This document shows positions 1 through 64,000 of a stretch of DNA of 64,000 nucleotides, one piece after another. The stretch is from positions 1 to 64,000 of the IMG/VR virus record IMGVR_UViG_3300048924_000605. One strand, given 5' to 3'. Every line of letters begins with the position of its first letter. The first letter of the stretch is position 1. The translations under genes were made by a program, and so were the position numbers. Below the pieces are notes generated by a model. That model ran no database searches. It saw nothing but the letters and a program-made list of their open reading frames with translations, and was not told the origin of the DNA. Source of the stretch: a virus.

Positions 1-1389
1 ATGTACAACCTGCTAGTGGTCTACAGAGAAGGGACTTGGAATGAGCGTGAATACACATTGTCGTCGGACCGCTTCCTCAGCTATACCGTTGAACCTATCG
101 CGTCCCGACTAAAGAGTTTAGATGCCGCCGCCGTGGCGGAACTGATGCAGATCCCTTCGCTCTTCGCGTATGAGGAGCGAGGCGAACACGACGAACGACT
201 TGATGCGCGCATTGGGTGGATTACGTCGATCAGCCACCGCAAGTCCGGTATTGCGATTTCATGGAAGCTGGACAACTCTTTGCCAGCCATTTCCCAAGCC
301 ACACTGGCAGAGCTCTGCAGCTCGCTCGACATTGATCGCGGCGGACGGCGGAGTTGGAGAGAACTGACCACTACTCATTGGGCTGTGAAAGACGTCGATC
401 TTTACGCGGTGCTGCAAGAGGCAAATATTGCCCCTCGACCGGTTGCCGCGCAGCCGCCCAGAGTCTTTATCTCCTACTCCTGGGATTCGGCAGATCATCA
501 AGCCTGGGTTCTTCAACTTTCTATAGATCTCAGAGAAAGGGGAATCGACGCGATCTTAGATCAGACGCATCTCCGGCCCGGGCAGAATTTAGTCATGTTC
601 ATGGAGGACTCCACCAATAAGTCGGATCGCGTAATAGTCGTATGTACACCGGAGTACATGAGGAAGGCCGCTGATCGCAAAGGCGGAGCCGGTTACGAGC
701 ACAACGTCACCGCAACCGATATCCTGGCCAACCCGGAATCACTTAAATATATCCCGATACTTCGCAACCCGAAGGATCAAGCGGCGATGCCGGTAGCCCT
801 ACGCGGCCGAATGTACCTTGACTTCAGCGATGGAAATTATGCTGCTAGTCTGGACCGCTTGGTGCGTGAACTGCATAACGCAGATATTGGTCCAATTGCC
901 CTGGGCCCGGCGCCGAATTTTTACTCACCGCAAAGTGTTTACCGTGGCCAGGTCGGAGCAATTTTGAATCATGACCGAACTCTATTCGCGGAGTTCCAAG
1001 CCACCCTTCCATTTGAACCTACCATCCGCACCTTACGTGATACCGATTTCGGTACAGATTACAGAACCGAGTGGCTCGCGCCGTTGGACCGATTTGTTAG
1101 GGAATGGGACGACCCAAATCGCGAATTCCTAGATGCACAACTGGAGGTTCAGCGCAAGGAGCTTTACGACGCTGCCCGCGAATTGGCAATGGTTTTCGCA
1201 ACTGAAACAGTTCCGCACGACCGCAATGAGGGCTGGCGAACAGTTTTTCCGTGGAATCTCCGCGGTGGCCCCCGGCCGGATCACGTCCTTGAAAGCGCTA
1301 GGACATTGAACCAGCACGCGCGGGCATTCATACCACTTTACGAGCGCTTTATCCGCCTTGCCCGCACTTACCTCAACGGCACAGACTAA
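1..1389 (+). CDS. TIR/SEFIR-domain protein with uncharacterised N- and C-terminal domains; candidate anti-phage protein
   Basis: Central RVFISYSWDSADHQAWVLQL..GIDAILDQ..SDRVIVVCTPEY..GGAGYE is a SEFIR/TIR signature that keeps the Glu; lower GC than the phage core. Confidence 0.8.
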   Translation: MYNLLVVYREGTWNEREYTLSSDRFLSYTVEPIASRLKSLDAAAVAELMQIPSLFAYEERGEHDERLDARIGWITSISHRKSGIAISWKLDNSLPAISQATLAELCSSLDIDRGGRRSWRELTTTHWAVKDVDLYAVLQEANIAPRPVAAQPPRVFISYSWDSADHQAWVLQLSIDLRERGIDAILDQTHLRPGQNLVMFMEDSTNKSDRVIVVCTPEYMRKAADRKGGAGYEHNVTATDILANPESLKYIPILRNPKDQAAMPVALRGRMYLDFSDGNYAASLDRLVRELHNADIGPIALGPAPNFYSPQSVYRGQVGAILNHDRTLFAEFQATLPFEPTIRTLRDTDFGTDYRTEWLAPLDRFVREWDDPNREFLDAQLEVQRKELYDAARELAMVFATETVPHDRNEGWRTVFPWNLRGGPRPDHVLESARTLNQHARAFIPLYERFIRLARTYLNGTD

Positions 1390-1744
1390 GCAAGAGCTAG
1401 TCGGCTAAGCGCAAGCGCGGCTATGTACGCGACGAACTCAAAGATTTTCGGACCTTGCGGGTTAAGGGGTTCAAAGCAAAGTGTGGCCAAGCAGTCCATG
1501 CGTTTCTCCGTGGCTTGTAATCCTAAAAGGAAATCGGCCCGAGCGGGTGGCCGGCACGGCTCGTCCCGGACCAGCAGGCCAAGGCGGCACCTGGCAAAAA
1601 GCGCAACGTCGCCGCCGAACGGATGACCAGCAGGCGGAACGCGTTGACTTGGCCTCCATCGACTCGTCCGCCAAATCGGCTCGTCTCGCGTGCTGAGACT
1701 GCGACTGGCTAGCGTCTGCTGGATATCGAGCGAGGTAGCCGCCC

Positions 1745-1969
1745 GTGTCCAACGTTCAAGCAGATACCCGTGTCTCCCTCCTGCCTCTAGGTCAGTTGTC
1801 CGTGTGGAGCGCGGAGAACCAGCAGATGAGCGCCGAGGAGTTCCACCTGATCGCAACTCGCCTACACGAGCTGGAAGGAATCGGCGTGCTTTCGATCTCT
1901 GACGCCAAGCGAGAGTCATATAGCGGCCTGCGACGATGGGAGATCGTCTTCTTCACGCGCCTGCGCTGA
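1745..1969 (+). CDS. small hypothetical protein
   Basis: 74-aa ORF with GAGG upstream of GTG; its C-terminal 36 codons recur as a diverged copy at 2976-3086. Confidence 0.55.
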   Translation: MSNVQADTRVSLLPLGQLSVWSAENQQMSAEEFHLIATRLHELEGIGVLSISDAKRESYSGLRRWEIVFFTRLR

Positions 1970-1988
1970 TAGCTTCCATCCAGAAACA

Positions 1989-2129
1989 TCATTCATGTTT
2001 CGCTCGGATAGCTGGCCCGAAATCCCCGGTTCGGCCACGGCAAAGGGTCGCGACCCCATCGGCTACCGAAGTAACCTTGTAGATCATGCCCGAATGCGAC
2101 TCCCAAACTTGTCCGGCCTGGAATTTCAT
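1989..2129 (-). CDS. small hypothetical protein (MKFQAGQVWES...)
   Basis: Strong RBS GGAGGAG before the ATG at 2129; 46 aa. Confidence 0.4.
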   Translation of the reverse strand: MKFQAGQVWESHSGMIYKVTSVADGVATLCRGRTGDFGPAIRAKHE

Positions 2130-2179
2130 CGCTCCTCCCCCCTTGTTCAACTCCGGCGGTCGAACCCAGCCTGCAAGCT

Positions 2180-2890
2180 TCAATTTTCAGGAGGCTGTCG
2201 AGTGGGTATGAGGTCAATGAACGGAAAAGGCGTTGGCGTGGTCCAGCGTTTTAAGATTGCGGCCCGCACTTCCGTCATTTTTTCAACCGAGTCCCAATCG
2301 GGATTTGCTGGCAGGGGTGCGATCTTGGCGAACGATCGCAGTTCTGCCGACAGTCGCGCGGCCTCGATGCCCAAGCCGGCGTACTCGAACTGGCGCCGCT
2401 CGAAAAATGCCGGGTAATCCGGCGGATCATCATGCTCGGCTGCGCCTTCAATGCGCTGCTCTGACTCATGCACGCGGTTCGGAAGGTACATCACGTCGAA
2501 CATCAAAACGGGTGGGAGTACCGACCAGACGACATCGAATTTTCGATCAAATGTCGGCGCCACCTTGGTCGTATGTGTGTAGCCCTCCCGGTCTACCCGG
2601 CCTTCGTCAAACGCCACCGCTTCGCAGGCACTGCTGAAACGCTCCAGTTCGCCGGCGACTAGACCAGCCAGATACGCCGCGTCGGAAGCGTCTTTTTTGG
2701 TCTTCTCCGCCCTCTCGAGCGCAGCTTTTTTGGCTTGTAGCTCCAGCTCCCGATTTCGGGTTAATCGGCTGGCGAGGTAGGCGCCCGCAAAGCTACCAAG
2801 GACTGTGACGAGTGCCACAATGACGGGCATCCAGGTGACGTACCACTCAGGAGTTGAGGTTGCGGGCGTGGTCATCGGCGGGTGCTCCAT
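2180..2890 (-). CDS. hypothetical protein with N-terminal membrane anchor
   Basis: 236-aa ORF; hydrophobic WMPVIVALVTVLGSFAGAYLA followed by a charged helix. Confidence 0.65.
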   Translation of the reverse strand: MEHPPMTTPATSTPEWYVTWMPVIVALVTVLGSFAGAYLASRLTRNRELELQAKKAALERAEKTKKDASDAAYLAGLVAGELERFSSACEAVAFDEGRVDREGYTHTTKVAPTFDRKFDVVWSVLPPVLMFDVMYLPNRVHESEQRIEGAAEHDDPPDYPAFFERRQFEYAGLGIEAARLSAELRSFAKIAPLPANPDWDSVEKMTEVRAAILKRWTTPTPFPFIDLIPTRQPPEN

Positions 2891-2975
2891 GCTGGGTGAC
2901 GGGACAGAATGCTCGCGGCCTTCGATTAACGCTCACTCCATCATGCATCGCGCACCTCGAATAGCTCCGGGTAAC

Positions 2976-3086
2976 CGCCTCCACGAACTCGACGCGATCG
3001 GCGTGCTCTCTATCTCCACCGCTCGGCGGGAGTCGTACAGCGGCTTCCGGAGATGGTCCGCCGTCTCCTTCGAGCGCCTGCGCTGA
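2976..3086 (+). pseudogene. 3' remnant paralogous to the 1745-1969 ORF
   Basis: 27/36 aa identical to the peptide encoded by 1859-1969, same stop position; no homologous 5' part. Confidence 0.6.
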
Positions 3087-3126
3087 CGCACCACCAGACG
3101 GGATGCCGTAGCCGTTGGCGGCGGCA

Positions 3127-3774
3127 TCAGGGCGTTGTGCGGTCTTGTTTGTATATGTCACACGTGAGTTCTCGAACCTCTGCAGTCAACCAGTTCAAGC
3201 CATTCAGCATTTGAGCAGCATGGTTCCTATGATCGGCCCATGATTCAGGGGAATCGAAATTGCGATCGATTGGGTCAAGCGCCATCTGCGAATAGTAGAA
3301 ATCCTTGGCAGCTTGTCGGCTTTCGATACAGGGCCCCAAAAAGCCGTCGAGCGCCTGCTCAAATTCAGGGTAAAAGAGCATCTGAAGCGTCCTCGCCTTG
3401 ATCACAGGACTGGGGTCGTCGTTCCCTTGGATGCCTGAACGCCAATCGTGCATAAGTTGTGTGTATGTGCTTAGGGCAGTCACTGCGGAAGTCACAAACG
3501 ACTCTAGGTTCTTCATCCGAGCGGCGCGCCATTCTCGAGCTGTCCAATCCTCATGGGCAATCCCGGCCTTGGTGGTCTCAATTGCCCTCAGTTGGTCGAT
3601 GAAGTCTTTTAGATCCTCTTTAGTTGCTAGATTTTCACCTTTACGACTCGCGTATCCGTCCCCGGCAGCCCCCAGCCGTTTGATGACCCACTGCGCAGCG
3701 ATTACTGCAAATACGGCTCCCGCTCCGAGACCAAATGGAGCAGCCAAAAGCTTCAATAGCCCCCCCAGATCCAT
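3127..3774 (-). CDS. hypothetical protein with N-terminal membrane anchor
   Basis: GGGGAGG RBS before ATG 3774; TM-like N-terminus, then KGENLATKED; low GC. Confidence 0.65.
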   Translation of the reverse strand: MDLGGLLKLLAAPFGLGAGAVFAVIAAQWVIKRLGAAGDGYASRKGENLATKEDLKDFIDQLRAIETTKAGIAHEDWTAREWRAARMKNLESFVTSAVTALSTYTQLMHDWRSGIQGNDDPSPVIKARTLQMLFYPEFEQALDGFLGPCIESRQAAKDFYYSQMALDPIDRNFDSPESWADHRNHAAQMLNGLNWLTAEVRELTCDIYKQDRTTP

Positions 3775-3858
3775 GCCTCCCCCTTGGCGCAATCCAACAA
3801 ATCGGTGTGTTGGGGGGTATTCTCACCAATTGCGACGGTCGGCGGTAGCATCACCGGC

Positions 3859-4209
3859 ATGCCCTCCTACCCAATCCCGCCCCCCGGCCAACGCTTCCGG
3901 TGGATCCGCTGGGAGCCCTACCCCAATCGCCAGTTCGTCCATCCGGACGACCCGCCGGCGGGCGCCGAGGCCTACCTATTGAAGATGGGCGGCTACGAGA
4001 TTGCCCGCATCCAGCGGTTGCACGACGGCCGCTGGCTGGGCGTGGTAGGAACGCTCTGGCACCGCGGCCTGTGGCTGTCGCACGCGTTCGACGACAAGGC
4101 AGCGGCGATCGCGCGGATCGAGCGCTGGGCCAACCGGGAGATCGAAGGGCTCCTGATCAGTCGCCCGATGGCATTCGCGGAGATTCCCATCAGCCACGCT
4201 AGCTCCTGA
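3859..4209 (+). CDS. hypothetical protein
   Basis: GC3-rich ORF directly upstream of the SRAP gene; start chosen at MPSYP. Confidence 0.55.
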   Translation: MPSYPIPPPGQRFRWIRWEPYPNRQFVHPDDPPAGAEAYLLKMGGYEIARIQRLHDGRWLGVVGTLWHRGLWLSHAFDDKAAAIARIERWANREIEGLLISRPMAFAEIPISHASS

Positions 4210-4225
4210 TTCCGAGGACTACTCC

Positions 4226-5212
4226 ATGTGCTATTCCGCTCAGATCTGGGCCGACTATCGCAAGTACGAGCGTATGTTCGGCGCCACCCTGACCGTCAGG
4301 GAGTTCGCCGAGATGTTCTGGGAGCGCCAAGGCGCAGCCTGGGCGAAGGCCATCCCCAAGGGTCTGCGAGACTCGCTGCACTACCCGCGTGACGACGACG
4401 AGGCGACGGTGAAGGCCAGGTTCGACGCCATCCGCCAGCAACTGGCCGAGAAAGAACAGGCCGAGATCGACGCGCAGTCCGTTCGGCTTGATCTGAACCG
4501 CGCGAAGCTGGCGGCGAAACCTGGCCTCAAGGGCGCGGCAAACGAGGTGCGTGTGGCCGGCAACAAGATCGCCGCGGCGCGGCGGCGCCTTGAGGACGTC
4601 GTGCGCGAGACCCCGAAGCCGGCCGACGACCGCATCTGGCCCGGCTGGTACGCCCCGGTAATGATCTGGGAGAACGGCCGCCGCGTGGTCAAGCTAATGC
4701 GCTTCCGGTGCCGGCCGGCGCGCGCGCCTGCGGACTACGACGAGAGATACCCCGGCACGTTCAACGCCCGCCTCGACAACATGGAGTCTTTCTGGCGCGG
4801 CGAGTTTGGGCATACACACGCTGTGGTCATCGCTAGCCGGTTCTACGAGTCCGTCGACTATTACCGCTACAAGCACGAACCCCAGCCGCCCGGTGCGCGC
4901 GACCGCAGCATCGAGTTGGTGTTCACACCCGATACCGGCCAAGACATGGCGATCGCCTGCCTGTACTCGCACTGGGTCAATCCGGATCCCGAAGGCGACG
5001 ACCTGTGGTCGTTCGCCTTCATCACGACGGATCCGCCGCCCGAAGTTGCAGCAGCCGGTCACGATCGCTGCATCATGCCGATCAAGCCCGATAACATCGA
5101 TCGCTGGCTCCAGCCGGCGCCGAATGACCTGGGCAGGTTCTATGAGATCCTGGAAGACCGCGAGCGCCCCTACTACAACCACGCCGTGGCCAAAGGCCTC
5201 AACGACGAATAA
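4226..5212 (+). CDS. SOS response-associated peptidase (SRAP/DUF159, HMCES/YedK family)
   Basis: N-terminal MC (Cys2), FNARLD, FYE, SFAFITT and GHDRCIMP motifs; GAGGA RBS. Confidence 0.9.
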   Translation: MCYSAQIWADYRKYERMFGATLTVREFAEMFWERQGAAWAKAIPKGLRDSLHYPRDDDEATVKARFDAIRQQLAEKEQAEIDAQSVRLDLNRAKLAAKPGLKGAANEVRVAGNKIAAARRRLEDVVRETPKPADDRIWPGWYAPVMIWENGRRVVKLMRFRCRPARAPADYDERYPGTFNARLDNMESFWRGEFGHTHAVVIASRFYESVDYYRYKHEPQPPGARDRSIELVFTPDTGQDMAIACLYSHWVNPDPEGDDLWSFAFITTDPPPEVAAAGHDRCIMPIKPDNIDRWLQPAPNDLGRFYEILEDRERPYYNHAVAKGLNDE

Positions 5213-5229
5213 AGCGAAAGGAGATCGCC

Positions 5230-5967
5230 TTGAAATACATCCTGACAGCGCTCGCAGGTGCCGCGGCTGGCTGCCTTTTCATGCTTCTGCTCAACCAGCC
5301 GTGGCTTCGCCCCTTCGAGACCAACACAGCAGCAGTGGTCGCGGCGCTTTCGTCAACCGTGCTGGCGGTCATCGGAGCCTTCGGGCTCTGGATCTACCAG
5401 ACGCGCATGAAGCAAGCCCAGCTTGAGCGAATCTACATTCCCATCTTCCAACCGCTGTACGAGAACATCGTCTTCGTCAGACAGCTCGCAACGAGCGGCG
5501 GGACTGAGGCCACGATGGATCAGATGGCCGACAAGCTTCCGATCGATCAGCCGGCGCGAAAGCTACTTCCCCATGAACTGGCGCAGTTTCAGCGCAAGGC
5601 TCTGCCTGATGCTGTCAAGATCAGCATCGTCATGGCCAAAAACGCCGTGACCCACTGGGCCAGTGTTCAAGACGTGCTCGTAAATCTGCCGCCGGATCGG
5701 CTAGCGGGACTGATCGAACTGCATCAGATTGCGACCGTGGCTATAGAGAAATTGCCCGAAATGTACGCCAAGGGTAAGCCGCAAAGCTTGGACCAAATGT
5801 TCTGGGAATTTGAAGCCGAAGACCTCGGGCTCATCGACTACGGCCTAAGCTCGATGGCAAAAACACTTAACGCCATCGATGGCGGCAGTCGTGACGAGTC
5901 CGGCACAGCTCTTTTGGAGCCCGCAGTCCGACAAATCAGGGCGGCCTTGGGCCAGGCCGCTCGGTGA
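5230..5967 (+). CDS. hypothetical membrane protein
   Basis: Two N-terminal hydrophobic segments; AAGGAG RBS before TTG. Confidence 0.6.
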   Translation: MKYILTALAGAAAGCLFMLLLNQPWLRPFETNTAAVVAALSSTVLAVIGAFGLWIYQTRMKQAQLERIYIPIFQPLYENIVFVRQLATSGGTEATMDQMADKLPIDQPARKLLPHELAQFQRKALPDAVKISIVMAKNAVTHWASVQDVLVNLPPDRLAGLIELHQIATVAIEKLPEMYAKGKPQSLDQMFWEFEAEDLGLIDYGLSSMAKTLNAIDGGSRDESGTALLEPAVRQIRAALGQAAR

Positions 5968-6024
5968 GCTAATCGCCGATGGCATCCGATTGCGGAAGCG
6001 GTAGAGCCCCCGCGGCGTCATAAC

Positions 6025-6291
6025 CTAATTACCCCTCTGTGCTGCGGCGTCTATTTCCCCCGACACCCTCGCAAGGCAGGTAAGAAATGACTGCATGTAA
6101 AGTCCGTCTTGGAACATCACCTGTTCGTGCTCTTGGTCAATCAACCCTGGCTTGAGGTTTTGCCATAGCAGCTGCAGCGCCTCAGGCTCAGGGTGTGTGG
6201 CGATCAATGCCGACACGGCCGCTTCGATAGCCTTTGCGGTGCCGGCCAAGAGCGATATCGCTCGAGTCAGATCTTCTGACGACAGTCCCAT
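6025..6291 (-). CDS. small hypothetical protein
   Basis: GAGGTG RBS before ATG 6291; 88 aa, helical. Confidence 0.5.
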   Translation of the reverse strand: MGLSSEDLTRAISLLAGTAKAIEAAVSALIATHPEPEALQLLWQNLKPGLIDQEHEQVMFQDGLYMQSFLTCLARVSGEIDAAAQRGN

Positions 6292-6438
6292 ACTCACCTC
6301 GAAGGTCGCGGCCGGTGACATCATCCTATACGCCGAATAGGGCACGATAGCGAACCGGCGTCGCCTGTTGGAAATGCACACGTGGCATGGCCCGCTGATC
6401 TGGGGCATAGTCCCGGCGCCACCGCATGGAGAAGCGAA

Positions 6439-6837
6439 GTGAAGTGGACTTTTGCCTTCCTGACTGCAGCAGCCGTTACCAGTTGCTCCGCGGCTGCGCC
6501 GCCGGCGACTTGTGCCGCTTATGACCAAGCGACTCAGATTAACGTGGCCTTCCGCTTTCCCGCAGAGAATGCCGGTCGGCCGGGCGGCTTCGGAGCAGTC
6601 AGCAGTTCGCCAACTTCAATGGTTCCGATCAATCCGAAGCAACTGGCGGGCAAGACCGCCCGAGCGGTGTCCTCGGTGAAGGAACCTTGCTGCAGCTTGG
6701 AGTTGATTGTAGAGGACTGCCAGAGGGCCTACATCCAATCGCCGGGCGGCGCCTATTCGATCAAAGCCGCGTCGGATAACGGCTACGAGATGTTCCCGAT
6801 CACGGGACCAAGGCCCCCCGCTCGGCCGCGCCAGTAG
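6439..6837 (+). CDS. putative exported protein/lipoprotein
   Basis: GGAG RBS, GTG start, signal-like KWTFAFLTAAAVTSC; several Cys. Confidence 0.45.
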   Translation: MKWTFAFLTAAAVTSCSAAAPPATCAAYDQATQINVAFRFPAENAGRPGGFGAVSSSPTSMVPINPKQLAGKTARAVSSVKEPCCSLELIVEDCQRAYIQSPGGAYSIKAASDNGYEMFPITGPRPPARPRQ

Positions 6838-7576
6838 CTTCGCCTCCGCTTGCATCGAGCGGAACTGTCGGTCGGCCATGCAAGTAGCCTTGCTGTAGGT
6901 AGATACCGAGCTTCAGCAAGGCCTCGGCGTCGTCTGCCGTCTCTACGCCTTCGGCAACGACCTCCGCCCCCAGATCCAGCGCCATCGCTGCAACGTGCGC
7001 AACAACCTTCCGACGCACCCGTTGCGCCGAGTCCGAGAGTCCCTGCACCAATCGCATGTCGAGCTTCACCACGTCGGGGACGTAAGCGGCTAGGACCGAG
7101 AGGCTGGCGTAGCCCGCGCCTAAATCATCCAGCGCGGTCCGAAAACCCGCCGCCCGCAGCAACTTGTGGCTCGCCACCCATGCGGGTACATCAATCGGTA
7201 GGTGTTCGGGGAACTCCAAGATGACTCGACCTGGTGACAGTCCGGCGCGCGCTGCCAATTCGGTCAAGTAGCTGAGCGCGGCTTCGTTACCGAGCAACGT
7301 GCTGCCCAAGTTGATACAGAGAAAGCCGGGAAGCCGCGATCGCGCCGCCGCCGCCATTGCCTCCCAAACAAGCCGCCGCTCCATCCGACTAAGTTCGTGG
7401 CCCTTCAGTCCCTCGAAGACTTCGGCAGCGCTGATCCCACCAGGACGGCGTGCCAGAGCCTCATAGGCGTAAACGCTGCCGCGCGAGAGATCCAAGATCG
7501 GCTGGAACGCTATACGGACCTCGCCCCCGGCCTCAACCGGACGCGCCGCGCGCGACAGCTCCCCTAAGTCGGCCAT
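6800..7576 (-). CDS. stand-alone EAL-domain c-di-GMP phosphodiesterase
   Basis: AFQPI, YEALAR, INL, LEFPE, DDLGAGYASL, KLD, AEGVE and QQG motifs; GGAGG RBS before ATG 7576. Confidence 0.9.
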   Translation of the reverse strand: MADLGELSRAARPVEAGGEVRIAFQPILDLSRGSVYAYEALARRPGGISAAEVFEGLKGHELSRMERRLVWEAMAAAARSRLPGFLCINLGSTLLGNEAALSYLTELAARAGLSPGRVILEFPEHLPIDVPAWVASHKLLRAAGFRTALDDLGAGYASLSVLAAYVPDVVKLDMRLVQGLSDSAQRVRRKVVAHVAAMALDLGAEVVAEGVETADDAEALLKLGIYLQQGYLHGRPTVPLDASGGEATGAAERGALVP

Positions 7577-7700
7577 GCCCGCCTCCGCCATCCGTGTGGA
7601 TCTCAGGCCGGTCCACCGGCCAAATCGGCCGTGCGGCCGCCCGGCCGAGCGTAGCAGGATTTTAATCCGCCGCCAGGGACGGAGCAGCCCCTTGCCCCGG

Positions 7701-8030
7701 CTATTCGTCCAGCCAGCCGGCGTACGGCCGCAAGTCCTCGATATAGGGAAATAGATCGCCAACCTCACATTCAAGCGCAATCGCCAGCTTGACGAGGGTG
7801 ATGATTGATGCTGCCGACTTCCCATTCTCGATCAGCCCGACGTAGGCCCGATCCATAGGAACGCTGTACGCCAGGTGGTCCTGGCTATATCCCCGCTGCT
7901 TACGAACCTCGCGGATTCGAGCGCCCACCGCCTGCAACAACTCGGACGGCGGGGATTGCCGCTTCTTGGAAGGCGGCTTCGTCTTCGCGCGAGGAAGGCG
8001 GCGGGTAGCGGCGGCAGTTTTCTTGGACAT
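7701..8030 (-). CDS. XRE-family (controller-protein-like) HTH regulator
   Basis: GARIREVRKQRGYSQDHLA..DRAYVGLIENG..LVKLAIALEC. Confidence 0.9.
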   Translation of the reverse strand: MSKKTAAATRRLPRAKTKPPSKKRQSPPSELLQAVGARIREVRKQRGYSQDHLAYSVPMDRAYVGLIENGKSAASIITLVKLAIALECEVGDLFPYIEDLRPYAGWLDE

Positions 8031-8060
8031 TTCCAACGTTCTTGGAATTTTCCAAGAACG
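8021..8060. promoter_or_regulatory. tandem palindromic operator TCTTGGA-N4-TCCAAGA at the XRE start
   Basis: Perfect copy at 8040-8057 (extends to an 11-bp inverted repeat, 8037-8060) plus a degenerate copy at 8021-8038 covering the ATG. Confidence 0.7.
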
Positions 8061-8435
8061 GTATGCCCAGACGGGCGGTTCCACCTCAGGTGTCCGCCCG
8101 TCTGGCGTCCCCCATCACTGGCTTAAGCAATTGATCTGTATTGACTTTGACCCGACACAATGGCCACATGCGGCCCGAGACGGCCACTCGATTCTCCCGA
8201 ATATGACTCTCTTCCGGCATCTAGGTCGGCTAGCTCAGGTTACGAACAGAGGACTCGATCTCCCTGTAAGAAGTCGCCGATTCTCGTGTCAGAAAAATCT
8301 GATAGCCCACATCGGACGAACGGTAGCAGCCGGAGACATCGAGCGGGAAACGCCTTGTTTTGAAGCACGACTAAAACTCTGAACGAACTCCAGGCTCGCC
8401 TTCTATCGAGACTTTGGAGTGGAAGCTCTGGATTT

Positions 8436-8453
8436 CCTTGGATTTTTCGCAGA
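8436..8453. promoter_or_regulatory. degenerate copy of the same operator
   Basis: CCTTGGATTTTTCGCAGA, 15/18 match to the copy at 34483, 75 nt upstream of the response regulator. Confidence 0.45.
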
Positions 8454-8528
8454 GACAACGACACCGAGTTGAGGCAGCCTAGCGGTCCGGCACGGAAGCC
8501 GAGGTGTCCAAGAACACAGGGAACCTGC

Positions 8529-9164
8529 ATGAAGTATGTCTTGGCAGAAGACTTCCCATCGGTCGTCTTCTTTTTGAAGCACCTCTTGGTCGAGAGGATT
8601 GGCGTCGACCCGAAGGACATCGAATCGGTAGACAACAGCGATGACCTGCTCACCCTAGTTGGAAAAGAAGAATACAGAAACGCATTCCTGCTCCTCGACC
8701 TGTCGATGCCCGGACGGTTCCGGCGACTGGTGCTGGTCAAAGAGTTGCTCCGCCGCAACAACTCGCTCAAGATCGTCGTTTACACCGCATACCACAGCGC
8801 ACACCTCGCAAAGGACTTGCTGCTACATGGCGTCGCCGCATACGTAACGAAGGGCAGTGTCCCGGATGTTCTCATCAACGCAGTCCGCGCGGGTCTTTCC
8901 GGGGAGAAATTCACCGACCCGAGTTTGAACCTGATCGCTGCTGCATTGTCGGATTGGTACGAACTCACCCCCAGCGAAATGGAGGTGACCATCGCCATCT
9001 GCAAGCAGCTTTCAAACAAAACAATCGCCAAGCTACACGGGGTCGGCCCGAAGACCGTTTCTGCTCACAAGCGAAGCGCGATGTCCAAGCTCGCGATCAG
9101 CCGGGAGACACACCTCACCGCCTACCTGTATGAGCAAGGGCTGGACTACTTGCTTGACGAATAG
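8529..9164 (+). CDS. orphan NarL/LuxR-type response regulator (REC + HTH)
   Basis: VLAED, LLLDLSMPG, VYT, YVTK and C-terminal LTPSEMEV..SNKTIA..KTVSAHKRSAMSKL. Confidence 0.88.
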   Translation: MKYVLAEDFPSVVFFLKHLLVERIGVDPKDIESVDNSDDLLTLVGKEEYRNAFLLLDLSMPGRFRRLVLVKELLRRNNSLKIVVYTAYHSAHLAKDLLLHGVAAYVTKGSVPDVLINAVRAGLSGEKFTDPSLNLIAAALSDWYELTPSEMEVTIAICKQLSNKTIAKLHGVGPKTVSAHKRSAMSKLAISRETHLTAYLYEQGLDYLLDE

Positions 9165-9176
9165 GAGCTACGACAA

Positions 9177-9503
9177 ATGGAAGGCAGTGCCCACAACGTA
9201 ATCCCCCTTCGCCGAAATGAAATTTCCTCGGAGGATGTGGACGCCATCGAGATGATCATGCGTGTCCATGTCGGTGAGGACGTGTCCTTGCGCAACATGG
9301 AAATCACCGACGAGCCCCTCGAGTCGATTTCCAAACGAATGGCCGCTGAGCCCGGAGCCAGTCAGAGTGAATCGCATGGCTGGCGATTTCCGGTCATGCA
9401 ATGGCGATTTCGCCCGAGCAACGGGACCCGCTTGGTGTTGACCGTCATCGACGAAGGGCGCAGGCGGTTCTTCAAACATCGCGTCGAATCAGTTTCAAGC
9501 TGA
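9177..9503 (+). CDS. hypothetical protein
   Basis: AGGAG RBS; lies in the operon between the regulator and virB5. Confidence 0.55.
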   Translation: MEGSAHNVIPLRRNEISSEDVDAIEMIMRVHVGEDVSLRNMEITDEPLESISKRMAAEPGASQSESHGWRFPVMQWRFRPSNGTRLVLTVIDEGRRRFFKHRVESVSS

Positions 9504-9545
9504 CCATACCGCGCTGCCCAACCTCACAAATGGAAGTAGAGTGGC

Positions 9546-10277
9546 ATGAACATTCTCAATCGCCGCCGGACCTCAGCCCTTCTTCTGACTGCAGTTGCTC
9601 TCGTCGCCTCGGGCATGCAGCACGCCTGGGCCATCGATATCGTCTTCGACCCCAAGAACACCGCAGAGAGCATGAAGCAGTTGGAGGAGATGAAGCGCTC
9701 CTACGACAAGCTCAACGATCAGTACAAGGAATTGCAGAAGCAGTACAACCAGCAATTGGTGAACGGCGTGGCTTACTTCGGCCGCGATGGAGTGAAGGTC
9801 AAGCTGGACCGCCGCCCGCTTGGGTTCGGGGTCGCCGAGCGATGCACCGACATCAAGAATCCGGGACCTAAGCAGAAGGAACTGTGCGCGGCGCTAGTTC
9901 AGACTCAAAACCGCCAGTTCAACGCGATGGTGGATCTGCAGGAGTTGACCGAAGCGCGCGAGGGCGAACTGAAGGACATCTACAAGGAACGCTCGGAGAT
10001 CAGACCCGACGAAGCGGGTCGGTTGCAGGCCAACAGCAATCGGCTGCTCTCTTTCCAGGCCCGCACCCAGGTCGATCTGCAAAACGCGCAGAACCTGCTG
10101 GAGGCCTATGGCGGGCAAGTCCGCGTGCTCGAGTTGGAGCACTCGAAAGCCGCGCAAGCCGTCATCGATGGCGAACACACCGGCAGCAAGCTCGACCTGA
10201 AGCGGCTTGGGCAGGGCGGAATGCGGGCCGTCGCGCTGAAGACCGCGTTCGAAATTGCGAAACGCCGCGATCGCTGA
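9546..10277 (+). CDS. virB5: VirB5-like T4SS minor pilin
   Basis: Signal peptide, VFDPKN followed by coiled coil (TrbJ/VirB5 pattern), Cys pair; directly precedes virB6. Confidence 0.7.
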   Translation: MNILNRRRTSALLLTAVALVASGMQHAWAIDIVFDPKNTAESMKQLEEMKRSYDKLNDQYKELQKQYNQQLVNGVAYFGRDGVKVKLDRRPLGFGVAERCTDIKNPGPKQKELCAALVQTQNRQFNAMVDLQELTEAREGELKDIYKERSEIRPDEAGRLQANSNRLLSFQARTQVDLQNAQNLLEAYGGQVRVLELEHSKAAQAVIDGEHTGSKLDLKRLGQGGMRAVALKTAFEIAKRRDR

Positions 10278-10316
10278 CCATCAGGCGCTCGGCACCTCTA
10301 TCCAACGGACTTCCCC

Positions 10317-11426
10317 ATGCTCGACCTCTTCGCCGGAACCACTGCTGATCTGCAAAGCGTCCTACGGACTGTCATTCCAGACGGCGTCGACAGCCTCGGA
10401 TTCTTCGCCCTCTTCAAAGACTTCCTCGATGGCGAGATCGCCGAGTACTCGCGCAACCTGCTCCGCCGGGTCGGAACGCTGTCCGCATTTGCCATTACGC
10501 CGCTGGTGACCTTATGGATCATCTACCAGGGCTTTTTGCGGGTTACGGGCCGATCCCAAGAGTCGATGGTGGCCCTGCAGACAGACGCCGCTCGACTAGT
10601 ACTTATCGTCGCAGTTGCGGGTGTCTCGGCGGGCTTTCAGCCCACCCTGTACAAGGGCATGACCGATGGCATGAGCCAAGTCATCAACTACTCCATCAGT
10701 GGAAACGACGAGACCAGCGTCTACGACGATATAGACCAGGCGCTTGCGCTGACGCAACTCGCCATGAGCAGTATCGATCTGCTCGACGTCGGCGAAAACC
10801 AGGCGGCGCTCAAGAAGCGCGACCAAGCGAGCCTCCTGGCCGGTCTCGGTGTCGGCGACCCCGCGGTGGTCGGGGGATGCATGTTGATCTTGAACAAGTT
10901 CGTAATCGCCATGCTCTTGGGCGTCGGTCCGTTCTTCATCCTGTGCCTGATCTTCAAGCAAACCGACGGCCTCTTTAAAGGATGGCTCAACTCCCTGATC
11001 GGATCGCTGATGGCGATGGCCTTCCTGAGCGTGGCGGTGACTCTCGCGATGGACGTGACCCTTGCGCTCGCCGGTGCCTTCTGGGCCACGGAAGGGTTGT
11101 CGAAGCTCCTCGGGATGGGCACAGCGTCGGATGGAATCAACAGTGTCGTGCAAATGCAAGGCGTGCTGGGCTTGGTCTTGTCGACACTGATCATGGGCGC
11201 GCCGCCCGCGGCAGCGATGCTGTTCAGAGGCCTGCTGGCCAACTTCAACCCGTACTCCGTCATGGCCGGTCCCAACGCTGCCTCCAGCGGTCGGACCGGA
11301 TCGGCGCCGATGCCAGGTCAAACACCGTATTCCGGCGCCGCGCCTCAAAGCGCACAACCCCCCATCGACCACACTCGTATCGCGGGCCAGGCCGCCAGCC
11401 GGCCGCGTCCCGACTCCGCAGGCTAA
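10317..11426 (+). CDS. virB6: VirB6/TrbL-family T4SS inner-membrane protein
   Basis: Multi-TM; TLWIIYQG..VTGRSQESM, GPFFILCLIFKQT..LFKGWL, PPAAAMLFRG. Confidence 0.85.
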   Translation: MLDLFAGTTADLQSVLRTVIPDGVDSLGFFALFKDFLDGEIAEYSRNLLRRVGTLSAFAITPLVTLWIIYQGFLRVTGRSQESMVALQTDAARLVLIVAVAGVSAGFQPTLYKGMTDGMSQVINYSISGNDETSVYDDIDQALALTQLAMSSIDLLDVGENQAALKKRDQASLLAGLGVGDPAVVGGCMLILNKFVIAMLLGVGPFFILCLIFKQTDGLFKGWLNSLIGSLMAMAFLSVAVTLAMDVTLALAGAFWATEGLSKLLGMGTASDGINSVVQMQGVLGLVLSTLIMGAPPAAAMLFRGLLANFNPYSVMAGPNAASSGRTGSAPMPGQTPYSGAAPQSAQPPIDHTRIAGQAASRPRPDSAG

Positions 11427-11440
11427 CGCAAGGAATGCCT

Positions 11441-11935
11441 ATGACTCCCAGACTCCTCTTCTGCGCCCTCGGCGCCCTGTCGTTGAGCTTCGCGGGACTC
11501 GCACGCGCGGAGGGCGACTGCCCCTCGGGCTTCTTCCGGTATTCGAATCCGGGCCAGCCGGGCCATTGTGTCCCCATGCCAGCGACCGCGGAACGACAGC
11601 CTGACCGCTGGCAGACCCGATGGGGCGCGATCGCCATCGACCCCACCGCGTCGCGCGGCGGCGCCGGGTTCGTGGTCGGGGAAGCCAGCAAACGTGCCGC
11701 CGAGCGACGGGCGCTTTCGAAGTGCAAGGAAACCGGCGGCGGCCCGGAGTGCGCGGTCACCATCTCGTTCAAGAACCAGTGCGTCGCCACGGCCTGGGGC
11801 AGCAATTACACCCAATCCATGAGCGCCCCGACTCAAGACGAGGCGACACGACTGGCGATGGATGATTGTCGCCAACACGACCCTGCCTGCGAAGTTTTCT
11901 ACGAGGCTTGCAGCTACCCGGAGCAAGTGCGGTAG
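11441..11935 (+). CDS. DUF4189 periplasmic protein
   Basis: Signal peptide, EGDCPSG, WGAIA, paired Cys pattern (C..GG..C..FKNQC..C..C..C). Confidence 0.8.
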   Translation: MTPRLLFCALGALSLSFAGLARAEGDCPSGFFRYSNPGQPGHCVPMPATAERQPDRWQTRWGAIAIDPTASRGGAGFVVGEASKRAAERRALSKCKETGGGPECAVTISFKNQCVATAWGSNYTQSMSAPTQDEATRLAMDDCRQHDPACEVFYEACSYPEQVR

Positions 11936-12014
11936 CGGCGCGGCCGCTCCTCCAACCAGTTCCCACAACCCGACCACAGCCACACTGCTCCTCCGGAGCG
12001 GTCAGGAGGGCTTT

Positions 12015-12662
12015 GTGTCCCAATTCTTACTACCGGCCATGCAAAGGATGCTGCCAACTTGGCTCTGCCGGTTTTTTACACGGGGTCGCCGCACTCCATA
12101 CGGCGCCCTCAACTATGAGACAAAGCTTCTAGCCGCGCGTGCGCTCAGCCTCACGTGGGGAGCCAAGTTGCCTCGCTTCGATACTAGCCCAGTGAAGCTC
12201 GGGCAAGCCGCTCGGCCGGTGATCCACAAGCACCTCGCGAGCACCCTGAGCCATCTGGATCGCAAGACGGTGGCGACGCACCGATTCGGCCTGACCTTAC
12301 TGATCCACGATCTACTCGCCCGCGAACTCCAGATCCCGCTGCTTCTAACCGCGGGGTTCGTCTACCAGCAAGGCGAGCGCCTCAACTACACACCCGTGGA
12401 GCAGATCGAGAAGCTTCTGCATAGCAAATCGGCCGTCGGGACCGATTTTCCACTTCACATCTGGCTGACCCTGCCCAGCCACGAGATCGTCGATGCGACC
12501 TTCTGGGCAGCGTTTCCAGCGCTTACGGGAAGCGAAGAGCGCGCGAGGCGCGGCGTCATGTTGGACCCGGCCGACTGGGCTGCTCGGAGCTACCACCCGC
12601 AATGGGTCGGCGAAGGAGTCGTCCGGCGCCTGGGGCTCTTGAAGGAGAACGAAGGATGGTGA
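12015..12662 (+). CDS. hypothetical protein
   Basis: AGGAGG RBS before GTG; HIWL..EIVDAT resembles the His/Asp strands of transglutaminase-like folds, without an obvious Cys. Confidence 0.55.
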   Translation: MSQFLLPAMQRMLPTWLCRFFTRGRRTPYGALNYETKLLAARALSLTWGAKLPRFDTSPVKLGQAARPVIHKHLASTLSHLDRKTVATHRFGLTLLIHDLLARELQIPLLLTAGFVYQQGERLNYTPVEQIEKLLHSKSAVGTDFPLHIWLTLPSHEIVDATFWAAFPALTGSEERARRGVMLDPADWAARSYHPQWVGEGVVRRLGLLKENEGW

Positions 12663-12985
12663 CCCCAGAAGTGATTCGATACGACGTCGTATACCGAGGC
12701 GTCCTCGACTGGCATGTGCATGTCGAAGGCGTGGATGATCCGGCCGCTTTTGCTACGCGTGGAGCCTGCATCATCGCGGCCAATGTCCGGGCGAAGGCTC
12801 GGCATACCGACACTGGCGCCACGACCGAAGTCTGGGCACCGGGCCCGGGCGCCGTGCCGGAACTGCAAATCCGCTACCTCAAGCCTGAGGCCTTTTCCGA
12901 GCTCTTGCTGACGGCGAAGCCGAATTTTGAACTGATCGGCGCCAGCTACGCCTATGGCCCGCTGTTCACGCGCTTGGGAAATTGA
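12656..12985 (+). CDS. small hypothetical protein (DUF2188-like)
   Basis: AAGGAG RBS; W-x-V..F-x-T..A pattern. Confidence 0.45.
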   Translation: MVTPEVIRYDVVYRGVLDWHVHVEGVDDPAAFATRGACIIAANVRAKARHTDTGATTEVWAPGPGAVPELQIRYLKPEAFSELLLTAKPNFELIGASYAYGPLFTRLGN

Positions 12986-12991
12986 CCAAGC

Positions 12992-13225
12992 ATGCCAATC
13001 ATCACCCGCAAGCCCTGCCAGGGCATTTTCATCGGCCACGAAATCGGAGTGCGCGTGTTCCGTGTGCGGAACGGCCAGGTGCGCTTCGGACTGACCGCCC
13101 CGCGTGACGTGCTGATCCTCCGCTCCGAGCTTCTGCAAGGCCCCCAGCGAGCGGGGATCCCGTGGCGCACGTCACCCGGAAAGAAGGCTGCTCGCCGGCT
13201 CCCCCCTGACTCGGTAGAGCGCTGA
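12992..13225 (+). CDS. csrA: divergent CsrA/RsmA-family RNA-binding protein
   Basis: MPIITRK..IFIGHEIGVRV..GQVRFGLTAPRDVLILRSEL aligns with CsrA, including the Arg44 equivalent. Confidence 0.8.
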   Translation: MPIITRKPCQGIFIGHEIGVRVFRVRNGQVRFGLTAPRDVLILRSELLQGPQRAGIPWRTSPGKKAARRLPPDSVER

Positions 13226-13533
13226 TGGCGGTCGCGGTGGCGCCCGCCGGCAATGGGGCCGGCGGGCCGCGCCACATTCAGGCTTCAGGGCCTCCGATCT
13301 CAGGCCGCGAAACGCTTGTCATGCAACTTGAGCCCGGTGATGATGGCCACCGCGGCCACATGGATCTTGTGGCTCGGTCTAGCACTGACACGGAAGCGTC
13401 CTACTGTGCATCTCGGCCTAATACGCGCCCCTGCCGCCCGCATCCGGGACGCTTCGTCGTGCCCGATCATTTCTCCTCCCTAGGCACAGGCGCCCTGCCT
13501 GTGCTGCATCACCGTGCTAAAAGGAGTTGTCTC

Positions 13534-16500
13534 GTGAATCAACGTGGTCGGTACCCCGCCGAAGAAAGAAAAAACCGCAGTAAAAGCTGTCCAGATCAAA
13601 CATTGCGGCGCTTGTTGATAACCAGTTTGGTCTGTGTGGTCGTCAGTGCATCCTTTGCAGCTGTCGCGCAAACCACACCTTGGAAGTGGGACCTCACGAT
13701 CAACGACCAGTTCGGGAATGCGCTGGAAACCAAGTCGTTCACGAGCCGAGCCGAAGCAGAGTATTACCTGTGGTCGTCCTCGCCGCTGAACGATACGCTG
13801 CGCGAAGTTTCCTACGTCCGCACGACGGATCGGTCCGAGTACAAGTACGCCGGCTCTCGCTACACCACGACCCCCGGGCCGTACCAGTTCCAGGCACCTC
13901 ATGTGCAAAAAGTCGGCGCCGAAAGATGGGAGTGGGTATGGTCCTGGTACGAATCAGAAGCCCAGGCCGACCGTGCCTACCAAGACGGCATCACCTTTTG
14001 GTGGGGGCCGTACAACGGCGCCTGCAATCCCATCATTGAGCGCAAGGACTGGCGAGCGACCCCTCCAGACCCCTTTGCCAGGCAGCAACGGGAGTACAAG
14101 ATCACCCGATTCATGCAGGGCGACGGGAACTGCCGAGAGGACTTGGCCATCGTCGGTTCCGAGTTCGAACTCAGCAGACAACGCATCACCAATCACGACT
14201 ACGTCAAGCAGCAAGACGGCAACTTTTTCGGTGACCCCGCGCCGTTCACCGGCCAAGTCACCAGCGAAATCCTTCACGATGGTCCGCCAGGATCTGACGG
14301 AAACTTTTCGCAGGACGAATGGTCTGTTCGCAGCCGTCGCACCGCCAAGCTGATCGGTCAACCCAACGTCTGCGCGCCGATCAAGGGCAACCCCTGTGAC
14401 ATCTCCCGCGGCTCGAAACATGAGGCCGCAGCCGACAGCCAGGGACTGGGGCTACTTGACCTGGTTCGCCAGTACAACTCGACGGACTCTGGCGGCAGCT
14501 TTGGGCGCGGTTGGCGCGGCCCCTTTGAGTACGTCTTGATGCGGGCAGGCGATGGCAACAGCTATGTGCTGACCGCTCCGGATGGGAAACAGACCAATTT
14601 GACCACCTGGGCCGGCGCGGTAGGCAACAGCACGATGTACCGCAGCCAGGACAATCGGTCCGTGACCCTGACACGCTATTACGACGCAGAGGTGGGAGAA
14701 CGCGTTCGAGTGGAGTTTCCCGATCGTTCGCTCCTGTTCGGATCCCCGACCAAAGGAACGACGGCTAAACCCAGTGAGATAACCTACGGCGGGGATCGCA
14801 CCGTCAGCCTCCGCTACGATGCCCTCGACCGCTTGGAGCGCGCGGAGTACCTGGGTCGCTCGGTGACCTACCTTTACGAGTATGCCGACACCGAGCGCAC
14901 GCACAAAGTGACCGGCGCGGTGCTGCCGGACGGCCGCAGGCTTACCTACGAATACAGCGCCACCGGACTGCTGGAACGCGTTTCCGACGCCGCCGGCGAG
15001 CGTTTCAGGTATGGCTACAAGCCGGGGACGTCGTTGCTGGCGTCGATCCTGGAAGGTGGCGAGCATCGGCGCGACTACCAGTACGACGACCTCCGCCGTC
15101 TGATCGGCTCCACCAACGGCCCCGCGGCGCACACCTACAGCTACACGCCGACGCAAACCCGGGTCACCTTCCCGAGTGGTCGGCAGGAGGTAACCGATTT
15201 CGAGTCGTCGGTTCTGCGCCGCCCGCTCCGGGAGGAAGTGGTGGGAGGCCTCATCACGACGACGGCCTATACGGACTACAACGACACGATCACCGAGACC
15301 AACAACGCCGGACTGAAGACCGTCACCAAGTACGACTCCACCACCCAAACGGTTACTGCGTATCTAAACGGAACGCTGGATCGAACGCGCGTGACGACCT
15401 TCGAGGCCGGGACTTCACGCCCGACGCGCGTGGAAATCAGGAATGCATCAGGCAGCGTGGTGCAACGCACCGACTATGCCTACAACTCGCGCCGCCAACT
15501 GGCGGCGGTGACGCAGGTCGATCCGACCACGTCCGAGCAACGGACGGTGGCGTTCGGCTATTGCGAAGACAGCGATCTGACCGACCCCGCCTCTACCTGC
15601 ACGACGGTGGGCGCCCTCAAAAGCAGCGACGGTCCGCGCACGGACGTCAACGACGTCCTCCGCTATGCCTACTACGTGAGCGATGCCCCCAGCTGCGCCA
15701 CGCCCAGCGGCCCATGTCCGTATCGCCAGGGGGACCTGCGGAAGGTGTCCGACCCGCTAGGCCACAGCTACGAGTTGCTCGCCTACGATGGCGGCGGCCG
15801 GGTAGTGCGATCGAGGGATGCGAACGGGGTCATCACCCAAGTCGATTACGACGGCCGCGGCCGGCCGATCGCGCAGATCGTGCGCGGCCCGGATGACGCG
15901 GTGGAGACCGACGACCGGATCACCCGGTTCGAGTACCGCCCCAGCGGCGCGGTCAAGCAGGTCACCTTGCCGGACGGCACATACATCCGCTTCACCTATG
16001 ACCCGGCGCTGCGCCTGACCGACATCACCGACAGCGTCGGCGACACGGTCCATTACACGCTCGATGACGCCGGCCACCGCAAGCAAGAGGACACCCAGGC
16101 CGGCGGCGTCACGGTTCGGCGGACGCTGTCGCGAGTGTTCAACGCGCTGGGGCAACTGGAGGCGGTCAAAGATGCCGCCCAGAATGCCACCGGCTTGCGG
16201 TACGACCTGAACGAGAATCCGGATCGAATCACCGATGCGATGGGGCGGAAGAACGACCAAGTTTACGACCCCATCGGTCGCTTGACGCAGATTCTGCAGG
16301 ATGTGGGTGGCTTGGAGGTTAAGACGCAAATCCGGTACACCGCGCTGGACCAGATCGCCCAGGTCACGGATCCCAAAGGCCTGAACACGGTTTACAGCTA
16401 CAACGGCTTCGGTGAGCAGACGCAGGTGACCAGCCCGGATACCGGGGTCACAGACTACACCTATACTGCCGCCGGCCTACTTGCGACCAGGAAGGACGCC

Positions 16501-18495
16501 AACGACGCTGCGGCACATAAGTACAGCTACGATGCCCTGAATCGTCCGACGGCAATTTTCTACTCAGCGACCGGGCCGGCCGATGTCGAATACACCTACG
16601 ACACCGTCAACGCCGAATGCGCTGCGGAGCAGACGTTTGCTCTCGGCCGGCTGACCGCTACGCGGACAGAAGGCATCGAACTGAAGTACTGCTACGATCG
16701 CTTCGGCCAGGTCGTGCGTAAGGTTCAGATCGTCGCCGGCAAGAGCTTTACGCTGCAGTATGCCTACACACCGGCGGGCAACGTGAGCACTATCACGTAC
16801 CCCGACGGCGCCGTTGTGGATTACGTCCGCGACGGCAAAGCGAGGATCAAGGAAATCGGCATTCGGCCGAATGGCGGAACACGTACCACGCTCTTGAGCA
16901 ATGCGACCTACGAACCATTCGGCCCGGCTACCGGCTGGACCTACGGCAACGGTCGTAGTTTGGGCCGTACCTATGACCGAGATTATCGCCCGAAAAGCAT
17001 CCTGGATAGCGCTGCAGGCGGGCTGTCGATGGGTTATGGCTACAACACAGTTGGAGACCTTACCGAACTCAAGGACGGCCTGTTCAGCATTAATCATGCC
17101 AAATACGACTACGACACGCTTAGCCGCCTGACGGTGACGCGTGACGGAGCATCTAGCACGCCGCTAGAAACCTACGGATACGACAAGACCGGCAATCGGA
17201 GCAGTGTCAAGCGCGGAACCGTGACTGAAAGCTATACCTACCCCGTTACCAGTCACCGATTAACCAAAGTCGGAACGGTTGCGCGAGCGTACGATGCCGC
17301 TGGCAACACCATCAGCATCGGCGGCACAGCTAGGCAATTCGTCTACAACGCCAATGATCGCCTGAGTCAGTTGAAGCTATCCGGTACCGTCAAGGCAAGC
17401 TATCGATACAACTCAATCGGTCAGCGCGTTGCGACTACCGAGTCAGCGACTAACACGATCGACACTTACACGCTGTACGACGAGGCCGGCAAATGGATCG
17501 GCGATTACGACGCCCAGGGCAACGCCAAGCAACAGGCAGTATGGTTCGGCACAGCTCCCGTCGGCCTGCTCGTTGGCAGCGGCATCAGTCAGACCTTGAA
17601 GTATGTTGAGCCGGATCACCTGGGCACCCCGCGAGCCGTGATCGACCCCACCCGCAACGTCGCCATCTGGACATGGGATGCCAAGAGCGAGATGTTCGGC
17701 AACAGCCCGCCGAATCAAGATCCAGATCTAGATGGAACTGCGTTCGTTTTCAACATGCGTTTCCCAGGCCAGCGCTTTGATGCCGCCAGCGGCTTAGTTC
17801 ACAACTATTTCCGCGACTACGATCCGTCGATCGGGCGCTACATTCAAAGCGACCCGATTGGCCTGTCGGGCGGCGTCAGCACCTACCTGTATGTTAACGG
17901 CGCTCCTGGAAGCTTGTCCGATATGTACGGACTTGCTACTGGGTTGATCGAGTGCGCGAGGTGCGTAGGAAGTCCAGATAAGCCGTCTCATGACAGCTGG
18001 TCAATGATGCAAGTCAACCCCGCATTCCGGGACAAAATATCCGTTTCGACTGAGGATGGCGTAGTAGTCATTCGCGGAGACCTAACGGTCTCTGGCGTCG
18101 GCTCAACACATGCAGCGAAAGACATCAATCGTTACTGGAACGGCGCTAGCGGAATTTACGAGGGGACTGAGTATAGATCCGAAATAAATGTGACCCGCGT
18201 CAATCGAAACGGGGACGTGACGATCAAGATGCGTACTGTCAAAGACTGGGAAAGGAGAAACGCATCCCTTTGCTCCGGCGTGTCAGCGGCAAGTGCCGAT
18301 GTAGGCGGGCCGGAGATCATGGTTGCCCCATACCCCAGCCTATGGCAAGCAGACAGTGTCATTGCCCACGAGTTCGGACATAACTTGGGGCTGGATCACG
18401 CCCCCAAAGGACAGGGCACTATGATGGGTTACGATGAGCCGCCGAAGCTAATGGGAAGAGACCTCTTCAACGTCGCCAGCGGATACAAAAAATGA
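13534..18495 (+). CDS. Rhs/YD-repeat protein with Sec-like signal and C-terminal zinc metalloprotease toxin domain
   Basis: AAAAGGAG RBS before GTG 13534; hydrophobic signal ..SFAAVA-Q; YD repeats; core FPGQ..YFRDYDPSIGRYIQSDPIGL..DMYGL; HEFGHNLGLDH plus Met-turn. Confidence 0.9.
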   Translation: MNQRGRYPAEERKNRSKSCPDQTLRRLLITSLVCVVVSASFAAVAQTTPWKWDLTINDQFGNALETKSFTSRAEAEYYLWSSSPLNDTLREVSYVRTTDRSEYKYAGSRYTTTPGPYQFQAPHVQKVGAERWEWVWSWYESEAQADRAYQDGITFWWGPYNGACNPIIERKDWRATPPDPFARQQREYKITRFMQGDGNCREDLAIVGSEFELSRQRITNHDYVKQQDGNFFGDPAPFTGQVTSEILHDGPPGSDGNFSQDEWSVRSRRTAKLIGQPNVCAPIKGNPCDISRGSKHEAAADSQGLGLLDLVRQYNSTDSGGSFGRGWRGPFEYVLMRAGDGNSYVLTAPDGKQTNLTTWAGAVGNSTMYRSQDNRSVTLTRYYDAEVGERVRVEFPDRSLLFGSPTKGTTAKPSEITYGGDRTVSLRYDALDRLERAEYLGRSVTYLYEYADTERTHKVTGAVLPDGRRLTYEYSATGLLERVSDAAGERFRYGYKPGTSLLASILEGGEHRRDYQYDDLRRLIGSTNGPAAHTYSYTPTQTRVTFPSGRQEVTDFESSVLRRPLREEVVGGLITTTAYTDYNDTITETNNAGLKTVTKYDSTTQTVTAYLNGTLDRTRVTTFEAGTSRPTRVEIRNASGSVVQRTDYAYNSRRQLAAVTQVDPTTSEQRTVAFGYCEDSDLTDPASTCTTVGALKSSDGPRTDVNDVLRYAYYVSDAPSCATPSGPCPYRQGDLRKVSDPLGHSYELLAYDGGGRVVRSRDANGVITQVDYDGRGRPIAQIVRGPDDAVETDDRITRFEYRPSGAVKQVTLPDGTYIRFTYDPALRLTDITDSVGDTVHYTLDDAGHRKQEDTQAGGVTVRRTLSRVFNALGQLEAVKDAAQNATGLRYDLNENPDRITDAMGRKNDQVYDPIGRLTQILQDVGGLEVKTQIRYTALDQIAQVTDPKGLNTVYSYNGFGEQTQVTSPDTGVTDYTYTAAGLLATRKDANDAAAHKYSYDALNRPTAIFYSATGPADVEYTYDTVNAECAAEQTFALGRLTATRTEGIELKYCYDRFGQVVRKVQIVAGKSFTLQYAYTPAGNVSTITYPDGAVVDYVRDGKARIKEIGIRPNGGTRTTLLSNATYEPFGPATGWTYGNGRSLGRTYDRDYRPKSILDSAAGGLSMGYGYNTVGDLTELKDGLFSINHAKYDYDTLSRLTVTRDGASSTPLETYGYDKTGNRSSVKRGTVTESYTYPVTSHRLTKVGTVARAYDAAGNTISIGGTARQFVYNANDRLSQLKLSGTVKASYRYNSIGQRVATTESATNTIDTYTLYDEAGKWIGDYDAQGNAKQQAVWFGTAPVGLLVGSGISQTLKYVEPDHLGTPRAVIDPTRNVAIWTWDAKSEMFGNSPPNQDPDLDGTAFVFNMRFPGQRFDAASGLVHNYFRDYDPSIGRYIQSDPIGLSGGVSTYLYVNGAPGSLSDMYGLATGLIECARCVGSPDKPSHDSWSMMQVNPAFRDKISVSTEDGVVVIRGDLTVSGVGSTHAAKDINRYWNGASGIYEGTEYRSEINVTRVNRNGDVTIKMRTVKDWERRNASLCSGVSAASADVGGPEIMVAPYPSLWQADSVIAHEFGHNLGLDHAPKGQGTMMGYDEPPKLMGRDLFNVASGYKK

Positions 18496-19139
18496 AAAAC
18501 TACGCCCACTCGCTTTTAGCAATCGCCCTCTTGGTGATTTGGTCAAACTGCGCGGCGACCCCGCAATTAGACCATGATGCGCTTTCCAAGATCGCGAAAT
18601 CTCAGAGTCTCTCTTCGATCTGGAGACAAAGTGTTCAGCCGGGTGTTGCACCGGATGCAGACTATGTTGCCTTTTTCTATTCAAAGCCTAAGAAGATAGC
18701 TAAAGACGTCTGCGCCATACATGAAACCATGCTCAGCATAAGGATGCTGGGAACAACGAAAGACGTTGTAGATCGCACTGAAAGTGATCGTATTGCCTTC
18801 AAAAAATGCCAGGGATTGGAGCCGGAAGATTTTGTTCAGATATCAAACAACACCGACAAAATCCCTACACATGAAGTAGTTCGAATACTTCAAGGCGGCC
18901 TCCCGACATTCGGCGGACTTCCATCATCAATACAAGGCGCCCCCGAGCTAAGGCAGTGCTTCAACAGCTTGAGCGCAACGAATCTCGCGAGCGTTTTTGT
19001 TTACTCCGCATCTCAAGTTTCCGCCATCTTCACTGCTGGCGGAACTTGCTCCAAGGAAGTCGAGGCCAAGTTGATACGATCAGAAGATGGAACGATTCAC
19101 ACCACCCTCCAAGAAGCCTTATCACCGTATATCAAATGA
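18492..19139 (+). CDS. putative exported immunity protein of the Rhs toxin
   Basis: 4-nt overlap with the rhs stop, low GC, signal peptide. Confidence 0.6.
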   Translation: MKNYAHSLLAIALLVIWSNCAATPQLDHDALSKIAKSQSLSSIWRQSVQPGVAPDADYVAFFYSKPKKIAKDVCAIHETMLSIRMLGTTKDVVDRTESDRIAFKKCQGLEPEDFVQISNNTDKIPTHEVVRILQGGLPTFGGLPSSIQGAPELRQCFNSLSATNLASVFVYSASQVSAIFTAGGTCSKEVEAKLIRSEDGTIHTTLQEALSPYIK

Positions 19140-19199
19140 TGAAAAGTGAGGCGATCTAGCTTGCTAGTCCGCTTTAGTCACGCCAGACTGTAGATCGTA

Positions 19200-19227
19200 G
19201 GGAGGAGCATTTGCTCCTCCCTTTTTT
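19200..19227 (+). terminator. rho-independent terminator
   Basis: GGGAGGAGCA-TT-TGCTCCTCCC followed by a T run, between convergent genes. Confidence 0.85.
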
Positions 19228-19229
19228 GT

Positions 19230-19673
19230 TCATGCGTCCGAGCAGTATGTAATGTTGTCCAGTGTCAGCCATGCAACTTGTGTACTCGGCGGCAAGCCAA
19301 CGAACACCTCTCCATTCGTCCGAACGTCAATCCGTGTCGGCGCGCCGGCATCGCTCAGCGTCGTCAAGATCAACTGCGCGGACGGGCGAAACGCTGCGGG
19401 CAGTACGAACACCACTGTTCCGCCTGCTCCGCCCTTCACCACGCCGCGCAACTGCACGCGGTTCCCATCCTTTCGGTAGCCGACCGGAGCAAACACATCT
19501 CCGAAATTCGTCCAAGGCGCGTTGAGCGTCGGCGCCGTCCACGCGCCCTTACGCGCATCGGCCAGCGCGGCGACGGTGGTTCGCCGGGTCTGACCCCCTT
19601 GCACCACCGGCACGATTTCATCGCCGGTCAGCGCACTCGCCGCCGGCAACTGGGACAGTTTCAGGTTCGCCAT
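19230..19673 (-). CDS. small tail fibre/tip protein
   Basis: MANLKLSQLP N-terminal motif; YRKDGNRVQLRG..FVLPAAFRP fibre C-terminal-type fold. Confidence 0.7.
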   Translation of the reverse strand: MANLKLSQLPAASALTGDEIVPVVQGGQTRRTTVAALADARKGAWTAPTLNAPWTNFGDVFAPVGYRKDGNRVQLRGVVKGGAGGTVVFVLPAAFRPSAQLILTTLSDAGAPTRIDVRTNGEVFVGLPPSTQVAWLTLDNITYCSDA

Positions 19674-19674
19674 G

Positions 19675-21888
19675 TCATTCCATCAGTAGATAGTCGCCGG
19701 CCTCGGTCACCAATTCGTCGCTGGCCTCCGACCGCAGCAGGCCGTTCTTGAAGTCGAAGGTGTGTGCGGCCTTCTGCCAGCTCGCCAGTCCGTCGCGTGT
19801 CGAGCCGATCTCGGCCCGCACGCGATAGACGCCCTTGAGCGCAGCGGTGTAGCTGGTGCCGGTGATCGGCGCCGGGCTGTCGAGAACCGTGCCGGCGATG
19901 GCGTCCAGCAAGCGCAGCACGTAGGCGGTGCCGGCCTCCGGGCCGATCGATCCCTGCCCGTGGTCGACCAGCTGGTCGCCCTGCAGGCGCCGGTCGCGGT
20001 GCGCCCAGCCCACCACCAGGTCGCCATCGACGGCATCCGGATAGCGGGCGCCGACCAATTTCAAATCGCCCGGCGGATACGGCCGCGCTTGGCGCTGCGC
20101 CAGCTTGACGCTGTCCACCGGCGCCGACGCCGGGTCCAGCTGCGCGCTCGACGTGCGGGTCAGCAGCTTTGCCTCGACCGTCTCGCCGACGCTGTAGTCC
20201 GTGGGATCGGCCGCAGCGAAATCGTCGTAGAACCAGATCCGAGTGCCCTCGGCATGCGGCACTGGCACGGTGTCGGCGCAGCCACGCGCCAGCGTTGCGT
20301 TCTGCGCCTGTGGATCGATCGCCACCACGCGGACCAGCTCGTCCTCGATCCAAGCGGCAGTACCGATCACGACTTGATCCAGCGCGCGCCCGGCCGCCAG
20401 TTGGACGGCCGTCGTCGTCGCCGACAACGCGCCGGCTAAGACTGCGGTCGGGCACCAATCGCCGGTAGCGGCCTCGCCGTAGGCGCCGCTCCCGACCCGG
20501 GTGGTCAGGATGTAGTTCAGCGCCAGGCCGCCGGGCTGTTCGCCGACCGCCAGGACCAGACCCGCGTCTGCCGGCAGCGCCGCCAGCGCGGCGGGGTCGA
20601 GCGTGGTGGCCAGATCGCGATAACCTGCCTCGAACAACCGGCGCGTCGGCGCCGGCTGCGGGCTTCGGTCCGGGGGCACCCACACCGGTGGCTGCGGTTG
20701 CAGATAGCTCGTCGCCGGCAAGCCGAACACGTCTTGGACCGCCGATACGAGGATGGCGCCCTCAGCCAGGCGGCCGTCATCGAACGTGCCGGCACGCAGC
20801 ACCAGGGTACCGATCTCGCGGAACGGGTCGCGGATGCAGAACACGCTGCCGGGCGCGAGGACGCCGCCGCGGCGATCGAGCCGGACCTTGAACCGCTTCA
20901 AGGCCGAGCAGGCAATCGACAGGTCGCGCGTGCCGACCCGCGCCGCGAGCTCGGCGGTCGGCAGGCCGCGATACTCGGTGGTGGTCGAGGCCACGCCACC
21001 GGTCGCTTGGATGCCGGCCAAATCCTGCACCCGGATCTGCCGTTCTTCATCCTTGATCGGGTCGTACCAGGTCACGATGACCTGATTGACGGCTCCGTCC
21101 TGCGCGCCGCCCTCGTCCTCCTCGATCGCCAGCAGGCCGGACTCGTAGTCGAACACCGGCAGGTCTTCGATCCGGTAGTCGTCGCGCAGCAAGCGCAGCG
21201 TCGAGCAGCCGGTGCTGCGGTCCGTGTACTGCGCGGCGCCGATGTGGTCGATCACGACCTGCATGAAATCGCTGATCGAGGTCTGACGCGCCCAGCGCAG
21301 GCATAGCCCGAAGCCCTCTGCGTGTAGCGTATCGGCGGCGCGTCGGTAGCTGGCCTCGTCCAGCAGGCCACGGTCCAGGCCGCGACCCCAATCTCGATTC
21401 GTCAGGCACTCAACCAAGATATGCGCCGGGTTCATCGCCCGGATGGCGCCGTTGGCGAGCCAGATCACCGCCTTCTCGGGATACCACGGCGCGCCGTCCC
21501 ACCCGGCCAGCGCGCGTCGCGCGCGTTCCTTCCACGGCTTGGGATACGGGTTGTTCGCCGCGATCTGGCCGTCGAAGTACTGGGTGGCGCTGCCGCGGAA
21601 GGCAGGCGTGGGCGTGCCGTGCAGCGCGGCCAATGCAGGCAGCACCGCTTGGTCAGCGTCGCCCATCAGCACGTCGAGCGTGCCCTTGATGCCGCCCTCG
21701 CCCTTGTCGCCACCGAACAGGTCGGGCTTGTTGATCAGGATGCGACCGCTCTTGGTGATCGAGCCTTTCCAGGCTTCGCGATCCCCGACCCGGATCTCGA
21801 CAATCTCGTCCACTGGTCCTCGTGCGAGGCCCATGTGCAATCCGAACAGGTAGCGGTGGCCGACCGTTTGCTTCTTGCGACTACCCAC
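19675..21888 (-). CDS. phage tail tip/central hub protein
   Basis: KKQTVGHRY..MGLARGPVDEI, NPAHIL, EGFGLCLRW; GTG start at 21888. Confidence 0.85.
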   Translation of the reverse strand: MGSRKKQTVGHRYLFGLHMGLARGPVDEIVEIRVGDREAWKGSITKSGRILINKPDLFGGDKGEGGIKGTLDVLMGDADQAVLPALAALHGTPTPAFRGSATQYFDGQIAANNPYPKPWKERARRALAGWDGAPWYPEKAVIWLANGAIRAMNPAHILVECLTNRDWGRGLDRGLLDEASYRRAADTLHAEGFGLCLRWARQTSISDFMQVVIDHIGAAQYTDRSTGCSTLRLLRDDYRIEDLPVFDYESGLLAIEEDEGGAQDGAVNQVIVTWYDPIKDEERQIRVQDLAGIQATGGVASTTTEYRGLPTAELAARVGTRDLSIACSALKRFKVRLDRRGGVLAPGSVFCIRDPFREIGTLVLRAGTFDDGRLAEGAILVSAVQDVFGLPATSYLQPQPPVWVPPDRSPQPAPTRRLFEAGYRDLATTLDPAALAALPADAGLVLAVGEQPGGLALNYILTTRVGSGAYGEAATGDWCPTAVLAGALSATTTAVQLAAGRALDQVVIGTAAWIEDELVRVVAIDPQAQNATLARGCADTVPVPHAEGTRIWFYDDFAAADPTDYSVGETVEAKLLTRTSSAQLDPASAPVDSVKLAQRQARPYPPGDLKLVGARYPDAVDGDLVVGWAHRDRRLQGDQLVDHGQGSIGPEAGTAYVLRLLDAIAGTVLDSPAPITGTSYTAALKGVYRVRAEIGSTRDGLASWQKAAHTFDFKNGLLRSEASDELVTEAGDYLLME

Positions 21889-22096
21889 GCGCCGCCTCCG
21901 CACGCACGAACGCGACCAGGTGCAAGCCCAACGCGTCGCCGGTCGCTTCCAGCGTTTCGGCGTCGATGCCGTCGCGCACGAACGCGCTCCAGTCCAGGCC
22001 GTAGTAGGCGAACCATTCGCGTCCGCCCTGCGCGCAGAACCCCGGCCGCGCACCGAAGCCCGGCGCGCGGCGAAGATGATCCAGGGTCACGATCAC
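21881..22096 (-). CDS. small tail assembly protein
   Basis: GFCAQGGREWF..GLDWSAFVRDGI..ATGDAL; translationally coupled to its neighbours. Confidence 0.75.
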   Translation of the reverse strand: MIVTLDHLRRAPGFGARPGFCAQGGREWFAYYGLDWSAFVRDGIDAETLEATGDALGLHLVAFVRAEAARG

Positions 22097-22329
22097 TTCT
22101 TGCCGCCCTTTTGCTTGATCGCTTGCGTGCGGTACTGGCCGACCCCGAGCACCATCCAATCCGAGATCCACACGTCGCCGAAGATCACCGCCTGCGGCGT
22201 GCCCTCCGTGCTTTGCGGAAACTGGAAGTCGCCGAACGCGGCCGGCTTCGGCTGTGGCGGTTTCGGCCGTGCGGCCGCCGAAACGAAATAGCTGACCAGC
22301 CAGATCGCCAGTTGGACCCATACGTTCAA
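22093..22329 (-). CDS. small tail assembly protein
   Basis: PQSTEGTPQAVIFGDVW motif typical of the gene that follows BR0599. Confidence 0.75.
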   Translation of the reverse strand: MNVWVQLAIWLVSYFVSAAARPKPPQPKPAAFGDFQFPQSTEGTPQAVIFGDVWISDWMVLGVGQYRTQAIKQKGGKK

Positions 22330-22390
22330 ACTCGTTTCGCCTCACGCCTCGTTAACAAAAAAAGCAAGACTTCGAATACACGAAACGCAA

Positions 22391-22417
22391 TGAATCCGTC
22401 TCGCGATTCACCTCGTA
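22391..22417 (+). promoter_or_regulatory. putative ECF-sigma promoter of the fasciclin moron
   Basis: TGAATCC-N16-CGTA about 60 nt upstream of the ATG. Confidence 0.45.
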
Positions 22418-22477
22418 AGGATGAGCGCAACACCCTCAGCGCTCTTGCGCTACGTACTGTCGTCCTGGAGGATTTCT

Positions 22478-23035
22478 ATGAACCGCATGAACTTGATTCT
22501 TGCTTCTGCTTTGGCGCTTTGTTCCGTTACATCGACTGCGGCACTCGCCGCCGGTGGCAACCCGATGGTTGGCGGTGCGCCGATGCTCGTCACCAAGGAC
22601 ATCGTGGACAACGCCGTCAACTCGAAGGACCACACCACGCTCGTCGCCGCCGTCAAAGCAGCGGGGCTCGTAGATACGCTGAAGGGCCCCGGACCCTTTA
22701 CGGTGTTCGCGCCAACGAATGCCGCCTTCGCGAAACTTCCCGCGGGCACCGTGGAAACGCTGGTGAAGCCCGAGAACAAGGCTCAGCTCACCCAGATCCT
22801 CACCTATCACGTCGTTCCGGGTCGCCTGGACGGCAAGGCACTGGCCAAGCAGATCAAGGCGGAGGGCGGCCGCGCACAGCTCAAGACGGTGCAGGGCGAG
22901 GTGCTGTCCGCAAGACAGTCGGGCGGCAAGATCACCGTAACCGATGCCAAGGGCAATGTGGCCCATGTGACGATTGCCGATGTCTATCAGAGCAATGGCG
23001 TCATCCACGTCATCGACACGGTGCTCATGCCGTAA
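22478..23035 (+). CDS. secreted fasciclin (FAS1) domain protein, moron
   Basis: Signal peptide; [30 protein letters not shown]; GGAGG RBS; opposite strand to the tail operon. Confidence 0.95.
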
Positions 23036-23085
23036 GTCTGTCTGCGCGCGCCGTGCTGCACGGCGCGCGCTTGTTATCCCATTCG

Positions 23086-23901
23086 TTAGAAGATCGGAGA
23101 TCCGTCGAACGGCGATTTCCCAGGCAATCCCGGCGCGCCGCCGTAGTTCGGTGCGTTGGCGAACTTGCTGTGACAGACCGCGATGGTTCGGGCGCAGCCG
23201 GGATAAGCGACAACGGCTTGGCCGACGCGCAAGCCATCGCCAGCACCGAGCAAGATCAACCGCTCGCCCTGGTGAAATCGAATGCCGCGCCGCTCGACGC
23301 CGGCTTCACCCAGATCCCAGGCGATGAATCCACCAGCGAACCAGCCGTCCGGCAGCAGGCCGAATGCGCCCGCGGTGATCAGGTTGCCAGTGACGGTTGC
23401 CAGCGACGCCGGTACTCGGTGCGCCTCGGGGTTCACCCGGCAGTTGCGGTCGTAGAGCGTGTGCGGGCAACCCCGCGTCCACGCCAAACGCAGGCCGGGT
23501 TGGCCGAGCGCGGCGTCCAGCGATTGGCACCGGACCTCGCTGGTTTCCAGCTTGGGTCGATTGACGCCCGTGATACGCCCCACCCACGACACGCGGGCCT
23601 CGACATCGCCTTCGTGGATGTCGCGAACGAACACGGCGACCTCCGTCGATGGCGGCAAGCCACGATAGAGCCGGGCCACGTCGAAGTCGCCCGGCGCGGT
23701 GATCGTCAGCACGTCGCTGGCAACGTGGCCGGACTGGCGGATGCCATCGTCGCTGATCGCGATCGCGCGGTAGGTCTGCGTGTCGAGCTGGAAGTCGCGA
23801 TCGCCGCCGGTGTACCGCCAGCGCTGACCGCCGCGGACGAACTCGTACAGCCGCCGGGGATTGCCCGCGGCGACCGAGCGCTCGTATTGGTCGAAACTCA
23901 T
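23086..23901 (-). CDS. phage BR0599/DUF2163 family tail protein
   Basis: GCPHTLYDRNC, YPGCARTIAVCHSKFAN..NYGG..P. Confidence 0.88.
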   Translation of the reverse strand: MSFDQYERSVAAGNPRRLYEFVRGGQRWRYTGGDRDFQLDTQTYRAIAISDDGIRQSGHVASDVLTITAPGDFDVARLYRGLPPSTEVAVFVRDIHEGDVEARVSWVGRITGVNRPKLETSEVRCQSLDAALGQPGLRLAWTRGCPHTLYDRNCRVNPEAHRVPASLATVTGNLITAGAFGLLPDGWFAGGFIAWDLGEAGVERRGIRFHQGERLILLGAGDGLRVGQAVVAYPGCARTIAVCHSKFANAPNYGGAPGLPGKSPFDGSPIF

Positions 23902-25601
23902 GCCGGAGGGGGGCCGTCGTCTTGATCAGGGTCGCGCACGGCACGCAACACGACAGCCGCATCGGCGGCTCCGTCGCTGTCGGTGTGGTGCTCGATTTCG
24001 GTTTCGTCACTGTCGGCGCGCGACAGCGCCATGAAGCTGATCCGCTTGACGTCGCGCGGCCGAATCTCTGCGCCCAGCGCCGCGTTGAACGTGATCCGGT
24101 CCACGGCCTCGTCAAGGCTGACCGCGGCGGTGATGCGGCGATGGAAGGCGCGGCCGTCGCTCAACTCGATGCGTAGGTCGCGGCGGCCGGGCCGCAGCCC
24201 GCCGAACCGGGCCAAGCCTACGTTGGCCACGTCCGCCGCCGTCGCGGTGCCGGCGACGGTGGCCAGCAAGGCCAGGTCGTCGGCGTGGGTCGGCCGCCAC
24301 ACGGCGCGTTGGCGGCCGCGCAGGGCGTAGAGCCAGGACCGGACCCGCGCGCGCTCGGCCCGTCCGTGCATGCGCCAGCGGTGCGATTGGGTCACGGCCG
24401 CCCAATCGGCCGGGTCCAGCACGAATGGGGCGCCGAACTCGTTGTCCAGGGACAGCAAGGCGCGCTGCCAGCCCGCCGACAGCGATTCCGACTCGTCCGG
24501 ACGATCGGCCAGGACGGGATGTCCGCGGTAGACCGGCGCATCGATCAGCACCGGCCAGTCGCAGGGCTCGACCAAGTCGAAACGCACCGCGATCGATGCC
24601 GCCTGATCGGTCAGGCGCGTGACCTTCGGCGCCTCGGCGAGGCGGGCGGTCCGGACAGGGTACAAGCGAGCGCCGCGCGACCATGCCCGCGTCGTTGGGT
24701 GCCGCAGCACAATGCGGTCGGTGCCGATGGACTCGATCTCGGCGACCTCGGTCTCGAACGCGGTGGCGCCGCGTAGCAGCACCAGGCCGCCCGGTCGGAA
24801 ATCCCGATAGTTCGGATCGCAGCTCAGAACGCGAACCCCGAGTGCATGCTCGGCGCCCAGCCATTGCCCGTCCGGCCATACCGGCAGCGCCCAGGTCCGC
24901 CCGCCCCAGCCGAATACGGCCAGATCCAGCAGCACCCGCTCGCGGCCGTCCACGATCAGCGTCGCTTCGAACGACCGCCTCGGCGTCGAGCGCAAGCCAC
25001 GCCGCTGCTCGACCTGCAACGGGCTGGTCAGTATGTCGGTCCGCCAAGCCAGCCGCTCCAGCACACCGCGCGACCAATCCGGCACGAAGGCGAAAGCGAC
25101 GATGCGCTGGCCGGTGATGACGACCGGCAGTTCGGGGAAGCCGTCGAACCGGAACGCCAGGGTGGCGCCGATCACCGGCGGGCCATCGGTTCCCACGGCG
25201 ACCTGCCACGTCCGCTCCGACAGCGGTGCGAACGGCAGCGGCGGCACGCCGGGAGCGGTCAGGACGATGCCCTCGCCGCCCGACAGCGTCGCCTCGGTCA
25301 ACGTCAGCGCCCGGCTGCGGAACGCATTCCACACGCGCACCGCGCGTCGCTGCACGCTGCTGACGTTGCCCAGGTTCAGCGTCCGCGGCTCGGCATGGAT
25401 GCGGTCGAAGAAATCGTCGCCGAACAGCGGTTGGAGGGCGCCGCGGCGCTGATCGCCGACATACTCCGGCGCCGCGACCGTGCGCTGGCCGTAGTCCGGC
25501 TCCGATCCAAGCGCACCGCTCGCGCGGCCGTCCCAGAACGGGGAAGATCGGAAATAGTCGCCTTGACCGCTGAAGGTCAGCGGCCACAGGCCATGCCACA
25601 T
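23898..25601 (-). CDS. phage tail structural protein
   Basis: LGNVSS..VWNAF, PDWSRGVLERLAWRTD..EQRR..PRRSF; start uncertain. Confidence 0.8.
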   Translation of the reverse strand: MWHGLWPLTFSGQGDYFRSSPFWDGRASGALGSEPDYGQRTVAAPEYVGDQRRGALQPLFGDDFFDRIHAEPRTLNLGNVSSVQRRAVRVWNAFRSRALTLTEATLSGGEGIVLTAPGVPPLPFAPLSERTWQVAVGTDGPPVIGATLAFRFDGFPELPVVITGQRIVAFAFVPDWSRGVLERLAWRTDILTSPLQVEQRRGLRSTPRRSFEATLIVDGRERVLLDLAVFGWGGRTWALPVWPDGQWLGAEHALGVRVLSCDPNYRDFRPGGLVLLRGATAFETEVAEIESIGTDRIVLRHPTTRAWSRGARLYPVRTARLAEAPKVTRLTDQAASIAVRFDLVEPCDWPVLIDAPVYRGHPVLADRPDESESLSAGWQRALLSLDNEFGAPFVLDPADWAAVTQSHRWRMHGRAERARVRSWLYALRGRQRAVWRPTHADDLALLATVAGTATAADVANVGLARFGGLRPGRRDLRIELSDGRAFHRRITAAVSLDEAVDRITFNAALGAEIRPRDVKRISFMALSRADSDETEIEHHTDSDGAADAAVVLRAVRDPDQDDGPPPA

Positions 25602-25615
25602 GCAATGTCCGCTCG

Positions 25616-26551
25616 TTACTCGGTAATGCGATAGGCATAACCGTAGACGCCGCTGTTGGGCGTGCCCACGGGGCCGTTCTTGCGATGAACGGGGAACACT
25701 TTCCACCGATCGCTACCCAGCACCAGTTCCTCGCCGGGGGCGTAGCTGTCCAGGCGGATGAAGCGCAGGTCGGGCGGGTGGCCGATGTCGGTGTTCAGAT
25801 CGCCACCGCGCGGAACCGCGCACCACAGCGGCTGGCCGGGCGCGCGGCCGGTCAAGGCGCTGTGCCCGACCTCTTTCAGCAGATTGATCGGCGCGCCTCG
25901 GCGACGCCAGCCACAGTACAGCGCGCGCGTATCGCCGCCGGCGTCCGAGACCCCATGCCAGCGCGGCGCGACGCCATCGAAATCGGCACGCACGCGCGTC
26001 GTCGCCGACATGTAGTTCGCCCAATAATCATCGAATGCCACGGCATGACGAACATCGTCCGGACTGTTGATGTAGTTGGGATCGTAGTACCACTGGCTGC
26101 CATAGACGTACTGGCCCGTGTTCACCGCGCCTGCGGTCACCAGCTTTCCCGTGCCGAAGTGCTTGAACGTGCCGGCCTGAGTTTCCAGCACGATGTGCAG
26201 GTACGGCTGCGGCACCGTTCGACTGAAGAAGTGAACCGCGCTGTACGGTCCTTGGACGTAGTTCGCCCAGACCTGCGCGCTGGCGTCGGCCTGGAGATCG
26301 GGGTTGGCGTTCGCCGCGTAGCCCGTGTGCCCGAACGCGCCCACGAACGGCGGCGGCCGAGAACTATCGCCACCGCTCAGTTCGGTCAGAAACGTCGCAT
26401 ACAGAGAACCCGCATGCACGCTCAGCGCTTTGCCGACCCGAACGGTTCGGTCGCGCCAGCCGTCCACCGCCCAGCCGTTGCCTTGGGCGAACACTCGCAG
26501 CTTTTCGAGTAGTTCGTTGGGGTCGTTCGCCGCGGACGTCGCGTAGGCCAT
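25616..26551 (-). CDS. virion structural (tail) protein
   Basis: MAYATSAANDPNELL..NGW; C-terminal WKVFP..SGVYGYAY. Confidence 0.75.
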   Translation of the reverse strand: MAYATSAANDPNELLEKLRVFAQGNGWAVDGWRDRTVRVGKALSVHAGSLYATFLTELSGGDSSRPPPFVGAFGHTGYAANANPDLQADASAQVWANYVQGPYSAVHFFSRTVPQPYLHIVLETQAGTFKHFGTGKLVTAGAVNTGQYVYGSQWYYDPNYINSPDDVRHAVAFDDYWANYMSATTRVRADFDGVAPRWHGVSDAGGDTRALYCGWRRRGAPINLLKEVGHSALTGRAPGQPLWCAVPRGGDLNTDIGHPPDLRFIRLDSYAPGEELVLGSDRWKVFPVHRKNGPVGTPNSGVYGYAYRITE

Positions 26552-28128
26552 CAGTCGAGCTTCAAAGCGAAGTAGTTGTCGGGGGAGATGCGGAAGGCGT
26601 TCTGGAATGTCATCCAGACCGCACCGTCGTGGTCGATCAGGGACTCGGAGGCGGTACTGAAGCCCGTCGTCCATCCACAACCATCGAACTCGCCCAGCGT
26701 GTGCCGCGGCGACGTGTTGCCCAGGATGAGTGGCAGCACCGGCGAGGTGCCGTCCAGGTTCTCGCGGAGATTGGCCCGATCGCCCCAGGTCGACATCGCG
26801 CTCGGATACACCTTGCCGGACGTCTCGGTGTCGCCGTTATCGCTTGATCCGGACGCGAATCGATTGGCATGCACCCGCCAGACGTTATCTGGATAGTTCA
26901 CAGCTAGCCCGTAGCGCCCAGGATCGAAGAAGCAGCGGAAGTTGGCGTCGGTCGCGTCCGGTGTCAGTGTTTCCGACGACCCGCATGCGCCGATCGCGAG
27001 CGGGTACTCGTGGATCGACGGCGGCTCGTAGGCGTTGATGAAGCCCAGGTAAGCGCTCAGGTACACCGTGCCCACGCGCGCCACGATCACCACGCGCTGG
27101 CCATTGATCGCCAGCCAGTAGGCGAAGGGACCGTTGCGCAGCGGCAGTCCGCGCGCACCGCTCGCGTTCGTCTGCGTCCGTACGCTACGCAGCGGGTTGT
27201 ACGACCGGAACCCATACCAATTCAGGTTGTAGGCCGCGCGCGCGGCGTCCTCGTACAACTCGGCGCCGACGAAGATTGCTTTCCGCCCATCCAGGCCCGG
27301 CGCCTGCACGATCCACTGCGCCCGGTCTTCGAGCTCGAAGTCGGCGTTGAGATCGGTGTGGATACTGACATCGTTCACGTCGAGCGGATCGGCGCCGGCC
27401 GTGGCGGTGATCAGCACGCGCCAGAAGCGTCCGGCGGCAGGCGCGCCACTGATCGGGTAGGTGCGGCGCATGCGCGCGGTCGGCCAGACCTGGCCGGCCC
27501 ACGCCTGCACCCGCGTCCAGACCGAACCGTCGTCCGAGCGTTGCAGTTCGAAGGCGGCCGGCCCGCGCGCGCCGCTATCGCCGATGCCGAGCGTGATCGC
27601 CTTGATCGAAGTGGGGCCGATCATCTCGACGCTGGCGTGCGCCGGCAGATCGGCGACCGGCCGGCTGCTCCAGGTGTCCGTGCGGTTGTCGAAGACCGAA
27701 GCCGGATTGGTCAGGTTCGTTGTGCGGAAGCCTGCATTGCGGCAGCCGTAGCGGCGAACCAGCGTCCAGGCCGGCGAGGTGTTGAGGGCGAAGCGGTCGC
27801 CGGCCACGAACGGAATCGATCCGGAATTGATGCGAAACCGCACCCGATCGGACTCGAAGGGCTGCCCCACCCGGGCGATGCCCAGATCGCCCGCAAGCGC
27901 GCCGACCACCTGGAACCGATCCGCATCGAGCGCCGTAAGGGTGAAGCCCTCGGCGACGCTGGCACCGCCGCCGCGGTACCCGCCAGCAGCGCCGTCCGGT
28001 CCGGTCAGCGTGCCGTTGCCCGCACCCGCATACAGCAAGCCCCAGGCGTGGCCCTCGGTACAGAGCGCGGATTCCAGGCGGTTGAGGAAATCGTAGTAGT
28101 CGGATGCGACGTCGGCTCGTACGGTCAT
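26551..28128 (-). CDS. virion structural (tail) protein with an internal discoidin/F5-8-like domain
   Basis: GPAAFELQRSDDGSVWT..RFWRVLIT insert; position downstream of the tape measure gene. Confidence 0.7.
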   Translation of the reverse strand: MTVRADVASDYYDFLNRLESALCTEGHAWGLLYAGAGNGTLTGPDGAAGGYRGGGASVAEGFTLTALDADRFQVVGALAGDLGIARVGQPFESDRVRFRINSGSIPFVAGDRFALNTSPAWTLVRRYGCRNAGFRTTNLTNPASVFDNRTDTWSSRPVADLPAHASVEMIGPTSIKAITLGIGDSGARGPAAFELQRSDDGSVWTRVQAWAGQVWPTARMRRTYPISGAPAAGRFWRVLITATAGADPLDVNDVSIHTDLNADFELEDRAQWIVQAPGLDGRKAIFVGAELYEDAARAAYNLNWYGFRSYNPLRSVRTQTNASGARGLPLRNGPFAYWLAINGQRVVIVARVGTVYLSAYLGFINAYEPPSIHEYPLAIGACGSSETLTPDATDANFRCFFDPGRYGLAVNYPDNVWRVHANRFASGSSDNGDTETSGKVYPSAMSTWGDRANLRENLDGTSPVLPLILGNTSPRHTLGEFDGCGWTTGFSTASESLIDHDGAVWMTFQNAFRISPDNYFALKLD

Positions 28129-28189
28129 AACGAATAAAAGCAAGAACCCCCGGCTTGGCCGGGCGTCCGAGAGATTAATGACTTGGACT

Positions 28190-28855
28190 CTACGCGGATG
28201 TTTCGTCGCGCTTCGCTGCTGCTCGTGTGGCACGTTTGGCGGATGTAATCGCCACCACCGGATCAGAACTTGCCGGCGGATATCGCTCGTCGAACTTCTC
28301 TGTGAGCCAGTGAGCATGTCTCAAGCTATCGGACAACCACAACGATGCGGGCGTAGCAAACCACATAACGATCTGAAATAGGACAATGGCCACCTGCATA
28401 TCTTGGGAGAAGTGAATCCAGCGATGACCGATTAGCGCGATCCAGGGGGCGAACAGCAGTACGAAAGAACCAATCCCCAGGATATTCGCCCGCGCCTCAA
28501 ACGAAAGTGGACCCGATGCATCCCAAGGAACGATCCGACCCTCACGGTAGCGAACGTAGCGACGTGCTCGTTTGAAACTATTGATGAAGGCCAACGGGTC
28601 GTCCCGCTCTCGTGCGATCTTCAAAACCCGCGGGTGAAGAATGAAGCCGAAGGCGGTCGCGGAAGACATCTGGTCGCCGAGAGCCTCCTTCTCGACCTTC
28701 TTATACAGCCTGGCCGTTGCTTGAAGATTTAGTCGCATTCGTCCCGAACGGTAGCGAAGCCAAGCAAAGATCGCCGCTACTGGCGCGATGATGATGAGTG
28801 CGACGGGCAGGAGTTCCGGAACTTTCTGGATCAGCGATGTCAGCAGCGGATTCAT
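28190..28855 (-). CDS. hypothetical membrane protein, moron
   Basis: Three hydrophobic segments, lower GC, inserted after the tape measure gene. Confidence 0.6.
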   Translation of the reverse strand: MNPLLTSLIQKVPELLPVALIIIAPVAAIFAWLRYRSGRMRLNLQATARLYKKVEKEALGDQMSSATAFGFILHPRVLKIARERDDPLAFINSFKRARRYVRYREGRIVPWDASGPLSFEARANILGIGSFVLLFAPWIALIGHRWIHFSQDMQVAIVLFQIVMWFATPASLWLSDSLRHAHWLTEKFDERYPPASSDPVVAITSAKRATRAAAKRDETSA

Positions 28856-28987
28856 AAATTGGGCCCGAAGGAGTGAGGCGCCCATCCCAGCAAAGTTCCA
28901 TCTCACGGGCTGAGACACCGGCGGCTCCCAAGCAGCTGGTGCTTTTTCTGGACGCCAACATAAAAGCGCGCCGGTTTACGGCGTTCG

Positions 28988-31900
28988 TTATCCAAGATCC
29001 TGACGGACCGTAGGGGCGTTGGCCCGAATCGTAGACAAAATTATCTGCCGGCCCGCCTGAGTGCCCATTACGTTCACGATCTCGCGCGGGTCCAGATACA
29101 GGACATTGGTGATCTGCGAAGAGCGCGGTTCGGGCGCACGGGCGGCGGACCGCTCTGAGACCGGCCGACGCGCGACGGTGGGCGCGGTCGGAGCCGGTGA
29201 TACGAAGCCCCCACTCGCATACCCACGCAGTCCATCCAATGCGGCCATGCCGACGCGGTTGAACCGCTCCAAGAACGATCGCGCGCCCGGCTGACGCACG
29301 ACCTCCCGGCGATTGACGAACTCGCCGCGGTGGACGATGCCGGCAGGGGCGTACTTCGGGCCGATCCCGGTAAAGCCGCCCGTCGCGAAGAACCCGCTCG
29401 CGCCCTTAGTCGCGTTGGCGGCCGCCAACGTGGCCGCGGCGGCCTGCATCGCGGAGGCCGCCTTGAGCACTACGCCGCCGGCCACGCCCAGCGCGACCGA
29501 CGCACCCGTGATCGGGGTGGCGTAGGCGGCGCCGGCCGCTGCCGCTTGGACCGGGTCCGGCTGAGCAAGATCGGGCGTTTTGCCCCCGCCCGCGAACTTG
29601 CCTACGACCGACATCAGCTTGGCCGTCGCGAAGGCAGCCAGTTGCTGCGACGCCAACTGGGCCAAGGACCGAGCCATGTCCTGCACCAATCCCGTCAGCG
29701 CCTGCCGCAGCGTCAACGTTCCGGTGGCCAGTCCTTCCAGCGCATTGCCCAGGCCCGTCTCAAAGCCATTGGTCAGCGTCAACACCAATTCGTTCGACTG
29801 CGTCTTGAGCGCGGTGACCTGTGCTGTCAAATCCTTGACCCGCTCGATCGCTTCGGGCGAGCCGGTCTTGGCGGCCAGCGCGTCCATCTTCGGCAACAGC
29901 TGGTCGACTTCGGCCGCGGTACGACCATGCAGATCCAGCAGCTCACGGCGCGCGTCGATCTCGGTCAACAGACCCGCTTGCTGGCGGGTCTGGATCGACT
30001 GCTCCTGGCGCGTCTGATCACCAAACACCCGATCGACTTGCGCCTGCAGATCGTCCAGCTGAGCGCGGGCCACCTCGGTGTCGATACTGAGGTTCAGCTT
30101 CAGCCAGTCGCCCGTCCGCCCGCGTTGCAGCAGTTCGGCCAGCGAATCGCGATGCTCCAGCAGCAGTTCACGTTGCCGGGCCGCTGCGTTGTCGCCTCGG
30201 TTACGCAGCAGATTGGCTTCGGCCTCAGCGACGGTCTGATTGAGCTCGTCGTCGGTCTTTCGTTCCTTCTTCTCCTCGCGCTTTGCCGCCGTCTGCTCTT
30301 GTTTAGCGAGTCGTTCGGCCGCTTTCTGCGCCCGATCGGCTTCTCGCCGGGCCTTCGCTTGAGCGCGGTCCTCCGTGGTCGCCGCTTTCGCGGCCTCTCG
30401 CTCACGGACCTGCTCATCGATCAGCTTGCGAGTTGCCTCGGTGAGCTGAGTCGCATCCTTGACCCCGGCCGCCTTGGCGGCCTGATACTCCAACGCGGCA
30501 CGGAGGCCCTTCTCCCGCTCGATTCGCTCAACCTTGAGTTTCTCGTTCTGATCCGTCAGGGATTTGGCGAAGTCGGCAGCATCCTTGCTGGCCTGCTGCG
30601 TGGTGCGCCCGCCGGTCGCCTGAGCGCTTCGAAGTTCCGCCAGGGATTGCTGTACCGACTTGAACTCTGATTTGGTACGACCGAGTTGGGACTGGACACG
30701 CTGCAGCTCGGCGTCAAGGTCTTCGCCCATCAACCAACGACCGGCGCTCTGACCGGCGTTGATATGGAATCCGCCGCCGCCGCGCTGAAGGCCTTGAAGA
30801 TCCTCAAGCTCTTCTTGCAGCTGATCGCGCTGGGCAATCAGGCGCTTGCCGGCGTCGACACCCGAATCGATATCCTGCTGCTTGCGAAATTGCTGGGCGG
30901 CCTTGATCGTGGCCTCGAACTCCAGTTTCGCAGCTTTGGCGTTCGCACTCGCGTTTGCAAAGGCACTGGCTAGGAGCGTAATGCCGGTGATGGCAAGGCC
31001 GAGGGGACCGCCCATCAGGGACAGCACCGACGAGAGCGCTCGAATCGCGACAGCCTTCGCGCCGACCGCCGCAGTCGCGGCTTGGGTCGCCGCAGCGGTA
31101 CGGGCCTGCGCGGCCGCCAACGCGGCCTCGGCCGCGGTCGCTCGCGCACTGCTCGCCCCGCCGAGCGCCAGCGCGCGGGCACGGCTGAGCTCTGCCTGGG
31201 CGGCGGCTTCGGCGGCTCGGGCTTGCGCCAGTTCCTCCTGCGCCAGCCGGCGGGTTTCGCGCATGCTTTGGACCTTGGCGGCACCTGCCAGGGTCAGCGT
31301 CGAAAGAAGCCGGCCCAACGCAGCGACGGCAACCACGCCTACGGCGCTCGCCAGACCGTCGAAGTTTTGCGACAACCCCTGGATCGCCTGAGCTACCGTC
31401 GAGGATACGCCGCTGGCTCGATCCTGCTGACCGATGAAGCGGGTGAATGCATTGTCCAGTTGCGTCAAGCTGCGCTCGATCGTCAGCGGCAGTTGGCCGA
31501 ACTCGGATGCGATCTTCTTGGCCTGCTCCCCTGAGAACGCCTTACGCAGCTGCTCGCTGGTGAGCTTGCCTTCCTCTGCCAGCTTACGCAGTTGGCCGAC
31601 CGTAACGCCCATGCTGTCGGCCAACGCCTTCATCAGGCGCGGTGCGGCGTCGTTGACGGAGTTGAACTCGTCGCCCCGCAGCGTGCCGGAGGCGAACGCT
31701 TGGCTCAGCTGAAGGATGGTCGAGGCCGCTTCAGCGCCGGTCGCACCAGAGACCGCCAGGGCCTTGTTGATGGTCTCGGTCAGGCCCAGTACGTCACGCT
31801 GGGACGTGCCCTGCTCGCGCAGGGCACTGCTCAAGCGCCCAAACAGGGTCGCGGTTGCGTCCAGCGACGTGGACGTGCGCTGCGCGATCGCGAAGACCGC

Positions 31901-32242
31901 GGCTTCGGCCTGGTTGAAGCTGGCCTGCGACGTCGTCGCGAGCTTGATCTTGGCCGATAAGTTTGCGTAGCTGTCGGCGGCCTTGACGAGCCGCCCTACG
32001 ACATCGCCCAGTCCTTGCAATCCAAGGAAAGCAACCAACTGGTTCTTCGTCTGCGACACCTGCGAACTAATCGCCGCTACGCTACCGCGCACCTGATCGA
32101 ACTGCTTCCTGCTCCGAGCGCCAGCTTGTTCGGCATCGGACGCGAAACTTCGAACCCGCGTTCCGGATTGTTGGAGCGCCTGGTTGAGTTGGGCCGCATT
32201 CGCGCGCACCAACAATGTAATTGTGGTGTCGCGATTGGCCAT
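28988..32242 (-). CDS. tail tape measure protein
   Basis: 1084 aa, Ala-rich; QLSQAFASGTLRGDEFNSV tape-measure domain; FATGGFTG..KY.PAGIVHRGEFV. Confidence 0.93.
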   Translation of the reverse strand: MANRDTTITLLVRANAAQLNQALQQSGTRVRSFASDAEQAGARSRKQFDQVRGSVAAISSQVSQTKNQLVAFLGLQGLGDVVGRLVKAADSYANLSAKIKLATTSQASFNQAEAAVFAIAQRTSTSLDATATLFGRLSSALREQGTSQRDVLGLTETINKALAVSGATGAEAASTILQLSQAFASGTLRGDEFNSVNDAAPRLMKALADSMGVTVGQLRKLAEEGKLTSEQLRKAFSGEQAKKIASEFGQLPLTIERSLTQLDNAFTRFIGQQDRASGVSSTVAQAIQGLSQNFDGLASAVGVVAVAALGRLLSTLTLAGAAKVQSMRETRRLAQEELAQARAAEAAAQAELSRARALALGGASSARATAAEAALAAAQARTAAATQAATAAVGAKAVAIRALSSVLSLMGGPLGLAITGITLLASAFANASANAKAAKLEFEATIKAAQQFRKQQDIDSGVDAGKRLIAQRDQLQEELEDLQGLQRGGGGFHINAGQSAGRWLMGEDLDAELQRVQSQLGRTKSEFKSVQQSLAELRSAQATGGRTTQQASKDAADFAKSLTDQNEKLKVERIEREKGLRAALEYQAAKAAGVKDATQLTEATRKLIDEQVREREAAKAATTEDRAQAKARREADRAQKAAERLAKQEQTAAKREEKKERKTDDELNQTVAEAEANLLRNRGDNAAARQRELLLEHRDSLAELLQRGRTGDWLKLNLSIDTEVARAQLDDLQAQVDRVFGDQTRQEQSIQTRQQAGLLTEIDARRELLDLHGRTAAEVDQLLPKMDALAAKTGSPEAIERVKDLTAQVTALKTQSNELVLTLTNGFETGLGNALEGLATGTLTLRQALTGLVQDMARSLAQLASQQLAAFATAKLMSVVGKFAGGGKTPDLAQPDPVQAAAAGAAYATPITGASVALGVAGGVVLKAASAMQAAAATLAAANATKGASGFFATGGFTGIGPKYAPAGIVHRGEFVNRREVVRQPGARSFLERFNRVGMAALDGLRGYASGGFVSPAPTAPTVARRPVSERSAARAPEPRSSQITNVLYLDPREIVNVMGTQAGRQIILSTIRANAPTVRQDLG

Positions 32243-32680
32243 TGAGGATTACGCGTTCGCAGCGATGCGCCACCGCGATGACGGCGCCTTTCAATAGTTC
32301 AAGAAGGCGCCGCAAGCGGCAGGGAGATGCCTCCGCCAGTTCGGCGGAGGACTGCCGGACTACCTAGCTAGCAAGGCTAAGTTCGGCGAAGGTATGCAAT
32401 TGCAAGCGGACTATCTGGACAGCACGACAGTACCGGACGCTTTCCCATTCATTTCGGGCACAAACGTCGGGGGCTTGCAGCCAACGCAAGTCAAAACCAG
32501 AAAAACGAGGGTGAGAACCGCTGCGCGAGCTTTCATCTGGTAGATCTCCATTAGGCGATAGCGCGGCGCCTGCCTCCGACGGAGGCATGCCGCGCTTCAA
32601 TGTAGCTCGCCGTCCCTAAGCGCCCACTCGGTGAAAGGAGGCTGGAGATTGACCGAACTCACAGTTCATACGGGCGCAAC

Positions 32681-34354
32681 TCAGATTCCCTTAACGCCCT
32701 CCATGCCGGAGCGGTAACCGGTCACCCGCGCTCGACCTTCTTCCTTGCTTCGGTACAGTGCCGCGTCAGCCCGGCGCAGGAGTTGCTCAGGCGAATCATC
32801 TTCTCGCAGATCAGCAACGCCCATCGATAGGCTAAGCGGCACGGTATGCCCTTCAACCGAGACAGGGTGTCGCGTTACCGTTTCTCGCAGGGCGCTGGCG
32901 AGCACCTCAGCCTTTCCTTGGGATAGTCCCAACAGGACAAGCAACATTTCGTCGCCTCCGTATCTGGCCACAATATGCTCATCGGGAAGCCAGTTACGGA
33001 TCCTTAGCGCAACGACCCGCAATGCTTCATCGCCCGCCTGATGCCCGTACTGGTCGTTGATCGACTTGAAATAGTCGATGTCGATAAACACCACGGACAG
33101 ATCCGTTCCAGCCTGATGCGCTCTCTCGATGTTCCGACGGAGCATGTCGCCTACGGCGTCTCGCGTGATTACCCCGGTCAGCTTGTCGTAGGTCCAACGT
33201 CGCTGCGCGCTGTCGCGATCAATGCGTACCTGCTCAAGCTTTGCGGTAAGCCCGAGCATCAGCGCGAGACCGCTGAAAGCCAAACCAGCGGGGAACATCG
33301 TCGGCACCCAATCGGGCATGGTCCACCAGTTTTGGTAGCCACCGACCATTACAACGAGTGTCGCCATCACAGGCGCCCAAGCCAGAAGCAGGAACACGGC
33401 TTCACGCTGTCGTCGGGCCAGTGCGCGAGCAATGCCTACGGCAATGGCCGCAAAGGCTGCGAGCATTACGGTATTCCCGAAGTAGGCGCTAAACGTGGTC
33501 ACATGAATCAGCGACACCAGGAGCAGGCCGCCCAGCAACACACTACAAACGTTCAGCAGGACAGCAATCCGCGGCTGTCGTGCTTCCAACTGCAGGAAGA
33601 ACACAAGGAACCGGATGCCCGTCAATACTGCCGCAGTATTGATGACGATGTTGGTTCTTCGGTCGAGAGCAAACTCCGCAAGCGCTGGGACGACGCCAAT
33701 CTCCCCTCCCTCAATCATGAGATTTGCGAGCTGAGCCAGCATCGTCAAGCCGAGATAGGCGTAGCCATGTTCGCGCATGGCAGCGAAATAGCCGAAGGAC
33801 AGCATCGCCACCAAAAATAGAGCGACGAGAACCGACGTTCGGTACTGCGTGTAGGCGATGTCCGCCTTATGCACGGAGGCCAGAGGCTCAATCGCCAAAT
33901 GCGATGGAATCAGATTGGGCGAAAACACCTGGACATAGAGGACGTCGCCAGAGCGAAGCGCCCCACCGAGAGACACCGAAAGAGCCCGGGCAGGCCGAGC
34001 CGCGTCCGAATCGTCGCCAAGAGCAGTCCGATGTATCGCGCGGGTAGCGCCGGGGAGCCAAACCTCGACTTCCTTCTGATTCGGGGGCGTAATCACCAAC
34101 TGCGGATTGGAATCGGCAGCCGGCGCCGCCTTCAAGACAATGCGCCACCACTGCGGCTCCTTCCGCGTCATGGCTATGTCTACTCCGGCCACAGCATTGA
34201 ATTCCTGGTCCCGAGTTCCTGCCACGATCTCGGCTGCGGGCAACTTCCCCGGCGTATCCAGCCGCTGGAGCGTGAATCCGACAGCCGCTGCATGATCGCA
34301 CCAAGCGCACAATAGGAGCAGAAGGACTAGGCAACGCGGCAATTTCGGCGACAT
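32681..34354 (-). CDS. 7TMR-DISM sensor diguanylate cyclase, moron
   Basis: Signal peptide, periplasmic domain, about 7 TM segments, DKLTG, DIDYFKSINDQYGHQAGD, RYGGDEM, ADAALYRSK; GGAAGGAG RBS. Confidence 0.92.
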   Translation of the reverse strand: MSPKLPRCLVLLLLLCAWCDHAAAVGFTLQRLDTPGKLPAAEIVAGTRDQEFNAVAGVDIAMTRKEPQWWRIVLKAAPAADSNPQLVITPPNQKEVEVWLPGATRAIHRTALGDDSDAARPARALSVSLGGALRSGDVLYVQVFSPNLIPSHLAIEPLASVHKADIAYTQYRTSVLVALFLVAMLSFGYFAAMREHGYAYLGLTMLAQLANLMIEGGEIGVVPALAEFALDRRTNIVINTAAVLTGIRFLVFFLQLEARQPRIAVLLNVCSVLLGGLLLVSLIHVTTFSAYFGNTVMLAAFAAIAVGIARALARRQREAVFLLLAWAPVMATLVVMVGGYQNWWTMPDWVPTMFPAGLAFSGLALMLGLTAKLEQVRIDRDSAQRRWTYDKLTGVITRDAVGDMLRRNIERAHQAGTDLSVVFIDIDYFKSINDQYGHQAGDEALRVVALRIRNWLPDEHIVARYGGDEMLLVLLGLSQGKAEVLASALRETVTRHPVSVEGHTVPLSLSMGVADLREDDSPEQLLRRADAALYRSKEEGRARVTGYRSGMEGVKGI

Positions 34355-34482
34355 CGACTAGGACTCCTTCCCGGTGACGGCGGAGGATAGCGGCCCCTTC
34401 GGCTGAGTCGTGGTGCGCCGGGTCACGGTTCCCGGTCCATCCTCGGGAATTTCCCGCCCGCCCAGGTCCGATAGCGTCGTTT

Positions 34483-34500
34483 TCTTGGATTTTTCCAAGA
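34483..34500. promoter_or_regulatory. palindromic operator TCTTGGA-N4-TCCAAGA upstream of the cyclase
   Basis: 17/18 identical to 8040-8057; about 130 nt upstream of the GGDEF start. Confidence 0.65.
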
Positions 34501-34513
34501 AAATGTTAAGAAC

Positions 34514-34756
34514 TCAGCGATCTATTGCTGGTTCGACCGTCCAATGACACAGTCTCTGGCCCGTCAGGTTGTGGGCCAAAATCTGCCTTGCGGTCAGGTC
34601 CGTCAACACGTCCTGCCGCGACACCAAGATGGGCCGTGCCCAGGCGCAGTCGCCGTTTTCAATCTCGCGACCATTGGTCACGCAGCTGCTCAGCAGCAGT
34701 ACCAGGAACAGCATTGGCCACGCGGCTGTCGATGCCGGTCGGAAGTCGCAACACAT
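34514..34756 (-). CDS. o-spanin (Rz1-like) lipoprotein
   Basis: Lipobox LLLSSC; overlaps the i-spanin; start may be 34714. Confidence 0.75.
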   Translation of the reverse strand: MCCDFRPASTAAWPMLFLVLLLSSCVTNGREIENGDCAWARPILVSRQDVLTDLTARQILAHNLTGQRLCHWTVEPAIDR

Positions 34757-34964
34757 CGGTTTCTACCTCGCCTCGAATTTGCGCATCCGCCGCTTCACGT
34801 TCGGCAGCCGCAGTTCGTGCCCGTGCCTCCTCCTGATCGACGCGGTCCGCCGCTTCCTTCTTGGCGCGCCGGCTCCCGGCGAGGCGGCCAATCCCGAATA
34901 CCGTCAAGATCGCTAGAACCGCGGCGACGGCAGCAGCGCCCCAGGCCTGCAAGCGCGCGATCAT
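34659..34964 (-). CDS. i-spanin (Rz-like)
   Basis: N-terminal TM, helical tail ending LRDQWSRD; follows the endolysin. Confidence 0.75.
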   Translation of the reverse strand: MIARLQAWGAAAVAAVLAILTVFGIGRLAGSRRAKKEAADRVDQEEARARTAAAEREAADAQIRGEVETDVLRLPTGIDSRVANAVPGTAAEQLRDQWSRD

Positions 34965-35437
34965 GCGATGTGACCGCCGGCCTTCTGGTAGACCGCGAGC
35001 AGGGCTTCCAGCGGATGCTCGCGCTGGCCGTAACCGGCATTGGGCAGCGACGCCCAGGTCTTCCGCGATTTGCGGATCGCCGATGCAATCCAGCCCGTTT
35101 GGATGTCTGCCAACGAACCGTTCTCGCGCAGAAGCTCAATCGCCGCCCGATCCTGCGATGCCGGGCCGAAGTCCGGCAGGTCCAGTCGCGTCTGCAAGCT
35201 ATTCCAGGTACGCCACAGGAATTGGTAGCGACCGGCCGCGGTGGAGTGGATCCGATACTTCGGCAGCCAGACCAGCAATCTCGGGTGCTTGGAGTAGTCG
35301 GTGAAGCAGTCGCCGCCCACCAGCACGTCGTAGCCGCGCTGCTTGCCGAATCGCTCTACGCCTTCGGCATGGGCGATCATGTCCAGGAATGCGACGACGT
35401 TCTGGCCGCCGGCCTCATCAGCGGTCAATCGTGCCAT
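34961..35437 (-). CDS. endolysin, lambda R-like lytic transglycosylase
   Basis: AFLDMIAHAEG, GYDVLVGG, STAAGRYQFL, WASLP.AGYGQ. Confidence 0.93.
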   Translation of the reverse strand: MARLTADEAGGQNVVAFLDMIAHAEGVERFGKQRGYDVLVGGDCFTDYSKHPRLLVWLPKYRIHSTAAGRYQFLWRTWNSLQTRLDLPDFGPASQDRAAIELLRENGSLADIQTGWIASAIRKSRKTWASLPNAGYGQREHPLEALLAVYQKAGGHIA

Positions 35438-35639
35438 CGCTGCCTCGCTGCTGGAACACGCGGCCGATCAGGCCCAGGAGAAGAACGCCTGCGGTGATGT
35501 AGGTGGCAGCGCGGTCTGGAACATGGGCGCGCAGATCGTCGGGGATATTGAGCCAGGCGCCTTGGACGGCCAGCGCCAGGCTCATCGCCTGCACGCTTAG
35601 GAAGCGCCACGCGTGGCGCCAGTTGTCGATGAGCTTCAT
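35418..35639 (-). CDS. holin
   Basis: 73 aa, two TM segments, MKLIDNWRHAWRFLSVQ; overlaps the endolysin. Confidence 0.8.
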   Translation of the reverse strand: MKLIDNWRHAWRFLSVQAMSLALAVQGAWLNIPDDLRAHVPDRAATYITAGVLLLGLIGRVFQQRGSDGTIDR

Positions 35640-35905
35640 GGTATTTTCCGAAGGGATTGGACGAAGGCGTTGACGTCTCGGCCACCGGCAAAGCCGGCGT
35701 TGACGTCCTCGATGCGGTCGGCACGCAACGCGTGTTCGCGCTGGATCGCGACGCGGTAAAACAGCGCCAGCTGCCGTGCGGTCGCACGCTCGATCCACGG
35801 CCAGTCGTGGCCGTGGTCGATCAGCGTGGCGAGGACGCTGGGCCAGTCGCTGCCGGGGCCGCGCGCTTCAGTTCCAGCGCCGCCAGCACGCGCTGCAGAA
35901 AAAAA
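35636..35905 (-). CDS. tail assembly chaperone extension (gpT-like, reached by -1 frameshift)
   Basis: -1 frame relative to the upstream gene, no ATG/RBS, T TTT TTT slippery site. Confidence 0.7.
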   Translation of the reverse strand, partial: FFSAARAGGAGTEARGPGSDWPSVLATLIDHGHDWPWIERATARQLALFYRVAIQREHALRADRIEDVNAGFAGGRDVNAFVQSLRKIP

Positions 35906-36258
35906 TCGGCGTTGACCGCCCAAAAGGTGAGCAGCAACAGATCGCCGTGAGCGGCGGGTAGTGCTCGGACCCACTCAGGCGGTTGATCGCTGGCCTTGGC
36001 GAGCAGCGCGACGGTTGCCGCGGGCTGCTGGGCGCACACTTGGTGCAAGCGTGCAAGGTCGACACTGCCGTCCTCGGTCTGCTCGACCAAGTCGGCTACC
36101 AACGCCGCGATGGGGTCGTGCAGACTCAGGCTCTCGAAGAACCCGATCTCGCGCACCGTCACCGTTCGTCCACCGACGGGCAGCGTTCGGTTCGGCTGCA
36201 AGACGGCGAGATCGTGCGGCGAGCCCGCGGTAGCACGGGGCTGGACCTTGCGCGCCAT
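35821..36258 (-). CDS. tail assembly chaperone (gpG-like)
   Basis: Follows the tail tube gene; FWAVNADFF motif. Confidence 0.75.
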   Translation of the reverse strand: MARKVQPRATAGSPHDLAVLQPNRTLPVGGRTVTVREIGFFESLSLHDPIAALVADLVEQTEDGSVDLARLHQVCAQQPAATVALLAKASDQPPEWVRALPAAHGDLLLLTFWAVNADFFLQRVLAALELKRAAPAATGPASSPR

Positions 36259-37016
36259 TAGCCCCTCACCAGTTCGATTCGGCCGAAGCCGCCCAAGTCG
36301 GGGTCCAGCGCACGCGATTCATCGAACAGGGCGGCGCCGGACAGTTGCAAACTGCCCCACTCTTCCGAAATCAGGTCGAGCTGCTCGATGGGATTGAAGG
36401 TGACGCGATACAGCGTGACTCGGGCGCGGCGGCCGTTGACCGTGTTGATGCCATCCAGGAACAGCATCCGCTCCGGCGGCGGCGTGCTGAAGAGGGCGAT
36501 GTTGACGGTCTCGCCGTGCTTGTACGCGGCCTTGAAGGGCTGGGTGAAGCCGTCGACCTTACGCAGGCCGATCAGTCCCGACGAAGCAGACTCGGTCCAC
36601 CAGTTCGCGGCAGGGACGGTGACCGGCGGGTTGGCGCTGTCGGTCAGGGCCACATCGCTGACCCAGCCGCGATCCAGGGCGACCAAGTCGTTCGCCTTCA
36701 GGCCGGTCGGGAGCAGCTCGCTGCTGACGGTGCCGGCCGGCAGCGACGCAGGCACCGAGTACATGCCCTCCGCCAGATTCTCCGGCGTCGCCTCGTCCAG
36801 CGTGAGGTTCACATTGGCGGTCTTCGACTGCACCAGCCGCCCGTACAGCAGGCGATTGCCGCTGAACGACTCGGTTTTGTCCGAGTTCTGGACTTCCAAG
36901 GCCAGCTGAAGCTGGGGGGCATTGCCGACCCAGCGCAGCGGACCGGGCTTGCCCGAGGCCTGGCGGGTGGCGAGGTAAACCTTGCCTTGGAACGAAAACA
37001 GGTCTTGCGCGGCCAT
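36258..37016 (-). CDS. major tail tube protein
   Basis: FSFQGKVY..WVGN, FLDGINT, LDLISEEWGSLQLSG; AGGAG RBS. Confidence 0.8.
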   Translation of the reverse strand: MAAQDLFSFQGKVYLATRQASGKPGPLRWVGNAPQLQLALEVQNSDKTESFSGNRLLYGRLVQSKTANVNLTLDEATPENLAEGMYSVPASLPAGTVSSELLPTGLKANDLVALDRGWVSDVALTDSANPPVTVPAANWWTESASSGLIGLRKVDGFTQPFKAAYKHGETVNIALFSTPPPERMLFLDGINTVNGRRARVTLYRVTFNPIEQLDLISEEWGSLQLSGAALFDESRALDPDLGGFGRIELVRG

Positions 37017-37052
37017 GTGGTCGCGTTCTCCTATATATAAGGTGTCGTGGGA

Positions 37053-37598
37053 TCAGCCGCGGCGAGCGCGCAGGACTTGGCGATCGATTTCGGCGGTGAT
37101 GACCGCCAGTCCGGCCTCGGCCATGCGCTGGGGGCGGTCGCCCTTGCGGAGCATTTGCGCGATCGAGGGACCGTACAGGCGCCGGATTGGGGTACGCGGC
37201 ACGCGCTTCTCCCCGTTCACGGGCGTACGCTCGAAGGCGATGTCCGCGCCGCGGTGGCGACCATGAAAGCCGCTTCGCTTGAAGCCGCGCTTCCCCTTGA
37301 TCGCAACAAAGTCCAAACCTCGGTCGTCCGCGCTGCGCTTGGAGCGGAAGTTGCGCAGACCGACACCACGGGCGGTGCCGACCAGTTCCAGGCTCTCGTG
37401 AGTGGTCCGTACGCTTAAGCCAGAGCGGATGCGGGCCGCCGACAGTGCATACTCGGTTTGAATGTCCCGCCGGGCGAGGACGGGCCAACGACGCCGCAGC
37501 GTGCCCAGCGCGCGGCGCTGCGAGAGGGCGATCTTGGCGGGCATCTGGCTCAGTTGCCGAGCCAGGTTCAAGGCGCCGTCGGCGTCGATCGTGATCAT
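37053..37598 (-). CDS. minor tail protein (lambda Z-like)
   Basis: Arg-rich; R.PIRRLYGPSIAQM; start at 37598. Confidence 0.7.
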   Translation of the reverse strand: MITIDADGALNLARQLSQMPAKIALSQRRALGTLRRRWPVLARRDIQTEYALSAARIRSGLSVRTTHESLELVGTARGVGLRNFRSKRSADDRGLDFVAIKGKRGFKRSGFHGRHRGADIAFERTPVNGEKRVPRTPIRRLYGPSIAQMLRKGDRPQRMAEAGLAVITAEIDRQVLRARRG

Positions 37599-38023
37599 GT
37601 GCGGTAGCGGATCGACAGAGCAACCTGCACGGCGACCACCGGCAAGCCTTCCGGGCGGTCCAGGAACACGATGTCCTCGACCTGCACCGGCAGCGCCTTC
37701 GGCAACGGAATCCAATCTACAAGCGCTGCCTCGACATCGGCCGCGATTGCATGACACCGGGCGTGGGCGTCGATGAGCGATGCCGGCACCGTGGCCTCGG
37801 CCAGCGCAGACAGAATGCGATGGCGGCCGTGCGGCTGATTTGCGTCACGCTGGATCGCCAGAGCGACCAGGGTCAAGCCCTCGACCGAATCGTCCGGATG
37901 CTGCGCTGGTTCTACCGCTACGGCATCGCCGATGTTCGTCCGGTAGCCTTGATCGCTCCGAATGCTCGACAGGCGGTACGCGACATTGGACAGCAAGGTC
38001 CAAGACTGCGCCGGCTCAGCCAT
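37595..38023 (-). CDS. tail terminator/completion protein
   Basis: Position, size and GYRTNIG motif. Confidence 0.6.
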   Translation of the reverse strand: MAEPAQSWTLLSNVAYRLSSIRSDQGYRTNIGDAVAVEPAQHPDDSVEGLTLVALAIQRDANQPHGRHRILSALAEATVPASLIDAHARCHAIAADVEAALVDWIPLPKALPVQVEDIVFLDRPEGLPVVAVQVALSIRYRT

Positions 38024-38306
38024 GCAGCACCGCCTCGTTTACGCGGCCATCGTTGCGGACGACCGCCTCAACTGTCTGGGACCGGCCGTCCAAGGTGACG
38101 ATGTCGCCGCGGCGGAAGATCCAGTCCCGATTACGGGCATGCACATGCCTGACCAATCCGATGACTTGCTGGTACTCGCCTAAGCGCTCGACGCCGTCGC
38201 GAACCACCAACCGAACAGGCGCCGAGGGGTTCGGAGGGCGTTGTACGTTCGCGACGACGCCGAGCACGTCGAAGACTACGGTATCGGCCGTGGAGAACGC
38301 ATCCAC
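38016..38306 (-). CDS. head-tail joining protein
   Basis: Small ORF after the capsid gene; RGDIVTLDG..DG. Confidence 0.6.
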   Translation of the reverse strand: MDAFSTADTVVFDVLGVVANVQRPPNPSAPVRLVVRDGVERLGEYQQVIGLVRHVHARNRDWIFRRGDIVTLDGRSQTVEAVVRNDGRVNEAVLHG

Positions 38307-38308
38307 AA

Positions 38309-39316
38309 TTACGCCTTCAGCTTCACCAGCAGCGCCGGCCGGTGACACATCGGTAGCGGATTGGACTGGGTGTGCAGATCGGTGCCGCGATCAAATTTTC
38401 GCGGCGCTTGCTTGCTGTAGAGCAACTGGCCCAACGTGTTGACAGTCTCGTTGAAGTCGGCCGGCGCCACATAGGTCGCAAACGTGTCCAGCGTACCGAG
38501 AGGGAACGCGTGGCCTTCGCCTTCGGCGATGAATCGCCGGGAGGTACCCTCCGGATCGCTGGCCTCTCCGGTGTATTCCTCGAAGCGAATGCCCGCCAAG
38601 CGAAAGTCGGTGCGCATGTCGTCGCGCAGCGCCGCACCCTCCTGCCAACGCGCGTAGGCTTCCTTGACCAGCTTGTGCCCTGTTAGCGCGTCGAAGAACT
38701 CCGGCGACACCAGCACATGAATGCTGCTCATGCGCTCGCCCTTCAAGGACGCGCTCATGTAGCGCTTGAGATCCAAGCACTTCTTGCGCGGGTCCAAGTC
38801 CTGATTGCTCAACTGGAAGTTGAACGTCTCCGGCCGGATGTTGAAGATATCGAACAGGTTCGCCAGTTCGCTGCCATCGGCGTCCAAGATCACACCCTTG
38901 AGCGCACCGATGCGAAGATGCTCCAAAGTGATCGCGTGCTTGTTGCGCATCGTCTGCAGGTGATCAGCCATCACACCGGCAATGGTTTCCAGATCGGTCT
39001 CAGTACCGAAGGCACGAACACCCACTACCTCTTCGGGCAACACCACGTCCTCGTGAGGGATATGTGGCACGTTGAACGCACGTAGCGCTCGCTTGCCGCG
39101 CTTGCCTACCGACCCCGGGGAGCCGACCGGCTGAGTCGGCAGCAGCGACAGTACGCCGTTTCGCTCCTCGACGGTCACCTGGCGGGTGCGGACCGGCTTG
39201 ATCGGAAACAGATTCAGCTCGTCCAGTCGCCCGTACTGGTTCGGCAGGAGATTGATGGCCGTGGTCAGCGCGCTGACGGAGAACGCGGGATTGTGGAACG
39301 GATTGTTCATCGACAT
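38309..39316 (-). CDS. major capsid protein (lambda E family)
   Basis: LTTAINLLPNQYG, TLEHLRIGALKG, TQSNPLPMCHRP. Confidence 0.9.
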   Translation of the reverse strand: MSMNNPFHNPAFSVSALTTAINLLPNQYGRLDELNLFPIKPVRTRQVTVEERNGVLSLLPTQPVGSPGSVGKRGKRALRAFNVPHIPHEDVVLPEEVVGVRAFGTETDLETIAGVMADHLQTMRNKHAITLEHLRIGALKGVILDADGSELANLFDIFNIRPETFNFQLSNQDLDPRKKCLDLKRYMSASLKGERMSSIHVLVSPEFFDALTGHKLVKEAYARWQEGAALRDDMRTDFRLAGIRFEEYTGEASDPEGTSRRFIAEGEGHAFPLGTLDTFATYVAPADFNETVNTLGQLLYSKQAPRKFDRGTDLHTQSNPLPMCHRPALLVKLKA

Positions 39317-39319
39317 GGA

Positions 39320-39712
39320 TCAAATTCCTTGACGCACGAGTACGCCGATCGCCCGCAGTTGCTGGATGCAGACCGTGCGCTGTTCGGGGGTGATGGCTTT
39401 CGGCCAGACCAGGGCGTGGTCGGCGACCGTGGCGTGGCGCGCGACGATCACGCCGTCCGGGCTCGGTGCATTGGCCGTGATGATTGGTACGATCACGACG
39501 CCCTTCGCCTGCTCGCGGCCGTCGGTTGCGGCCAAGTCGAGTGCGGCCACCTGGCCGGTATCGGTGATGCGACCCACGACCTGACCGAGTTGCAGCGCCT
39601 GCTGCGCGGCCACGGTCACGCGATCGCGCGAGTAAAGGTTGTCGGCCTCGAACTTGAGCAGATCACCCAGGTTGTTCGGCTCGGACTGGGGCGGATAGAC
39701 GGTAATGCCCAT
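39320..39712 (-). CDS. head decoration protein (lambda D-like)
   Basis: LGDLLKFE..YSRD; lies between the protease and capsid genes. Confidence 0.85.
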   Translation of the reverse strand: MGITVYPPQSEPNNLGDLLKFEADNLYSRDRVTVAAQQALQLGQVVGRITDTGQVAALDLAATDGREQAKGVVIVPIITANAPSPDGVIVARHATVADHALVWPKAITPEQRTVCIQQLRAIGVLVRQGI

Positions 39713-39713
39713 C

Positions 39714-40892
39714 TCAGCGCTCCTTCTTCGATCGCGCGGCCCGCACCTTGACGGCGTGGATCAGCGGGTTGTCGTCCAACGACTGCGTAGCGGCGGCAGG
39801 TGCCGCGGCCGGCGACAGGTGGCTGGTGATCTCGGGCGACTCGGCGCGCAAGCCGAGCAGCTTGCGGCGAACGTCGGCGGTACTCAGGCGGTCGCCCAGG
39901 AACACCGCGGTCAGATCGGGACGGCCAGCGAGCGTGCAGAGCTCGGCGATCGCCAGGGCATCGCCGTGCGCTTGCGCGCGCACGGCGTCTACGTCGACGG
40001 CGGGCGCCGTCGATTCGGGGGTGGACATCGTGGGGGACTCCAGGGAAAGGGGACGCGCGGCGGCGTCCAGTTCGGTGTGCATGTGCTGCACGGCGTCGCC
40101 GAGCGTGCCGATGCGATCGGCCAGGCCGGCATCGAGCGCGTCCTGGCCGAAGAACAACCCGGCTTCGGTGGCACGGATGGCGTCCACCGCAGAACCGCGT
40201 TGCTCGGCTACGGTCAGAACGAACAACTCGTAGAGGCGGTCGACCTCGGTTTGGATCGCCGCACGCGCCTCAGGCGTCAGCGGCTGATATGGGCTGCCGT
40301 CGTTCTTGCGCGCGCCGGCCAGAATCGGGGTGTAGCTCAAGCCGGCGTTGGCATCGCGGCGCGATTGGTCAACGTGCAGCGCGATCACGCCGATGGAGCC
40401 GACGCCGGCCGTGCGCGTGACGAAGAGCTGCGTGGCGGCGCTGGCCAGGGCATAAGCAGCGGAGAAGGCGGCGTCGTTCGCGGCTGCCCAGACGGGCTTC
40501 GTCTGCCGAGCCGCGTGGATCTTGTCGGCCAGGTCGAACACGCCGGCGGCCTCGCCGCCGGGGCTATCGATGTCGAGCACGATGCCCCGTACCGCAGGGT
40601 CAGCCAGCGCGGCATCGAACTGCTGTGTAATTGCCTGATAGCTCGTCAGGCCCGACAGTGCGTCTAAGCCCGCAGTCCGCTGCACCAAAGTGCCGTGGAT
40701 GGGAATAACGGCAACACCGCGCTGATCAACGTAGCGTGGTGCCGATACCGCCGGCGGCGCCATCTGCGGCGGCGGCAGGGTCTGAAGCTCGAATTTGGGT
40801 TCGAGCACGCTCAGGATGACGTCCAGCTTGGCGCGCTGGATCAGCAGCGGCGTGTTGAACACGCGCGCCGCTAGATAGGGCAGTCCGGTCAT
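39714..40892 (-). CDS. S49 head maturation protease/scaffold (lambda C)
   Basis: LDIDSPGGE, AFSAAYALAS, GSIGV. Confidence 0.92.
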   Translation of the reverse strand: MTGLPYLAARVFNTPLLIQRAKLDVILSVLEPKFELQTLPPPQMAPPAVSAPRYVDQRGVAVIPIHGTLVQRTAGLDALSGLTSYQAITQQFDAALADPAVRGIVLDIDSPGGEAAGVFDLADKIHAARQTKPVWAAANDAAFSAAYALASAATQLFVTRTAGVGSIGVIALHVDQSRRDANAGLSYTPILAGARKNDGSPYQPLTPEARAAIQTEVDRLYELFVLTVAEQRGSAVDAIRATEAGLFFGQDALDAGLADRIGTLGDAVQHMHTELDAAARPLSLESPTMSTPESTAPAVDVDAVRAQAHGDALAIAELCTLAGRPDLTAVFLGDRLSTADVRRKLLGLRAESPEITSHLSPAAAPAAATQSLDDNPLIHAVKVRAARSKKER

Positions 40893-42382
40893 TTGACGGT
40901 TTCAGGTTCGATCGGCGCCGGCTCAGGCGGCGCGGATTGGAAGGCGCCGTTGCGGGCAACGCGGCGCGGGTCGGTGTCAAGCACCAGGCCCAGGCGGTCG
41001 GCGCGCTCGGCGTCGGCCGCGATCTCGCGGTCGATGGTCTCGGCGTCGTAGCCCGAGCTCGCGATGGCTTCCGCGCGCGACAACAGGCCCGCGCGAATCG
41101 CCAGGATCATGGCGTTGAACTCTTTCTCGGGATCGACCCAGTTCCAGCCTTGCGGCACCCACTTGCAGGCGCGGTACTGGCGTTTGCGACGCCGATAGCC
41201 CGGCAGCTCGATGGCGTCGGCCAGGACGGCCGCATCCACGAAGGCCGCCCAGATCGGCCGGCACATCTGATAGACCAGGACCGAGTGCTGGACCTGCTCG
41301 CAGCGACGCCGAAATTCCAGCAAGCCGGCGCGGATGGACGAGTAGTTGACCCCGGTCAGATCGCCGGTGAGCTGCTCGTAGGTAACCCCCATGGCCGCGG
41401 CGACCGCGCGGAACTGCGATCGCAAGAACGCCTCGTAACTGGCGCCCACGTCGGCCGGCTGGGCAAAGGCCACGTTCTCGCCCGGCTCCAAGATTTGCAG
41501 ACTGCCCGGCTCCAACCCGAGCGGCGCATTGCCGTGTTCGTCCGGCGGTGCGTCCCCCGGCAGCGGGTCGTCCGGTCCGTCGCGGGTAATGAAGCCGGCG
41601 AACATCGCCGCGGTCTTTTTACGGACCAGTTCGGCGTCGTCGTACTGGTCGAGCTCGTTGAGCTTGACCAGCGCGCGCGCGAGCCAGGGTTCGCCGCGGA
41701 TCTGCCCCGGGCGCAGCGGCCGGAAGATGTGCAGCACTTCCGACGCCGGCACGCGGATGGTGTCCAGGCCGCCGTGGCGCGTCATCGGCGCCATCGCCCC
41801 ATCCTGCGGATGGGACAGATACAGGTGGTAGGCAACCCTTCGGCCTAATCGATCAAACTCGATGCCGGCGCGGATCAAGTTCCCGTTCGGCTCTTCCCGA
41901 TTGAGGGTGATCGGCAGGTGCTCAGGCTCCAGCACCTGCAGTTGCAGGGGCACCGCGAAACCGTCCTCGGGCCGGCGCGGGCGCAGCCGGATCAGGCATT
42001 CGCCGCCCTCCAGCAGCGCGCGGCAGGCCAGGGCTTGCAGGCCATAGAGATCGGTCAAGCCGGCGGCGTCGGCTTCGTCCACGAAGTCCCGCCACAGCGC
42101 CTGGAGCGCTTCGCGCTGCACGGTGTCCGCGATCAGCGACTGCGGCTTGATGCCGGTGCCGACCGCATTGGCGACGAACGCCTCGATCGCGGCGTTGGCC
42201 CAGGCGTTGCGGCGCACCAGGTCGCGAGAGCGCACCCGCAGCGCGTCGCCGGTCGCCAGCAGCGCGGCGACCGCGCCCGGATTGCTGGGCTGCCAGGCGG
42301 TCGACCGGCGACCGTGGCCCGCGACCTCATGCGCGGGCGAGCCGCCGGACATCGCGGCCTTGAGCTTCCCCCACCAACCCAC
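40889..42382 (-). CDS. portal protein, lambda family
   Basis: RSRDLVRRN, RPGQIRGEP, NYSSIRAG, WVDPEKE. Confidence 0.93.
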   Translation of the reverse strand: MGWWGKLKAAMSGGSPAHEVAGHGRRSTAWQPSNPGAVAALLATGDALRVRSRDLVRRNAWANAAIEAFVANAVGTGIKPQSLIADTVQREALQALWRDFVDEADAAGLTDLYGLQALACRALLEGGECLIRLRPRRPEDGFAVPLQLQVLEPEHLPITLNREEPNGNLIRAGIEFDRLGRRVAYHLYLSHPQDGAMAPMTRHGGLDTIRVPASEVLHIFRPLRPGQIRGEPWLARALVKLNELDQYDDAELVRKKTAAMFAGFITRDGPDDPLPGDAPPDEHGNAPLGLEPGSLQILEPGENVAFAQPADVGASYEAFLRSQFRAVAAAMGVTYEQLTGDLTGVNYSSIRAGLLEFRRRCEQVQHSVLVYQMCRPIWAAFVDAAVLADAIELPGYRRRKRQYRACKWVPQGWNWVDPEKEFNAMILAIRAGLLSRAEAIASSGYDAETIDREIAADAERADRLGLVLDTDPRRVARNGAFQSAPPEPAPIEPETVK

Positions 42383-42384
42383 GT

Positions 42385-42603
42385 TCAGAAGCCTTTCGAG
42401 GTGGTGGTCAGCAGGCGCCGGACCTTGCGCGGGCGCCCTTCGGTCCCAGCCAAGGCCGCCTCGACCTCGCGGATCGCCGCCAGCAGCTCGTCCACCGATC
42501 GGTACTCGACCAGGCGGTCGCCGAAGCTGACGCGACGTTCGCCGCGCGCGAGCGCGGAGCGCAGCGCCTGCAATTGCTCGTGGGTATAAGGGAGGTCGCT
42601 CAT
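42385..42603 (-). CDS. gpW-like head completion protein
   Basis: V.FGDR.VEYRSVDEL; between terminase and portal. Confidence 0.85.
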   Translation of the reverse strand: MSDLPYTHEQLQALRSALARGERRVSFGDRLVEYRSVDELLAAIREVEAALAGTEGRPRKVRRLLTTTSKGF

Positions 42604-44534
42604 CGCATGAAACGGCTGGAGATCACCCGGCGGCGGCCGGAAACAGAAAGGCCGCCCGGAGAGGCGGCCTTTGACGGAATGGGTAGGGGTGGTTCAGTTG
42701 GATCAGGCGGGCGCGGCGGGCGCACCCCCACCGATCGCTCGAGCTCGCGCCAGTGGCGCTCTTCGAAACGATCGACACCGGCCTGCATCGCCGCGGCACG
42801 CGCCATGACGTAGCAGTCCAGCGCTTCGTTGCGGTCGCGGCGCTTTTCCCACACCCGTTGCGGATAGCCGTGCCGGTCCCGACGGGTGATCAAGTGCTCG
42901 GCGGTCAGCTGCTGCACGAACTCGCCGTCTACCTTTGGTAGATGGACGTAGCCCGCAGGGAACGCGGACTGGCCGTCCGGCCCGATCTCGATCGACAACC
43001 GCAGCGCGTTGTACAACTCCAGCTTGGCGATGCCGCCGGCCACGGCGAACAGCTTGAGGCCGCGCCGCAGGCGCTTGCCGGGAATGCTCACATCGACCGC
43101 GGTCGGGATGCCGATCAAGGCGGCGCCGCTACCGACACCCTTCATCGGCAGCAGGCGCGGATCGTGCGCATCGCGCGCGAACGCATAGGCCTCCTGGGTG
43201 GCGTAGCCGGTATCCAGGCCGAGCCGGGTTAGCGGCAACAGCGCGCCGGAGGCATGGGTCCATTGCTCGCGCAGCAGGCTCGCCAGCTCTGCCCAGACTG
43301 CGGCGCGCGCGGTGTCGCCCATCAAGACACGATGCTCGACCAGCCAGGTCTCACGCTCGCGACCGAACGCCCAGACCGAGACCTCGATTCGGTCCTTCTG
43401 CACGTCGGCGCCGCCGGCCAGCAACAGGCCGCCGGCCGGCACGGTGCCGATCCGGTAATCCTCGCGCCGCTCCAGCAACCGCTCCCAATCCGGGGCTTCG
43501 CCTTCCTCTTCCCAGGTCTCGCCCAGTTCGGTGTTCTTGAACGCCTTGAGCGCGGTTGCCGAACCCTGCGCCGCTTCCCACGCCGCGGCGATATCGGCCC
43601 AGCTGCGCCAGCCAACGGGCGAGTACAGCGAGGACAGGTGGTAGCCCGCCGTCTTGCCGCGGTTCTGCGGTGCCGTCGCGACCCACTGGCCGGCGGCGAG
43701 CATCGTCGTCTTCTGGTGCTCGCCGATGGGCTGTTCACAGGACTCGCAGATGTAGCGGGTCGAGCGCGGGTCGCCCCAGGTCCAGCGCAGTTGCTCGAAC
43801 CGCAGCCATTGTTGGTGGACGCAGTGCGGGCACGGCACGAAGAATCGCCGCTGGTCCGAGGCCAAGTACTCGCGCTCGATGGTGCTGGCACCAGCAATCG
43901 TCGGCGTCGACACCAGCAGAATCTTGCGCCGGATGAAGGTCCGGGTGCGCGCCTCGGCCAGCGCGACCGCATCGCCCTCGCCTTCCACGTCGCGCGGGTA
44001 GCCGTCCACTTCGTCCAGGAACAGGTAGCGCACCGGCATCGAGCGCAGGCCGACCGCGCTGTTGGCGCCGGTCAGGACCAGGACGCCGCCGCGGAACTCC
44101 TTGGCGAGGATCGTGTTGCCCGAGTCCCGCGCGCGCGAGGGCGCAATGCGCTCGCGCAGCGACGGCGACTCTTCGATCAGCGGGTCGACGCGCTGCTTCG
44201 AATTGCGCTTGGCCATCTCGACCGTGGGCGCCACGGCCATCATCGGTCCCGGCGCGCACGCGATCACGTAGCCGATCCAGTTATTGCCGCATTCGGTCCC
44301 GCCGACCTGCGCGCCTTTCATGAACACGACGCGCTCGGTCGCCGAGGCCGGCGACAGGTCGTTCATGATGTCGCGCAGGTACGGCGTTCGCGCAGTGCGC
44401 CAGCGCCCCGGCTCAGACGACGAGGTGCTCGACAGCACGCGGTCGCGGTCGGCCCAATCCGAAACGTCCAGGAAGGGATCGGGCGTCAGACCGTCGCGCC
44501 AAGCACGCGCGACGTTCTCATGGCCGTCGTACAA
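42600..44534 (-). CDS. terminase large subunit, GpA family
   Basis: KGAQVGGTE, FLDEVD, STPT, CPHC, DVQKDRIE, RNEALDC. Confidence 0.95.
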   Translation of the reverse strand: MYDGHENVARAWRDGLTPDPFLDVSDWADRDRVLSSTSSSEPGRWRTARTPYLRDIMNDLSPASATERVVFMKGAQVGGTECGNNWIGYVIACAPGPMMAVAPTVEMAKRNSKQRVDPLIEESPSLRERIAPSRARDSGNTILAKEFRGGVLVLTGANSAVGLRSMPVRYLFLDEVDGYPRDVEGEGDAVALAEARTRTFIRRKILLVSTPTIAGASTIEREYLASDQRRFFVPCPHCVHQQWLRFEQLRWTWGDPRSTRYICESCEQPIGEHQKTTMLAAGQWVATAPQNRGKTAGYHLSSLYSPVGWRSWADIAAAWEAAQGSATALKAFKNTELGETWEEEGEAPDWERLLERREDYRIGTVPAGGLLLAGGADVQKDRIEVSVWAFGRERETWLVEHRVLMGDTARAAVWAELASLLREQWTHASGALLPLTRLGLDTGYATQEAYAFARDAHDPRLLPMKGVGSGAALIGIPTAVDVSIPGKRLRRGLKLFAVAGGIAKLELYNALRLSIEIGPDGQSAFPAGYVHLPKVDGEFVQQLTAEHLITRRDRHGYPQRVWEKRRDRNEALDCYVMARAAAMQAGVDRFEERHWRELERSVGVRPPRPPDPTEPPLPIPSKAASPGGLSVSGRRRVISSRFMR

Positions 44535-44537
44535 CGA

Positions 44538-45074
44538 TTACTCCAGGCGGGCGACGAAGTCCCCGAGTTCGAACAGGTGTTGCCGCACCTCGCGCTCCAG
44601 CGCGACGTGCATCGAATGCGGGTCGATGCCTAGTTCGGCGGCGAGCATCGAGCTGATCCGCGCAGGCCAGTTAAGCCAGGCGTCGCGCTCCGCGCGCGCC
44701 AGGGCGAAGACTTGGCCGACCGCCTGCTGGCGATCGATCAGCTCGCCGCGCAGCTGCGCAATGCGCAGCTTGTGATGTTGGGCCTTGAGGACTTCGTTGG
44801 CGGTTCGAGCCTGGGCGTAGCTGTTGCTGGTGGGGACGCCACCGGCACCGTCGTCCACCAGCGTCGGTGCCGCCGCGCGCGCGCGCGCCGGCCGACTGCG
44901 CGTGCCGAGGCTCGACTGCGCCGGGTCGGTACTCGCGTCCCATTCCGCGTCGGCACGGACCGCGTCGATAGTGCCATCCGGCAGCGCCGTGATCCGTCCG
45001 GACTTGATTGCTTTATGGACGGCGGTATCGGACACGCCGCGATGGCGCCCGTAGGCGCGAATGGAAATACCCAC
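44538..45074 (-). CDS. terminase small subunit
   Basis: N-terminal HTH SIRAYGRHRGVSDTAVHKAI, GELID, ERDAWLNWPAR; directly upstream of the large subunit. Confidence 0.8.
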   Translation of the reverse strand: MGISIRAYGRHRGVSDTAVHKAIKSGRITALPDGTIDAVRADAEWDASTDPAQSSLGTRSRPARARAAAPTLVDDGAGGVPTSNSYAQARTANEVLKAQHHKLRIAQLRGELIDRQQAVGQVFALARAERDAWLNWPARISSMLAAELGIDPHSMHVALEREVRQHLFELGDFVARLE

Positions 45075-45147
45075 AGGTCGTCAATGGCAGGTCTGGGCCT
45101 CCGCGACCGCCGGCCATCGGCGCAGATTCGGATAAAAGGAAGAGGGA

Positions 45148-45179
45148 ACACCCCAACGCCCGGCGAGGCGTTGGGGTGT
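45148..45179 (-). terminator. hairpin terminator
   Basis: 13-bp stem ACACCCCAACGCC/GGCGTTGGGGTGT followed by a pyrimidine/T-rich tract on the minus strand. Confidence 0.6.
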
Positions 45180-45196
45180 GCGCTCTCACGCGTGCG

Positions 45197-45727
45197 CTAG
45201 TTGCGCGGTTCGAACTCAGCCGCGTCGCGCGCACGCTGGAGGTTCTTCACCGCCGCGCGCAGCCCCTTCTGGTAGCCGGCGTCCCGCACGTCCCAGACCT
45301 CCAGTAGCTTGATCCGTTGCAACAGCCGGTCCAGCTCATGCACCGGCAGCGCGCTGTACTCCGGCTCGTCGCCTTCGAGGTACCGATGGATATGCGTCAG
45401 CAGCGCGCGAAGCGTCAGCTCATTCGCGCCCAACTCGGTCGGCATCAAGCGGCGCTTGAACCAATCGTCTGACTGCTCGACGGCGAACTCCAACGGAGCC
45501 AGTTCGTAGCCGCAGCCTTCGATCATCCAGCTGATGATGTCCGGGTCCACGCGCCCCCTCTGATGCCCCATGCAGCGGGACGCCAGTAGGTGCGAGAGAC
45601 CGTAGCAGCCGTACAAATGCATCTTCACCTCCGGCTCGAAGGCGGGCACCGTCGACATCAGTAGCCGCTCGATGCGGTCGCCCAGCGCGCGCAGATCCGC
45701 ATTCGACTTCGCTATCCATTCGTCCAT
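45197..45727 (-). CDS. hypothetical protein (cassette 1)
   Basis: GAGGA RBS; downstream of the motif at 45768-45797. Confidence 0.6.
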   Translation of the reverse strand: MDEWIAKSNADLRALGDRIERLLMSTVPAFEPEVKMHLYGCYGLSHLLASRCMGHQRGRVDPDIISWMIEGCGYELAPLEFAVEQSDDWFKRRLMPTELGANELTLRALLTHIHRYLEGDEPEYSALPVHELDRLLQRIKLLEVWDVRDAGYQKGLRAAVKNLQRARDAAEFEPRN

Positions 45728-45865
45728 TTCGCTTTCCTCTTCGTCACCGCGCCGTCGCGGCGACGACATGAACGCTTCAAGTGGATTGAATCGCAAGCGC
45801 TTCCGCCCACGTCTCGCTACCGAGACAGCCGACGGACAGGAACAACATCTGTGGGAAGAACGAAC

Positions 45866-45894
45866 ACCCCAGCCCTATCATCGGGGGCTGGGGT
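45866..45894 (-). terminator. hairpin terminator
   Basis: ACCCCAGCCC/GGGCTGGGGT stem just downstream of the stop at 45910. Confidence 0.55.
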
Positions 45895-45909
45895 CTACGC
45901 TCTCCCGAC

Positions 45910-46158
45910 TCAGTTTGCCTCGTCGTTCAACGCCTTAATCACTGCGCCGAGATCCATATCAGGCCCGAAGTCCACGGCGCCCCGCTCGGCCAGTATCTGG
46001 ACGATGTTGACGCAAGTGGCAGCCAGCTGCTGTGCGGCGATCAATTCTTCGTCGCTGAGTTTCCGCGGATCGCCGTCGACCATATCCTCGAGAACGCCCT
46101 CGCAGTCCCTCAAGGCCACCAGCGTGTTATGGAATCGGCAGTACGACATGTTCGTCAT
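45910..46158 (-). CDS. hypothetical phage protein (NMSYCRFHNT; cassette 2)
   Basis: 82-aa acidic ORF downstream of the motif at 46198. Confidence 0.65.
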   Translation of the reverse strand: MTNMSYCRFHNTLVALRDCEGVLEDMVDGDPRKLSDEELIAAQQLAATCVNIVQILAERGAVDFGPDMDLGAVIKALNDEAN

Positions 46159-46287
46159 TTCTGTTCTCTAGGTTCGCCGCGTCATTGCGGCGAGCAGATG
46201 AACGCTTCCTTCGCCAAGGAAGCCAAGCGGAAGATGCGCCGCTCGCGAGTGAAGACAGGGTTCCGACAGCTTCGTGCAGCGGCGCGC

Positions 46288-46794
46288 CTACTCCGGAAAC
46301 TGCCCGAGCGCTTGCGCCAACCCGCTGACCGCGAAGCTGATGCCGTGCTGGTACTCGGCGTCGCGCGGCCGGAATACGTACAAGCGCTCGACCAGATCCC
46401 GCGCCTGCTCGACCCACTGGCGCGGCGTCAGCGCCGGCCGACACTGGAGATAGACGTCCATTTGGCCGGCCGCAGCGGCGAATGCAGCGCTGACGGCAGC
46501 GTTGCGCCGCTTGGCTCGCCGCCCCCTGAAGCCGCCCCGCACGCGCCGCTCCCACACATGCAGCTCTTCATCTGCGGCACGCACCCGCGCGCACAGTTCG
46601 ACCGCTTCAACGCGCCGCGCCCGGTCCAGGCGCGACCATGGTTTCAGGAACCGCGCCAGCGCCTCGCACGCCTGGGTCGTGCAGACCCCGTACTCCCACA
46701 CCGGCTCCAAATCGGTTGGCGCTTCTTCGACCAACCAACGAATCCGCTTGGGCAGCGTGCCCAGCGTGAACAGTGCGTCCTGTGCGTCTTGCAT
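46288..46794 (-). CDS. hypothetical protein (cassette 3)
   Basis: GGAG RBS before ATG 46794. Confidence 0.55.
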   Translation of the reverse strand: MQDAQDALFTLGTLPKRIRWLVEEAPTDLEPVWEYGVCTTQACEALARFLKPWSRLDRARRVEAVELCARVRAADEELHVWERRVRGGFRGRRAKRRNAAVSAAFAAAAGQMDVYLQCRPALTPRQWVEQARDLVERLYVFRPRDAEYQHGISFAVSGLAQALGQFPE

Positions 46795-47019
46795 CTGATT
46801 TCTCCGGCCACCGCCTCTTGCGGCACGGCATGAACGCTTCAATTTCGGCGAAATCCAAGCGGTGCCGCCGCGTTCTGGACAGCAGGCGGACAGCTTCGCC
46901 CGCTCCTGTCTGTCAGCTGTCCGGACACGCAGAATCGCCGCGCGCCCTAGCGAAAGCGCTTGGCTTCCAGCCGAACCGAAGCGTTCATGCGTCCACCCAA
47001 CGCGGCCAAGGAGGCCACC

Positions 47020-47406
47020 ATGAACGACACGCTATTCGCCGAAATCGCCCTAGAGCACATCGGGATTACCACACTGGAAAGTCGCAAGCGCGACGATCTG
47101 GACTTCTACAGCGTCGCAGTCTGGGAGCTTCGCGACGTCATGCGGTCGGCGTATCTGGCCGGATACGCCGCCGCGCTGCGCGCGGCGCAGGGCGCCGCAC
47201 CCGCATTGCCCACAGAGCGCCACACCATAACGGGCGAAGCCTGGCTAGGCGCGGGCGAAGCGAGCGACTACGGCGATGTTCCGAACGGCTACACGGTAAC
47301 CACCCTGCCGATTCCCGAGGTGGACCTGCTGAGCTACCGATGGCAGGAGCGGCGCGCTTGCGAGGTGTTGATCCCGATGGCCATCCGGCACCGCCGCATC
47401 GACTAA
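47020..47406 (+). CDS. DUF6900-like protein (cassette 4)
   Basis: IALEHIGITTLESRKRDDLDFYSVAVW..AYLAG; AAGGAGG RBS. Confidence 0.75.
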   Translation: MNDTLFAEIALEHIGITTLESRKRDDLDFYSVAVWELRDVMRSAYLAGYAAALRAAQGAAPALPTERHTITGEAWLGAGEASDYGDVPNGYTVTTLPIPEVDLLSYRWQERRACEVLIPMAIRHRRID

Positions 47407-47421
47407 GGCACATCGCCACCG

Positions 47422-47450
47422 AAGCCCCCGCCCGAGCGGGGGCTTTTCTG
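47422..47450 (+). terminator. rho-independent terminator
   Basis: AAGCCCCCGC-CCGA-GCGGGGGCTT followed by TTCTG. Confidence 0.8.
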
Positions 47451-47583
47451 TTCCGAACTCCGAAGCTGTCCGACACCTGTCCGTGAACGAGAACGATCGT
47501 TCTTCTTCCCAGAAACCGCTTGGCTTCATCCGAGAAGGAAGCGTTCATGCGTCCACACCAACGCGGCCACGGAGGCCACCACG

Positions 47584-47808
47584 ATGAACGCCAAAGACCT
47601 GCTCAACGACTACCTGCGCGGCATGGCGCAGCACGAGCGCGGCATCTTCACGCTGCTTAGCGAGGAAGAGATCACCGCCCTAGCACAAGCCGAATTGAAG
47701 CGGCGCGCGGCCGTCACGCTGCAGCGCTTCGACTCCGAGATCATCGCCGGCTTGACGACCGGCGACATCTCGCTCCACAGGGCCATCGCCGATGTCTGCA
47801 CCGCCTGA
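47584..47808 (+). CDS. hypothetical protein (cassette 5)
   Basis: GGAGG RBS; 74 aa. Confidence 0.65.
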   Translation: MNAKDLLNDYLRGMAQHERGIFTLLSEEEITALAQAELKRRAAVTLQRFDSEIIAGLTTGDISLHRAIADVCTA

Positions 47809-47983
47809 CGCCGAACTCTGGTTCCTCAAGGCGCTGCACACGTCGGTATTGCTTGCCGCCGCCAACGGAACCCTCGACCTCAACCAACTCGCCCGCGATG
47901 AGCTGATCCGTCGCGGGCTGGACCCCGAAGGCGAGTGGGTTGGCCCCAGCCGCGCGCGGGAACTGCACCACCCCAACCACTAA
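47792..47983 (+). CDS. hypothetical phage protein
   Basis: G.LDLNQLA..EL..RGLD.EG.WVG pattern; overlaps the previous gene. Confidence 0.6.
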   Translation: MSAPPDAELWFLKALHTSVLLAAANGTLDLNQLARDELIRRGLDPEGEWVGPSRARELHHPNH

Positions 47984-47997
47984 CTAGGAGAACAACC

Positions 47998-48579
47998 ATG
48001 AGCAACATCGAACTCACCACCAACCAGCGCGCCGTTTTGGAACTGGCCGTGGCCACCGAAGGCCGCATCGAAGCCTACCCCGCCGGCCTGCTGGGCGGCG
48101 CGCGCACCAGCGTCGTGCGCGGCCTGCTGCGCAATGAACTGGTCGAGCCGCACGACGCCGGCTACCGCCTGACGGCGGACGGCTACGCGGCCATCGGGGT
48201 CGAGGCGCCGCCCAGCAACACCGGCGCCGGCGGCAGCGACAGCAAGGCGCCGAACACCGCCGCCCCCGGGAACGAGACCGCGACCACCGCGCTGGTCGCG
48301 CCGAGCAAGCCCAATCGCGCCGCGCGCGGCGACACCAAGCTGGCCACGGTGGTCAGCCTGCTGATGCGCCCCGAGGGCGCCACCATCGCGCAGATCATGG
48401 CCGCGACCGAATGGCAGCAGCACTCGGTGCGCGGGTTCCTGGCCGGCGCGGTCAAGAAAAAGGGCTACACGACCACGAACAGCAAGGAAGGCGACGGAGA
48501 GCGCGTGTACCGCATCGCGACCGATAACGCGAAAGCCGATGCCGCAAGCGCGAATCCGCAGGCCGATGAGGAGGAGTGA
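47998..48579 (+). CDS. DUF3489 (winged-helix-like) protein
   Basis: TKLA..LLMRPEGATIAQIMAATEWQQHSVRGFLAG..RVYRI; AGGAG RBS. Confidence 0.85.
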   Translation: MSNIELTTNQRAVLELAVATEGRIEAYPAGLLGGARTSVVRGLLRNELVEPHDAGYRLTADGYAAIGVEAPPSNTGAGGSDSKAPNTAAPGNETATTALVAPSKPNRAARGDTKLATVVSLLMRPEGATIAQIMAATEWQQHSVRGFLAGAVKKKGYTTTNSKEGDGERVYRIATDNAKADAASANPQADEEE

Positions 48580-48720
48580 ATCCTAATGCGAGCCGGGCAC
48601 CTGCCCGGCTCGCTGTCTCAGACCTGTCCAACGCAATCTGCAGGGCGAATTACACGGAAACATCGCTTGATGTTCCGCCGCGATGAAGCGTTCATGGCCT
48701 CCCAACCACGGAGAACAACC

Positions 48721-49002
48721 ATGCACGACGCAGCATTAGCCAACGACGCCCACGACCTAACGGCGCTACCGGAGCGCCTGATTCAACTGGTCGAAGACAC
48801 CTTGTCCAACGACGAAATCAGCACCGACGCCGAGCTTGTGCAGTACCTGGCCCACAACGGCCTTTCCCGCGAGAACGCCCTGCATGCCCTGCGCTATCGG
48901 GAGATTTACCTCTCGAATCTCTGGGTCGCAGGATGCACGCCGATTCGCGGCGGCCTGCGCATCCGCCTCAACGTAGCGACGGGCCGCTACGAACTCGCAT
49001 GA
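48721..49002 (+). CDS. hypothetical protein (cassette 6)
   Basis: GGAG RBS; LSNDEISTDAELV. Confidence 0.6.
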   Translation: MHDAALANDAHDLTALPERLIQLVEDTLSNDEISTDAELVQYLAHNGLSRENALHALRYREIYLSNLWVAGCTPIRGGLRIRLNVATGRYELA

Positions 49003-49131
49003 TCAGGATGTCGCCGCGCGCTGCGCGGCGGTATTCCTGTCCGACCGCTTAGCGGACTTGGACAGCGGGTGTATGGCGTCTTGGCTTCCAGGCGAAAAGA
49101 AGCGTTCATGACCTCCCCAACGGAGACCACC

Positions 49132-49455
49132 ATGACGAGTCGAATTCTTCCGCCGTTCCAACTGCAAGTGCGCTTCAGCCGCAATCCTCGCAACGCCCGA
49201 GCGATGATGCGCGAGTTGACCGGCTATCACGTCGACCCCGAACTTGCCTGGGTCATCGAACAGAAGACGATGACGCAGTCCGAGTACCGCGCCTTTGAAC
49301 GAGATTTTACCCAGCCGCAACATTGGATCATGCCGCTCAACAGCCGGCCGACACACTGCATCAGGGTCGTCGCACCCAGAATGCCGACGCTCTACGTCCG
49401 AGCCGAAGGTGCGAACTACGCCCGTCTCGTTGGGCTGGCTGTCGAGGAGAGCTAA
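49132..49455 (+). CDS. hypothetical protein (cassette 7)
   Basis: GGAG RBS; ends LYVRAEGANYARLVG. Confidence 0.6.
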   Translation: MTSRILPPFQLQVRFSRNPRNARAMMRELTGYHVDPELAWVIEQKTMTQSEYRAFERDFTQPQHWIMPLNSRPTHCIRVVAPRMPTLYVRAEGANYARLVGLAVEES

Positions 49456-49486
49456 GTGCTGCCCCGGCGCGGCGCGCGGCGCCGCG

Positions 49487-50629
49487 TCAGGGTCGCAACG
49501 CCCTCAGAATTTCGGCGGCGACTTGCGGGACGATCGCATTGCCGGCGGCGCGCAATCGAGGTACTCGGGCGGGTAGCCCATGAGCCAGAAGACGAATTCC
49601 GGGGTCAGGGATCCGGCGGCCGGCGAGGGTTCGACCTGTCGTCCAAGCATCCCATTCACCGGTGCGCTGCCAAAGCTCGTCGCGTCCTTGTGATCTCGGG
49701 TCGTCGGCGTCGCCCACAGCGCCGGTGGCGCCAGCCCCAGCGGGTCGCCGTACAACGCCGTGTCGATGGCCTGCGCCATCGGGTGTTGCGTCAGCGCCAC
49801 CGTGTGCTCCTGCTCCGAACTCTGGTACGCCTGGGCCGGCAGCGGCGCCGTTGCTCCGCTGCCGAAGGACTGCCTGGGGCTGCCCTTCTCCCCGTCGCTC
49901 GCGCGCGGTGTACTCCAGACCGCCTTCACCACCCCCGGCAGACCATTGCGTCGCTCGGCCGCAAAGTCGCCCCGCTTCTCCGGATCGTTCGCCGTCGCGG
50001 TCGGCCAGACCGCCTTCGCCGCCACCTGAAGGCTGGTGATCGCTTTTCGGCGGCCGCCCGGCATCCGGCGCTTCATCGCCAGGTGCGCTGCCGGGGACTT
50101 GTTGTCGTCGTTCGCCACCGCGGTCGGCCAGACGCTGCCCGACGATCCAGACCCGATCTCGCCGGTGCGGGGCATTGACGGCGCAAGCTGGAACAACAAT
50201 CGCCCGGCTGGCGTAGCCTTCGCCCTCCAGGTCAGCAAGAACTCCGTCGAGCCCCAGCGCGATGAGCCCAGCAACGTTTTCGCCCAGGAATAGAGCGGGT
50301 CGCGCTTGTGCAATAAGGCGATGCAGTTCTGGCCAGAGGTGGCGGTCGTCGGCTTGCGCGCGCTGGTTGCCGGCGACGCTGAACGGCTGGCAGGGGAAGC
50401 CACCGGTCCAGAGCGGCGCGTCATCCGGCCAGGCCGCGAGTCGGGCGGCGTAGGCGAACCCGCCGATACCGGCAAAGAAGTGGCATTGGGCGTAGCCGCG
50501 GAGATCGTCTGCTGAGACAGATCGGATATCGCGGTCATCGACATCGCCGGTCGGGATAATGCCCGCCGCCATCAAGTTCTTCAGCCACTGGCACAGATAC
50601 AGGTCGTTCTCGTTGTAATAGACCGACAC
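49487..50629 (-). CDS. C5 cytosine DNA methyltransferase, alpha chain
   Basis: FFAGIGG (I), GFPCQPFS (IV), ENV (VI), HRRDRVW (VIII), GNAIVPQVA (X); TAG/GTG overlap with the upstream gene. Confidence 0.9.
   Translation of the reverse strand: MSVYYNENDLYLCQWLKNLMAAGIIPTGDVDDRDIRSVSADDLRGYAQCHFFAGIGGFAYAARLAAWPDDAPLWTGGFPCQPFSVAGNQRAQADDRHLWPELHRLIAQARPALFLGENVAGLIALGLDGVLADLEGEGYASRAIVVPACAVNAPHRRDRVWIVGQRLADRGGERRQQVPGSAPGDEAPDAGRPPKSDHQPSGGGEGGLADRDGERSGEAGRLCGRATQWSAGGGEGGLEYTARERRGEGQPQAVLRQRSNGAAAGPGVPEFGAGAHGGADATPDGAGHRHGVVRRPAGAGATGAVGDADDPRSQGRDELWQRTGEWDAWTTGRTLAGRRIPDPGIRLLAHGLPARVPRLRAAGNAIVPQVAAEILRALRP
49504..50544 (-). CDS. overlapping alternative-frame ORF, putative methyltransferase beta chain carrying motif IX
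   Basis: Repeated W(P/S/A)T(P/A) units and LTPEFVFWLMGYP; true start uncertain. Confidence 0.65.
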   Translation of the reverse strand: MSMTAISDLSQQTISAATPNATSLPVSAGSPTPPDSRPGRMTRRSGPVASPASRSASPATSARKPTTATSGQNCIALLHKRDPLYSWAKTLLGSSRWGSTEFLLTWRAKATPAGRLLFQLAPSMPRTGEIGSGSSGSVWPTAVANDDNKSPAAHLAMKRRMPGGRRKAITSLQVAAKAVWPTATANDPEKRGDFAAERRNGLPGVVKAVWSTPRASDGEKGSPRQSFGSGATAPLPAQAYQSSEQEHTVALTQHPMAQAIDTALYGDPLGLAPPALWATPTTRDHKDATSFGSAPVNGMLGRQVEPSPAAGSLTPEFVFWLMGYPPEYLDCAPPAMRSSRKSPPKF

Positions 50630-51870
50630 TAGGCAACGTCCTCGACCTCCGCACCCGCCGCGATGAACGCGACGCCGTCCGAAGCGCGAATCGCCTGCAG
50701 ACCGGTGTAGTCCTGCCAACGGCGAACGATCACGTCGACGTATTTGGGATCCAGTTCGATCAGCCGCGCGCGGCGGCTGGTTTTCTCGCAGGCGATCATG
50801 GTCGTACCCGACCCACCGAACGGGTCCAGCACCAGATCGCGGGTCTTGCTGCTGTTGCGGATGGCGCGCTCGACCAGTGCCACCGGCTTCATCGTCGGAT
50901 GCAGCTCGTTGCGCGCGGCTCGGTCGATGAACCAGACGTCGCCCTGGTCGCGCGCGCCGCACCAGAATCGGTCGTTACCGTCGCGCCAACCGTAGAGGAT
51001 TGGCTCGTACTGCCGCTGATAGTCGGCGTGGCCCAGCGTGAACTTGTTCTTCGCCCAAATGATGAAGGTCGACCAGCGACCGCCCGCAGCGCGGAACGCG
51101 GTCTGCAACCGGTCGAGCTCGGACGACGACATGGCAATGTAGATCGCGCCCTTCGTCACCCGCAGCATCTCGGTGCAGGTCGCTTGCAAGAAGGTGCCGA
51201 AGTCGTCGCCCAGGTTGTCGTTGAGGATCGGGCGGTGTTTACCGCGTAGCTTGTCCTTCGGGTTGTTGGCGTAGTCGACGTTATAGGGCGGATCGGTGAA
51301 CGTCATGTCGATCAACTCGTCCCCGAGCAGCGCGGCGTAGTCCTCGGCGCACGTGGCGTCGCCGCACAACACTCGATGCTCTCCGCAGGTCCAGACATCG
51401 CCTGGGCGCGAGATCGGATGTTCTTCCGGCTCGGGTGCCGCGTCCTCCTCCGTCTGACCTTCGCCCGATACCGCAGCCAGCATGTCCTCGATCTCGTCGT
51501 CATCGAAGCCGGTCAACGCCAGATCGAATTCGAGCGCGTCCAGGTCGGCCAGCTCCAGTTGCAGCAATTCCTCGTCCCAGTTCGCCCAGGTGGCGGAACG
51601 GTTCGCCAGCAGCCGGAAGGCTTTGACCTGGGCCTCGGTCAGTTCGTCCGCCAGGACGACCGGCACCGACTCCAAGCCCAGCTTGCGCGCAGCCTTGAGG
51701 CGGAGATGGCCGTCGACCAGTTCGCCGTTGCTACGCACCACGCACGGAATGCGAAATCCGAACTCGCGGATCACCGCGGCCATCTGGTCTACGGCGTGGT
51801 CGTTCTCGCGCGGATTGCGCGCATAAGCGATCAGCCGGTCGACCGGCCAGTGCTCCAGTTGCAGGTTCAT
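50629..51870 (-). CDS. ParB-N-fused N6A/N4C DNA methyltransferase (beta class)
   Basis: YARNPR..DGHLRL ParB-like N-terminus; DPPY precedes HPTMKP and DPFGGSGTT. Confidence 0.92.
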   Translation of the reverse strand: MNLQLEHWPVDRLIAYARNPRENDHAVDQMAAVIREFGFRIPCVVRSNGELVDGHLRLKAARKLGLESVPVVLADELTEAQVKAFRLLANRSATWANWDEELLQLELADLDALEFDLALTGFDDDEIEDMLAAVSGEGQTEEDAAPEPEEHPISRPGDVWTCGEHRVLCGDATCAEDYAALLGDELIDMTFTDPPYNVDYANNPKDKLRGKHRPILNDNLGDDFGTFLQATCTEMLRVTKGAIYIAMSSSELDRLQTAFRAAGGRWSTFIIWAKNKFTLGHADYQRQYEPILYGWRDGNDRFWCGARDQGDVWFIDRAARNELHPTMKPVALVERAIRNSSKTRDLVLDPFGGSGTTMIACEKTSRRARLIELDPKYVDVIVRRWQDYTGLQAIRASDGVAFIAAGAEVEDVA

Positions 51871-52463
51871 TTCGCTCGCAGTGGGCGGCGCGCGCGGCCG
51901 AGCGCACCGGGCACATGCGGCCAAGTGTCGCCGACCACGGCGGAGTAGATGGTCATCATGGGCAGCCGGTAGGTCTGCGCCAGTTCGTTGTAGCGGCGAC
52001 CCGCGCGCCGGTGATCGCGCAACTCGGTCACCAGGGATTCGGTGAGGTTGGCCGACGGATGTCGCTCGCCGCGGTTGTCCGGCGACGTACCGTGCAGTAC
52101 CCGGTCGGCGCAATTCTCCTTCGGCGTGGCCCAGCGCAGGTTCGCGACCCAGTTGTGGCTGCGAACCCCATCGTTGTGGGCGACTTGGTGCCGCGGCGTC
52201 GGCGGCGGCCCCAGGAAAGTCAACGCCACTAGGCGATGAACATTGAAGTAGCCGTACCGGCCGTCCCGACTCAGCGCAACCTGCAGATAGCCACCGGTGT
52301 CCGGTTTCGGCTTGAGCAGCTTCCCGGCCGGATGCTGTCGGTATGCGATCGACCGCCGGATCTTGCCGCGGTCGGAAACCTCGTAGCTCGGATAGTCCGA
52401 GATCTGCCGCCAGCGCTCCGCGCCACCGTCGATTAGCGATGGTGGACGCGCGTTGGGAATCAT
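51867..52463 (-). CDS. NUMOD4-HNH homing endonuclease
   Basis: ERWRQISDYPSYEVSDRGKIR, VHRLVA..F, HNDG..N..NLRWAT..N. Confidence 0.88.
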   Translation of the reverse strand: MIPNARPPSLIDGGAERWRQISDYPSYEVSDRGKIRRSIAYRQHPAGKLLKPKPDTGGYLQVALSRDGRYGYFNVHRLVALTFLGPPPTPRHQVAHNDGVRSHNWVANLRWATPKENCADRVLHGTSPDNRGERHPSANLTESLVTELRDHRRAGRRYNELAQTYRLPMMTIYSAVVGDTWPHVPGALGRARRPLRAK

Positions 52464-52554
52464 GATCTGCGCCGTGCTAGGCGCCTCGGAGTTGACTTAT
52501 CGGGACGGCGCGAACGCGATCCGCAAACCTCATGAAAGGGTTGACGCTAGCGCG

Positions 52555-52601
52555 ATTTTGCGGCTTGGCCCCCCGCATGCCCTGATGGCGAGGAAGGACC
52601 C
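52555..52601 (-). other. lambda-like cos (cosQ/cosN) candidate
   Basis: Minus strand reads GGGTCCT (identical to lambda cosQ), then TGCG-GGGGGCCAAGC-CGCA. Confidence 0.55.
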
Positions 52602-52846
52602 GGTCAATTCTTAGCCACCCCTCGCCGCCCGCCGCGCGTCCGCGTCGCGGCCAAGGGCGATAGGGGCTCACCGGCGCCTTCGACGCGCCGCGCCGTGTGC
52701 GCCTATGTGCGCGCCACGTCAGGTCGGCGTGATGCGACGCCACTCCCGGCCGTGCCGCCTATCGCGATCTGACGACGCTGGGGTATTACCCCCTAGTCAA
52801 ATTGCCTACGACGCGCTTTGATGCTCGCGAGGCGAGGAGAAGCGCT

Positions 52847-53095
52847 ATGCTCCGATACCAGATCGTCCTCCGTCGCCGGCTCGGCTCGCTGCTGGATCTG
52901 CTTCCGCTGCGCGTCGTAGCCTTGGCCTACGTCCAGTCCCTCGAAGGGCTGCGTGATGTCCGGCTCGAATACGCCTCGGGCAAACAGGCCGTGCTGAGCT
53001 TCGCTTGGCCGGGCGAAGGGACACCAGTCATACCGGAGGTGTATCTTGATCGGTACGGACTGGAGCGCACAGAGCTTGCCGAGACCGTGACCTAG
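52847..53095 (+). CDS. small hypothetical protein, paralogue A
   Basis: GAGGA RBS; similar to the next ORF. Confidence 0.6.
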   Translation: MLRYQIVLRRRLGSLLDLLPLRVVALAYVQSLEGLRDVRLEYASGKQAVLSFAWPGEGTPVIPEVYLDRYGLERTELAETVT

Positions 53096-53137
53096 TTCGC
53101 TCAGCTTCCACGTGAGTCCCTATGGGGAGGGGCCATC

Positions 53138-53410
53138 ATGCAGGCGTCGATCAGAATCCGCAGAGCGTGGAATGTCCAGCTCGTGGCCTTGCCGATCGAG
53201 GAGCTAGCCGTCATTGCCCTTCAGGCGGTGCCGGGTATCCGATCGCCTGTGGTCGAACGTGAGGATATGCATGGCTTGGTGCTTACATTCGAGTGGGATG
53301 GCCAAGGGACGCCAGACGTTCCAGCCGACTACTTGCACCGCTTCGGCCTGGAAATCGCACCCGAATTGGGCACGCCTTCCGACCAGGAAAAAGGCGGCGG
53401 TCCAATTTGA
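53138..53410 (+). CDS. small hypothetical protein, paralogue B
   Basis: GGAGG RBS; shares L.F.W.G.GTP..P..YL.R.GLE with paralogue A. Confidence 0.6.
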   Translation: MQASIRIRRAWNVQLVALPIEELAVIALQAVPGIRSPVVEREDMHGLVLTFEWDGQGTPDVPADYLHRFGLEIAPELGTPSDQEKGGGPI

Positions 53411-53846
53411 ACCGCCGCCCATCCCGCTGCGCCTACACCACCACGTGTCGGACATACCTGCGTCAGCATGGGATCTAGGCTAGGGCAAATCCGGGGCTTT
53501 TGGGACACCCCATAACGACCGCGATCATGATCCTGGATAACCGTGGATATCGGAGGATCCATTCAGTGCAATCGCCGACCCTCACAGCGCTTCAGCGACT
53601 CCGAACCGGCTAAGGAGGCTCATGCGGTCCTGGAGGTTTGCCTTCGAATAGGCACTATGGCATCACGTAGCGGATGCCGGGGGAGTCGGCTTTGCTTACC
53701 GTCGGCCAATAATCTGCGCAAGATGTCGTGGATTTTGACTAGAACATAGGACTTGAGACGGCAACACGCCGCGGAAGGCGCTAGAGTGCGCGCTTCGTAG
53801 CCGGTGCTCCGGGTAGTGCCGGCCCTCAATCTGTTCAGGAACTGTC

Positions 53847-55763
53847 ATGTCCGCCAACAGCCCGTCTCCCGCCCATGCCGACGGTTCGGCCGGCCATGCC
53901 AAGACCGGTCTCGCCGGATTGGTGGTCGGCGCCATCGGGGTGGTGTTCGGCGATATCGGCACCAGTCCGCTATACACGCTGAAGGAAGCCTTCTCGCCGC
54001 ACTATGGTCTGACTCCCGATCAGCACACCGTGCTCGGCATCCTGTCGCTGGTGTTCTGGTCGCTGATGATCGTGGTGACCTTGAAGTACGTCGCGGTGAT
54101 CATGCGCGCCGACAACGACGGCGAGGGCGGCATCATGGCACTCACTGCGCTGACCCAGCGCACGGTCAAGCACAACCCGCGCGCGGTCTACGTCATCGGC
54201 GTCCTCGGCATCTTCGGCGCCTCACTGTTCTTCGGTGACGGCGTAATCACGCCGGCGATCTCGGTGCTATCGGCCGTAGAGGGACTGGAAGTGGCGGCAC
54301 CGCACCTTGACCGTTTCGTCGTGCCGATCACCGTGGCGGTGCTCGTCGTGCTGTTCCTGGCACAGCGCTTCGGTACCGAGGTAGTGGGCAAGGCGTTCGG
54401 TCCGGTGATGATCCTTTGGTTCGTTTCGCTCGGCGCGATCGGCATCTACAACATCGTCGATGCGCCGCAGGTGATCCGTGCGCTCAATCCGATTTGGGGC
54501 CTGCGCTTCTTCATGGAGCACAACTGGCATGCGGTGTTCGTGCTCGGTGCGGTAGTGCTGGCGGTGACCGGCGGCGAGGCGCTGTACGCCGATATGGGCC
54601 ACTTCGGCAAGTGGCCGATCCGTCTGGCCTGGACCTACGTCGCCCTGCCGGCGCTTACATTGAACTATCTCGGCCAAGGCGCGCTGATGCTAGGCAAGCC
54701 GTCCGCGGTCGGCAATCCGTTCTTCGAAGCGGTTCCGGCATGGGCGTTGCTGCCGATGGTCGGCCTAGCCACTGCGGCGACGGTGATCGCCTCGCAGGCA
54801 GTGATCACAGGCGCGTTCTCGGTCGCGCGCCAGGCCATGCAACTCGGCTACATCCCGCGTATGGCGATCAAGCACACCTCGCGCGAGACCATCGGCCAGA
54901 TCTACATTCCGGCGGTGAACTGGATGCTACTGGTGCTGGTGGTTGTCTCGGTGGTCGGCTTCGGCAGTTCGACCGCGCTGGCCACCGCCTACGGCGTTTC
55001 AGTGACCGGCACCATGCTCATCACGAGCGTACTAATGATCATCTATCTTCGCGGCAACTCTCGTATTCCTGCGCCTCTGTTCTGGTTGTTGGCGGCGATC
55101 TTCGTGCTGGTTGATCTGGCATTCTTCTACGCCAATATCATTAAGTTCATGGATGGGGCCTGGTTCCCCCTACTGCTGGGCGTGGTTCTGTTCACCATGA
55201 TGCGCACCTGGCGCCGCGGCCGCGAACTTCTGCACGAGGAAGTGCGCAAGGAAGGCATCTCGCTCGATAGCTTCCTGCCCGGCCTACTGCTGGCGCCGCC
55301 GGTGCGAGTGTCGGGCACGGCAATCTTCATGACCGCCGACAAGGGCGTGGTGCCGCACGCGCTGTTGCACAACCTCAAGCACAACAAGGTGCTGCACGAG
55401 CGCAACGTGTTCCTCACCGTCGAAACGCTTGGAATGCCGCACGCACCTAAGGAGAAGCGGCTCAAGATCGAAGCCATCGGCAACGATTTCTACCGCATTC
55501 TGATCCGCTTCGGCTTTATGGAAGTGCCCGACGTGCCGCTGGCGTTGATGCGCTCGTGCGACGCCGGCGGCGCCTACTTCGATCCAATGACGACGACGTA
55601 CTTCGCCAGCCGCGAGACCGTGGTCGCCAGACGCCACCGTGGCATGCCGATCTGGCGCGACCGCCTGTTCGCCTTCATGCACCGCAACGCGGCGCCAGCG
55701 ACCGGGTTCTTCCGCATTCCGGGCAACCGTTTGGTCGAACTGGGTTCGCCGGTCGAGATTTGA
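53847..55763 (+). CDS. kup: KUP/HAK/KT potassium uptake permease, moron
   Basis: [59 protein letters not shown]. Confidence 0.97.
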
Positions 55764-55827
55764 GACGACAACAATGACATGTCGCCGATCCGCATCAATG
55801 AGGCCTTTGGCCCACCGCGAGATCGCG

Positions 55828-56238
55828 TTAGATCGATGCCTGGACGGCCGTGATCCGGGGCAACTGATCGTTGAGGTGCACGACGACAATCGCTAGCGCG
55901 TGCTGGTACCGGCGCCAGGCCGTCTTCCGGATCAGCCCGGTGCGATTGCAGATCTCTCGCCACGGCACGTACTGCGCCCGCAGCCAGACCAGGCGGCGTT
56001 GATCTTCGTCCAACCACTTCAGCCAGCGCACCGTCTCGCCGAAGCGGTCGATCGCGCCGGGCGACGCCGTGAACCGCAAGACGATGCGCTCGTCGGCATA
56101 GCCCTCCCACGACTGCCGGTTGATGTCCGGCCAGAAGGCCGCGTAGCCCTGGACGCGGGCTGGGGGCAGCCGGCGCGCGGTAACCGCGGCTTCCTGGAAT
56201 CGGTCGGTGACACGCTGGATGTTCCAGTTCGCGCTCAT
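55828..56238 (-). CDS. DUF6362-like HTH protein, putative late regulator
   Basis: RFQEA..T..RLP..RVQGY..WP; RLVWLRA..WREIC; last gene of the replication operon. Confidence 0.7.
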   Translation of the reverse strand: MSANWNIQRVTDRFQEAAVTARRLPPARVQGYAAFWPDINRQSWEGYADERIVLRFTASPGAIDRFGETVRWLKWLDEDQRRLVWLRAQYVPWREICNRTGLIRKTAWRRYQHALAIVVVHLNDQLPRITAVQASI

Positions 56239-56699
56239 GCTTCGACTCCCTGCGACAGCGCCCAGTGCAGCAGCGCGAGCGCGTCGGCCTCGTTGTCGTC
56301 GCTGGGCGCGTGGCCGCGCCGCTCCATCGCAGCGATCATGGCGTCCTTCTTGGCGTTGCCCTTGCCGGTCGCAAATCGCTTGATCGTGCCGACCGGCACG
56401 CCCTGATACGGAATCCGGTGCTGTTCGCACCAACCCGTCAGCTGTGCCAGGAAGCCGCCGTAAGCGTGGGCCGCATCGACGCCGCGGTGGCGACGGACTT
56501 CCTCGAAGTAGATCGCCTCGACCTGGCCGACGAAGGCGAGGGTCTCATCCAGCCAGCGGCCGAATCGCAGGTAGCGCATGCCGCCGCCTTCGAAGCGGCC
56601 CGGGCGGAACGCCTGCGTTCCGCTGGCGATCTGTCCGTCTCGCGCCAGCGCCCAACCCATCGTCGTGCCCAGGTCCAGGGCCAAAGTCGTACCGCCCAT
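56235..56699 (-). CDS. RuvC-like resolvase
   Basis: LALDLGT..GWA, FEEV, KRFATGKGNA.K, DNEADA. Confidence 0.85.
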   Translation of the reverse strand: MGGTTLALDLGTTMGWALARDGQIASGTQAFRPGRFEGGGMRYLRFGRWLDETLAFVGQVEAIYFEEVRRHRGVDAAHAYGGFLAQLTGWCEQHRIPYQGVPVGTIKRFATGKGNAKKDAMIAAMERRGHAPSDDNEADALALLHWALSQGVEA

Positions 56700-56722
56700 A
56701 TTTTGCTTCCTCGGGTATGGGC

Positions 56723-56819
56723 GGGTGACGTGTGTGACACGGTTGCCGGTTAACCCTTACATGTGCGTGCGCGCGCACACGCGGGGGGGTAACTAGCAGC
56801 TATGTCACACACGTCACCC
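56723..56819. repeat. 17-bp perfect inverted repeat downstream of the primase gene
   Basis: GGGTGACGTGTGTGACA (56723-56739) and TGTCACACACGTCACCC (56803-56819). Confidence 0.8.
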
Positions 56820-56842
56820 ACCGAAGTAAGTGCTTGATTCTT

Positions 56843-59107
56843 TTAGCCAGCGTAGCGAGCGAAGCTTTTCGGCCGCAGGCTGAGGCCGATGACGTAGCGG
56901 GCGCCTTTTCCACCTCGATGGCGACCGTAGCGACGCGATTCGAGCATTTCGGAGAAGCGCTTGATCGAGCCGGCGAACTCACCGTTGGCCATGCTCCAGT
57001 CCTTCCAATCGACAAACAGATCGGCAATCAGCGCCTTCGATTGCGAATGTTCCTGGCAGCGCTCCTCGATCCAGCGGCCGAGCGCATCCTCCGACTCGAA
57101 ATACTCGTCGGTGGCGTCCAGAACGGATTTAGGCGGCTTTAGCCCGGCGCGTTGCCACTCCAGACAGCCTTCGACCGCCCACGCAAGAACGCCCTCCCGC
57201 TCAGCCAGAAGTTTCTTCGGCAGGTCGCCATCGCGTCGCTCGGGCGGCACCGTGACCGTGAACGGGATCAGGTGCAGACGCCGCCTCATCGCCTCGTCCA
57301 CATTGCGAATCGCCGGCTTGTGGTTGCCGGCAATGACCAACTTGAACTGCGGCGTGTACTCGAAGAAGTCCTGGCGCATGAACCGCGCCATGATCTTGTC
57401 GCCGCCTGTGATCGCCTTGAGCTTCGATTCGTTCCAGCGTCGCCCCTCTTCGGTCTCGACGGCGGCGACGAAGCGCGCACCGCGCAGACCGGCGAGCTCG
57501 GTTGGATGGCGCTCGCCGCGGCTCTCCATGAATGTGTCCATCGGCGCGCTGGTGGCGTAATCGCCTAGGATCGTGGCCAGCGTGTTGACGAATACGGACT
57601 TGCCGTTGGCGCCGGTGCCGTAGAGGAAGAACAGCGCATGCTCGGTGGTGACGCCCGTTAAGCAATAGCCGGCCATGCGCTGCAGGTACGCCTGCAGTTC
57701 GCTATCGCCGCCGGTTACGTCCGCCAGGAAGTTCTTCCAGCGGCTGCACTTACCATCCATCCCCGCCGTCGCCATGCGGGTCAATCGGTCCAGCCGAGAA
57801 TGCTTTCGCAACGTTCCGGTTTTGAGATCGATGGTTCCCGCAGGCGAGTTGAGCAACCAGGGCCGGGTGTCCCACTCCTCGGCATCGGAGGCGTGATAGC
57901 GGTCGCTGCGGGCCATGCGCTCTACCGCTGAGACCGTCGAAGCGCTCGCTAGGCGGGATTGCTGACTACCCGTGTTCGCGTAGGTGGCCGCAACGCGGCA
58001 GACGCCGCGCACCAGGTGGTTGACCGTCAGCGTGCGATCGGGATTCCATCGCTGACCGCTCCACACCATCCACTGCCCCCAAGCCGCGCAGTAGCGCCAG
58101 TCCTCGTGGTAGCGGTTGGTGAACGCCGTGGCCAAGCCGTCGTCGGTGTGCCAACCGAGCTCGCCGAAGTCGATCGCTTCGGCGCGCTCGGGCCGAGTGA
58201 TCGGCGTGCGCTCTCCGGCGCGCAGGAACCCGATGACATCGAAGTGTTCCTCGACGGCGTCAGCGGCATCCCAACCTTGCTCCTTGTCCTCCGGGGGGTA
58301 GAGAATCGCGCAGGAGATCGCGCCGGCCGCGAGCGCAGCTTGGGCGACGGCTAGAGCATAGTCCCAGCCGGCCTTGTCCTTGTCCGGCCAGATCAGCGCG
58401 TGCTTTCCGCGCAGCGGCGACCAGTCCGTCTTCTCGACCGGCGCCTTCGCGCCGTTCATGGCGGTCGTGGCGGGCACGTCCAGGGCGATCAAGGCATCCG
58501 CCGCCTTCTCGCCTTCCACGACTACTACGTCGAGAGCCGCGGCGAGTCCAGGCTGGTTGTAGAGCGGCCGCGGCTCCGGGGCCAGATGCTTACGCCGCTT
58601 CGCATCCCAAGGCCGGTACTCCTTGCCGGTCGGTGGATCGTAGCGGTACACGCAGGCGATCAACTCGCCGTCCGCGCTGAGGTAATCCCAGCGCGAGGTT
58701 GCTGGTCCGAGCTCGTCCAGCACGGGTTCGGCGCGGCGACGCGACGGCGACGAAGCCACCGGAACGTGCCCAGCCAGATCCGCCGCTCGCGCCAGAACCG
58801 CAGCAAAGTCGTGGCGGGAATCCAAACCGGCGTGTACAGCGACCAGGTCGAAAACATCGCCGCCCTCGCCGGTCGCATGGTCGGTCCAGAGCCCCGCCTT
58901 CGGCCCGGACAATTCGACTTCCAGGCTGTCGCCCTTCTCGCCCTGGATATTCCCGAGATGGAATTTCCCGCGCCGAACGCGCCCGTGCGGATACAGCGCC
59001 TGGAGCACACCCTCCAGGCGTTGCAGCAGTTGCGCTTTGACGGCATCCCGCGACGGACGCTCGGGCCTAGGTTCGGTCGGAATCTCTGCGTCGTTGAAGT
59101 CCATCAT
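56843..59107 (-). CDS. TOPRIM primase fused to a P4/D5-family SF3 helicase
   Basis: VEGEKAAD, WPDKD..G, GTGANGKS, KAITGGD, GNHKP, RRRL. Confidence 0.92.
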   Translation of the reverse strand: MMDFNDAEIPTEPRPERPSRDAVKAQLLQRLEGVLQALYPHGRVRRGKFHLGNIQGEKGDSLEVELSGPKAGLWTDHATGEGGDVFDLVAVHAGLDSRHDFAAVLARAADLAGHVPVASSPSRRRAEPVLDELGPATSRWDYLSADGELIACVYRYDPPTGKEYRPWDAKRRKHLAPEPRPLYNQPGLAAALDVVVVEGEKAADALIALDVPATTAMNGAKAPVEKTDWSPLRGKHALIWPDKDKAGWDYALAVAQAALAAGAISCAILYPPEDKEQGWDAADAVEEHFDVIGFLRAGERTPITRPERAEAIDFGELGWHTDDGLATAFTNRYHEDWRYCAAWGQWMVWSGQRWNPDRTLTVNHLVRGVCRVAATYANTGSQQSRLASASTVSAVERMARSDRYHASDAEEWDTRPWLLNSPAGTIDLKTGTLRKHSRLDRLTRMATAGMDGKCSRWKNFLADVTGGDSELQAYLQRMAGYCLTGVTTEHALFFLYGTGANGKSVFVNTLATILGDYATSAPMDTFMESRGERHPTELAGLRGARFVAAVETEEGRRWNESKLKAITGGDKIMARFMRQDFFEYTPQFKLVIAGNHKPAIRNVDEAMRRRLHLIPFTVTVPPERRDGDLPKKLLAEREGVLAWAVEGCLEWQRAGLKPPKSVLDATDEYFESEDALGRWIEERCQEHSQSKALIADLFVDWKDWSMANGEFAGSIKRFSEMLESRRYGRHRGGKGARYVIGLSLRPKSFARYAG

Positions 59108-59958
59108 GCCCGTTCCTCGATGCCCTTACGCAGCGCGGCGTCGAGCTCGCGAATACCGGCAGTGGCCTTCAAGACCAGGCCGAGTTGCCCCTGTAGTCGC
59201 GGGCTGTCCCAGTCCATCTCGGCCACGCACCGGCGCGCGAATTCCTCCGGCGACTCGGCGGCATCCATGCTGTCGGTGGCGAAGCGTTCTAGCCGGATCA
59301 GCACTTGGCTGCCGTAACGGACCGTGGCTTCGACAGGCGCGACGAACTCAGGGCGGTCCACGCGGTTTCGACTCGCACTGCGATTGAGTGATGCCGAAAG
59401 CTCGCGCTGCCGCGGCTTGCGCTCCTCGATCGCCACCAGCCGGGCCTGCGCTTTCGGATTCAGCGAGGCGATCTTGACGCCTTCGTGCACGCTGATCGCT
59501 CCCGCATCGATCTTGGCGACTAGCTCCGGGATTCCGGTCTCTCGGATACGAACCGCATTCGCGATCGTTCGGTCGGAAACCGCCAGCAACTTGGCTGCTT
59601 GGTCACGCGTCACAATCTCATTCTGCAAATTTGCAGAATGAGAATAGCTGCCTCCGACCTGCCGGTTAGCCAAGCGGGAGGCCACCATGCCGCGTTGCGA
59701 TTCGCTGAGGTGCCGCCGGGTGACGTTCTCGCTGATGACGAAGGCCAGGGGATCGTCGCCGTCGAAGGTGACGAACCGGGGCTCGATGCCGCACTCCAGG
59801 CATGCTCGATACCGGTGCCGGCCATCGAGGATGGCCCCTTCGAAAACAACGACCTCATGGCGAAGCCCGTGGGCCCGAATGTCCTCGACCAGTGCCCGAA
59901 ACGCGTCGTCGGCCATGTCCGGCAGCGCCAAACAGAGCGGGTGGAACTCCATAGTCAT
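59104..59958 (-). CDS. ParB/Srx-like N-domain protein with HTH
   Basis: HPL..LVEDIRAHGL..ILDGRHRYRAC..SENVTRRHLSESQR. Confidence 0.75.
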   Translation of the reverse strand: MTMEFHPLCLALPDMADDAFRALVEDIRAHGLRHEVVVFEGAILDGRHRYRACLECGIEPRFVTFDGDDPLAFVISENVTRRHLSESQRGMVASRLANRQVGGSYSHSANLQNEIVTRDQAAKLLAVSDRTIANAVRIRETGIPELVAKIDAGAISVHEGVKIASLNPKAQARLVAIEERKPRQRELSASLNRSASRNRVDRPEFVAPVEATVRYGSQVLIRLERFATDSMDAAESPEEFARRCVAEMDWDSPRLQGQLGLVLKATAGIRELDAALRKGIEERA

Positions 59959-60836
59959 CAGATCAGCTCCGGCAGCTTCTCATCGGCGCGGGGGAACACC
60001 GCCCGCCACGACCGGACCTCTCGCCTGGCGCGATACAGATTCCAGGCTTTGAAGCACGCGTGGATTTGGACACCGTCGCGGATCGCTCGGCCCTGCATAC
60101 GGGATTCCATGAATTTGTTGCGCAGGTGATAGATCGACTCGGTCATCGATAGCTCCCCGCCAGTGAACAACGCGGCGAGGAAGTCCTCGGCGTCATCCTG
60201 ATCGATCTGAGCAAATCGCCAATGCAGAAACATCGCCTTGGCATGCGTGATCGGCGGATAGCGTTTGGAAAGCAGGGCGGCATATCGGCTCGCAGGCTGC
60301 ACGTACGGATGCTGCTTCCAGAAGTCCAGTTGTGCCTGGTTCGTCGGACGCGCCGAACTGTGTGGCGGCAAACCGCGGCTGTAATTCACAATCATCGGCA
60401 GCGCGGCGGCGGCGGTCCGGGCTTCGCTGAGCGAGATGCCGTCGATGGTCAAAATGTCGGAGCCGGTTCGTTGCCGGCCGGTATCGATCACGTCGAACGA
60501 TCCGTCCTCCAACCCGGTATTCACAACGACATCGATGGTGGCGTCCGCTTCCACAATCGCAGAGAGTCGATGCTGCCCGTCCAGCAGGCGGCCGGTCCTA
60601 CTGAACTTGATCGACTCGCCGGTGCTCTTCCAGTGCCCACCCAGCATGTCGTTGGCGTACTGCGTAACCGCCTTGAAGCGGATGGGACGATTGTTGCTAT
60701 TCCGATGCAGCCACGCCGACGCGACCGCGGCATTGACCAAGACCACCTCGATCGAGCAGCGTTCGCGAGTGGGCAGCGCGATGGCCTCGGCTTCGGACTC
60801 GATCGTGATGGGCAAGGTGTGCACGTTCTGACTCAT
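59958..60836 (-). CDS. ParB/Srx-related protein
   Basis: NNRPI..YANDM..G.W..GESI.F..LLDGQHRLSAI, IDTG..RT. Confidence 0.7.
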   Translation of the reverse strand: MSQNVHTLPITIESEAEAIALPTRERCSIEVVLVNAAVASAWLHRNSNNRPIRFKAVTQYANDMLGGHWKSTGESIKFSRTGRLLDGQHRLSAIVEADATIDVVVNTGLEDGSFDVIDTGRQRTGSDILTIDGISLSEARTAAAALPMIVNYSRGLPPHSSARPTNQAQLDFWKQHPYVQPASRYAALLSKRYPPITHAKAMFLHWRFAQIDQDDAEDFLAALFTGGELSMTESIYHLRNKFMESRMQGRAIRDGVQIHACFKAWNLYRARREVRSWRAVFPRADEKLPELI

Positions 60837-60845
60837 GGGAAGTCC

Positions 60846-61595
60846 TTAGTGGTGGGTGGTGGGGATGGACAAGGTCCAGCAGCGGTCCTGCCAAGCGCAG
60901 CCACGACACGTTTGGTGGGTCGGTGTCGTGCTGATTCGGGGGAGCAGTTCGGCGGCGTCGCAGGCGCGCAGAATGTCGACGGCGCGATCGGACGCGCGCT
61001 GGGCCAGGCCGCGATCGAAGACCACGCGCTCCGCGTAGATCGACATGTCGTCGGCGCAAATAGCGGTAAACAGCGCCGGATGTTCGTGCAGCCCGAGATA
61101 GGCCTGATACAGCGCGATCTGGGTGGCGTACACCGGCCGGCTCAACGCCAGCCGTTTGCGTTGCAGTTCGCGGTAGGTCTTGGTACCGACCGCCTTGTTC
61201 TCCCACAACATGGGATAGCGGAAGCCGTCAGGGCCACCGACGATGACGCCGTCGATATGACCGCGCACTCGGCCGCCCGCCGTCTCGAACCCGAACTGCT
61301 GGCCGGCCGCATCGTGGGTCCGCAGGTCGAAGCCGGCCACACGCAGCCAGTCGGCCATCCAATCTTCCATCTGGTGGCCGCGCTGGAAGACGCGCAGCAG
61401 GCGGCCGGGAAAGTGGCGGCCACAGTCCTTGGCCGCGTCGAAGAACTGGAACTGCAGCCGGCGGCTGCACTCTTCGCCCAGACTGGATGCCCCCAGGTAG
61501 GCGCGCGCAGGGCGCTTTGCCGCCTCGCGCTCCATCGCTGCGTCGACCAGAGTCGTCAGTTGTTCCGACAGGTCGTGGGAGTTGAAGTCGAGCAC
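60846..61595 (-). CDS. PD-(D/E)XK exonuclease, Cas4/AddB-like
   Basis: YLGASSLG..C, GHIDG, WENK, Q..LYQ, C..C....C. Confidence 0.8.
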   Translation of the reverse strand: MLDFNSHDLSEQLTTLVDAAMEREAAKRPARAYLGASSLGEECSRRLQFQFFDAAKDCGRHFPGRLLRVFQRGHQMEDWMADWLRVAGFDLRTHDAAGQQFGFETAGGRVRGHIDGVIVGGPDGFRYPMLWENKAVGTKTYRELQRKRLALSRPVYATQIALYQAYLGLHEHPALFTAICADDMSIYAERVVFDRGLAQRASDRAVDILRACDAAELLPRISTTPTHQTCRGCAWQDRCWTLSIPTTHH

Positions 61596-61658
61596 GTTGG
61601 CTCTCCTAGAAGATGCAAATGCACAAATTCATTTCGCGATGCACTTTTCGGGCGCGGG

Positions 61659-62090
61659 CTAGAAAGGGATCGGGTCGTCAAAGGGCCGGTCCGGATCGAG
61701 CGGCGCTACCGGTTTGTTTCGCGGATCCGCGTGCTCGCGCAGCGTGGACTCGTACGCCATCGTTACGGCCTCGATCACCTCGGTGGCTTGCACTTGCGTG
61801 TACTGCGCCAGCGGCACATCGAAGCCGACGCGTTCGGCGACTTGCGCCAGCGCGGTCAGGCACGCGCGCTGGGCTTCATGGGACAGGGGGTGTGGCACGG
61901 GCAAAAGCTCCTCCACCGCGCTCGGATCTGTCCGGGCTCGGGTCGCGTAGAGTTGGTGAAAGGCGTTCTGGCAGGTGGTCGAACAGAACGCCCAGCGGTA
62001 CGGGGTGCGCCGCGGATCAGCGATGCGGCGGCGCAGGTCCATGTGGCCGAACCCGCGCGCGGGTCGGCCACAGCCCCAGCACGGCGTCAT
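61659..62090 (-). CDS. DUF6511-like phage protein
   Basis: CWGC.R.ARGFGH..FCS..CQ; ends FDDPIPF. Confidence 0.65.
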   Translation of the reverse strand: MTPCWGCGRPARGFGHMDLRRRIADPRRTPYRWAFCSTTCQNAFHQLYATRARTDPSAVEELLPVPHPLSHEAQRACLTALAQVAERVGFDVPLAQYTQVQATEVIEAVTMAYESTLREHADPRNKPVAPLDPDRPFDDPIPF

Positions 62091-62284
62091 CGGCCATGCC
62101 GCGATCGATCAAAGTCATGGTCGCGGTACTCGATCAGGGCTTGCGCGTGCTCGTCGTGGTGCTGCGCCAGAGCAAGAAGGCGCTGGATCTGCGCTTCAAG
62201 CTCGGCGCTGGACAACTCGCGTAAGGCGGTGAAGATGCCGTCCCCGTTCGGGTAACGGTCCTGAAGGCGGGAGTCTCGTGGCAT
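62087..62284 (-). CDS. small hypothetical protein
   Basis: In-operon ORF coupled to its neighbours. Confidence 0.55.
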   Translation of the reverse strand: MPRDSRLQDRYPNGDGIFTALRELSSAELEAQIQRLLALAQHHDEHAQALIEYRDHDFDRSRHGR

Positions 62285-62299
62285 GGCGGCGTATGCCCA

Positions 62300-62908
62300 T
62301 CACTGCGCCCACGTCGGCCGACCAGCAATCGGCGCCTGCGCCGCCTGGTTTGCGGCGTGCGCAATGTGCGCCGGCACAGAGGCGGCTTGCGCCGGCAGCG
62401 GTTGCACCGCGCCCATCACCTCCTTGTACTGCGGGTGATCGGGCATGATCGGCACCTTGATCACCGCCTTGTCTTCGCCGTAGCTGTCCTTTTCCCAATC
62501 GACCTTGCCGACGAACGTCGTGCCGTCCAGGTCGCCGAAGCTCTCGATGCAGCGCCCTTGCTGTGCGGCCGCGCTCATGTCGTCGGGGTGCAGTGCGTTC
62601 GCGGAGTTCAGAACGCCCTTGATGAAGCTGCGCCCCATCTGACCCCACGTCGGACCCTTAGGACTGTGCAAGCCGATCAGCGTCCACAGCTTACGGCGCG
62701 CGTATTTACCCTCCAGCACGACAAACTCGGCATTGAGGTAAACGGCGCCGGTGTCGCCGCGGCTGGCCCAGCCGTGCAGCCAACCGTTGGCGGCGTCGCT
62801 GTAGCCGCCGGGCTTGATGGTCATGCGGACCTTGACCAGCGTGCCCTTCGGGATGAGGGAGAACGCCGGGCTCTCGGCGTCGTTGAAGTTGTTCCAGGCG
62901 GAGGACAT
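62300..62908 (-). CDS. putative phage ssDNA-binding protein
   Basis: FNDA..LIPKGT, YLNAEFVVLEGKYARRKLW, C-terminal RPTWAQ; follows the AAA_24 ATPase. Confidence 0.6.
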   Translation of the reverse strand: MSSAWNNFNDAESPAFSLIPKGTLVKVRMTIKPGGYSDAANGWLHGWASRGDTGAVYLNAEFVVLEGKYARRKLWTLIGLHSPKGPTWGQMGRSFIKGVLNSANALHPDDMSAAAQQGRCIESFGDLDGTTFVGKVDWEKDSYGEDKAVIKVPIMPDHPQYKEVMGAVQPLPAQAASVPAHIAHAANQAAQAPIAGRPTWAQ

Positions 62909-62921
62909 GAATGACCTTTCT

Positions 62922-63749
62922 TCAGTGGAGCGTGGGAGGAGTGGGCGCGGCCGCCTCGGGCGCGCCGAGCTTGCGCATGAGCTGCCCGAGGTCCGGCGGC
63001 TCGATCATGTCGAGTCGCCCGGATCGATCTTTGGCGGGGTAACCCCAGGGATTGGCGGTGTGGCAGACGAAGGCGCGGTAGGCCGCGCCCTCGGCCGCGG
63101 GCACATCGGCCAGGGTGATCACTTCATCCACGATGCCGGGCAGTTCCAAGCCGGTCTTGGCGCCATCGATCTGCAGGTCGTGGCTACGGCGGCCGAAGTC
63201 ATCGACCCGTTCTTCGAGGATGCCGACGAACCAGACGTGCTTGCCGCGGATGTGCTGGAGCTGGGTCAGCCAGCCCACCATCTCCTGCCCGAGCAGGCCG
63301 TAGGCGCCGCGGTTGTCCGGCTTGCCGGTTTTCTCGGAGAACGCCTGCGGCTGCCCTTTGCACCATTGCAGGCACAGCCGGCCGGCGACGGTGATCGAAT
63401 CCACGAACAGGGTCTGGTACTTGGCGAAGACCGCAGGCTCGCCGTACCGCAGCTGTGCGGCTTCGAAGTGCCATTGACTAAAGGACTGGTTCTCCCGCAG
63501 CGCGGGATTAGCGCCGCCCAGCAGGACCGCGATGTCTCGACAGTCGTCCCAGGTGCGCGGCCGGATGCTGTCGCCGGGCCAGCTCTTGACCGGCAGGTCG
63601 CCGGCCTCGATGTCCACGAACAAGGTCGTGGCCGGATCCAGGGTCCACAGTTGCGAGGTTTTACCTCGCCCCCAGCCGCCGACGAGCACGCCCTTCACGC
63701 CACGGGCTTCGGCCAGCCGCTGTTCGGCGGTAATGATCGGCAGCGCCAT
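62922..63749 (-). CDS. AAA_24/Sak4-like ATPase (recombination)
   Basis: GGWGRGKT, FVDIEAG, FVDSIT, AKDRSG. Confidence 0.85.
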   Translation of the reverse strand: MALPIITAEQRLAEARGVKGVLVGGWGRGKTSQLWTLDPATTLFVDIEAGDLPVKSWPGDSIRPRTWDDCRDIAVLLGGANPALRENQSFSQWHFEAAQLRYGEPAVFAKYQTLFVDSITVAGRLCLQWCKGQPQAFSEKTGKPDNRGAYGLLGQEMVGWLTQLQHIRGKHVWFVGILEERVDDFGRRSHDLQIDGAKTGLELPGIVDEVITLADVPAAEGAAYRAFVCHTANPWGYPAKDRSGRLDMIEPPDLGQLMRKLGAPEAAAPTPPTLH

Positions 63750-63937
63750 CAGACTACGCTCCCAATCTTGCGCAGCAACTCGGCCACCGCTTCGGCCGGC
63801 TCGGTCGCCTCACGCGACATCGGTCCGATCTCTTCCTGGCCGAGATCGAGTTCGGTCAGGGCATAGGTCGTGCCCAGCTCGTGCACGGCGGTGGTAAGGA
63901 TCCAGCGCCCGCAACTTACAGTTGTGATCTTCATCAC
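63749..63937 (-). CDS. small hypothetical protein
   Basis: Overlaps both neighbouring genes. Confidence 0.45.
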   Translation of the reverse strand: MMKITTVSCGRWILTTAVHELGTTYALTELDLGQEEIGPMSREATEPAEAVAELLRKIGSVV

Positions 63938-64000
63938 GCTTTACCCTCGGTCAGCGACAGGCGGAAGACCGATTTGCCGGGCTTGAGGGTTCGGGCAGAA
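63934..64000 (-). CDS. 3' end of a phage gene truncated by the window edge
   Basis: Open frame ..ARTLKPGKSVFRLSLTEGKA ending in TGA at 63936-63934. Confidence 0.5.
   Translation of the reverse strand, partial: SARTLKPGKSVFRLSLTEGKA

Follow-up and report, generated by a model that had tools for sequence, protein, structure and literature searches.

A rare palindrome common to a regulator cassette and a prophage-borne diguanylate cyclase gene of Lysobacter, a candidate operator of a small accessory regulon

Introduction

Can a gene for second-messenger synthesis that rides in the tail region of a prophage answer to the same operator as a regulator cassette 26 kb away? Morons are usually viewed as self-contained cassettes, or as genes controlled by the host or by the phage repressor. 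The question is raised by the window analysed here (the whole stretch of 64,000 nucleotides from virus record IMGVR_UViG_3300048924_000605), in which one palindrome stands both at a pair of divergent regulator genes and upstream of a moron encoding a sensor diguanylate cyclase. Lysobacter enzymogenes is a biocontrol bacterium, and c-di-GMP and its killing T4SS matter for antagonism.

Results

The first-pass annotation of the window had placed perfect copies of TCTTGGA-N4-TCCAAGA at 8 kb and at 34.5 kb. Both were found (8040-8057 and 34483-34500; n = 2 versus 0.00 expected from 100 shuffles), and both extend to 8-bp arms, TTCTTGGA-N4-TCCAAGAA, to give sites O1 and P (Table 1). The tandem degenerate copy reported over the XRE start is also there: the core of O2 (8021-8038) differs from the 18-mer at two positions and has the XRE ATG inside. 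A further degenerate copy had been described before the response regulator (RR) operon. This copy, O3, is present, with three mismatches to the 18-mer in its core (8436-8453) and the left arm alone kept, but it lies 76 nt from the likely RR start codon, ATG 8529, and not directly before TTG 8469. Beyond the window, a fifth copy with one mismatch to the 18-mer occupies positions 75692-75711 of the contig, upstream of a Tle1-like effector operon.

Table 1. Features of the regulator cassette, its flanking cargo and the moron region (window coordinates)
Feature	Coordinates	Strand	Remarks
EAL phosphodiesterase gene	6800..7591	-	catalytic motifs present; 110 nt 3' of XRE stop, co-oriented
XRE/HTH_3 regulator	7701..8030	-	109 aa, K/R-rich N-terminal arm; closest solved relative is controller protein C.AhdI
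Site O2	8020..8039		imperfect; spacer contains XRE start codon (ATG 8030-8028, minus strand)
Site O1	8039..8058		perfect 20-bp palindrome TTCTTGGA-ATTT-TCCAAGAA; 9-28 nt 5' of XRE ATG
GC-rich inverted repeat	8066..8105		by eye, appears to align with degenerate copies of the tandem CAGAGG boxes 5' of XRE homologues elsewhere
Near-invariant block of ~24 nt	8120..8146		shared by every XRE-RR intergenic region (TAAGCTATTGATCTGTATTGACTT in relatives); probable core promoter
Second box type, TCAGA-AAAA-TCTGA	8289..8302		XRE-RR intergenic; conserved upstream of all RRs in the subfamily
Site O3	8435..8454		left arm TCCTTGGA intact, right arm degenerate
Orphan NarL/FixJ-type RR (REC + GerE HTH), RcsB-like	8529..9164	+	recognition helix KTVSAHK; favoured candidate binder
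Genes 3' of RR	9177..11935	+	g9177, VirB5-like, VirB6, DUF4189 (X-T4SS kin-protection factor family)
7TMR-DISM sensor diguanylate cyclase	32681..34354	-	moron between lysis genes and tape measure gene; motif GGDEM
Promoter-like block proximal to moron	34384..34434	-	conserved; GGGAACCGTGAC at 34423-34434, -10-like hexamer TATCCT at 34384-34389 (putative function)
Site P	34482..34501		perfect TTCTTGGA-TTTT-TCCAAGAA; between lysis cassette and GGDEF moron
Lysis cassette	34514..35798	-	holin, endolysin, i-spanin, o-spanin; last stop codon 13 nt from site P

The sites recur in place in related strains. O1 is conserved in G025 and G026 and present as a C variant in L. enzymogenes Lj46 and in G027, the G016 site homologous to O2 is a perfect TTCTTGGA-TATG-TCCAAGAA over the XRE ATG, and the O3 equivalent of Lj46 keeps its position and distance as a perfect CTTCGA-TTTT-TCGAAG. 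The pattern CTTSSAWWWWTSSAAG was detected in 4 of 25 Lysobacter species genomes (two to five copies each, at homologous positions) and never in reversed controls, and across 401 genomes of the family symmetric copies were essentially restricted to these elements, so the motif is not the host-wide site that the genome scan might have revealed. An RcsB-type pattern with an A/T spacer matched four times in the 80.7-kb contig, compared with 0.04 expected, always in these control regions. Because a 20-bp palindrome this rare stands at the control regions of the regulator pair, the cyclase gene and the lipase-effector operon, one small regulon is suggested, and the comparisons support a selected cis-element common to the regulator cassette and the prophage GGDEF moron.

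Site P, 128 nt before the GGDEF ATG, belongs to the moron. Seven prophages have GGDEF alleles that share only 40-71% identity, and there the conserved islands are limited to the palindrome and two blocks downstream; 9 of 10 GGDEF-bearing prophages carry the palindrome. Four related prophages without the moron have the o-spanin gene joined straight to the tape measure gene and lack the palindrome, while further relatives carry different inserts at this point; the moron is an insert between conserved phage genes that is absent from close relatives. The region upstream of its gene contains the conserved GGGAACCGTGAC...TATnCT block and gave no match in a consensus promoter scan. The GGDEF domain (138.8 bits) is catalytically plausible from its sequence, and the RxxD I-site is absent from this cyclase.

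The gene calls were confirmed (EAL, XRE/HTH_3, REC + GerE, VirB6, DUF4189, CsrA, Rhs, tape measure and 7TMR-DISM-GGDEF, together with a VirB5-like assignment that is weak). The best PDB matches of the XRE protein are the restriction-modification (R-M) controllers C.AhdI (1.3e-10), C.BclI and C.Esp1396I. The RR carries the Pfam domains Response_reg and GerE, and its REC domain has the acidic pocket E7/D8, D57 in LLLDLSMPG, T86 and K108, as read from the sequence and the RcsB alignment. RcsB is its best solved relative (phmmer E 6e-12): gpKTVSAHKRSAMSKL aligns to siKTISSQKKSAMMKL of RcsB, which puts the Lys of KTVSAHK at the K180 position. No Pfam match to a histidine kinase was obtained among the contig genes scanned, which were part of the gene set. 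XRE and RR genes are paired in 13 of 13 Lysobacter loci examined, and their products share similar C-terminal tails (...WLDE or ...WLEE in XRE homologues, ...YLLDE in RR homologues).

The EAL gene is less securely tied to this cassette. Its domain (139.6 bits; motifs EAL, DDLGAGY, KLD and EGVE) is also catalytically plausible, and its start is probably ATG 7591 and not 7825. It follows the XRE gene in the window, G025 and G026, whereas in Lj46 a tRNA-Arg gene, not EAL, lies 3' of the intact XRE gene, and in a second Lj46 copy a 3' fragment of tRNA-Arg separates an XRE remnant from EAL. No palindrome was found upstream of the EAL gene itself, which probably lies outside the mobile element. The proposed pair of enzymes that make and break c-di-GMP is thus right as to the co-oriented EAL gene 3' of XRE and doubtful as to EAL being a designed partner. 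The suggestion that the left cargo goes with the phage gained from synteny in two chromosomal contexts, which supports physical linkage to this prophage family; control of CsrA and Rhs through the palindrome is only assumed, from operon continuity.

Which protein reads the palindrome? We put the RR first, at about even confidence. The RcsB box is TN(G/A)GAN4TC(T/C)NA, and K180 is the sole residue of RcsB that bonds to bases (PMC7913699). The inner core TTGGA-N4-TCCAA fits this box; the G-arm sites and the TCAGA-AAAA-TCTGA box match an RcsB-type dyad, and at the R position the C arms of Lj46 depart from it. Arms and recognition helices vary together. TTGGA arms are found at all sites of the window, G025 and G026, and the helix KTVSAHK accompanies G arms in these three and in G016, whose RR is merely 40% identical overall. 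In Lj46 a one-base variant (TTCTTCGA) is common to the XRE and RR sites and both prophage sites, with TTCGA arms at all of them (one arm imperfect at the XRE site), and the helix NTVSAHK accompanies C arms in Lj46 and G027. The RRs of G021 and G022 have other helices and are without this palindrome, and XRE homologues without the RR (11 metagenome loci and G254) lack the palindrome and have tandem CAGAGG boxes instead.

Several observations run contrary to the RR. The effector-side site of Lj46 retains G arms though its RR and XRE sites have C arms; the prophage and effector sites of G022 are G-type, yet its RRs all have Asp at the K180 position; G017 has a perfect site without an intact XRE gene and without this RR; and G009 and G022 have the XRE gene and an adjoining TGGA-N4-TCCA palindrome in common although the type of the neighbouring RR differs. 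The TCAGA-W4-TCTGA box stays the same across differing RR helices, as would be expected if each box type had a protein of its own. The co-variation itself comes from about three independent lineages, and it is explained in part by descent, since only one group of GGDEF alleles has the C-variant prophage site.

The XRE protein, named as binder in the first-pass annotation, is the chief rival. Autoregulation by an XRE protein classically shows itself as tandem sites over the start of the regulator's own gene. By this account the controller-like XRE protein would autoregulate via O1 and O2 and repress the RR operon, the GGDEF moron and the effector operon. R-M controller proteins bind tandem dyads lying 5' of the gene that encodes them, and also a related operator that stands at another promoter (the CR and M promoters in C.Esp1396I; PMC2691842), and here a small HTH_3 protein with C.AhdI as its best PDB match likewise has tandem dyads directly 5' of its gene and candidate operators at its own and at distant promoters. 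The palindrome lies on or beside the XRE start in every Lysobacter locus, including the perfect copy over the ATG in G016, and G009 and G022 retain the XRE-proximal dyad. Among XRE homologues, Arg at the position of C.Esp1396I R46 goes with CAGAGG boxes alone, and the palindrome accompanies Ser or Ile there. A TTAACA hexamer stands 4 nt upstream of the dyad at the G-type sites of prophage and effector operon, so that a weak promoter would have its spacer and -10 region under the dyad, a repressor geometry.

Against this, no XRE residue from helix 1 onward distinguishes G-arm from C-arm elements, and it is the RR recognition helix that both the arm base and the occurrence of the palindrome follow. 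Helix 3 of the G027 XRE protein is identical to that of the window, yet the G027 sites are C-type; XRE homologues of 58-72% identity whose recognition helix is almost the same lack the palindrome; and the G021 XRE protein is as close to the window's as that of G016, with no palindrome there and a different RR helix. Unlike an R-M controller, the XRE gene has no adjacent restriction or methyltransferase gene, its neighbours being EAL and the RR; its product begins with a basic arm of 30 aa; the dyad differs from the C-box GACTnnnAGTC; and the site spacing is 19 bp, as against about 15 bp. The evidence points away from the XRE protein as reader: it is probably not the binder, and we regard this reading as doubtful.

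An unlikely alternative is that the XRE protein and the RR each work at the dyads, or that a third protein encoded on the element does; an XRE-RR complex, or competition, might for instance form a two-state switch. The XRE-RR pairing in all 13 loci, the two related box types within one intergenic region and the ...LDE tail at the end of both proteins would agree with it; it is pure inference, however, and parsimony prefers one reader per dyad.

It is very improbable that the dyad serves a global regulator of the chromosome or is a scar left by recombination or insertion of the moron cassette. The dyad does sit exactly at the upstream junction of the moron, and G026 and G027 have rearrangements in this region, but those rearrangement junctions do not fall on dyads, each moron has a single copy, and positions relative to start codons are conserved; the palindrome is missing in 21 of 25 Lysobacter genomes and is therefore not the site of a core host factor. 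That the 34.5-kb copy is a mere RNA hairpin or terminator of the lysis operon, its likeness to the 8-kb copies incidental, has next to no probability and is already contradicted, for although it lies just past the last lysis stop and could form a 10-bp hairpin, the stem is A/U-rich, is followed by CGACGC and not by a U-tract, no terminator-like site was detected by a scan of 34300-34700, prophages with the same lysis cassette and no moron lack site P, and the dyad also stands 5' of XRE, RR and g74826, none of them an operon end.

Discussion

Returning to the RR as reader, we propose, with confidence that is evenly balanced, that (T/A)TCTT(G/C)GA-W4-TC(C/G)AAGA(A/T) serves as operator for a small regulon of accessory genes on a composite Lysobacter mobile element, made up of a cargo island and a siphovirus-type prophage. 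The comparisons show the sites themselves, how rare they are, that they are kept while their flanks diverge, their tie to the moron and the co-variation. Five places are marked: the XRE 5' end (two tandem), the RR-g9177-virB5-virB6-DUF4189 operon, the GGDEF moron, and the g74826/Tle1-like lipase operon, which lies beyond the integrase. The binder, the sign of regulation and the signal are what we infer: a dimer of the divergently encoded orphan RcsB-like RR would most likely read the dyad; when phosphorylated it might repress at the XRE start and autoregulate at its own operon; and from sites that lie far upstream of the promoters for cyclase and effector (about -80 to -115) it could act as an activator or by remote control. 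Only tentatively do we extend this to a two-regulator switch of the element's own, in which the orphan RR would sit on the controller-like XRE gene and one operator would govern a feedback-free cyclase, the X-T4SS kin-recognition module (VirB5/VirB6/DUF4189) and a lipase effector.

The closest known counterpart is the RcsB regulon of enterobacteria. The RR is NarL/FixJ-type with REC and GerE domains and a Lys aligned with K180, and the pseudo-palindrome has a GA-N4-TC core that matches the RcsB box. The sites lie upstream of promoters, as in activation by RcsB, and over 5' ends and ATGs, as in its roadblock action (PMC7913699). The differences are that this RR is a distant, orphan relative with no RcsC/D partner among the contig genes scanned, that the palindrome arms are much longer and stricter (7-8 bp), and that the proposed regulon is tiny and limited to a mobile element. 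The two arm types may form a natural specificity pair for RcsB-type DNA read-out, KTVSAHK with TTGGA and NTVSAHK with TTCGA.

If the proposal is true, lysogeny would install a signal-responsive programme that alters the c-di-GMP level and whom the host kills or tolerates. The control element of the phage-borne cyclase matches the operators of a regulator pair in linked cargo, and the match survives a one-base operator change in another strain, which makes this a concrete case, cheap to test, in which a mobile element would place second-messenger synthesis and genes for interbacterial weapons in one regulon. Morons of the lambda bor/lom type and diguanylate cyclases on SXT-family ICEs are the nearest precedents. 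Like the former, the accessory gene and its own control region lie between conserved late genes and are absent from close relatives; like the latter, a diguanylate cyclase is carried on a mobile element. Unlike either, this moron has an upstream element that matches operators belonging to a regulator pair in the linked cargo, 26 kb distant, and the dyad is found again at an interbacterial-effector operon across the prophage.

A predicted operator is common to the regulator cassette, a prophage cyclase gene and an effector operon

The virus-type record is 80,692 bp long, and the window is its first 64 kb. The palindrome TCTTGGA-N4-TCCAAGA, which the first-pass annotation had described as perfect at two places, was found exactly at 8040-8057 and 34483-34500, with 0.00 occurrences expected, and the arms of both exact dyads extend to 8 bp (TTCTTGGA/TCCAAGAA). 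The degenerate copies that it had described were likewise recovered: an imperfect dyad in tandem (O2) has the ATG of the HTH_3 regulator XRE inside its spacer, and a half-degenerate dyad (O3) precedes the operon of the response regulator (RR). A further near-perfect dyad, ATCTTGGA-TTTT-TCCAAGGA, was located outside the window, in the gap that separates g75879 from the divergent g74826/Tle1-like operon, and counterparts of this effector-side site were found in G025, G026, Lysobacter enzymogenes Lj46 and G022.

Features of the contig (positions in the window unless marked as contig)
Feature	Position	Strand	Remark
TIR gene, SRAP gene	left end of contig, before EAL
EAL	6800-7591	minus
XRE	7701-8030	minus
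Dyad O2	8020-8039
Dyad O1	8039-8058
Dyad O3	8435-8454
RR	8529-9164		REC+GerE, divergent from XRE
g9177, VirB5-like, VirB6, DUF4189, CsrA, Rhs, then partner gene downstream	right of RR, in this order
Siphovirus-type prophage	tail genes from 19.7 kb	minus	left to right: tail genes, tape measure, 7TMR-DISM-GGDEF, o-/i-spanin, endolysin, holin, tail chaperone, major tail, head, portal, terminase
7TMR-DISM-GGDEF moron	32681-34354
Site P dyad	34482-34501
Lysis cassette	34514-36258		holin, endolysin, spanins
Tle1-like/PG-binding gene, then small genes as far as an H-NS gene	right part of contig		1450 aa
Effector-side dyad	contig 75692-75711		L001:11692-11711

The possibility that the motif is a common host-factor site did not hold, the dyad not being host-wide: of 25 Lysobacter species genomes only 4 contained pattern CTTSSAWWWWTSSAAG, and reversed controls gave 0. 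The matches lay on the XRE start, ahead of RR or a g74826 homologue, or where the lysis genes meet GGDEF in related prophages, the sole exception being a non-symmetric match in G017 with no window gene within 1.5 kb. Among 401 family genomes the degenerate pattern matched 29, mostly as single, non-symmetric combinations, and symmetric dyads with TTGGA arms (G-type) or TTCGA arms (C-type) occurred otherwise only in Lj46 and G017, barring chance matches in one small genome. That genome, G281, also examined as a tie-breaker between XRE and RR, had high counts of both matches and reversed-control matches. A 20-mer scan of viral contigs gave 41 matches, mostly chance ones in low-GC phages, of which L018 and L039 alone were clearly relevant; the C-variant scan of viral contigs gave only chance matches among the matches listed, and a search of plasmids for XRE returned no match. 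We conclude that the dyad is a real, selected operator, as predicted from sequence comparison, common to the regulator cassette, the prophage cyclase moron and the effector operon. Systems in which a regulator encoded on an island runs a small regulon are a known kind.

The 34.5-kb dyad is assigned to the GGDEF moron

In four prophages with the same tail-lysis-tape-measure layout the o-spanin and tape measure genes abut, and in four others of this layout different inserts are found; all eight lack the palindrome. It was present in nine of ten GGDEF-bearing prophages (those of the window, G025, G028, G022, both Lj46 copies, G017, L321, L333 and L327), the one without it being L327, which retains the proximal block alone. 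When the upstream regions of seven morons were aligned, their GGDEF alleles sharing 40-71% identity with that of the window, three conserved islands and no others emerged: the palindrome, a GGGAACCGTGAC block ~47 nt beyond it and a TATnCT hexamer ~35 nt before the ATG. The latter two (34384-34434) are kept upstream of all GGDEF morons, including that of L327. On this distribution the 34.5-kb dyad is assigned to the GGDEF moron rather than to the lysis operon. That this copy acts only as a terminator of the lysis genes was rejected, since its hairpin is A/U-rich and lacks a U-tract and no terminator was called at the site P locus.

The GTGA-N6-GCAC part of GGGAACCGTGAC resembles a half-conserved, candidate CRP/Clp-type site. 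Clp is c-di-GMP-responsive in this bacterial group, so that such a site before a GGDEF moron, if it is one, would be of interest. In this phage family the lysis cassette lies between the tail assembly chaperone and tape measure genes, an unusual position, and the same spot is a hot spot for moron insertion.

The placement of the dyads would allow either sign of regulation

At XRE the dyads span -28 to +10 relative to the ATG, which, judged by geometry, is a repressing position. The dyad lies 76 nt ahead of the likely RR ATG. At GGDEF, the conserved TATCCT implies a start that lies ~113 nt downstream of the dyad centre, and at g74826 the dyad lies ~330 nt before the ATG, its centre ~47 nt upstream of a candidate promoter, TTGACG-N17-TCAATC. 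The G-type prophage and effector sites have a TTAACA hexamer (TTCACA in G022) 4 nt upstream of the dyad (5 nt at one G022 site). This hexamer may serve as the -35 of a weak promoter, which would then be occluded by the dyad. The assignments of TTAACA as -35 and TATnCT as -10 are guesses, read by hand; scans for consensus sigma-70 promoters found none at the XRE-RR and GGDEF loci. Given the repressing placement at XRE, the upstream placement at the other genes and the possibly occluded -35, regulation of either sign is possible. Across all XRE-RR intergenic regions, including those with XRE identity as low as 63%, a block of ~24 nt (8120-8146; TAAGCTATTGATCTGTATTGACTT in relatives) hardly varied; it probably forms the core of the divergent promoter. 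In G021 a g74826 homologue stands beside an RR-g9177 pair without XRE, and a TCAGA-AAAT-TCTGA box lies 105 nt before its ATG.

Two regulators are candidate readers of the dyad

XRE and RR were neighbours in all 13 Lysobacter loci examined, so presence or absence does not separate them there; the genomes available as tie-breakers were G017, with neither regulator, and G022, with distant ones only. We give RR an even chance of being the reader. Its best solved relative is RcsB, and the inner core of the dyad matches the RcsB box TN(G/A)GAN4TC(T/C)NA. In RcsB the (A/G)GA triplet is read by K180, the sole residue that forms hydrogen bonds with bases (PMC7913699), and the Lys of RR KTVSAHK aligned with K180. 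This recognition-helix core was identical in the RRs of the window, G025, G026 and G016, the last despite 40% identity overall, and all four go with TTCTTGGA arms. An NTVSAHK helix accompanied TTCTTCGA arms in Lj46 and G027, and RRs with other helices (DTISQHK and KTVSSHK in G021, DSISRHK in G022) were without this dyad, having TAGGA/TCAGA-W4 boxes in its place. The EvgA box, as background, is TTCYTACA-N2-TGTARGAA. A paper on L. enzymogenes 'RcsB/C' concerned a different regulator and gave no motif.

Arm bases also co-varied between strains. In Lj46, whose XRE is 84% identical to that of the window, the XRE-adjacent site is TCTTCGA-AATT-TGGAAGA, the site 76 nt ahead of RR is CTTCGA-TTTT-TCGAAG, and both prophages have CTTCGA-W4-TCGAAG at the lysis/GGDEF junction; the two strains thus differ by one base per arm, TTGGA versus TTCGA. 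Even the Ser codon that follows the start of XRE changes along with the arm base (TCC versus TCG). Sites were G-type throughout in the window, G025 and G026, and at both sites of G016 (XRE 63%, RR 40%). This co-variation is suggestive and short of proof, because the sample comprises about three lineages, the C-type prophage sites are all paired with one GGDEF allele group, and the effector-side dyad is G-type even in Lj46.

The annotation had XRE coordinating the cyclase and the cargo through the shared site. The shared site is real, and the XRE-centred model is the weaker of two live readings: that XRE reads the dyad appears rather unlikely. XRE is controller-protein-like, tandem sites over its own start are typical of autoregulation, two box types would suit two proteins, and G009 and G022 retain an XRE-adjacent TGGA-N4-TCCA dyad though the neighbouring RR is of a different type. 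However, no XRE residue from helix 1 onward was found to partition G-type from C-type, and helix 3 of the G027 XRE is that of the window. Moreover, XRE homologues without RR (11 metagenome loci of 58-72% identity, and G254) lack the dyad and have tandem CAGAGG boxes ~35 nt before the ATG instead; what look like degenerate copies of these boxes are still present upstream of O1 in Lysobacter loci. That both regulators, or a third protein, read the dyad we regard as very improbable.

The CAGAGG(TA)-core direct repeats, seen at this position in unrelated metagenomes (L150-L160, L398), have a period of ~15 nt, with the unit GCCGCCAGAGG present twice (TTTTAACAGAGG twice in G254), and may represent an operator or promoter of the family. 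XRE (7704-7730) and RR (9140-9161) have in common an acidic C-terminal ...(W/Y)L(L)DE tail, preserved in homologues as WLEE, YLLDE or YLMDE, which could be a docking or degradation tag. A widespread Xanthomonadaceae RR subfamily related to this RR (L166, L170, L179; MRILIADDHPII..., helix KTVTTHKYNALRKL, tail GLDYLL) is often adjoined by a divergent EAL gene, which hints at an older RR-EAL association.

The left cargo adjoins the prophage and EAL most likely lies outside the element

A protein of Lysobacter enzymogenes shares 96% identity with XRE. A tRNA-Arg(CCG) gene lies a few hundred bases past XRE in Lj46 and G017 (in Lj46 the distance from the XRE stop is 315 nt), and the second Lj46 copy has an XRE remnant, 254 nt, a 37-nt tRNA-Arg 3' fragment and then EAL. 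Between the window and this second copy, homology runs through EAL to 8 nt before the ATG at 7591 and restarts in the XRE 3' end. By the tRNA-Arg positions and this break, the element edge is placed just after XRE and EAL most likely falls outside; in the window lineage EAL is now within 110 nt of XRE. The make/break pair first proposed for GGDEF and EAL is consequently doubtful. In Lj46 and G017 tRNA-Arg(CCG) adjoins the XRE end of the element, with partial 3' copies at degenerate copies elsewhere in Lj46 (L116:11950-12026, about 76080-76116 of G001a, L084:14-90), and it is a likely integration site.

The proposal that the left cargo belongs to the phage gained support, as the XRE-RR-cargo block is found beside the tail end of prophages of this family in two chromosomal settings, one with EAL/Tle1 (window, G025, Lj46 copy a) and one with tRNA-Arg (Lj46 copy b, G017; the G027 match begins only with the final bases of that gene). 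As an argument for cargo travelling with the phage, this synteny carries more weight than the shared site. To the right of the G025 prophage (5.608-5.616 Mb; L090, L115) lies a second XRE'-RR'-VirB5-VirB6-DUF4189 module (XRE' 55%, VirB5 87%), so that the prophage sits among repeated tip/kin-protection modules of the killing secretion system X-T4SS. DUF4189 proteins were recently described as blocking X-T4SS fratricide through VirB5 binding (bioRxiv 10.64898/2026.05.09.723464). Two genomes were rearranged: in G026 (L106-L107) the integrase/Tle1 block is inverted relative to the EAL-XRE block and there is no tail/GGDEF region, and in G027 (L103-L105) RR breaks off inside the recognition helix and continues in frame into a tail-fibre gene, to which it is fused.

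What the first reader, a model, noticed from the sequence alone, without database searches (positions are those of the whole stretch)
45148..49455. Array of seven promoter-gene cassettes sharing the non-canonical motif CTTG-N15-GAAGCGTTCAT
Seen: seven copies with invariant spacing, three on the minus strand and four on the plus strand, diverging at about 46.9 kb. Each lies roughly 20-45 nt upstream of the start codon of a small orphan gene. Several units end in hairpin terminators (45148, 45866, 47422). Four copies contain the inverted repeat GCTTC-N10-GAAGC. Copies 4 and 5 share an extended leader through the RBS. Inference: a co-regulated, recombination-shuffled cassette array of small proteins, resembling host-takeover or anti-defence loci, placed beside two methyltransferases.
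Basis: partly seen in the sequence, partly recalled or inferred. Interest (0 to 1): 0.8.

Follow-up and report, generated by a model that had tools for sequence, protein, structure and literature searches.

The report
Shared odd promoter heading prophage cassettes
Seven small prophage genes each carry their own copy of one strictly conserved, promoter-shaped 30-base signal that hundreds of related, little-studied phages share; it is laid out like a normal promoter but lacks a key base, and what reads it is still unknown.

Summary
CTTG-N15-GAAGCGTTCAT occurs seven times exactly (0.12 expected), three copies leftward and four rightward, 22-40 nt before start codons, between the small terminase and two methyltransferases of a lambda-like provirus.

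Each unit is a full cassette:
- a strong hairpin ending the previous gene;
- a tandem CTGTC-N6-CTGTC box;
- the core motif;
- leader, ribosome site and ORF.

The core reads as TTG, a 17-bp spacer and GTTCAT, with pyrimidine/purine at the expected start. It has T where sigma-70 needs A at -11.

The motif belongs to one phage family (AcaML1-like, in Lysobacter, many Betaproteobacteria and Acidithiobacillus). There it also heads DUF2924/serine-integrase operons. In three Lysobacter genomes exact copies lie only in such arrays, and the provirus has no sigma factor.

The CTGTC boxes sit 18, 26-27 or 36-37 nt upstream, one helical turn apart, as activator sites do. An in-array protein (DUF3489) folds as two winged helices and is the best candidate binder.

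Relatives differ by whole cassettes, so shuffling is supported. Anti-defence function has no evidence. No RNA data exist.

Closest known: PeSL cassettes of T4-type phages. This scan met the same motif before on other DNA.

The parts
45768..45797 (-). core motif copy 1 (heads g1)
   Evidence: exact match
46198..46227 (-). core motif copy 2 (heads g2), with GCTTC-N10-GAAGC
46830..46859 (-). core motif copy 3 (heads g3)
46959..46988 (+). core motif copy 4 (heads g4), with GCTTC-N10-GAAGC
47519..47548 (+). core motif copy 5 (heads the g5a-g5b-g5c operon)
48666..48695 (+). core motif copy 6 (heads g6)
49080..49109 (+). core motif copy 7 (heads g7)
45824..45839 (-). CTGTC-N6-CTGTC box of copy 1, 26 nt upstream of CTTG
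46254..46269 (-). CTGTC box of copy 2, 26 nt upstream
46878..46893 (-). CTGTC box of copy 3, 18 nt upstream
46906..46921 (+). CTGTC box of copy 4, 37 nt upstream
47466..47481 (+). CTGTC box of copy 5, 37 nt upstream
48613..48628 (+). CTGTC box of copy 6, 37 nt upstream
49037..49052 (+). degenerate box of copy 7 (CTGTC-N6-CTTAG), 27 nt upstream
47490..47503 (.). perfect 14-bp palindrome AGAACGATCGTTCT between box and core of copy 5 only; the outer bases are kept in relatives' g5-type promoters
45197..45727 (-). g1, 176 aa, all-helical family, paralogue of g3 (about 20% identity)
45910..46158 (-). g2, 82 aa, phrog_8760; multi-copy family in relatives' arrays
46288..46794 (-). g3, 168 aa, helical bundle with no fold match
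47020..47406 (+). g4, 128 aa, DUF6900
47584..47808 (+). g5a, 74 aa, no family
47792..47983 (+). g5b, 63 aa, phrog_22970; motif-led in betaproteobacterial relatives
47998..48579 (+). g5c, 193 aa, DUF3489; two winged-helix domains joined by a disordered linker; candidate regulator
48721..49002 (+). g6, 93 aa, no family
49132..49455 (+). g7, 107 aa, no family
45149..45178 (-). hairpin after g1 (-33 kcal/mol, z -4.0)
45866..45894 (-). hairpin after g2 (-39 kcal/mol, z -6.6)
47421..47452 (+). hairpin plus T run after g4
48588..48613 (+). hairpin after g5c, abutting the box of copy 6
49010..49031 (+). hairpin after g6; left end of the cassette-7 deletion seen in a relative
49466..49488 (.). hairpin after g7, between g7 and the convergent C5 methyltransferase gene; right end of the cassette-7 deletion

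Best explanation
The array is a string of self-contained transcription units of moron or PeSL type. Each unit is built from a portable regulatory module that is private to one family of temperate phages (AcaML1-like).

The core motif is a promoter for host RNA polymerase. It has -35 TTG, a 17-bp spacer, -10 GTTCAT and a start about 7 nt further on. Because T replaces the A at -11, and the block GAAGCG just before the -10 is invariant, it most likely needs or is gated by a factor of the element itself.

In the Lysobacter lineage, a second factor binds the tandem CTGTC boxes one, two or three helical turns further upstream. It acts like a class I activator. The best candidate is the array's own two-winged-helix DUF3489 protein, g5c.

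The repeated modules, promoters and terminator hairpins alike, also serve as homology patches through which cassettes are gained, lost and swapped.

Shown: the anatomy, the conservation, the restriction to these elements, the phasing and the cassette turnover. Inferred: that transcription starts there, who binds, and what the genes do.
For: - Seven exact copies, all oriented toward a start codon 22-40 nt away.
- Across 172 related loci, 268 exact copies; 221 have an ATG-ORF starting 10-75 nt downstream. They fall into about a dozen families.
- Consensus over 179 unique sites gives TTG at motif positions 2-4, pyrimidine at position 36 in 91% and purine at position 37 in 67%.
- Variants tolerate changes at positions 1 and 4, but never at A29 or T30.
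- There is no canonical sigma-70 promoter anywhere in the array.
- The hairpins close the units.
- In three whole Lysobacter genomes, exact copies occur only in clusters. The complete 6.4-Mb genome has two arrays.
- The CTGTC boxes behave the same way: 12 of the 15 exact boxes in that genome lie in the arrays.
- The provirus has no sigma-70 region 2.
- Box-to-core distance falls into three classes, 18, 26-27 and 36-37 nt, in 71 unique promoters. With the start at motif position 37, the box centres lie at -62.5, -70.5/-71.5 and -80.5/-81.5.
- g5c folds into two winged helices: pLDDT 80, and Z 8-9 to ArsR/NolR, MarR and TubR for both domains.
- Its family is the commonest neighbour of the motif, in 73 of 133 loci.
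- The three motif-bearing loci in a random DUF3489 sample score highest for its N-terminal domain.
- Cassette turnover is shown.
Against: - No transcription start has been measured, and no RNA run holds this DNA.
- GTTCAT lacks A at -11, so sigma-70 may not open it at all.
- Only 3 of 30 DUF3489 loci drawn from Pseudomonadota carry the motif. DUF3489 as such is therefore not tied to it.
- The CTGTC boxes are limited to the Lysobacter lineage, while the core is not.
- The class I numbers rest on an assumed start site.
- High copy identity could owe something to gene conversion between copies.
Confidence: 0.6

Rival explanations
1. The motif is an ordinary host sigma-70 promoter, constitutive or immediate-early, that needs no special factor. 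Its strict conservation would reflect descent, gene conversion and recombination between copies rather than a dedicated reader. The CTGTC boxes would be a lineage-specific add-on.
For: - TTG, the 17-bp spacer, the final AT and the Y/R at the expected start are all sigma-70-like.
- The provirus has no sigma factor of its own.
- PeSLs work this way (PMC2839356).
- Recombination joints lie in the repeated modules.
Against: - T at -11 replaces the most critical base of the -10 element.
- None of about 300 copies drifts toward TATAAT.
- The same 11 bases are kept in phages of 52-67% G+C whose flanks are unalignable. Conversion within one genome cannot explain that.
Confidence: 0.15
2. A host alternative sigma factor, for stress or starvation for example, reads the motif, so the cassettes respond to a host signal.
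For: - The -10 is non-canonical.
- The motif is the same in phages of many Beta- and Gammaproteobacteria, which would fit a conserved host protein.
Against: - No host gene outside the arrays carries the motif in three Lysobacter genomes.
- A loose version (TTG-N19-CGTTCAT) gives 16 non-array hits against 8 for the control pattern, much of it explicable as ATGAACG start-codon contexts on the other strand.
- The layout does not fit sigma-54, sigma-32, sigma-28, sigma-E or ECF consensus spacings. This comparison is from my own knowledge and is not a database test.
Confidence: 0.1
3. The invariant block is the loading site of a Q/AlpA-type antiterminator, or the operator of an Aca-like repressor, placed between -35 and -10. 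The unit would control read-through of the many hairpins, or damp a very strong promoter, rather than activate it.
For: - The AlpA binding element lies between -35 and -10 (PMC9371919).
- Each cassette ends in a hairpin, and many leaders start with one.
- A 90-aa HTH_17 protein heads the early operon in all six compared genomes of the family.
- The half-sites GCTTC and GAAGC flank the spacer in about 60% of copies.
Against: - No -10-like pause element is conserved in the leader.
- The spacer shows no covariation, and the half-sites are 15 bp apart centre to centre, on opposite faces.
- The HTH_17 protein is much smaller than AlpA or Q.
- No homology to known Aca proteins was seen.
Confidence: 0.1
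4. The motif acts at the RNA level, as a 5'-UTR processing or binding site, or as a recombination site of an integron-like system, not as a promoter.
For: - Position and orientation relative to ORFs would also fit a UTR element.
- Cassette gain and loss resembles integrons.
- In 68% of copies the motif ends in ATG, preceded by a purine-rich run.
Against: - No promoter-like sequence is conserved upstream of it. In some relatives only about 45 nt separate it from a divergent terminase start.
- There is no covariation and no Rfam match.
- The element's only recombinase found is a serine recombinase, in an operon far from the array. No integron-type tyrosine integrase or attC-like fold was seen.
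- 23% of copies have ATA instead of ATG.
Confidence: 0.05

Closest known systems
PeSLs (promoter-early stem-loops) of T4-type phages RB49 and phi1 (Arbiol et al. 2010, PMC2839356; read)
   Same: Both are small repeated intergenic units that combine a promoter with a stem-loop terminator. Both sit in front of ORFans in the most plastic genome regions, with stem-loops sometimes between -35 and -10. In both, recombination between copies inserts, deletes and replaces genes.
   Different: PeSL promoters match the sigma-70 consensus, and their activity was shown experimentally. PeSLs occur in lytic T4-type phages. Here the -10 is non-canonical and the element is temperate. The same signal also heads the integrase operon in relatives. 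A phased upstream tandem box is added in one lineage. Nothing has been shown experimentally.
Morons of lambdoid prophages (concept of Hendrix and colleagues, as restated in PMC5567305)
   Same: Extra genes are inserted between core phage genes, each flanked by its own promoter and terminator, which allows autonomous transcription.
   Different: Classic morons are single, carry unrelated sigma-70 promoters and often differ in G+C. Here seven units share one signal, G+C is like the rest of the phage, and the array has a conserved arm and a variable arm.
Class I activator-dependent promoters (CRP-type geometry; my own knowledge)
   Same: The upstream site lies on one face of the helix at roughly -61.5, -71.5 or -81.5. 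Here the box centres fall at -62.5, -70.5/-71.5 and -80.5/-81.5 if the start is at motif position 37.
   Different: The site is a direct repeat of 11-bp period, as in OmpR/PhoB boxes, not a palindrome. The binder is unknown and the start site is assumed.
AlpA and Q antiterminator loading sites (PMC9371919)
   Same: A short, strictly required protein-binding element lies between -35 and -10 of an otherwise ordinary promoter, with terminators downstream.
   Different: No conserved pause-inducing -10-like element is present in the leader, and no AlpA or Q homologue was found.
Lambda CII-dependent promoters PRE, PI and PaQ (my own knowledge)
   Same: One weak, activator-dependent promoter type is shared by the integrase gene and other establishment functions.
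   Different: There is no TTGC-N6-TTGC repeat and no CII homologue was identified. The resemblance is of logic only.

Membership tests
sigma-70 (housekeeping) promoter | -35 element TTGACA-like | tested here: met
   TTG is invariant at motif positions 2-4. Position 1 may be C, G or A.
sigma-70 (housekeeping) promoter | spacer of 17 +/- 1 bp | tested here: met
   17 bp lie between TTGNNN (positions 2-7) and GTTCAT (25-30) in every copy.
sigma-70 (housekeeping) promoter | -10 TAnnnT with A at -11 and T at -7 | tested here: not met
   The hexamer is GTTCAT: T at -11, T at -7. No other register gives TAnnnT. The consensus scan finds no promoter in 44900-49700.
sigma-70 (housekeeping) promoter | transcription start 6-8 nt after the -10 | not testable with these tools
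   No RNA run holds the stretch. The only indirect sign is Y at position 36 (91%) and R at position 37 (67%).
PeSL-type mobile regulatory cassette | repeated intergenic unit of promoter plus stem-loop before ORFans in a plastic region | tested here: met
   The array lies between conserved terminase and methyltransferase genes and varies among relatives.
PeSL-type mobile regulatory cassette | gene gain, loss or replacement with joints in the repeated units | tested here: met
   A 456-bp skip from 49027 to 49484, between the two hairpins flanking cassette 7. A switch of sequence at 45779, inside motif copy 1. Different cassette orders in relatives. These rest on single metagenome contigs and locus comparisons.
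PeSL-type mobile regulatory cassette | sigma-70 consensus early promoter of a T4-type lytic phage | tested here: not met
   The -10 is non-consensus. The element is a lambda-like temperate provirus with a serine integrase.
moron | own promoter and own terminator around a non-core gene | tested here: inconclusive
   The anatomy fits for 5-6 of the 7 units. Promoter and terminator activity are not shown.
integron gene cassettes | attC recombination site downstream of each ORF and an IntI tyrosine integrase | tested here: not met
   The motif is upstream of the ORFs and on both strands, with no covarying imperfect hairpin. The only recombinase found in the element is a serine recombinase.
class I activator-dependent promoter | activator site phased in helical turns upstream of -35 | tested here: met
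   Distances of 18 (6 cases), 26-27 (36) and 36-37 (27) nt in 71 unique promoters. The absolute positions depend on the assumed start.
anti-CRISPR/aca-type anti-defence locus | homology of a cargo gene to a known anti-defence protein, or of the HTH gene to a known Aca | tested here: inconclusive
   Pfam, PHROGs, PDB sequences, fold search and the Atlas gave no named match. No dedicated anti-defence library was on hand.
host alternative-sigma regulon | the same promoter type before host genes | tested here: not met
   Exact copies occur only in the arrays. The loose pattern gives 16 non-array hits against 8 for the control.

The most novel reading that the evidence does not exclude
A whole family of temperate phages of Beta- and Gammaproteobacteria runs a private transcription channel. 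In it, a promoter that host sigma-70 cannot open alone (T at -11) is unlocked by an element-encoded DNA-binding protein: a tandem winged-helix DUF3489 protein or the small HTH_17 early protein. This channel couples the integrase operon to a fast-turning array of accessory genes, possibly counter-defence genes. The same module doubles as the recombination adaptor that lets cassettes move between phages.
Probability: 0.3. Interest if true: 0.7.

Novelty: new variant of a known kind. Interest (0 to 1): 0.55.

Why it matters
If the motif is a factor-dependent promoter, three things follow:
- It defines the regulon of a very widespread, nearly unstudied phage family. That family includes AcaML1, Lysobacter prophages and prophages of wastewater Betaproteobacteria such as Accumulibacter.
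- It gives a simple sequence tag for finding that family's accessory genes.
- It offers a clean test case for how RNA polymerase can be made to use a -10 element without A at -11.

The phased CTGTC boxes make an activator model directly testable. The cassette turnover adds a temperate-phage counterpart to the PeSL mechanism known from T4-type phages. The genes themselves remain of unknown function, so any link to defence is still open.

Tried and rejected
- DNA search of plasmids found nothing. DNA search of phages found only the DUF3489 stretch of AcaML1 and Epa5.
- Full-text search for the motif string returned only unrelated primers. Searches for DUF3489, DUF2924, DUF6362, DUF6900 and DUF6511 found nothing on function. 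The Paraburkholderia phage 437 paper does not mention the motif.
- Rfam gave only two sub-threshold chance hits.
- No RNA holder is listed for this DNA, so expression and start sites could not be examined.
- Spacer hairpin idea: pairs inside the spacer are no more complementary than expected from column frequencies. I dropped both the structure reading and the single-strand promoter reading.
- The spacing does not fit sigma-54, sigma-32, sigma-28, sigma-E/ECF, the HrpX PIP box, a MerR-type 19-bp spacer, the CII site, IHF or a LexA box. I compared these by eye from memory and found no fit. These are not database tests.
- PhoB reading of the CTGTC boxes: they have the Pho-box period and core, but only 3 exact boxes lie outside the arrays in a 6.4-Mb host genome, and they sit too far upstream to replace a -35.
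- Upstream ATG in the motif as a start codon: it is in frame for g4 only, and 23% of copies have ATA.
- DUF3489 as the universal reader: only 3 of 30 random DUF3489 loci carry the motif.
- Sigma factor in the provirus: none found.
- Fold searches for g3 gave only generic helical matches.
- Searches used a wrong spacer length by my own miscount. One search serves only as a spacing control (2 hits), and one search gave nothing.
- The read-laying output is fragmentary. I used only the two clearest joints.

Full report
**Observation.** The pattern CTTG-N15-GAAGCGTTCAT occurs seven times without a mismatch in the window: at 45768, 46198 and 46830 on the minus strand, and at 46959, 47519, 48666 and 49080 on the plus strand. 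Dinucleotide-preserving shuffles give 0.12 matches, and none of 100 reaches seven. The 11-base right half has no one-mismatch relatives elsewhere in the window.

The whole record is an 80.7-kb provirus of which the window is bases 1-64000. It adds only one two-mismatch hit. That hit overlaps the start of an ORF on the other strand and looks like chance.

- The gaps to the start codons are 40, 39, 35, 31, 35, 25 and 22 nt.
- Copies 2, 4, 5 and 7 contain GCTTC-N10-GAAGC.
- Copies 4 and 5 share their leader through the ribosome site.

**Setting.** To the left lie a small terminase (phrog_57), a gpA-type large terminase, a lambda-type portal, an S49 protease and an E-type capsid protein, all leftward. 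To the right lie a C5 methyltransferase, a ParB-N6/N4 methyltransferase and an HNH nuclease. Beyond them come a Kup potassium transporter and a replication module (D5 primase, RuvC-like, PD-(D/E)XK, AAA_24). A DUF2924/serine-recombinase operon lies at 66.6-69.6 kb.

The nine array proteins are DUF6900 (g4), DUF3489 (g5c) or have no family of known function.

**Anatomy of a unit.** The alignment shows an element that this finding does not mention: a direct repeat CTGTC-N6-CTGTC upstream of every core. Six exact copies of this box exist in the window, and all six are in the array. Copy 7 has a degenerate one.

Strong G+C-rich hairpins follow g1, g2, g4, g5c and g6 (-28 to -39 kcal/mol, z -3.0 to -6.6). 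The one after g7 is weaker, and g3 has none. Only the hairpin after g4 has a clear T run, and the simple consensus scan calls no terminator and no sigma-70 promoter anywhere in 44900-49700.

A unit therefore reads: hairpin of the previous gene, CTGTC box, core motif, leader, ribosome site, ORF. Copy 5 heads a three-gene operon (g5a, g5b, g5c). It alone carries a perfect 14-bp palindrome, AGAACGATCGTTCT, between box and core. The outer bases of that palindrome are kept in the g5-type promoters of relatives.

**The motif belongs to a phage family.** A stricter 20-base version found 55 stretches in GTDB genomes. These came from several Lysobacter species, often with several arrays per genome, and from many Betaproteobacteria (Burkholderiales, Rhodocyclaceae, Accumulibacter, Propionivibrio, Dechloromonas, Thiobacillus, Gallionella). 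Methylomonas and others were also hit.

The isolated phage AcaML1 of Acidithiobacillus caldus has the same gene order: terminase, divergent small genes, two methylases. It carries the variant CTTGGCTTC-N6-CGAACAGCGCGTTCAT three times in that array and once before its recombinase operon.

Six genomes compared in full share a backbone. They are this provirus, AcaML1 and four IMG/VR records. The shared genes include DUF3489, the ParB-methyltransferase, DUF2924 plus a serine recombinase, a 90-aa HTH_17 protein at the head of the early operon, RuvC-like, PD-(D/E)XK and DUF6511.

**What follows the motif.**
- In the fetched loci, 268 exact copies, 37 one-mismatch copies and 11 two-mismatch copies were found.
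- Of the exact copies, 221 have an ATG-ORF of 40 aa or more starting 10-75 nt downstream.
- The downstream proteins fall into about a dozen families: DUF6900, g5a, g5b-like, DUF3489, g6, g7, a g2 family, a g1/g3 family, and DUF2924 followed by a large serine recombinase.

So the signal is not specific to orphan cargo. In many relatives it heads the integrase operon at the edge of the prophage. In this provirus that operon lacks it.

**Reading the core.** The consensus of 179 unique sites is (A/T)(A/T)yc(G/A) CTTG GCTTC N5 cGGAA N GAAGCGTTCAT G. Among the mismatch copies, position 1 (C to G or A) and position 4 vary. A29 and T30 never vary.

The only sigma-70 register is TTG at positions 2-4, a 17-bp spacer and GTTCAT at positions 25-30. 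This puts T, not A, at -11. Seven bases after T30, position 36 is a pyrimidine in 91% of sites and position 37 a purine in 67%, the usual context of a start. In the g2- and g3-type cassettes a conserved stem GCCGC...GCGGC begins exactly at position 37. That would place a hairpin at the very 5' end of the RNA.

The dyad GCTTC/GAAGC is conservation of sequence, not structure. Inner spacer pairs are no more complementary than column frequencies predict.

**Who could read it.**
- The provirus has no sigma-70 region 2.
- In three whole Lysobacter genomes, exact copies lie only in clusters. The complete 6.4-Mb genome has two arrays of about eight copies each and no exact copy elsewhere.
- A loose pattern (TTG-N19-CGTTCAT) gives 15 array hits and 16 others, against 8 for the control pattern. 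Much of the excess can be ATGAACG start contexts on the other strand. A host regulon is therefore not visible.
- The same core occurs in phages of 52-67% G+C whose flanks do not align. Gene conversion within one genome cannot explain that.

I conclude that an element-encoded factor most likely gates a host-polymerase promoter. I could not name it. The candidates are g5c, the HTH_17 early protein, and small conserved proteins of the g5 operon.

**The CTGTC boxes.** They occur only in the Lysobacter lineage; other lineages have other upstream sequences. In 71 unique promoters, the distance from the box to CTTG is 18 nt (6 cases), 26-27 nt (36), 28 nt (1), 36-37 nt (27) or 38 nt (1). That makes three classes about one helical turn apart.

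If transcription starts at motif position 37, the box centres lie at -62.5, -70.5/-71.5 and -80.5/-81.5. These are the positions known for class I activators (my own knowledge).

In the complete host genome, 12 of the 15 exact boxes lie in the two arrays. The binder is therefore probably element-encoded, not PhoB, despite the Pho-box-like period and core.

**g5c as candidate binder.** g5c is predicted with mean pLDDT 80 as two winged-helix domains (residues 2-69 and 111-180) joined by a disordered linker. Each domain matches ArsR/NolR, MarR or TubR DNA-binding domains at Z 8-9 (Foldseek probabilities near 1 but E about 0.02).

Its family is the commonest neighbour of the motif, in 73 of 133 loci. 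Among 30 DUF3489 loci drawn from 301 Pseudomonadota genomes, only three carry the motif. Those three score highest for the N-terminal domain of the g5c type. This fits a subfamily tied to the motif, but common descent of the elements would give the same result.

**Turnover.** Relatives keep the terminase side (about 80-86% identity) and the methyltransferase side (78-88%), but differ between them.

The rightward arm is fairly constant, g4, g5abc, g6, g7, with g4 or g7 sometimes absent. The leftward arm holds two to seven alternating members of the g2 and g1/g3 families. g1 and g3 are paralogues with about 20% identity.

Contigs of public metagenome runs laid on the stretch show two clear joints:
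- One contig joins 49027 to 49484. This removes cassette 7, with both ends in the flanking hairpins.
- Another leaves the reference at 45779, inside motif copy 1, and continues with a copy-6-like spacer.

These are single contigs and should be taken as indications.

**Function of the cargo.** Nothing links it to defence or host takeover except its place beside the methyltransferases and its variability. g3 is an all-helical protein (pLDDT 84) with only generic helical matches. g2 resembles only viral hypothetical proteins. PDB sequence searches gave nothing.

**Comparison with the known.** The closest described thing is the PeSL of T4-type phages: repeated promoter plus stem-loop units before ORFans in hyperplastic regions, shown to be active and to mediate modular shuffling (PMC2839356).

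This case differs in four ways:
- The -10 is non-consensus.
- The element is temperate.
- The signal is also used for the integrase operon.
- One lineage adds a phased upstream box.

Morons, class I promoters, AlpA/Q loading sites (PMC9371919) and CII-type promoters each share one aspect.

Full-text searches found no paper on the motif or on the DUF families involved.

Earlier follow-ups of this scan describe what appears to be the same 30-base signal in other genomes, among them a Ralstonia prophage. They reached the same open question. Two first-stage notes on this same stretch had seen the CTGTC boxes.

**Verdict.** This is a new variant of a known kind, a mobile regulatory cassette. Its promoter is atypical and its reader unknown.

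Noticed in passing
window 53847-55763 (+): A full-length Kup-type K+ transporter (K_trans plus K_trans_C, E 2e-189) sits alone on the plus strand inside the provirus, between the HNH/methyltransferase genes and the replication module. It is either a moron or a sign that two elements abut here.
   Followed up: no
window 49487-50962 and 49504-50544 (-): Two long overlapping open frames cover the C5 methyltransferase region. Pfam matches only part of the methylase model (positions 64-162 of 324) in the 491-aa frame and nothing in the 346-aa frame. Another note of this scan reads this as a dual-frame gene.
   Followed up: no
L180 5298-5603 (+) = AcaML1 JX507079.1 about 21967-22273 (-): In phage AcaML1 a motif-led ORF of 101 aa with a DUF6900-like N-terminus lies antisense to the annotated 'putative terminase small subunit gpNu1' (Gp33). 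Gp33 has no BLASTP similarity to this provirus's small terminase, so it may be a mis-annotation.
   Followed up: partly
window 47490-47503: AGAACGATCGTTCT is a perfect palindrome of the GAAC-N4-GTTC type. It occurs only in the promoter of the operon that encodes the winged-helix protein, and its outer bases are conserved in relatives. It may be an autoregulatory operator.
   Followed up: partly
G000 66450-66604 (L008 about 1533-1687): The DUF2924/serine-recombinase operon of this provirus lacks the motif that heads the same operon in many relatives. It keeps only a similar CA-rich leader and a CTTG.
   Followed up: partly
G000 64401-64673 (-) (L229 1402-1674): A 90-aa HTH_17 protein heads the early/replication operon and is conserved in all six compared genomes of the family. 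In AcaML1 it is Gp9, 'transcriptional regulator'.
   Followed up: partly
window 45075-45196: Only about 120 bp, mostly the g1 terminator hairpin, separate the array from the small terminase start. The late operon therefore has no obvious promoter of its own here, and the cos site may lie in this gap.
   Followed up: no
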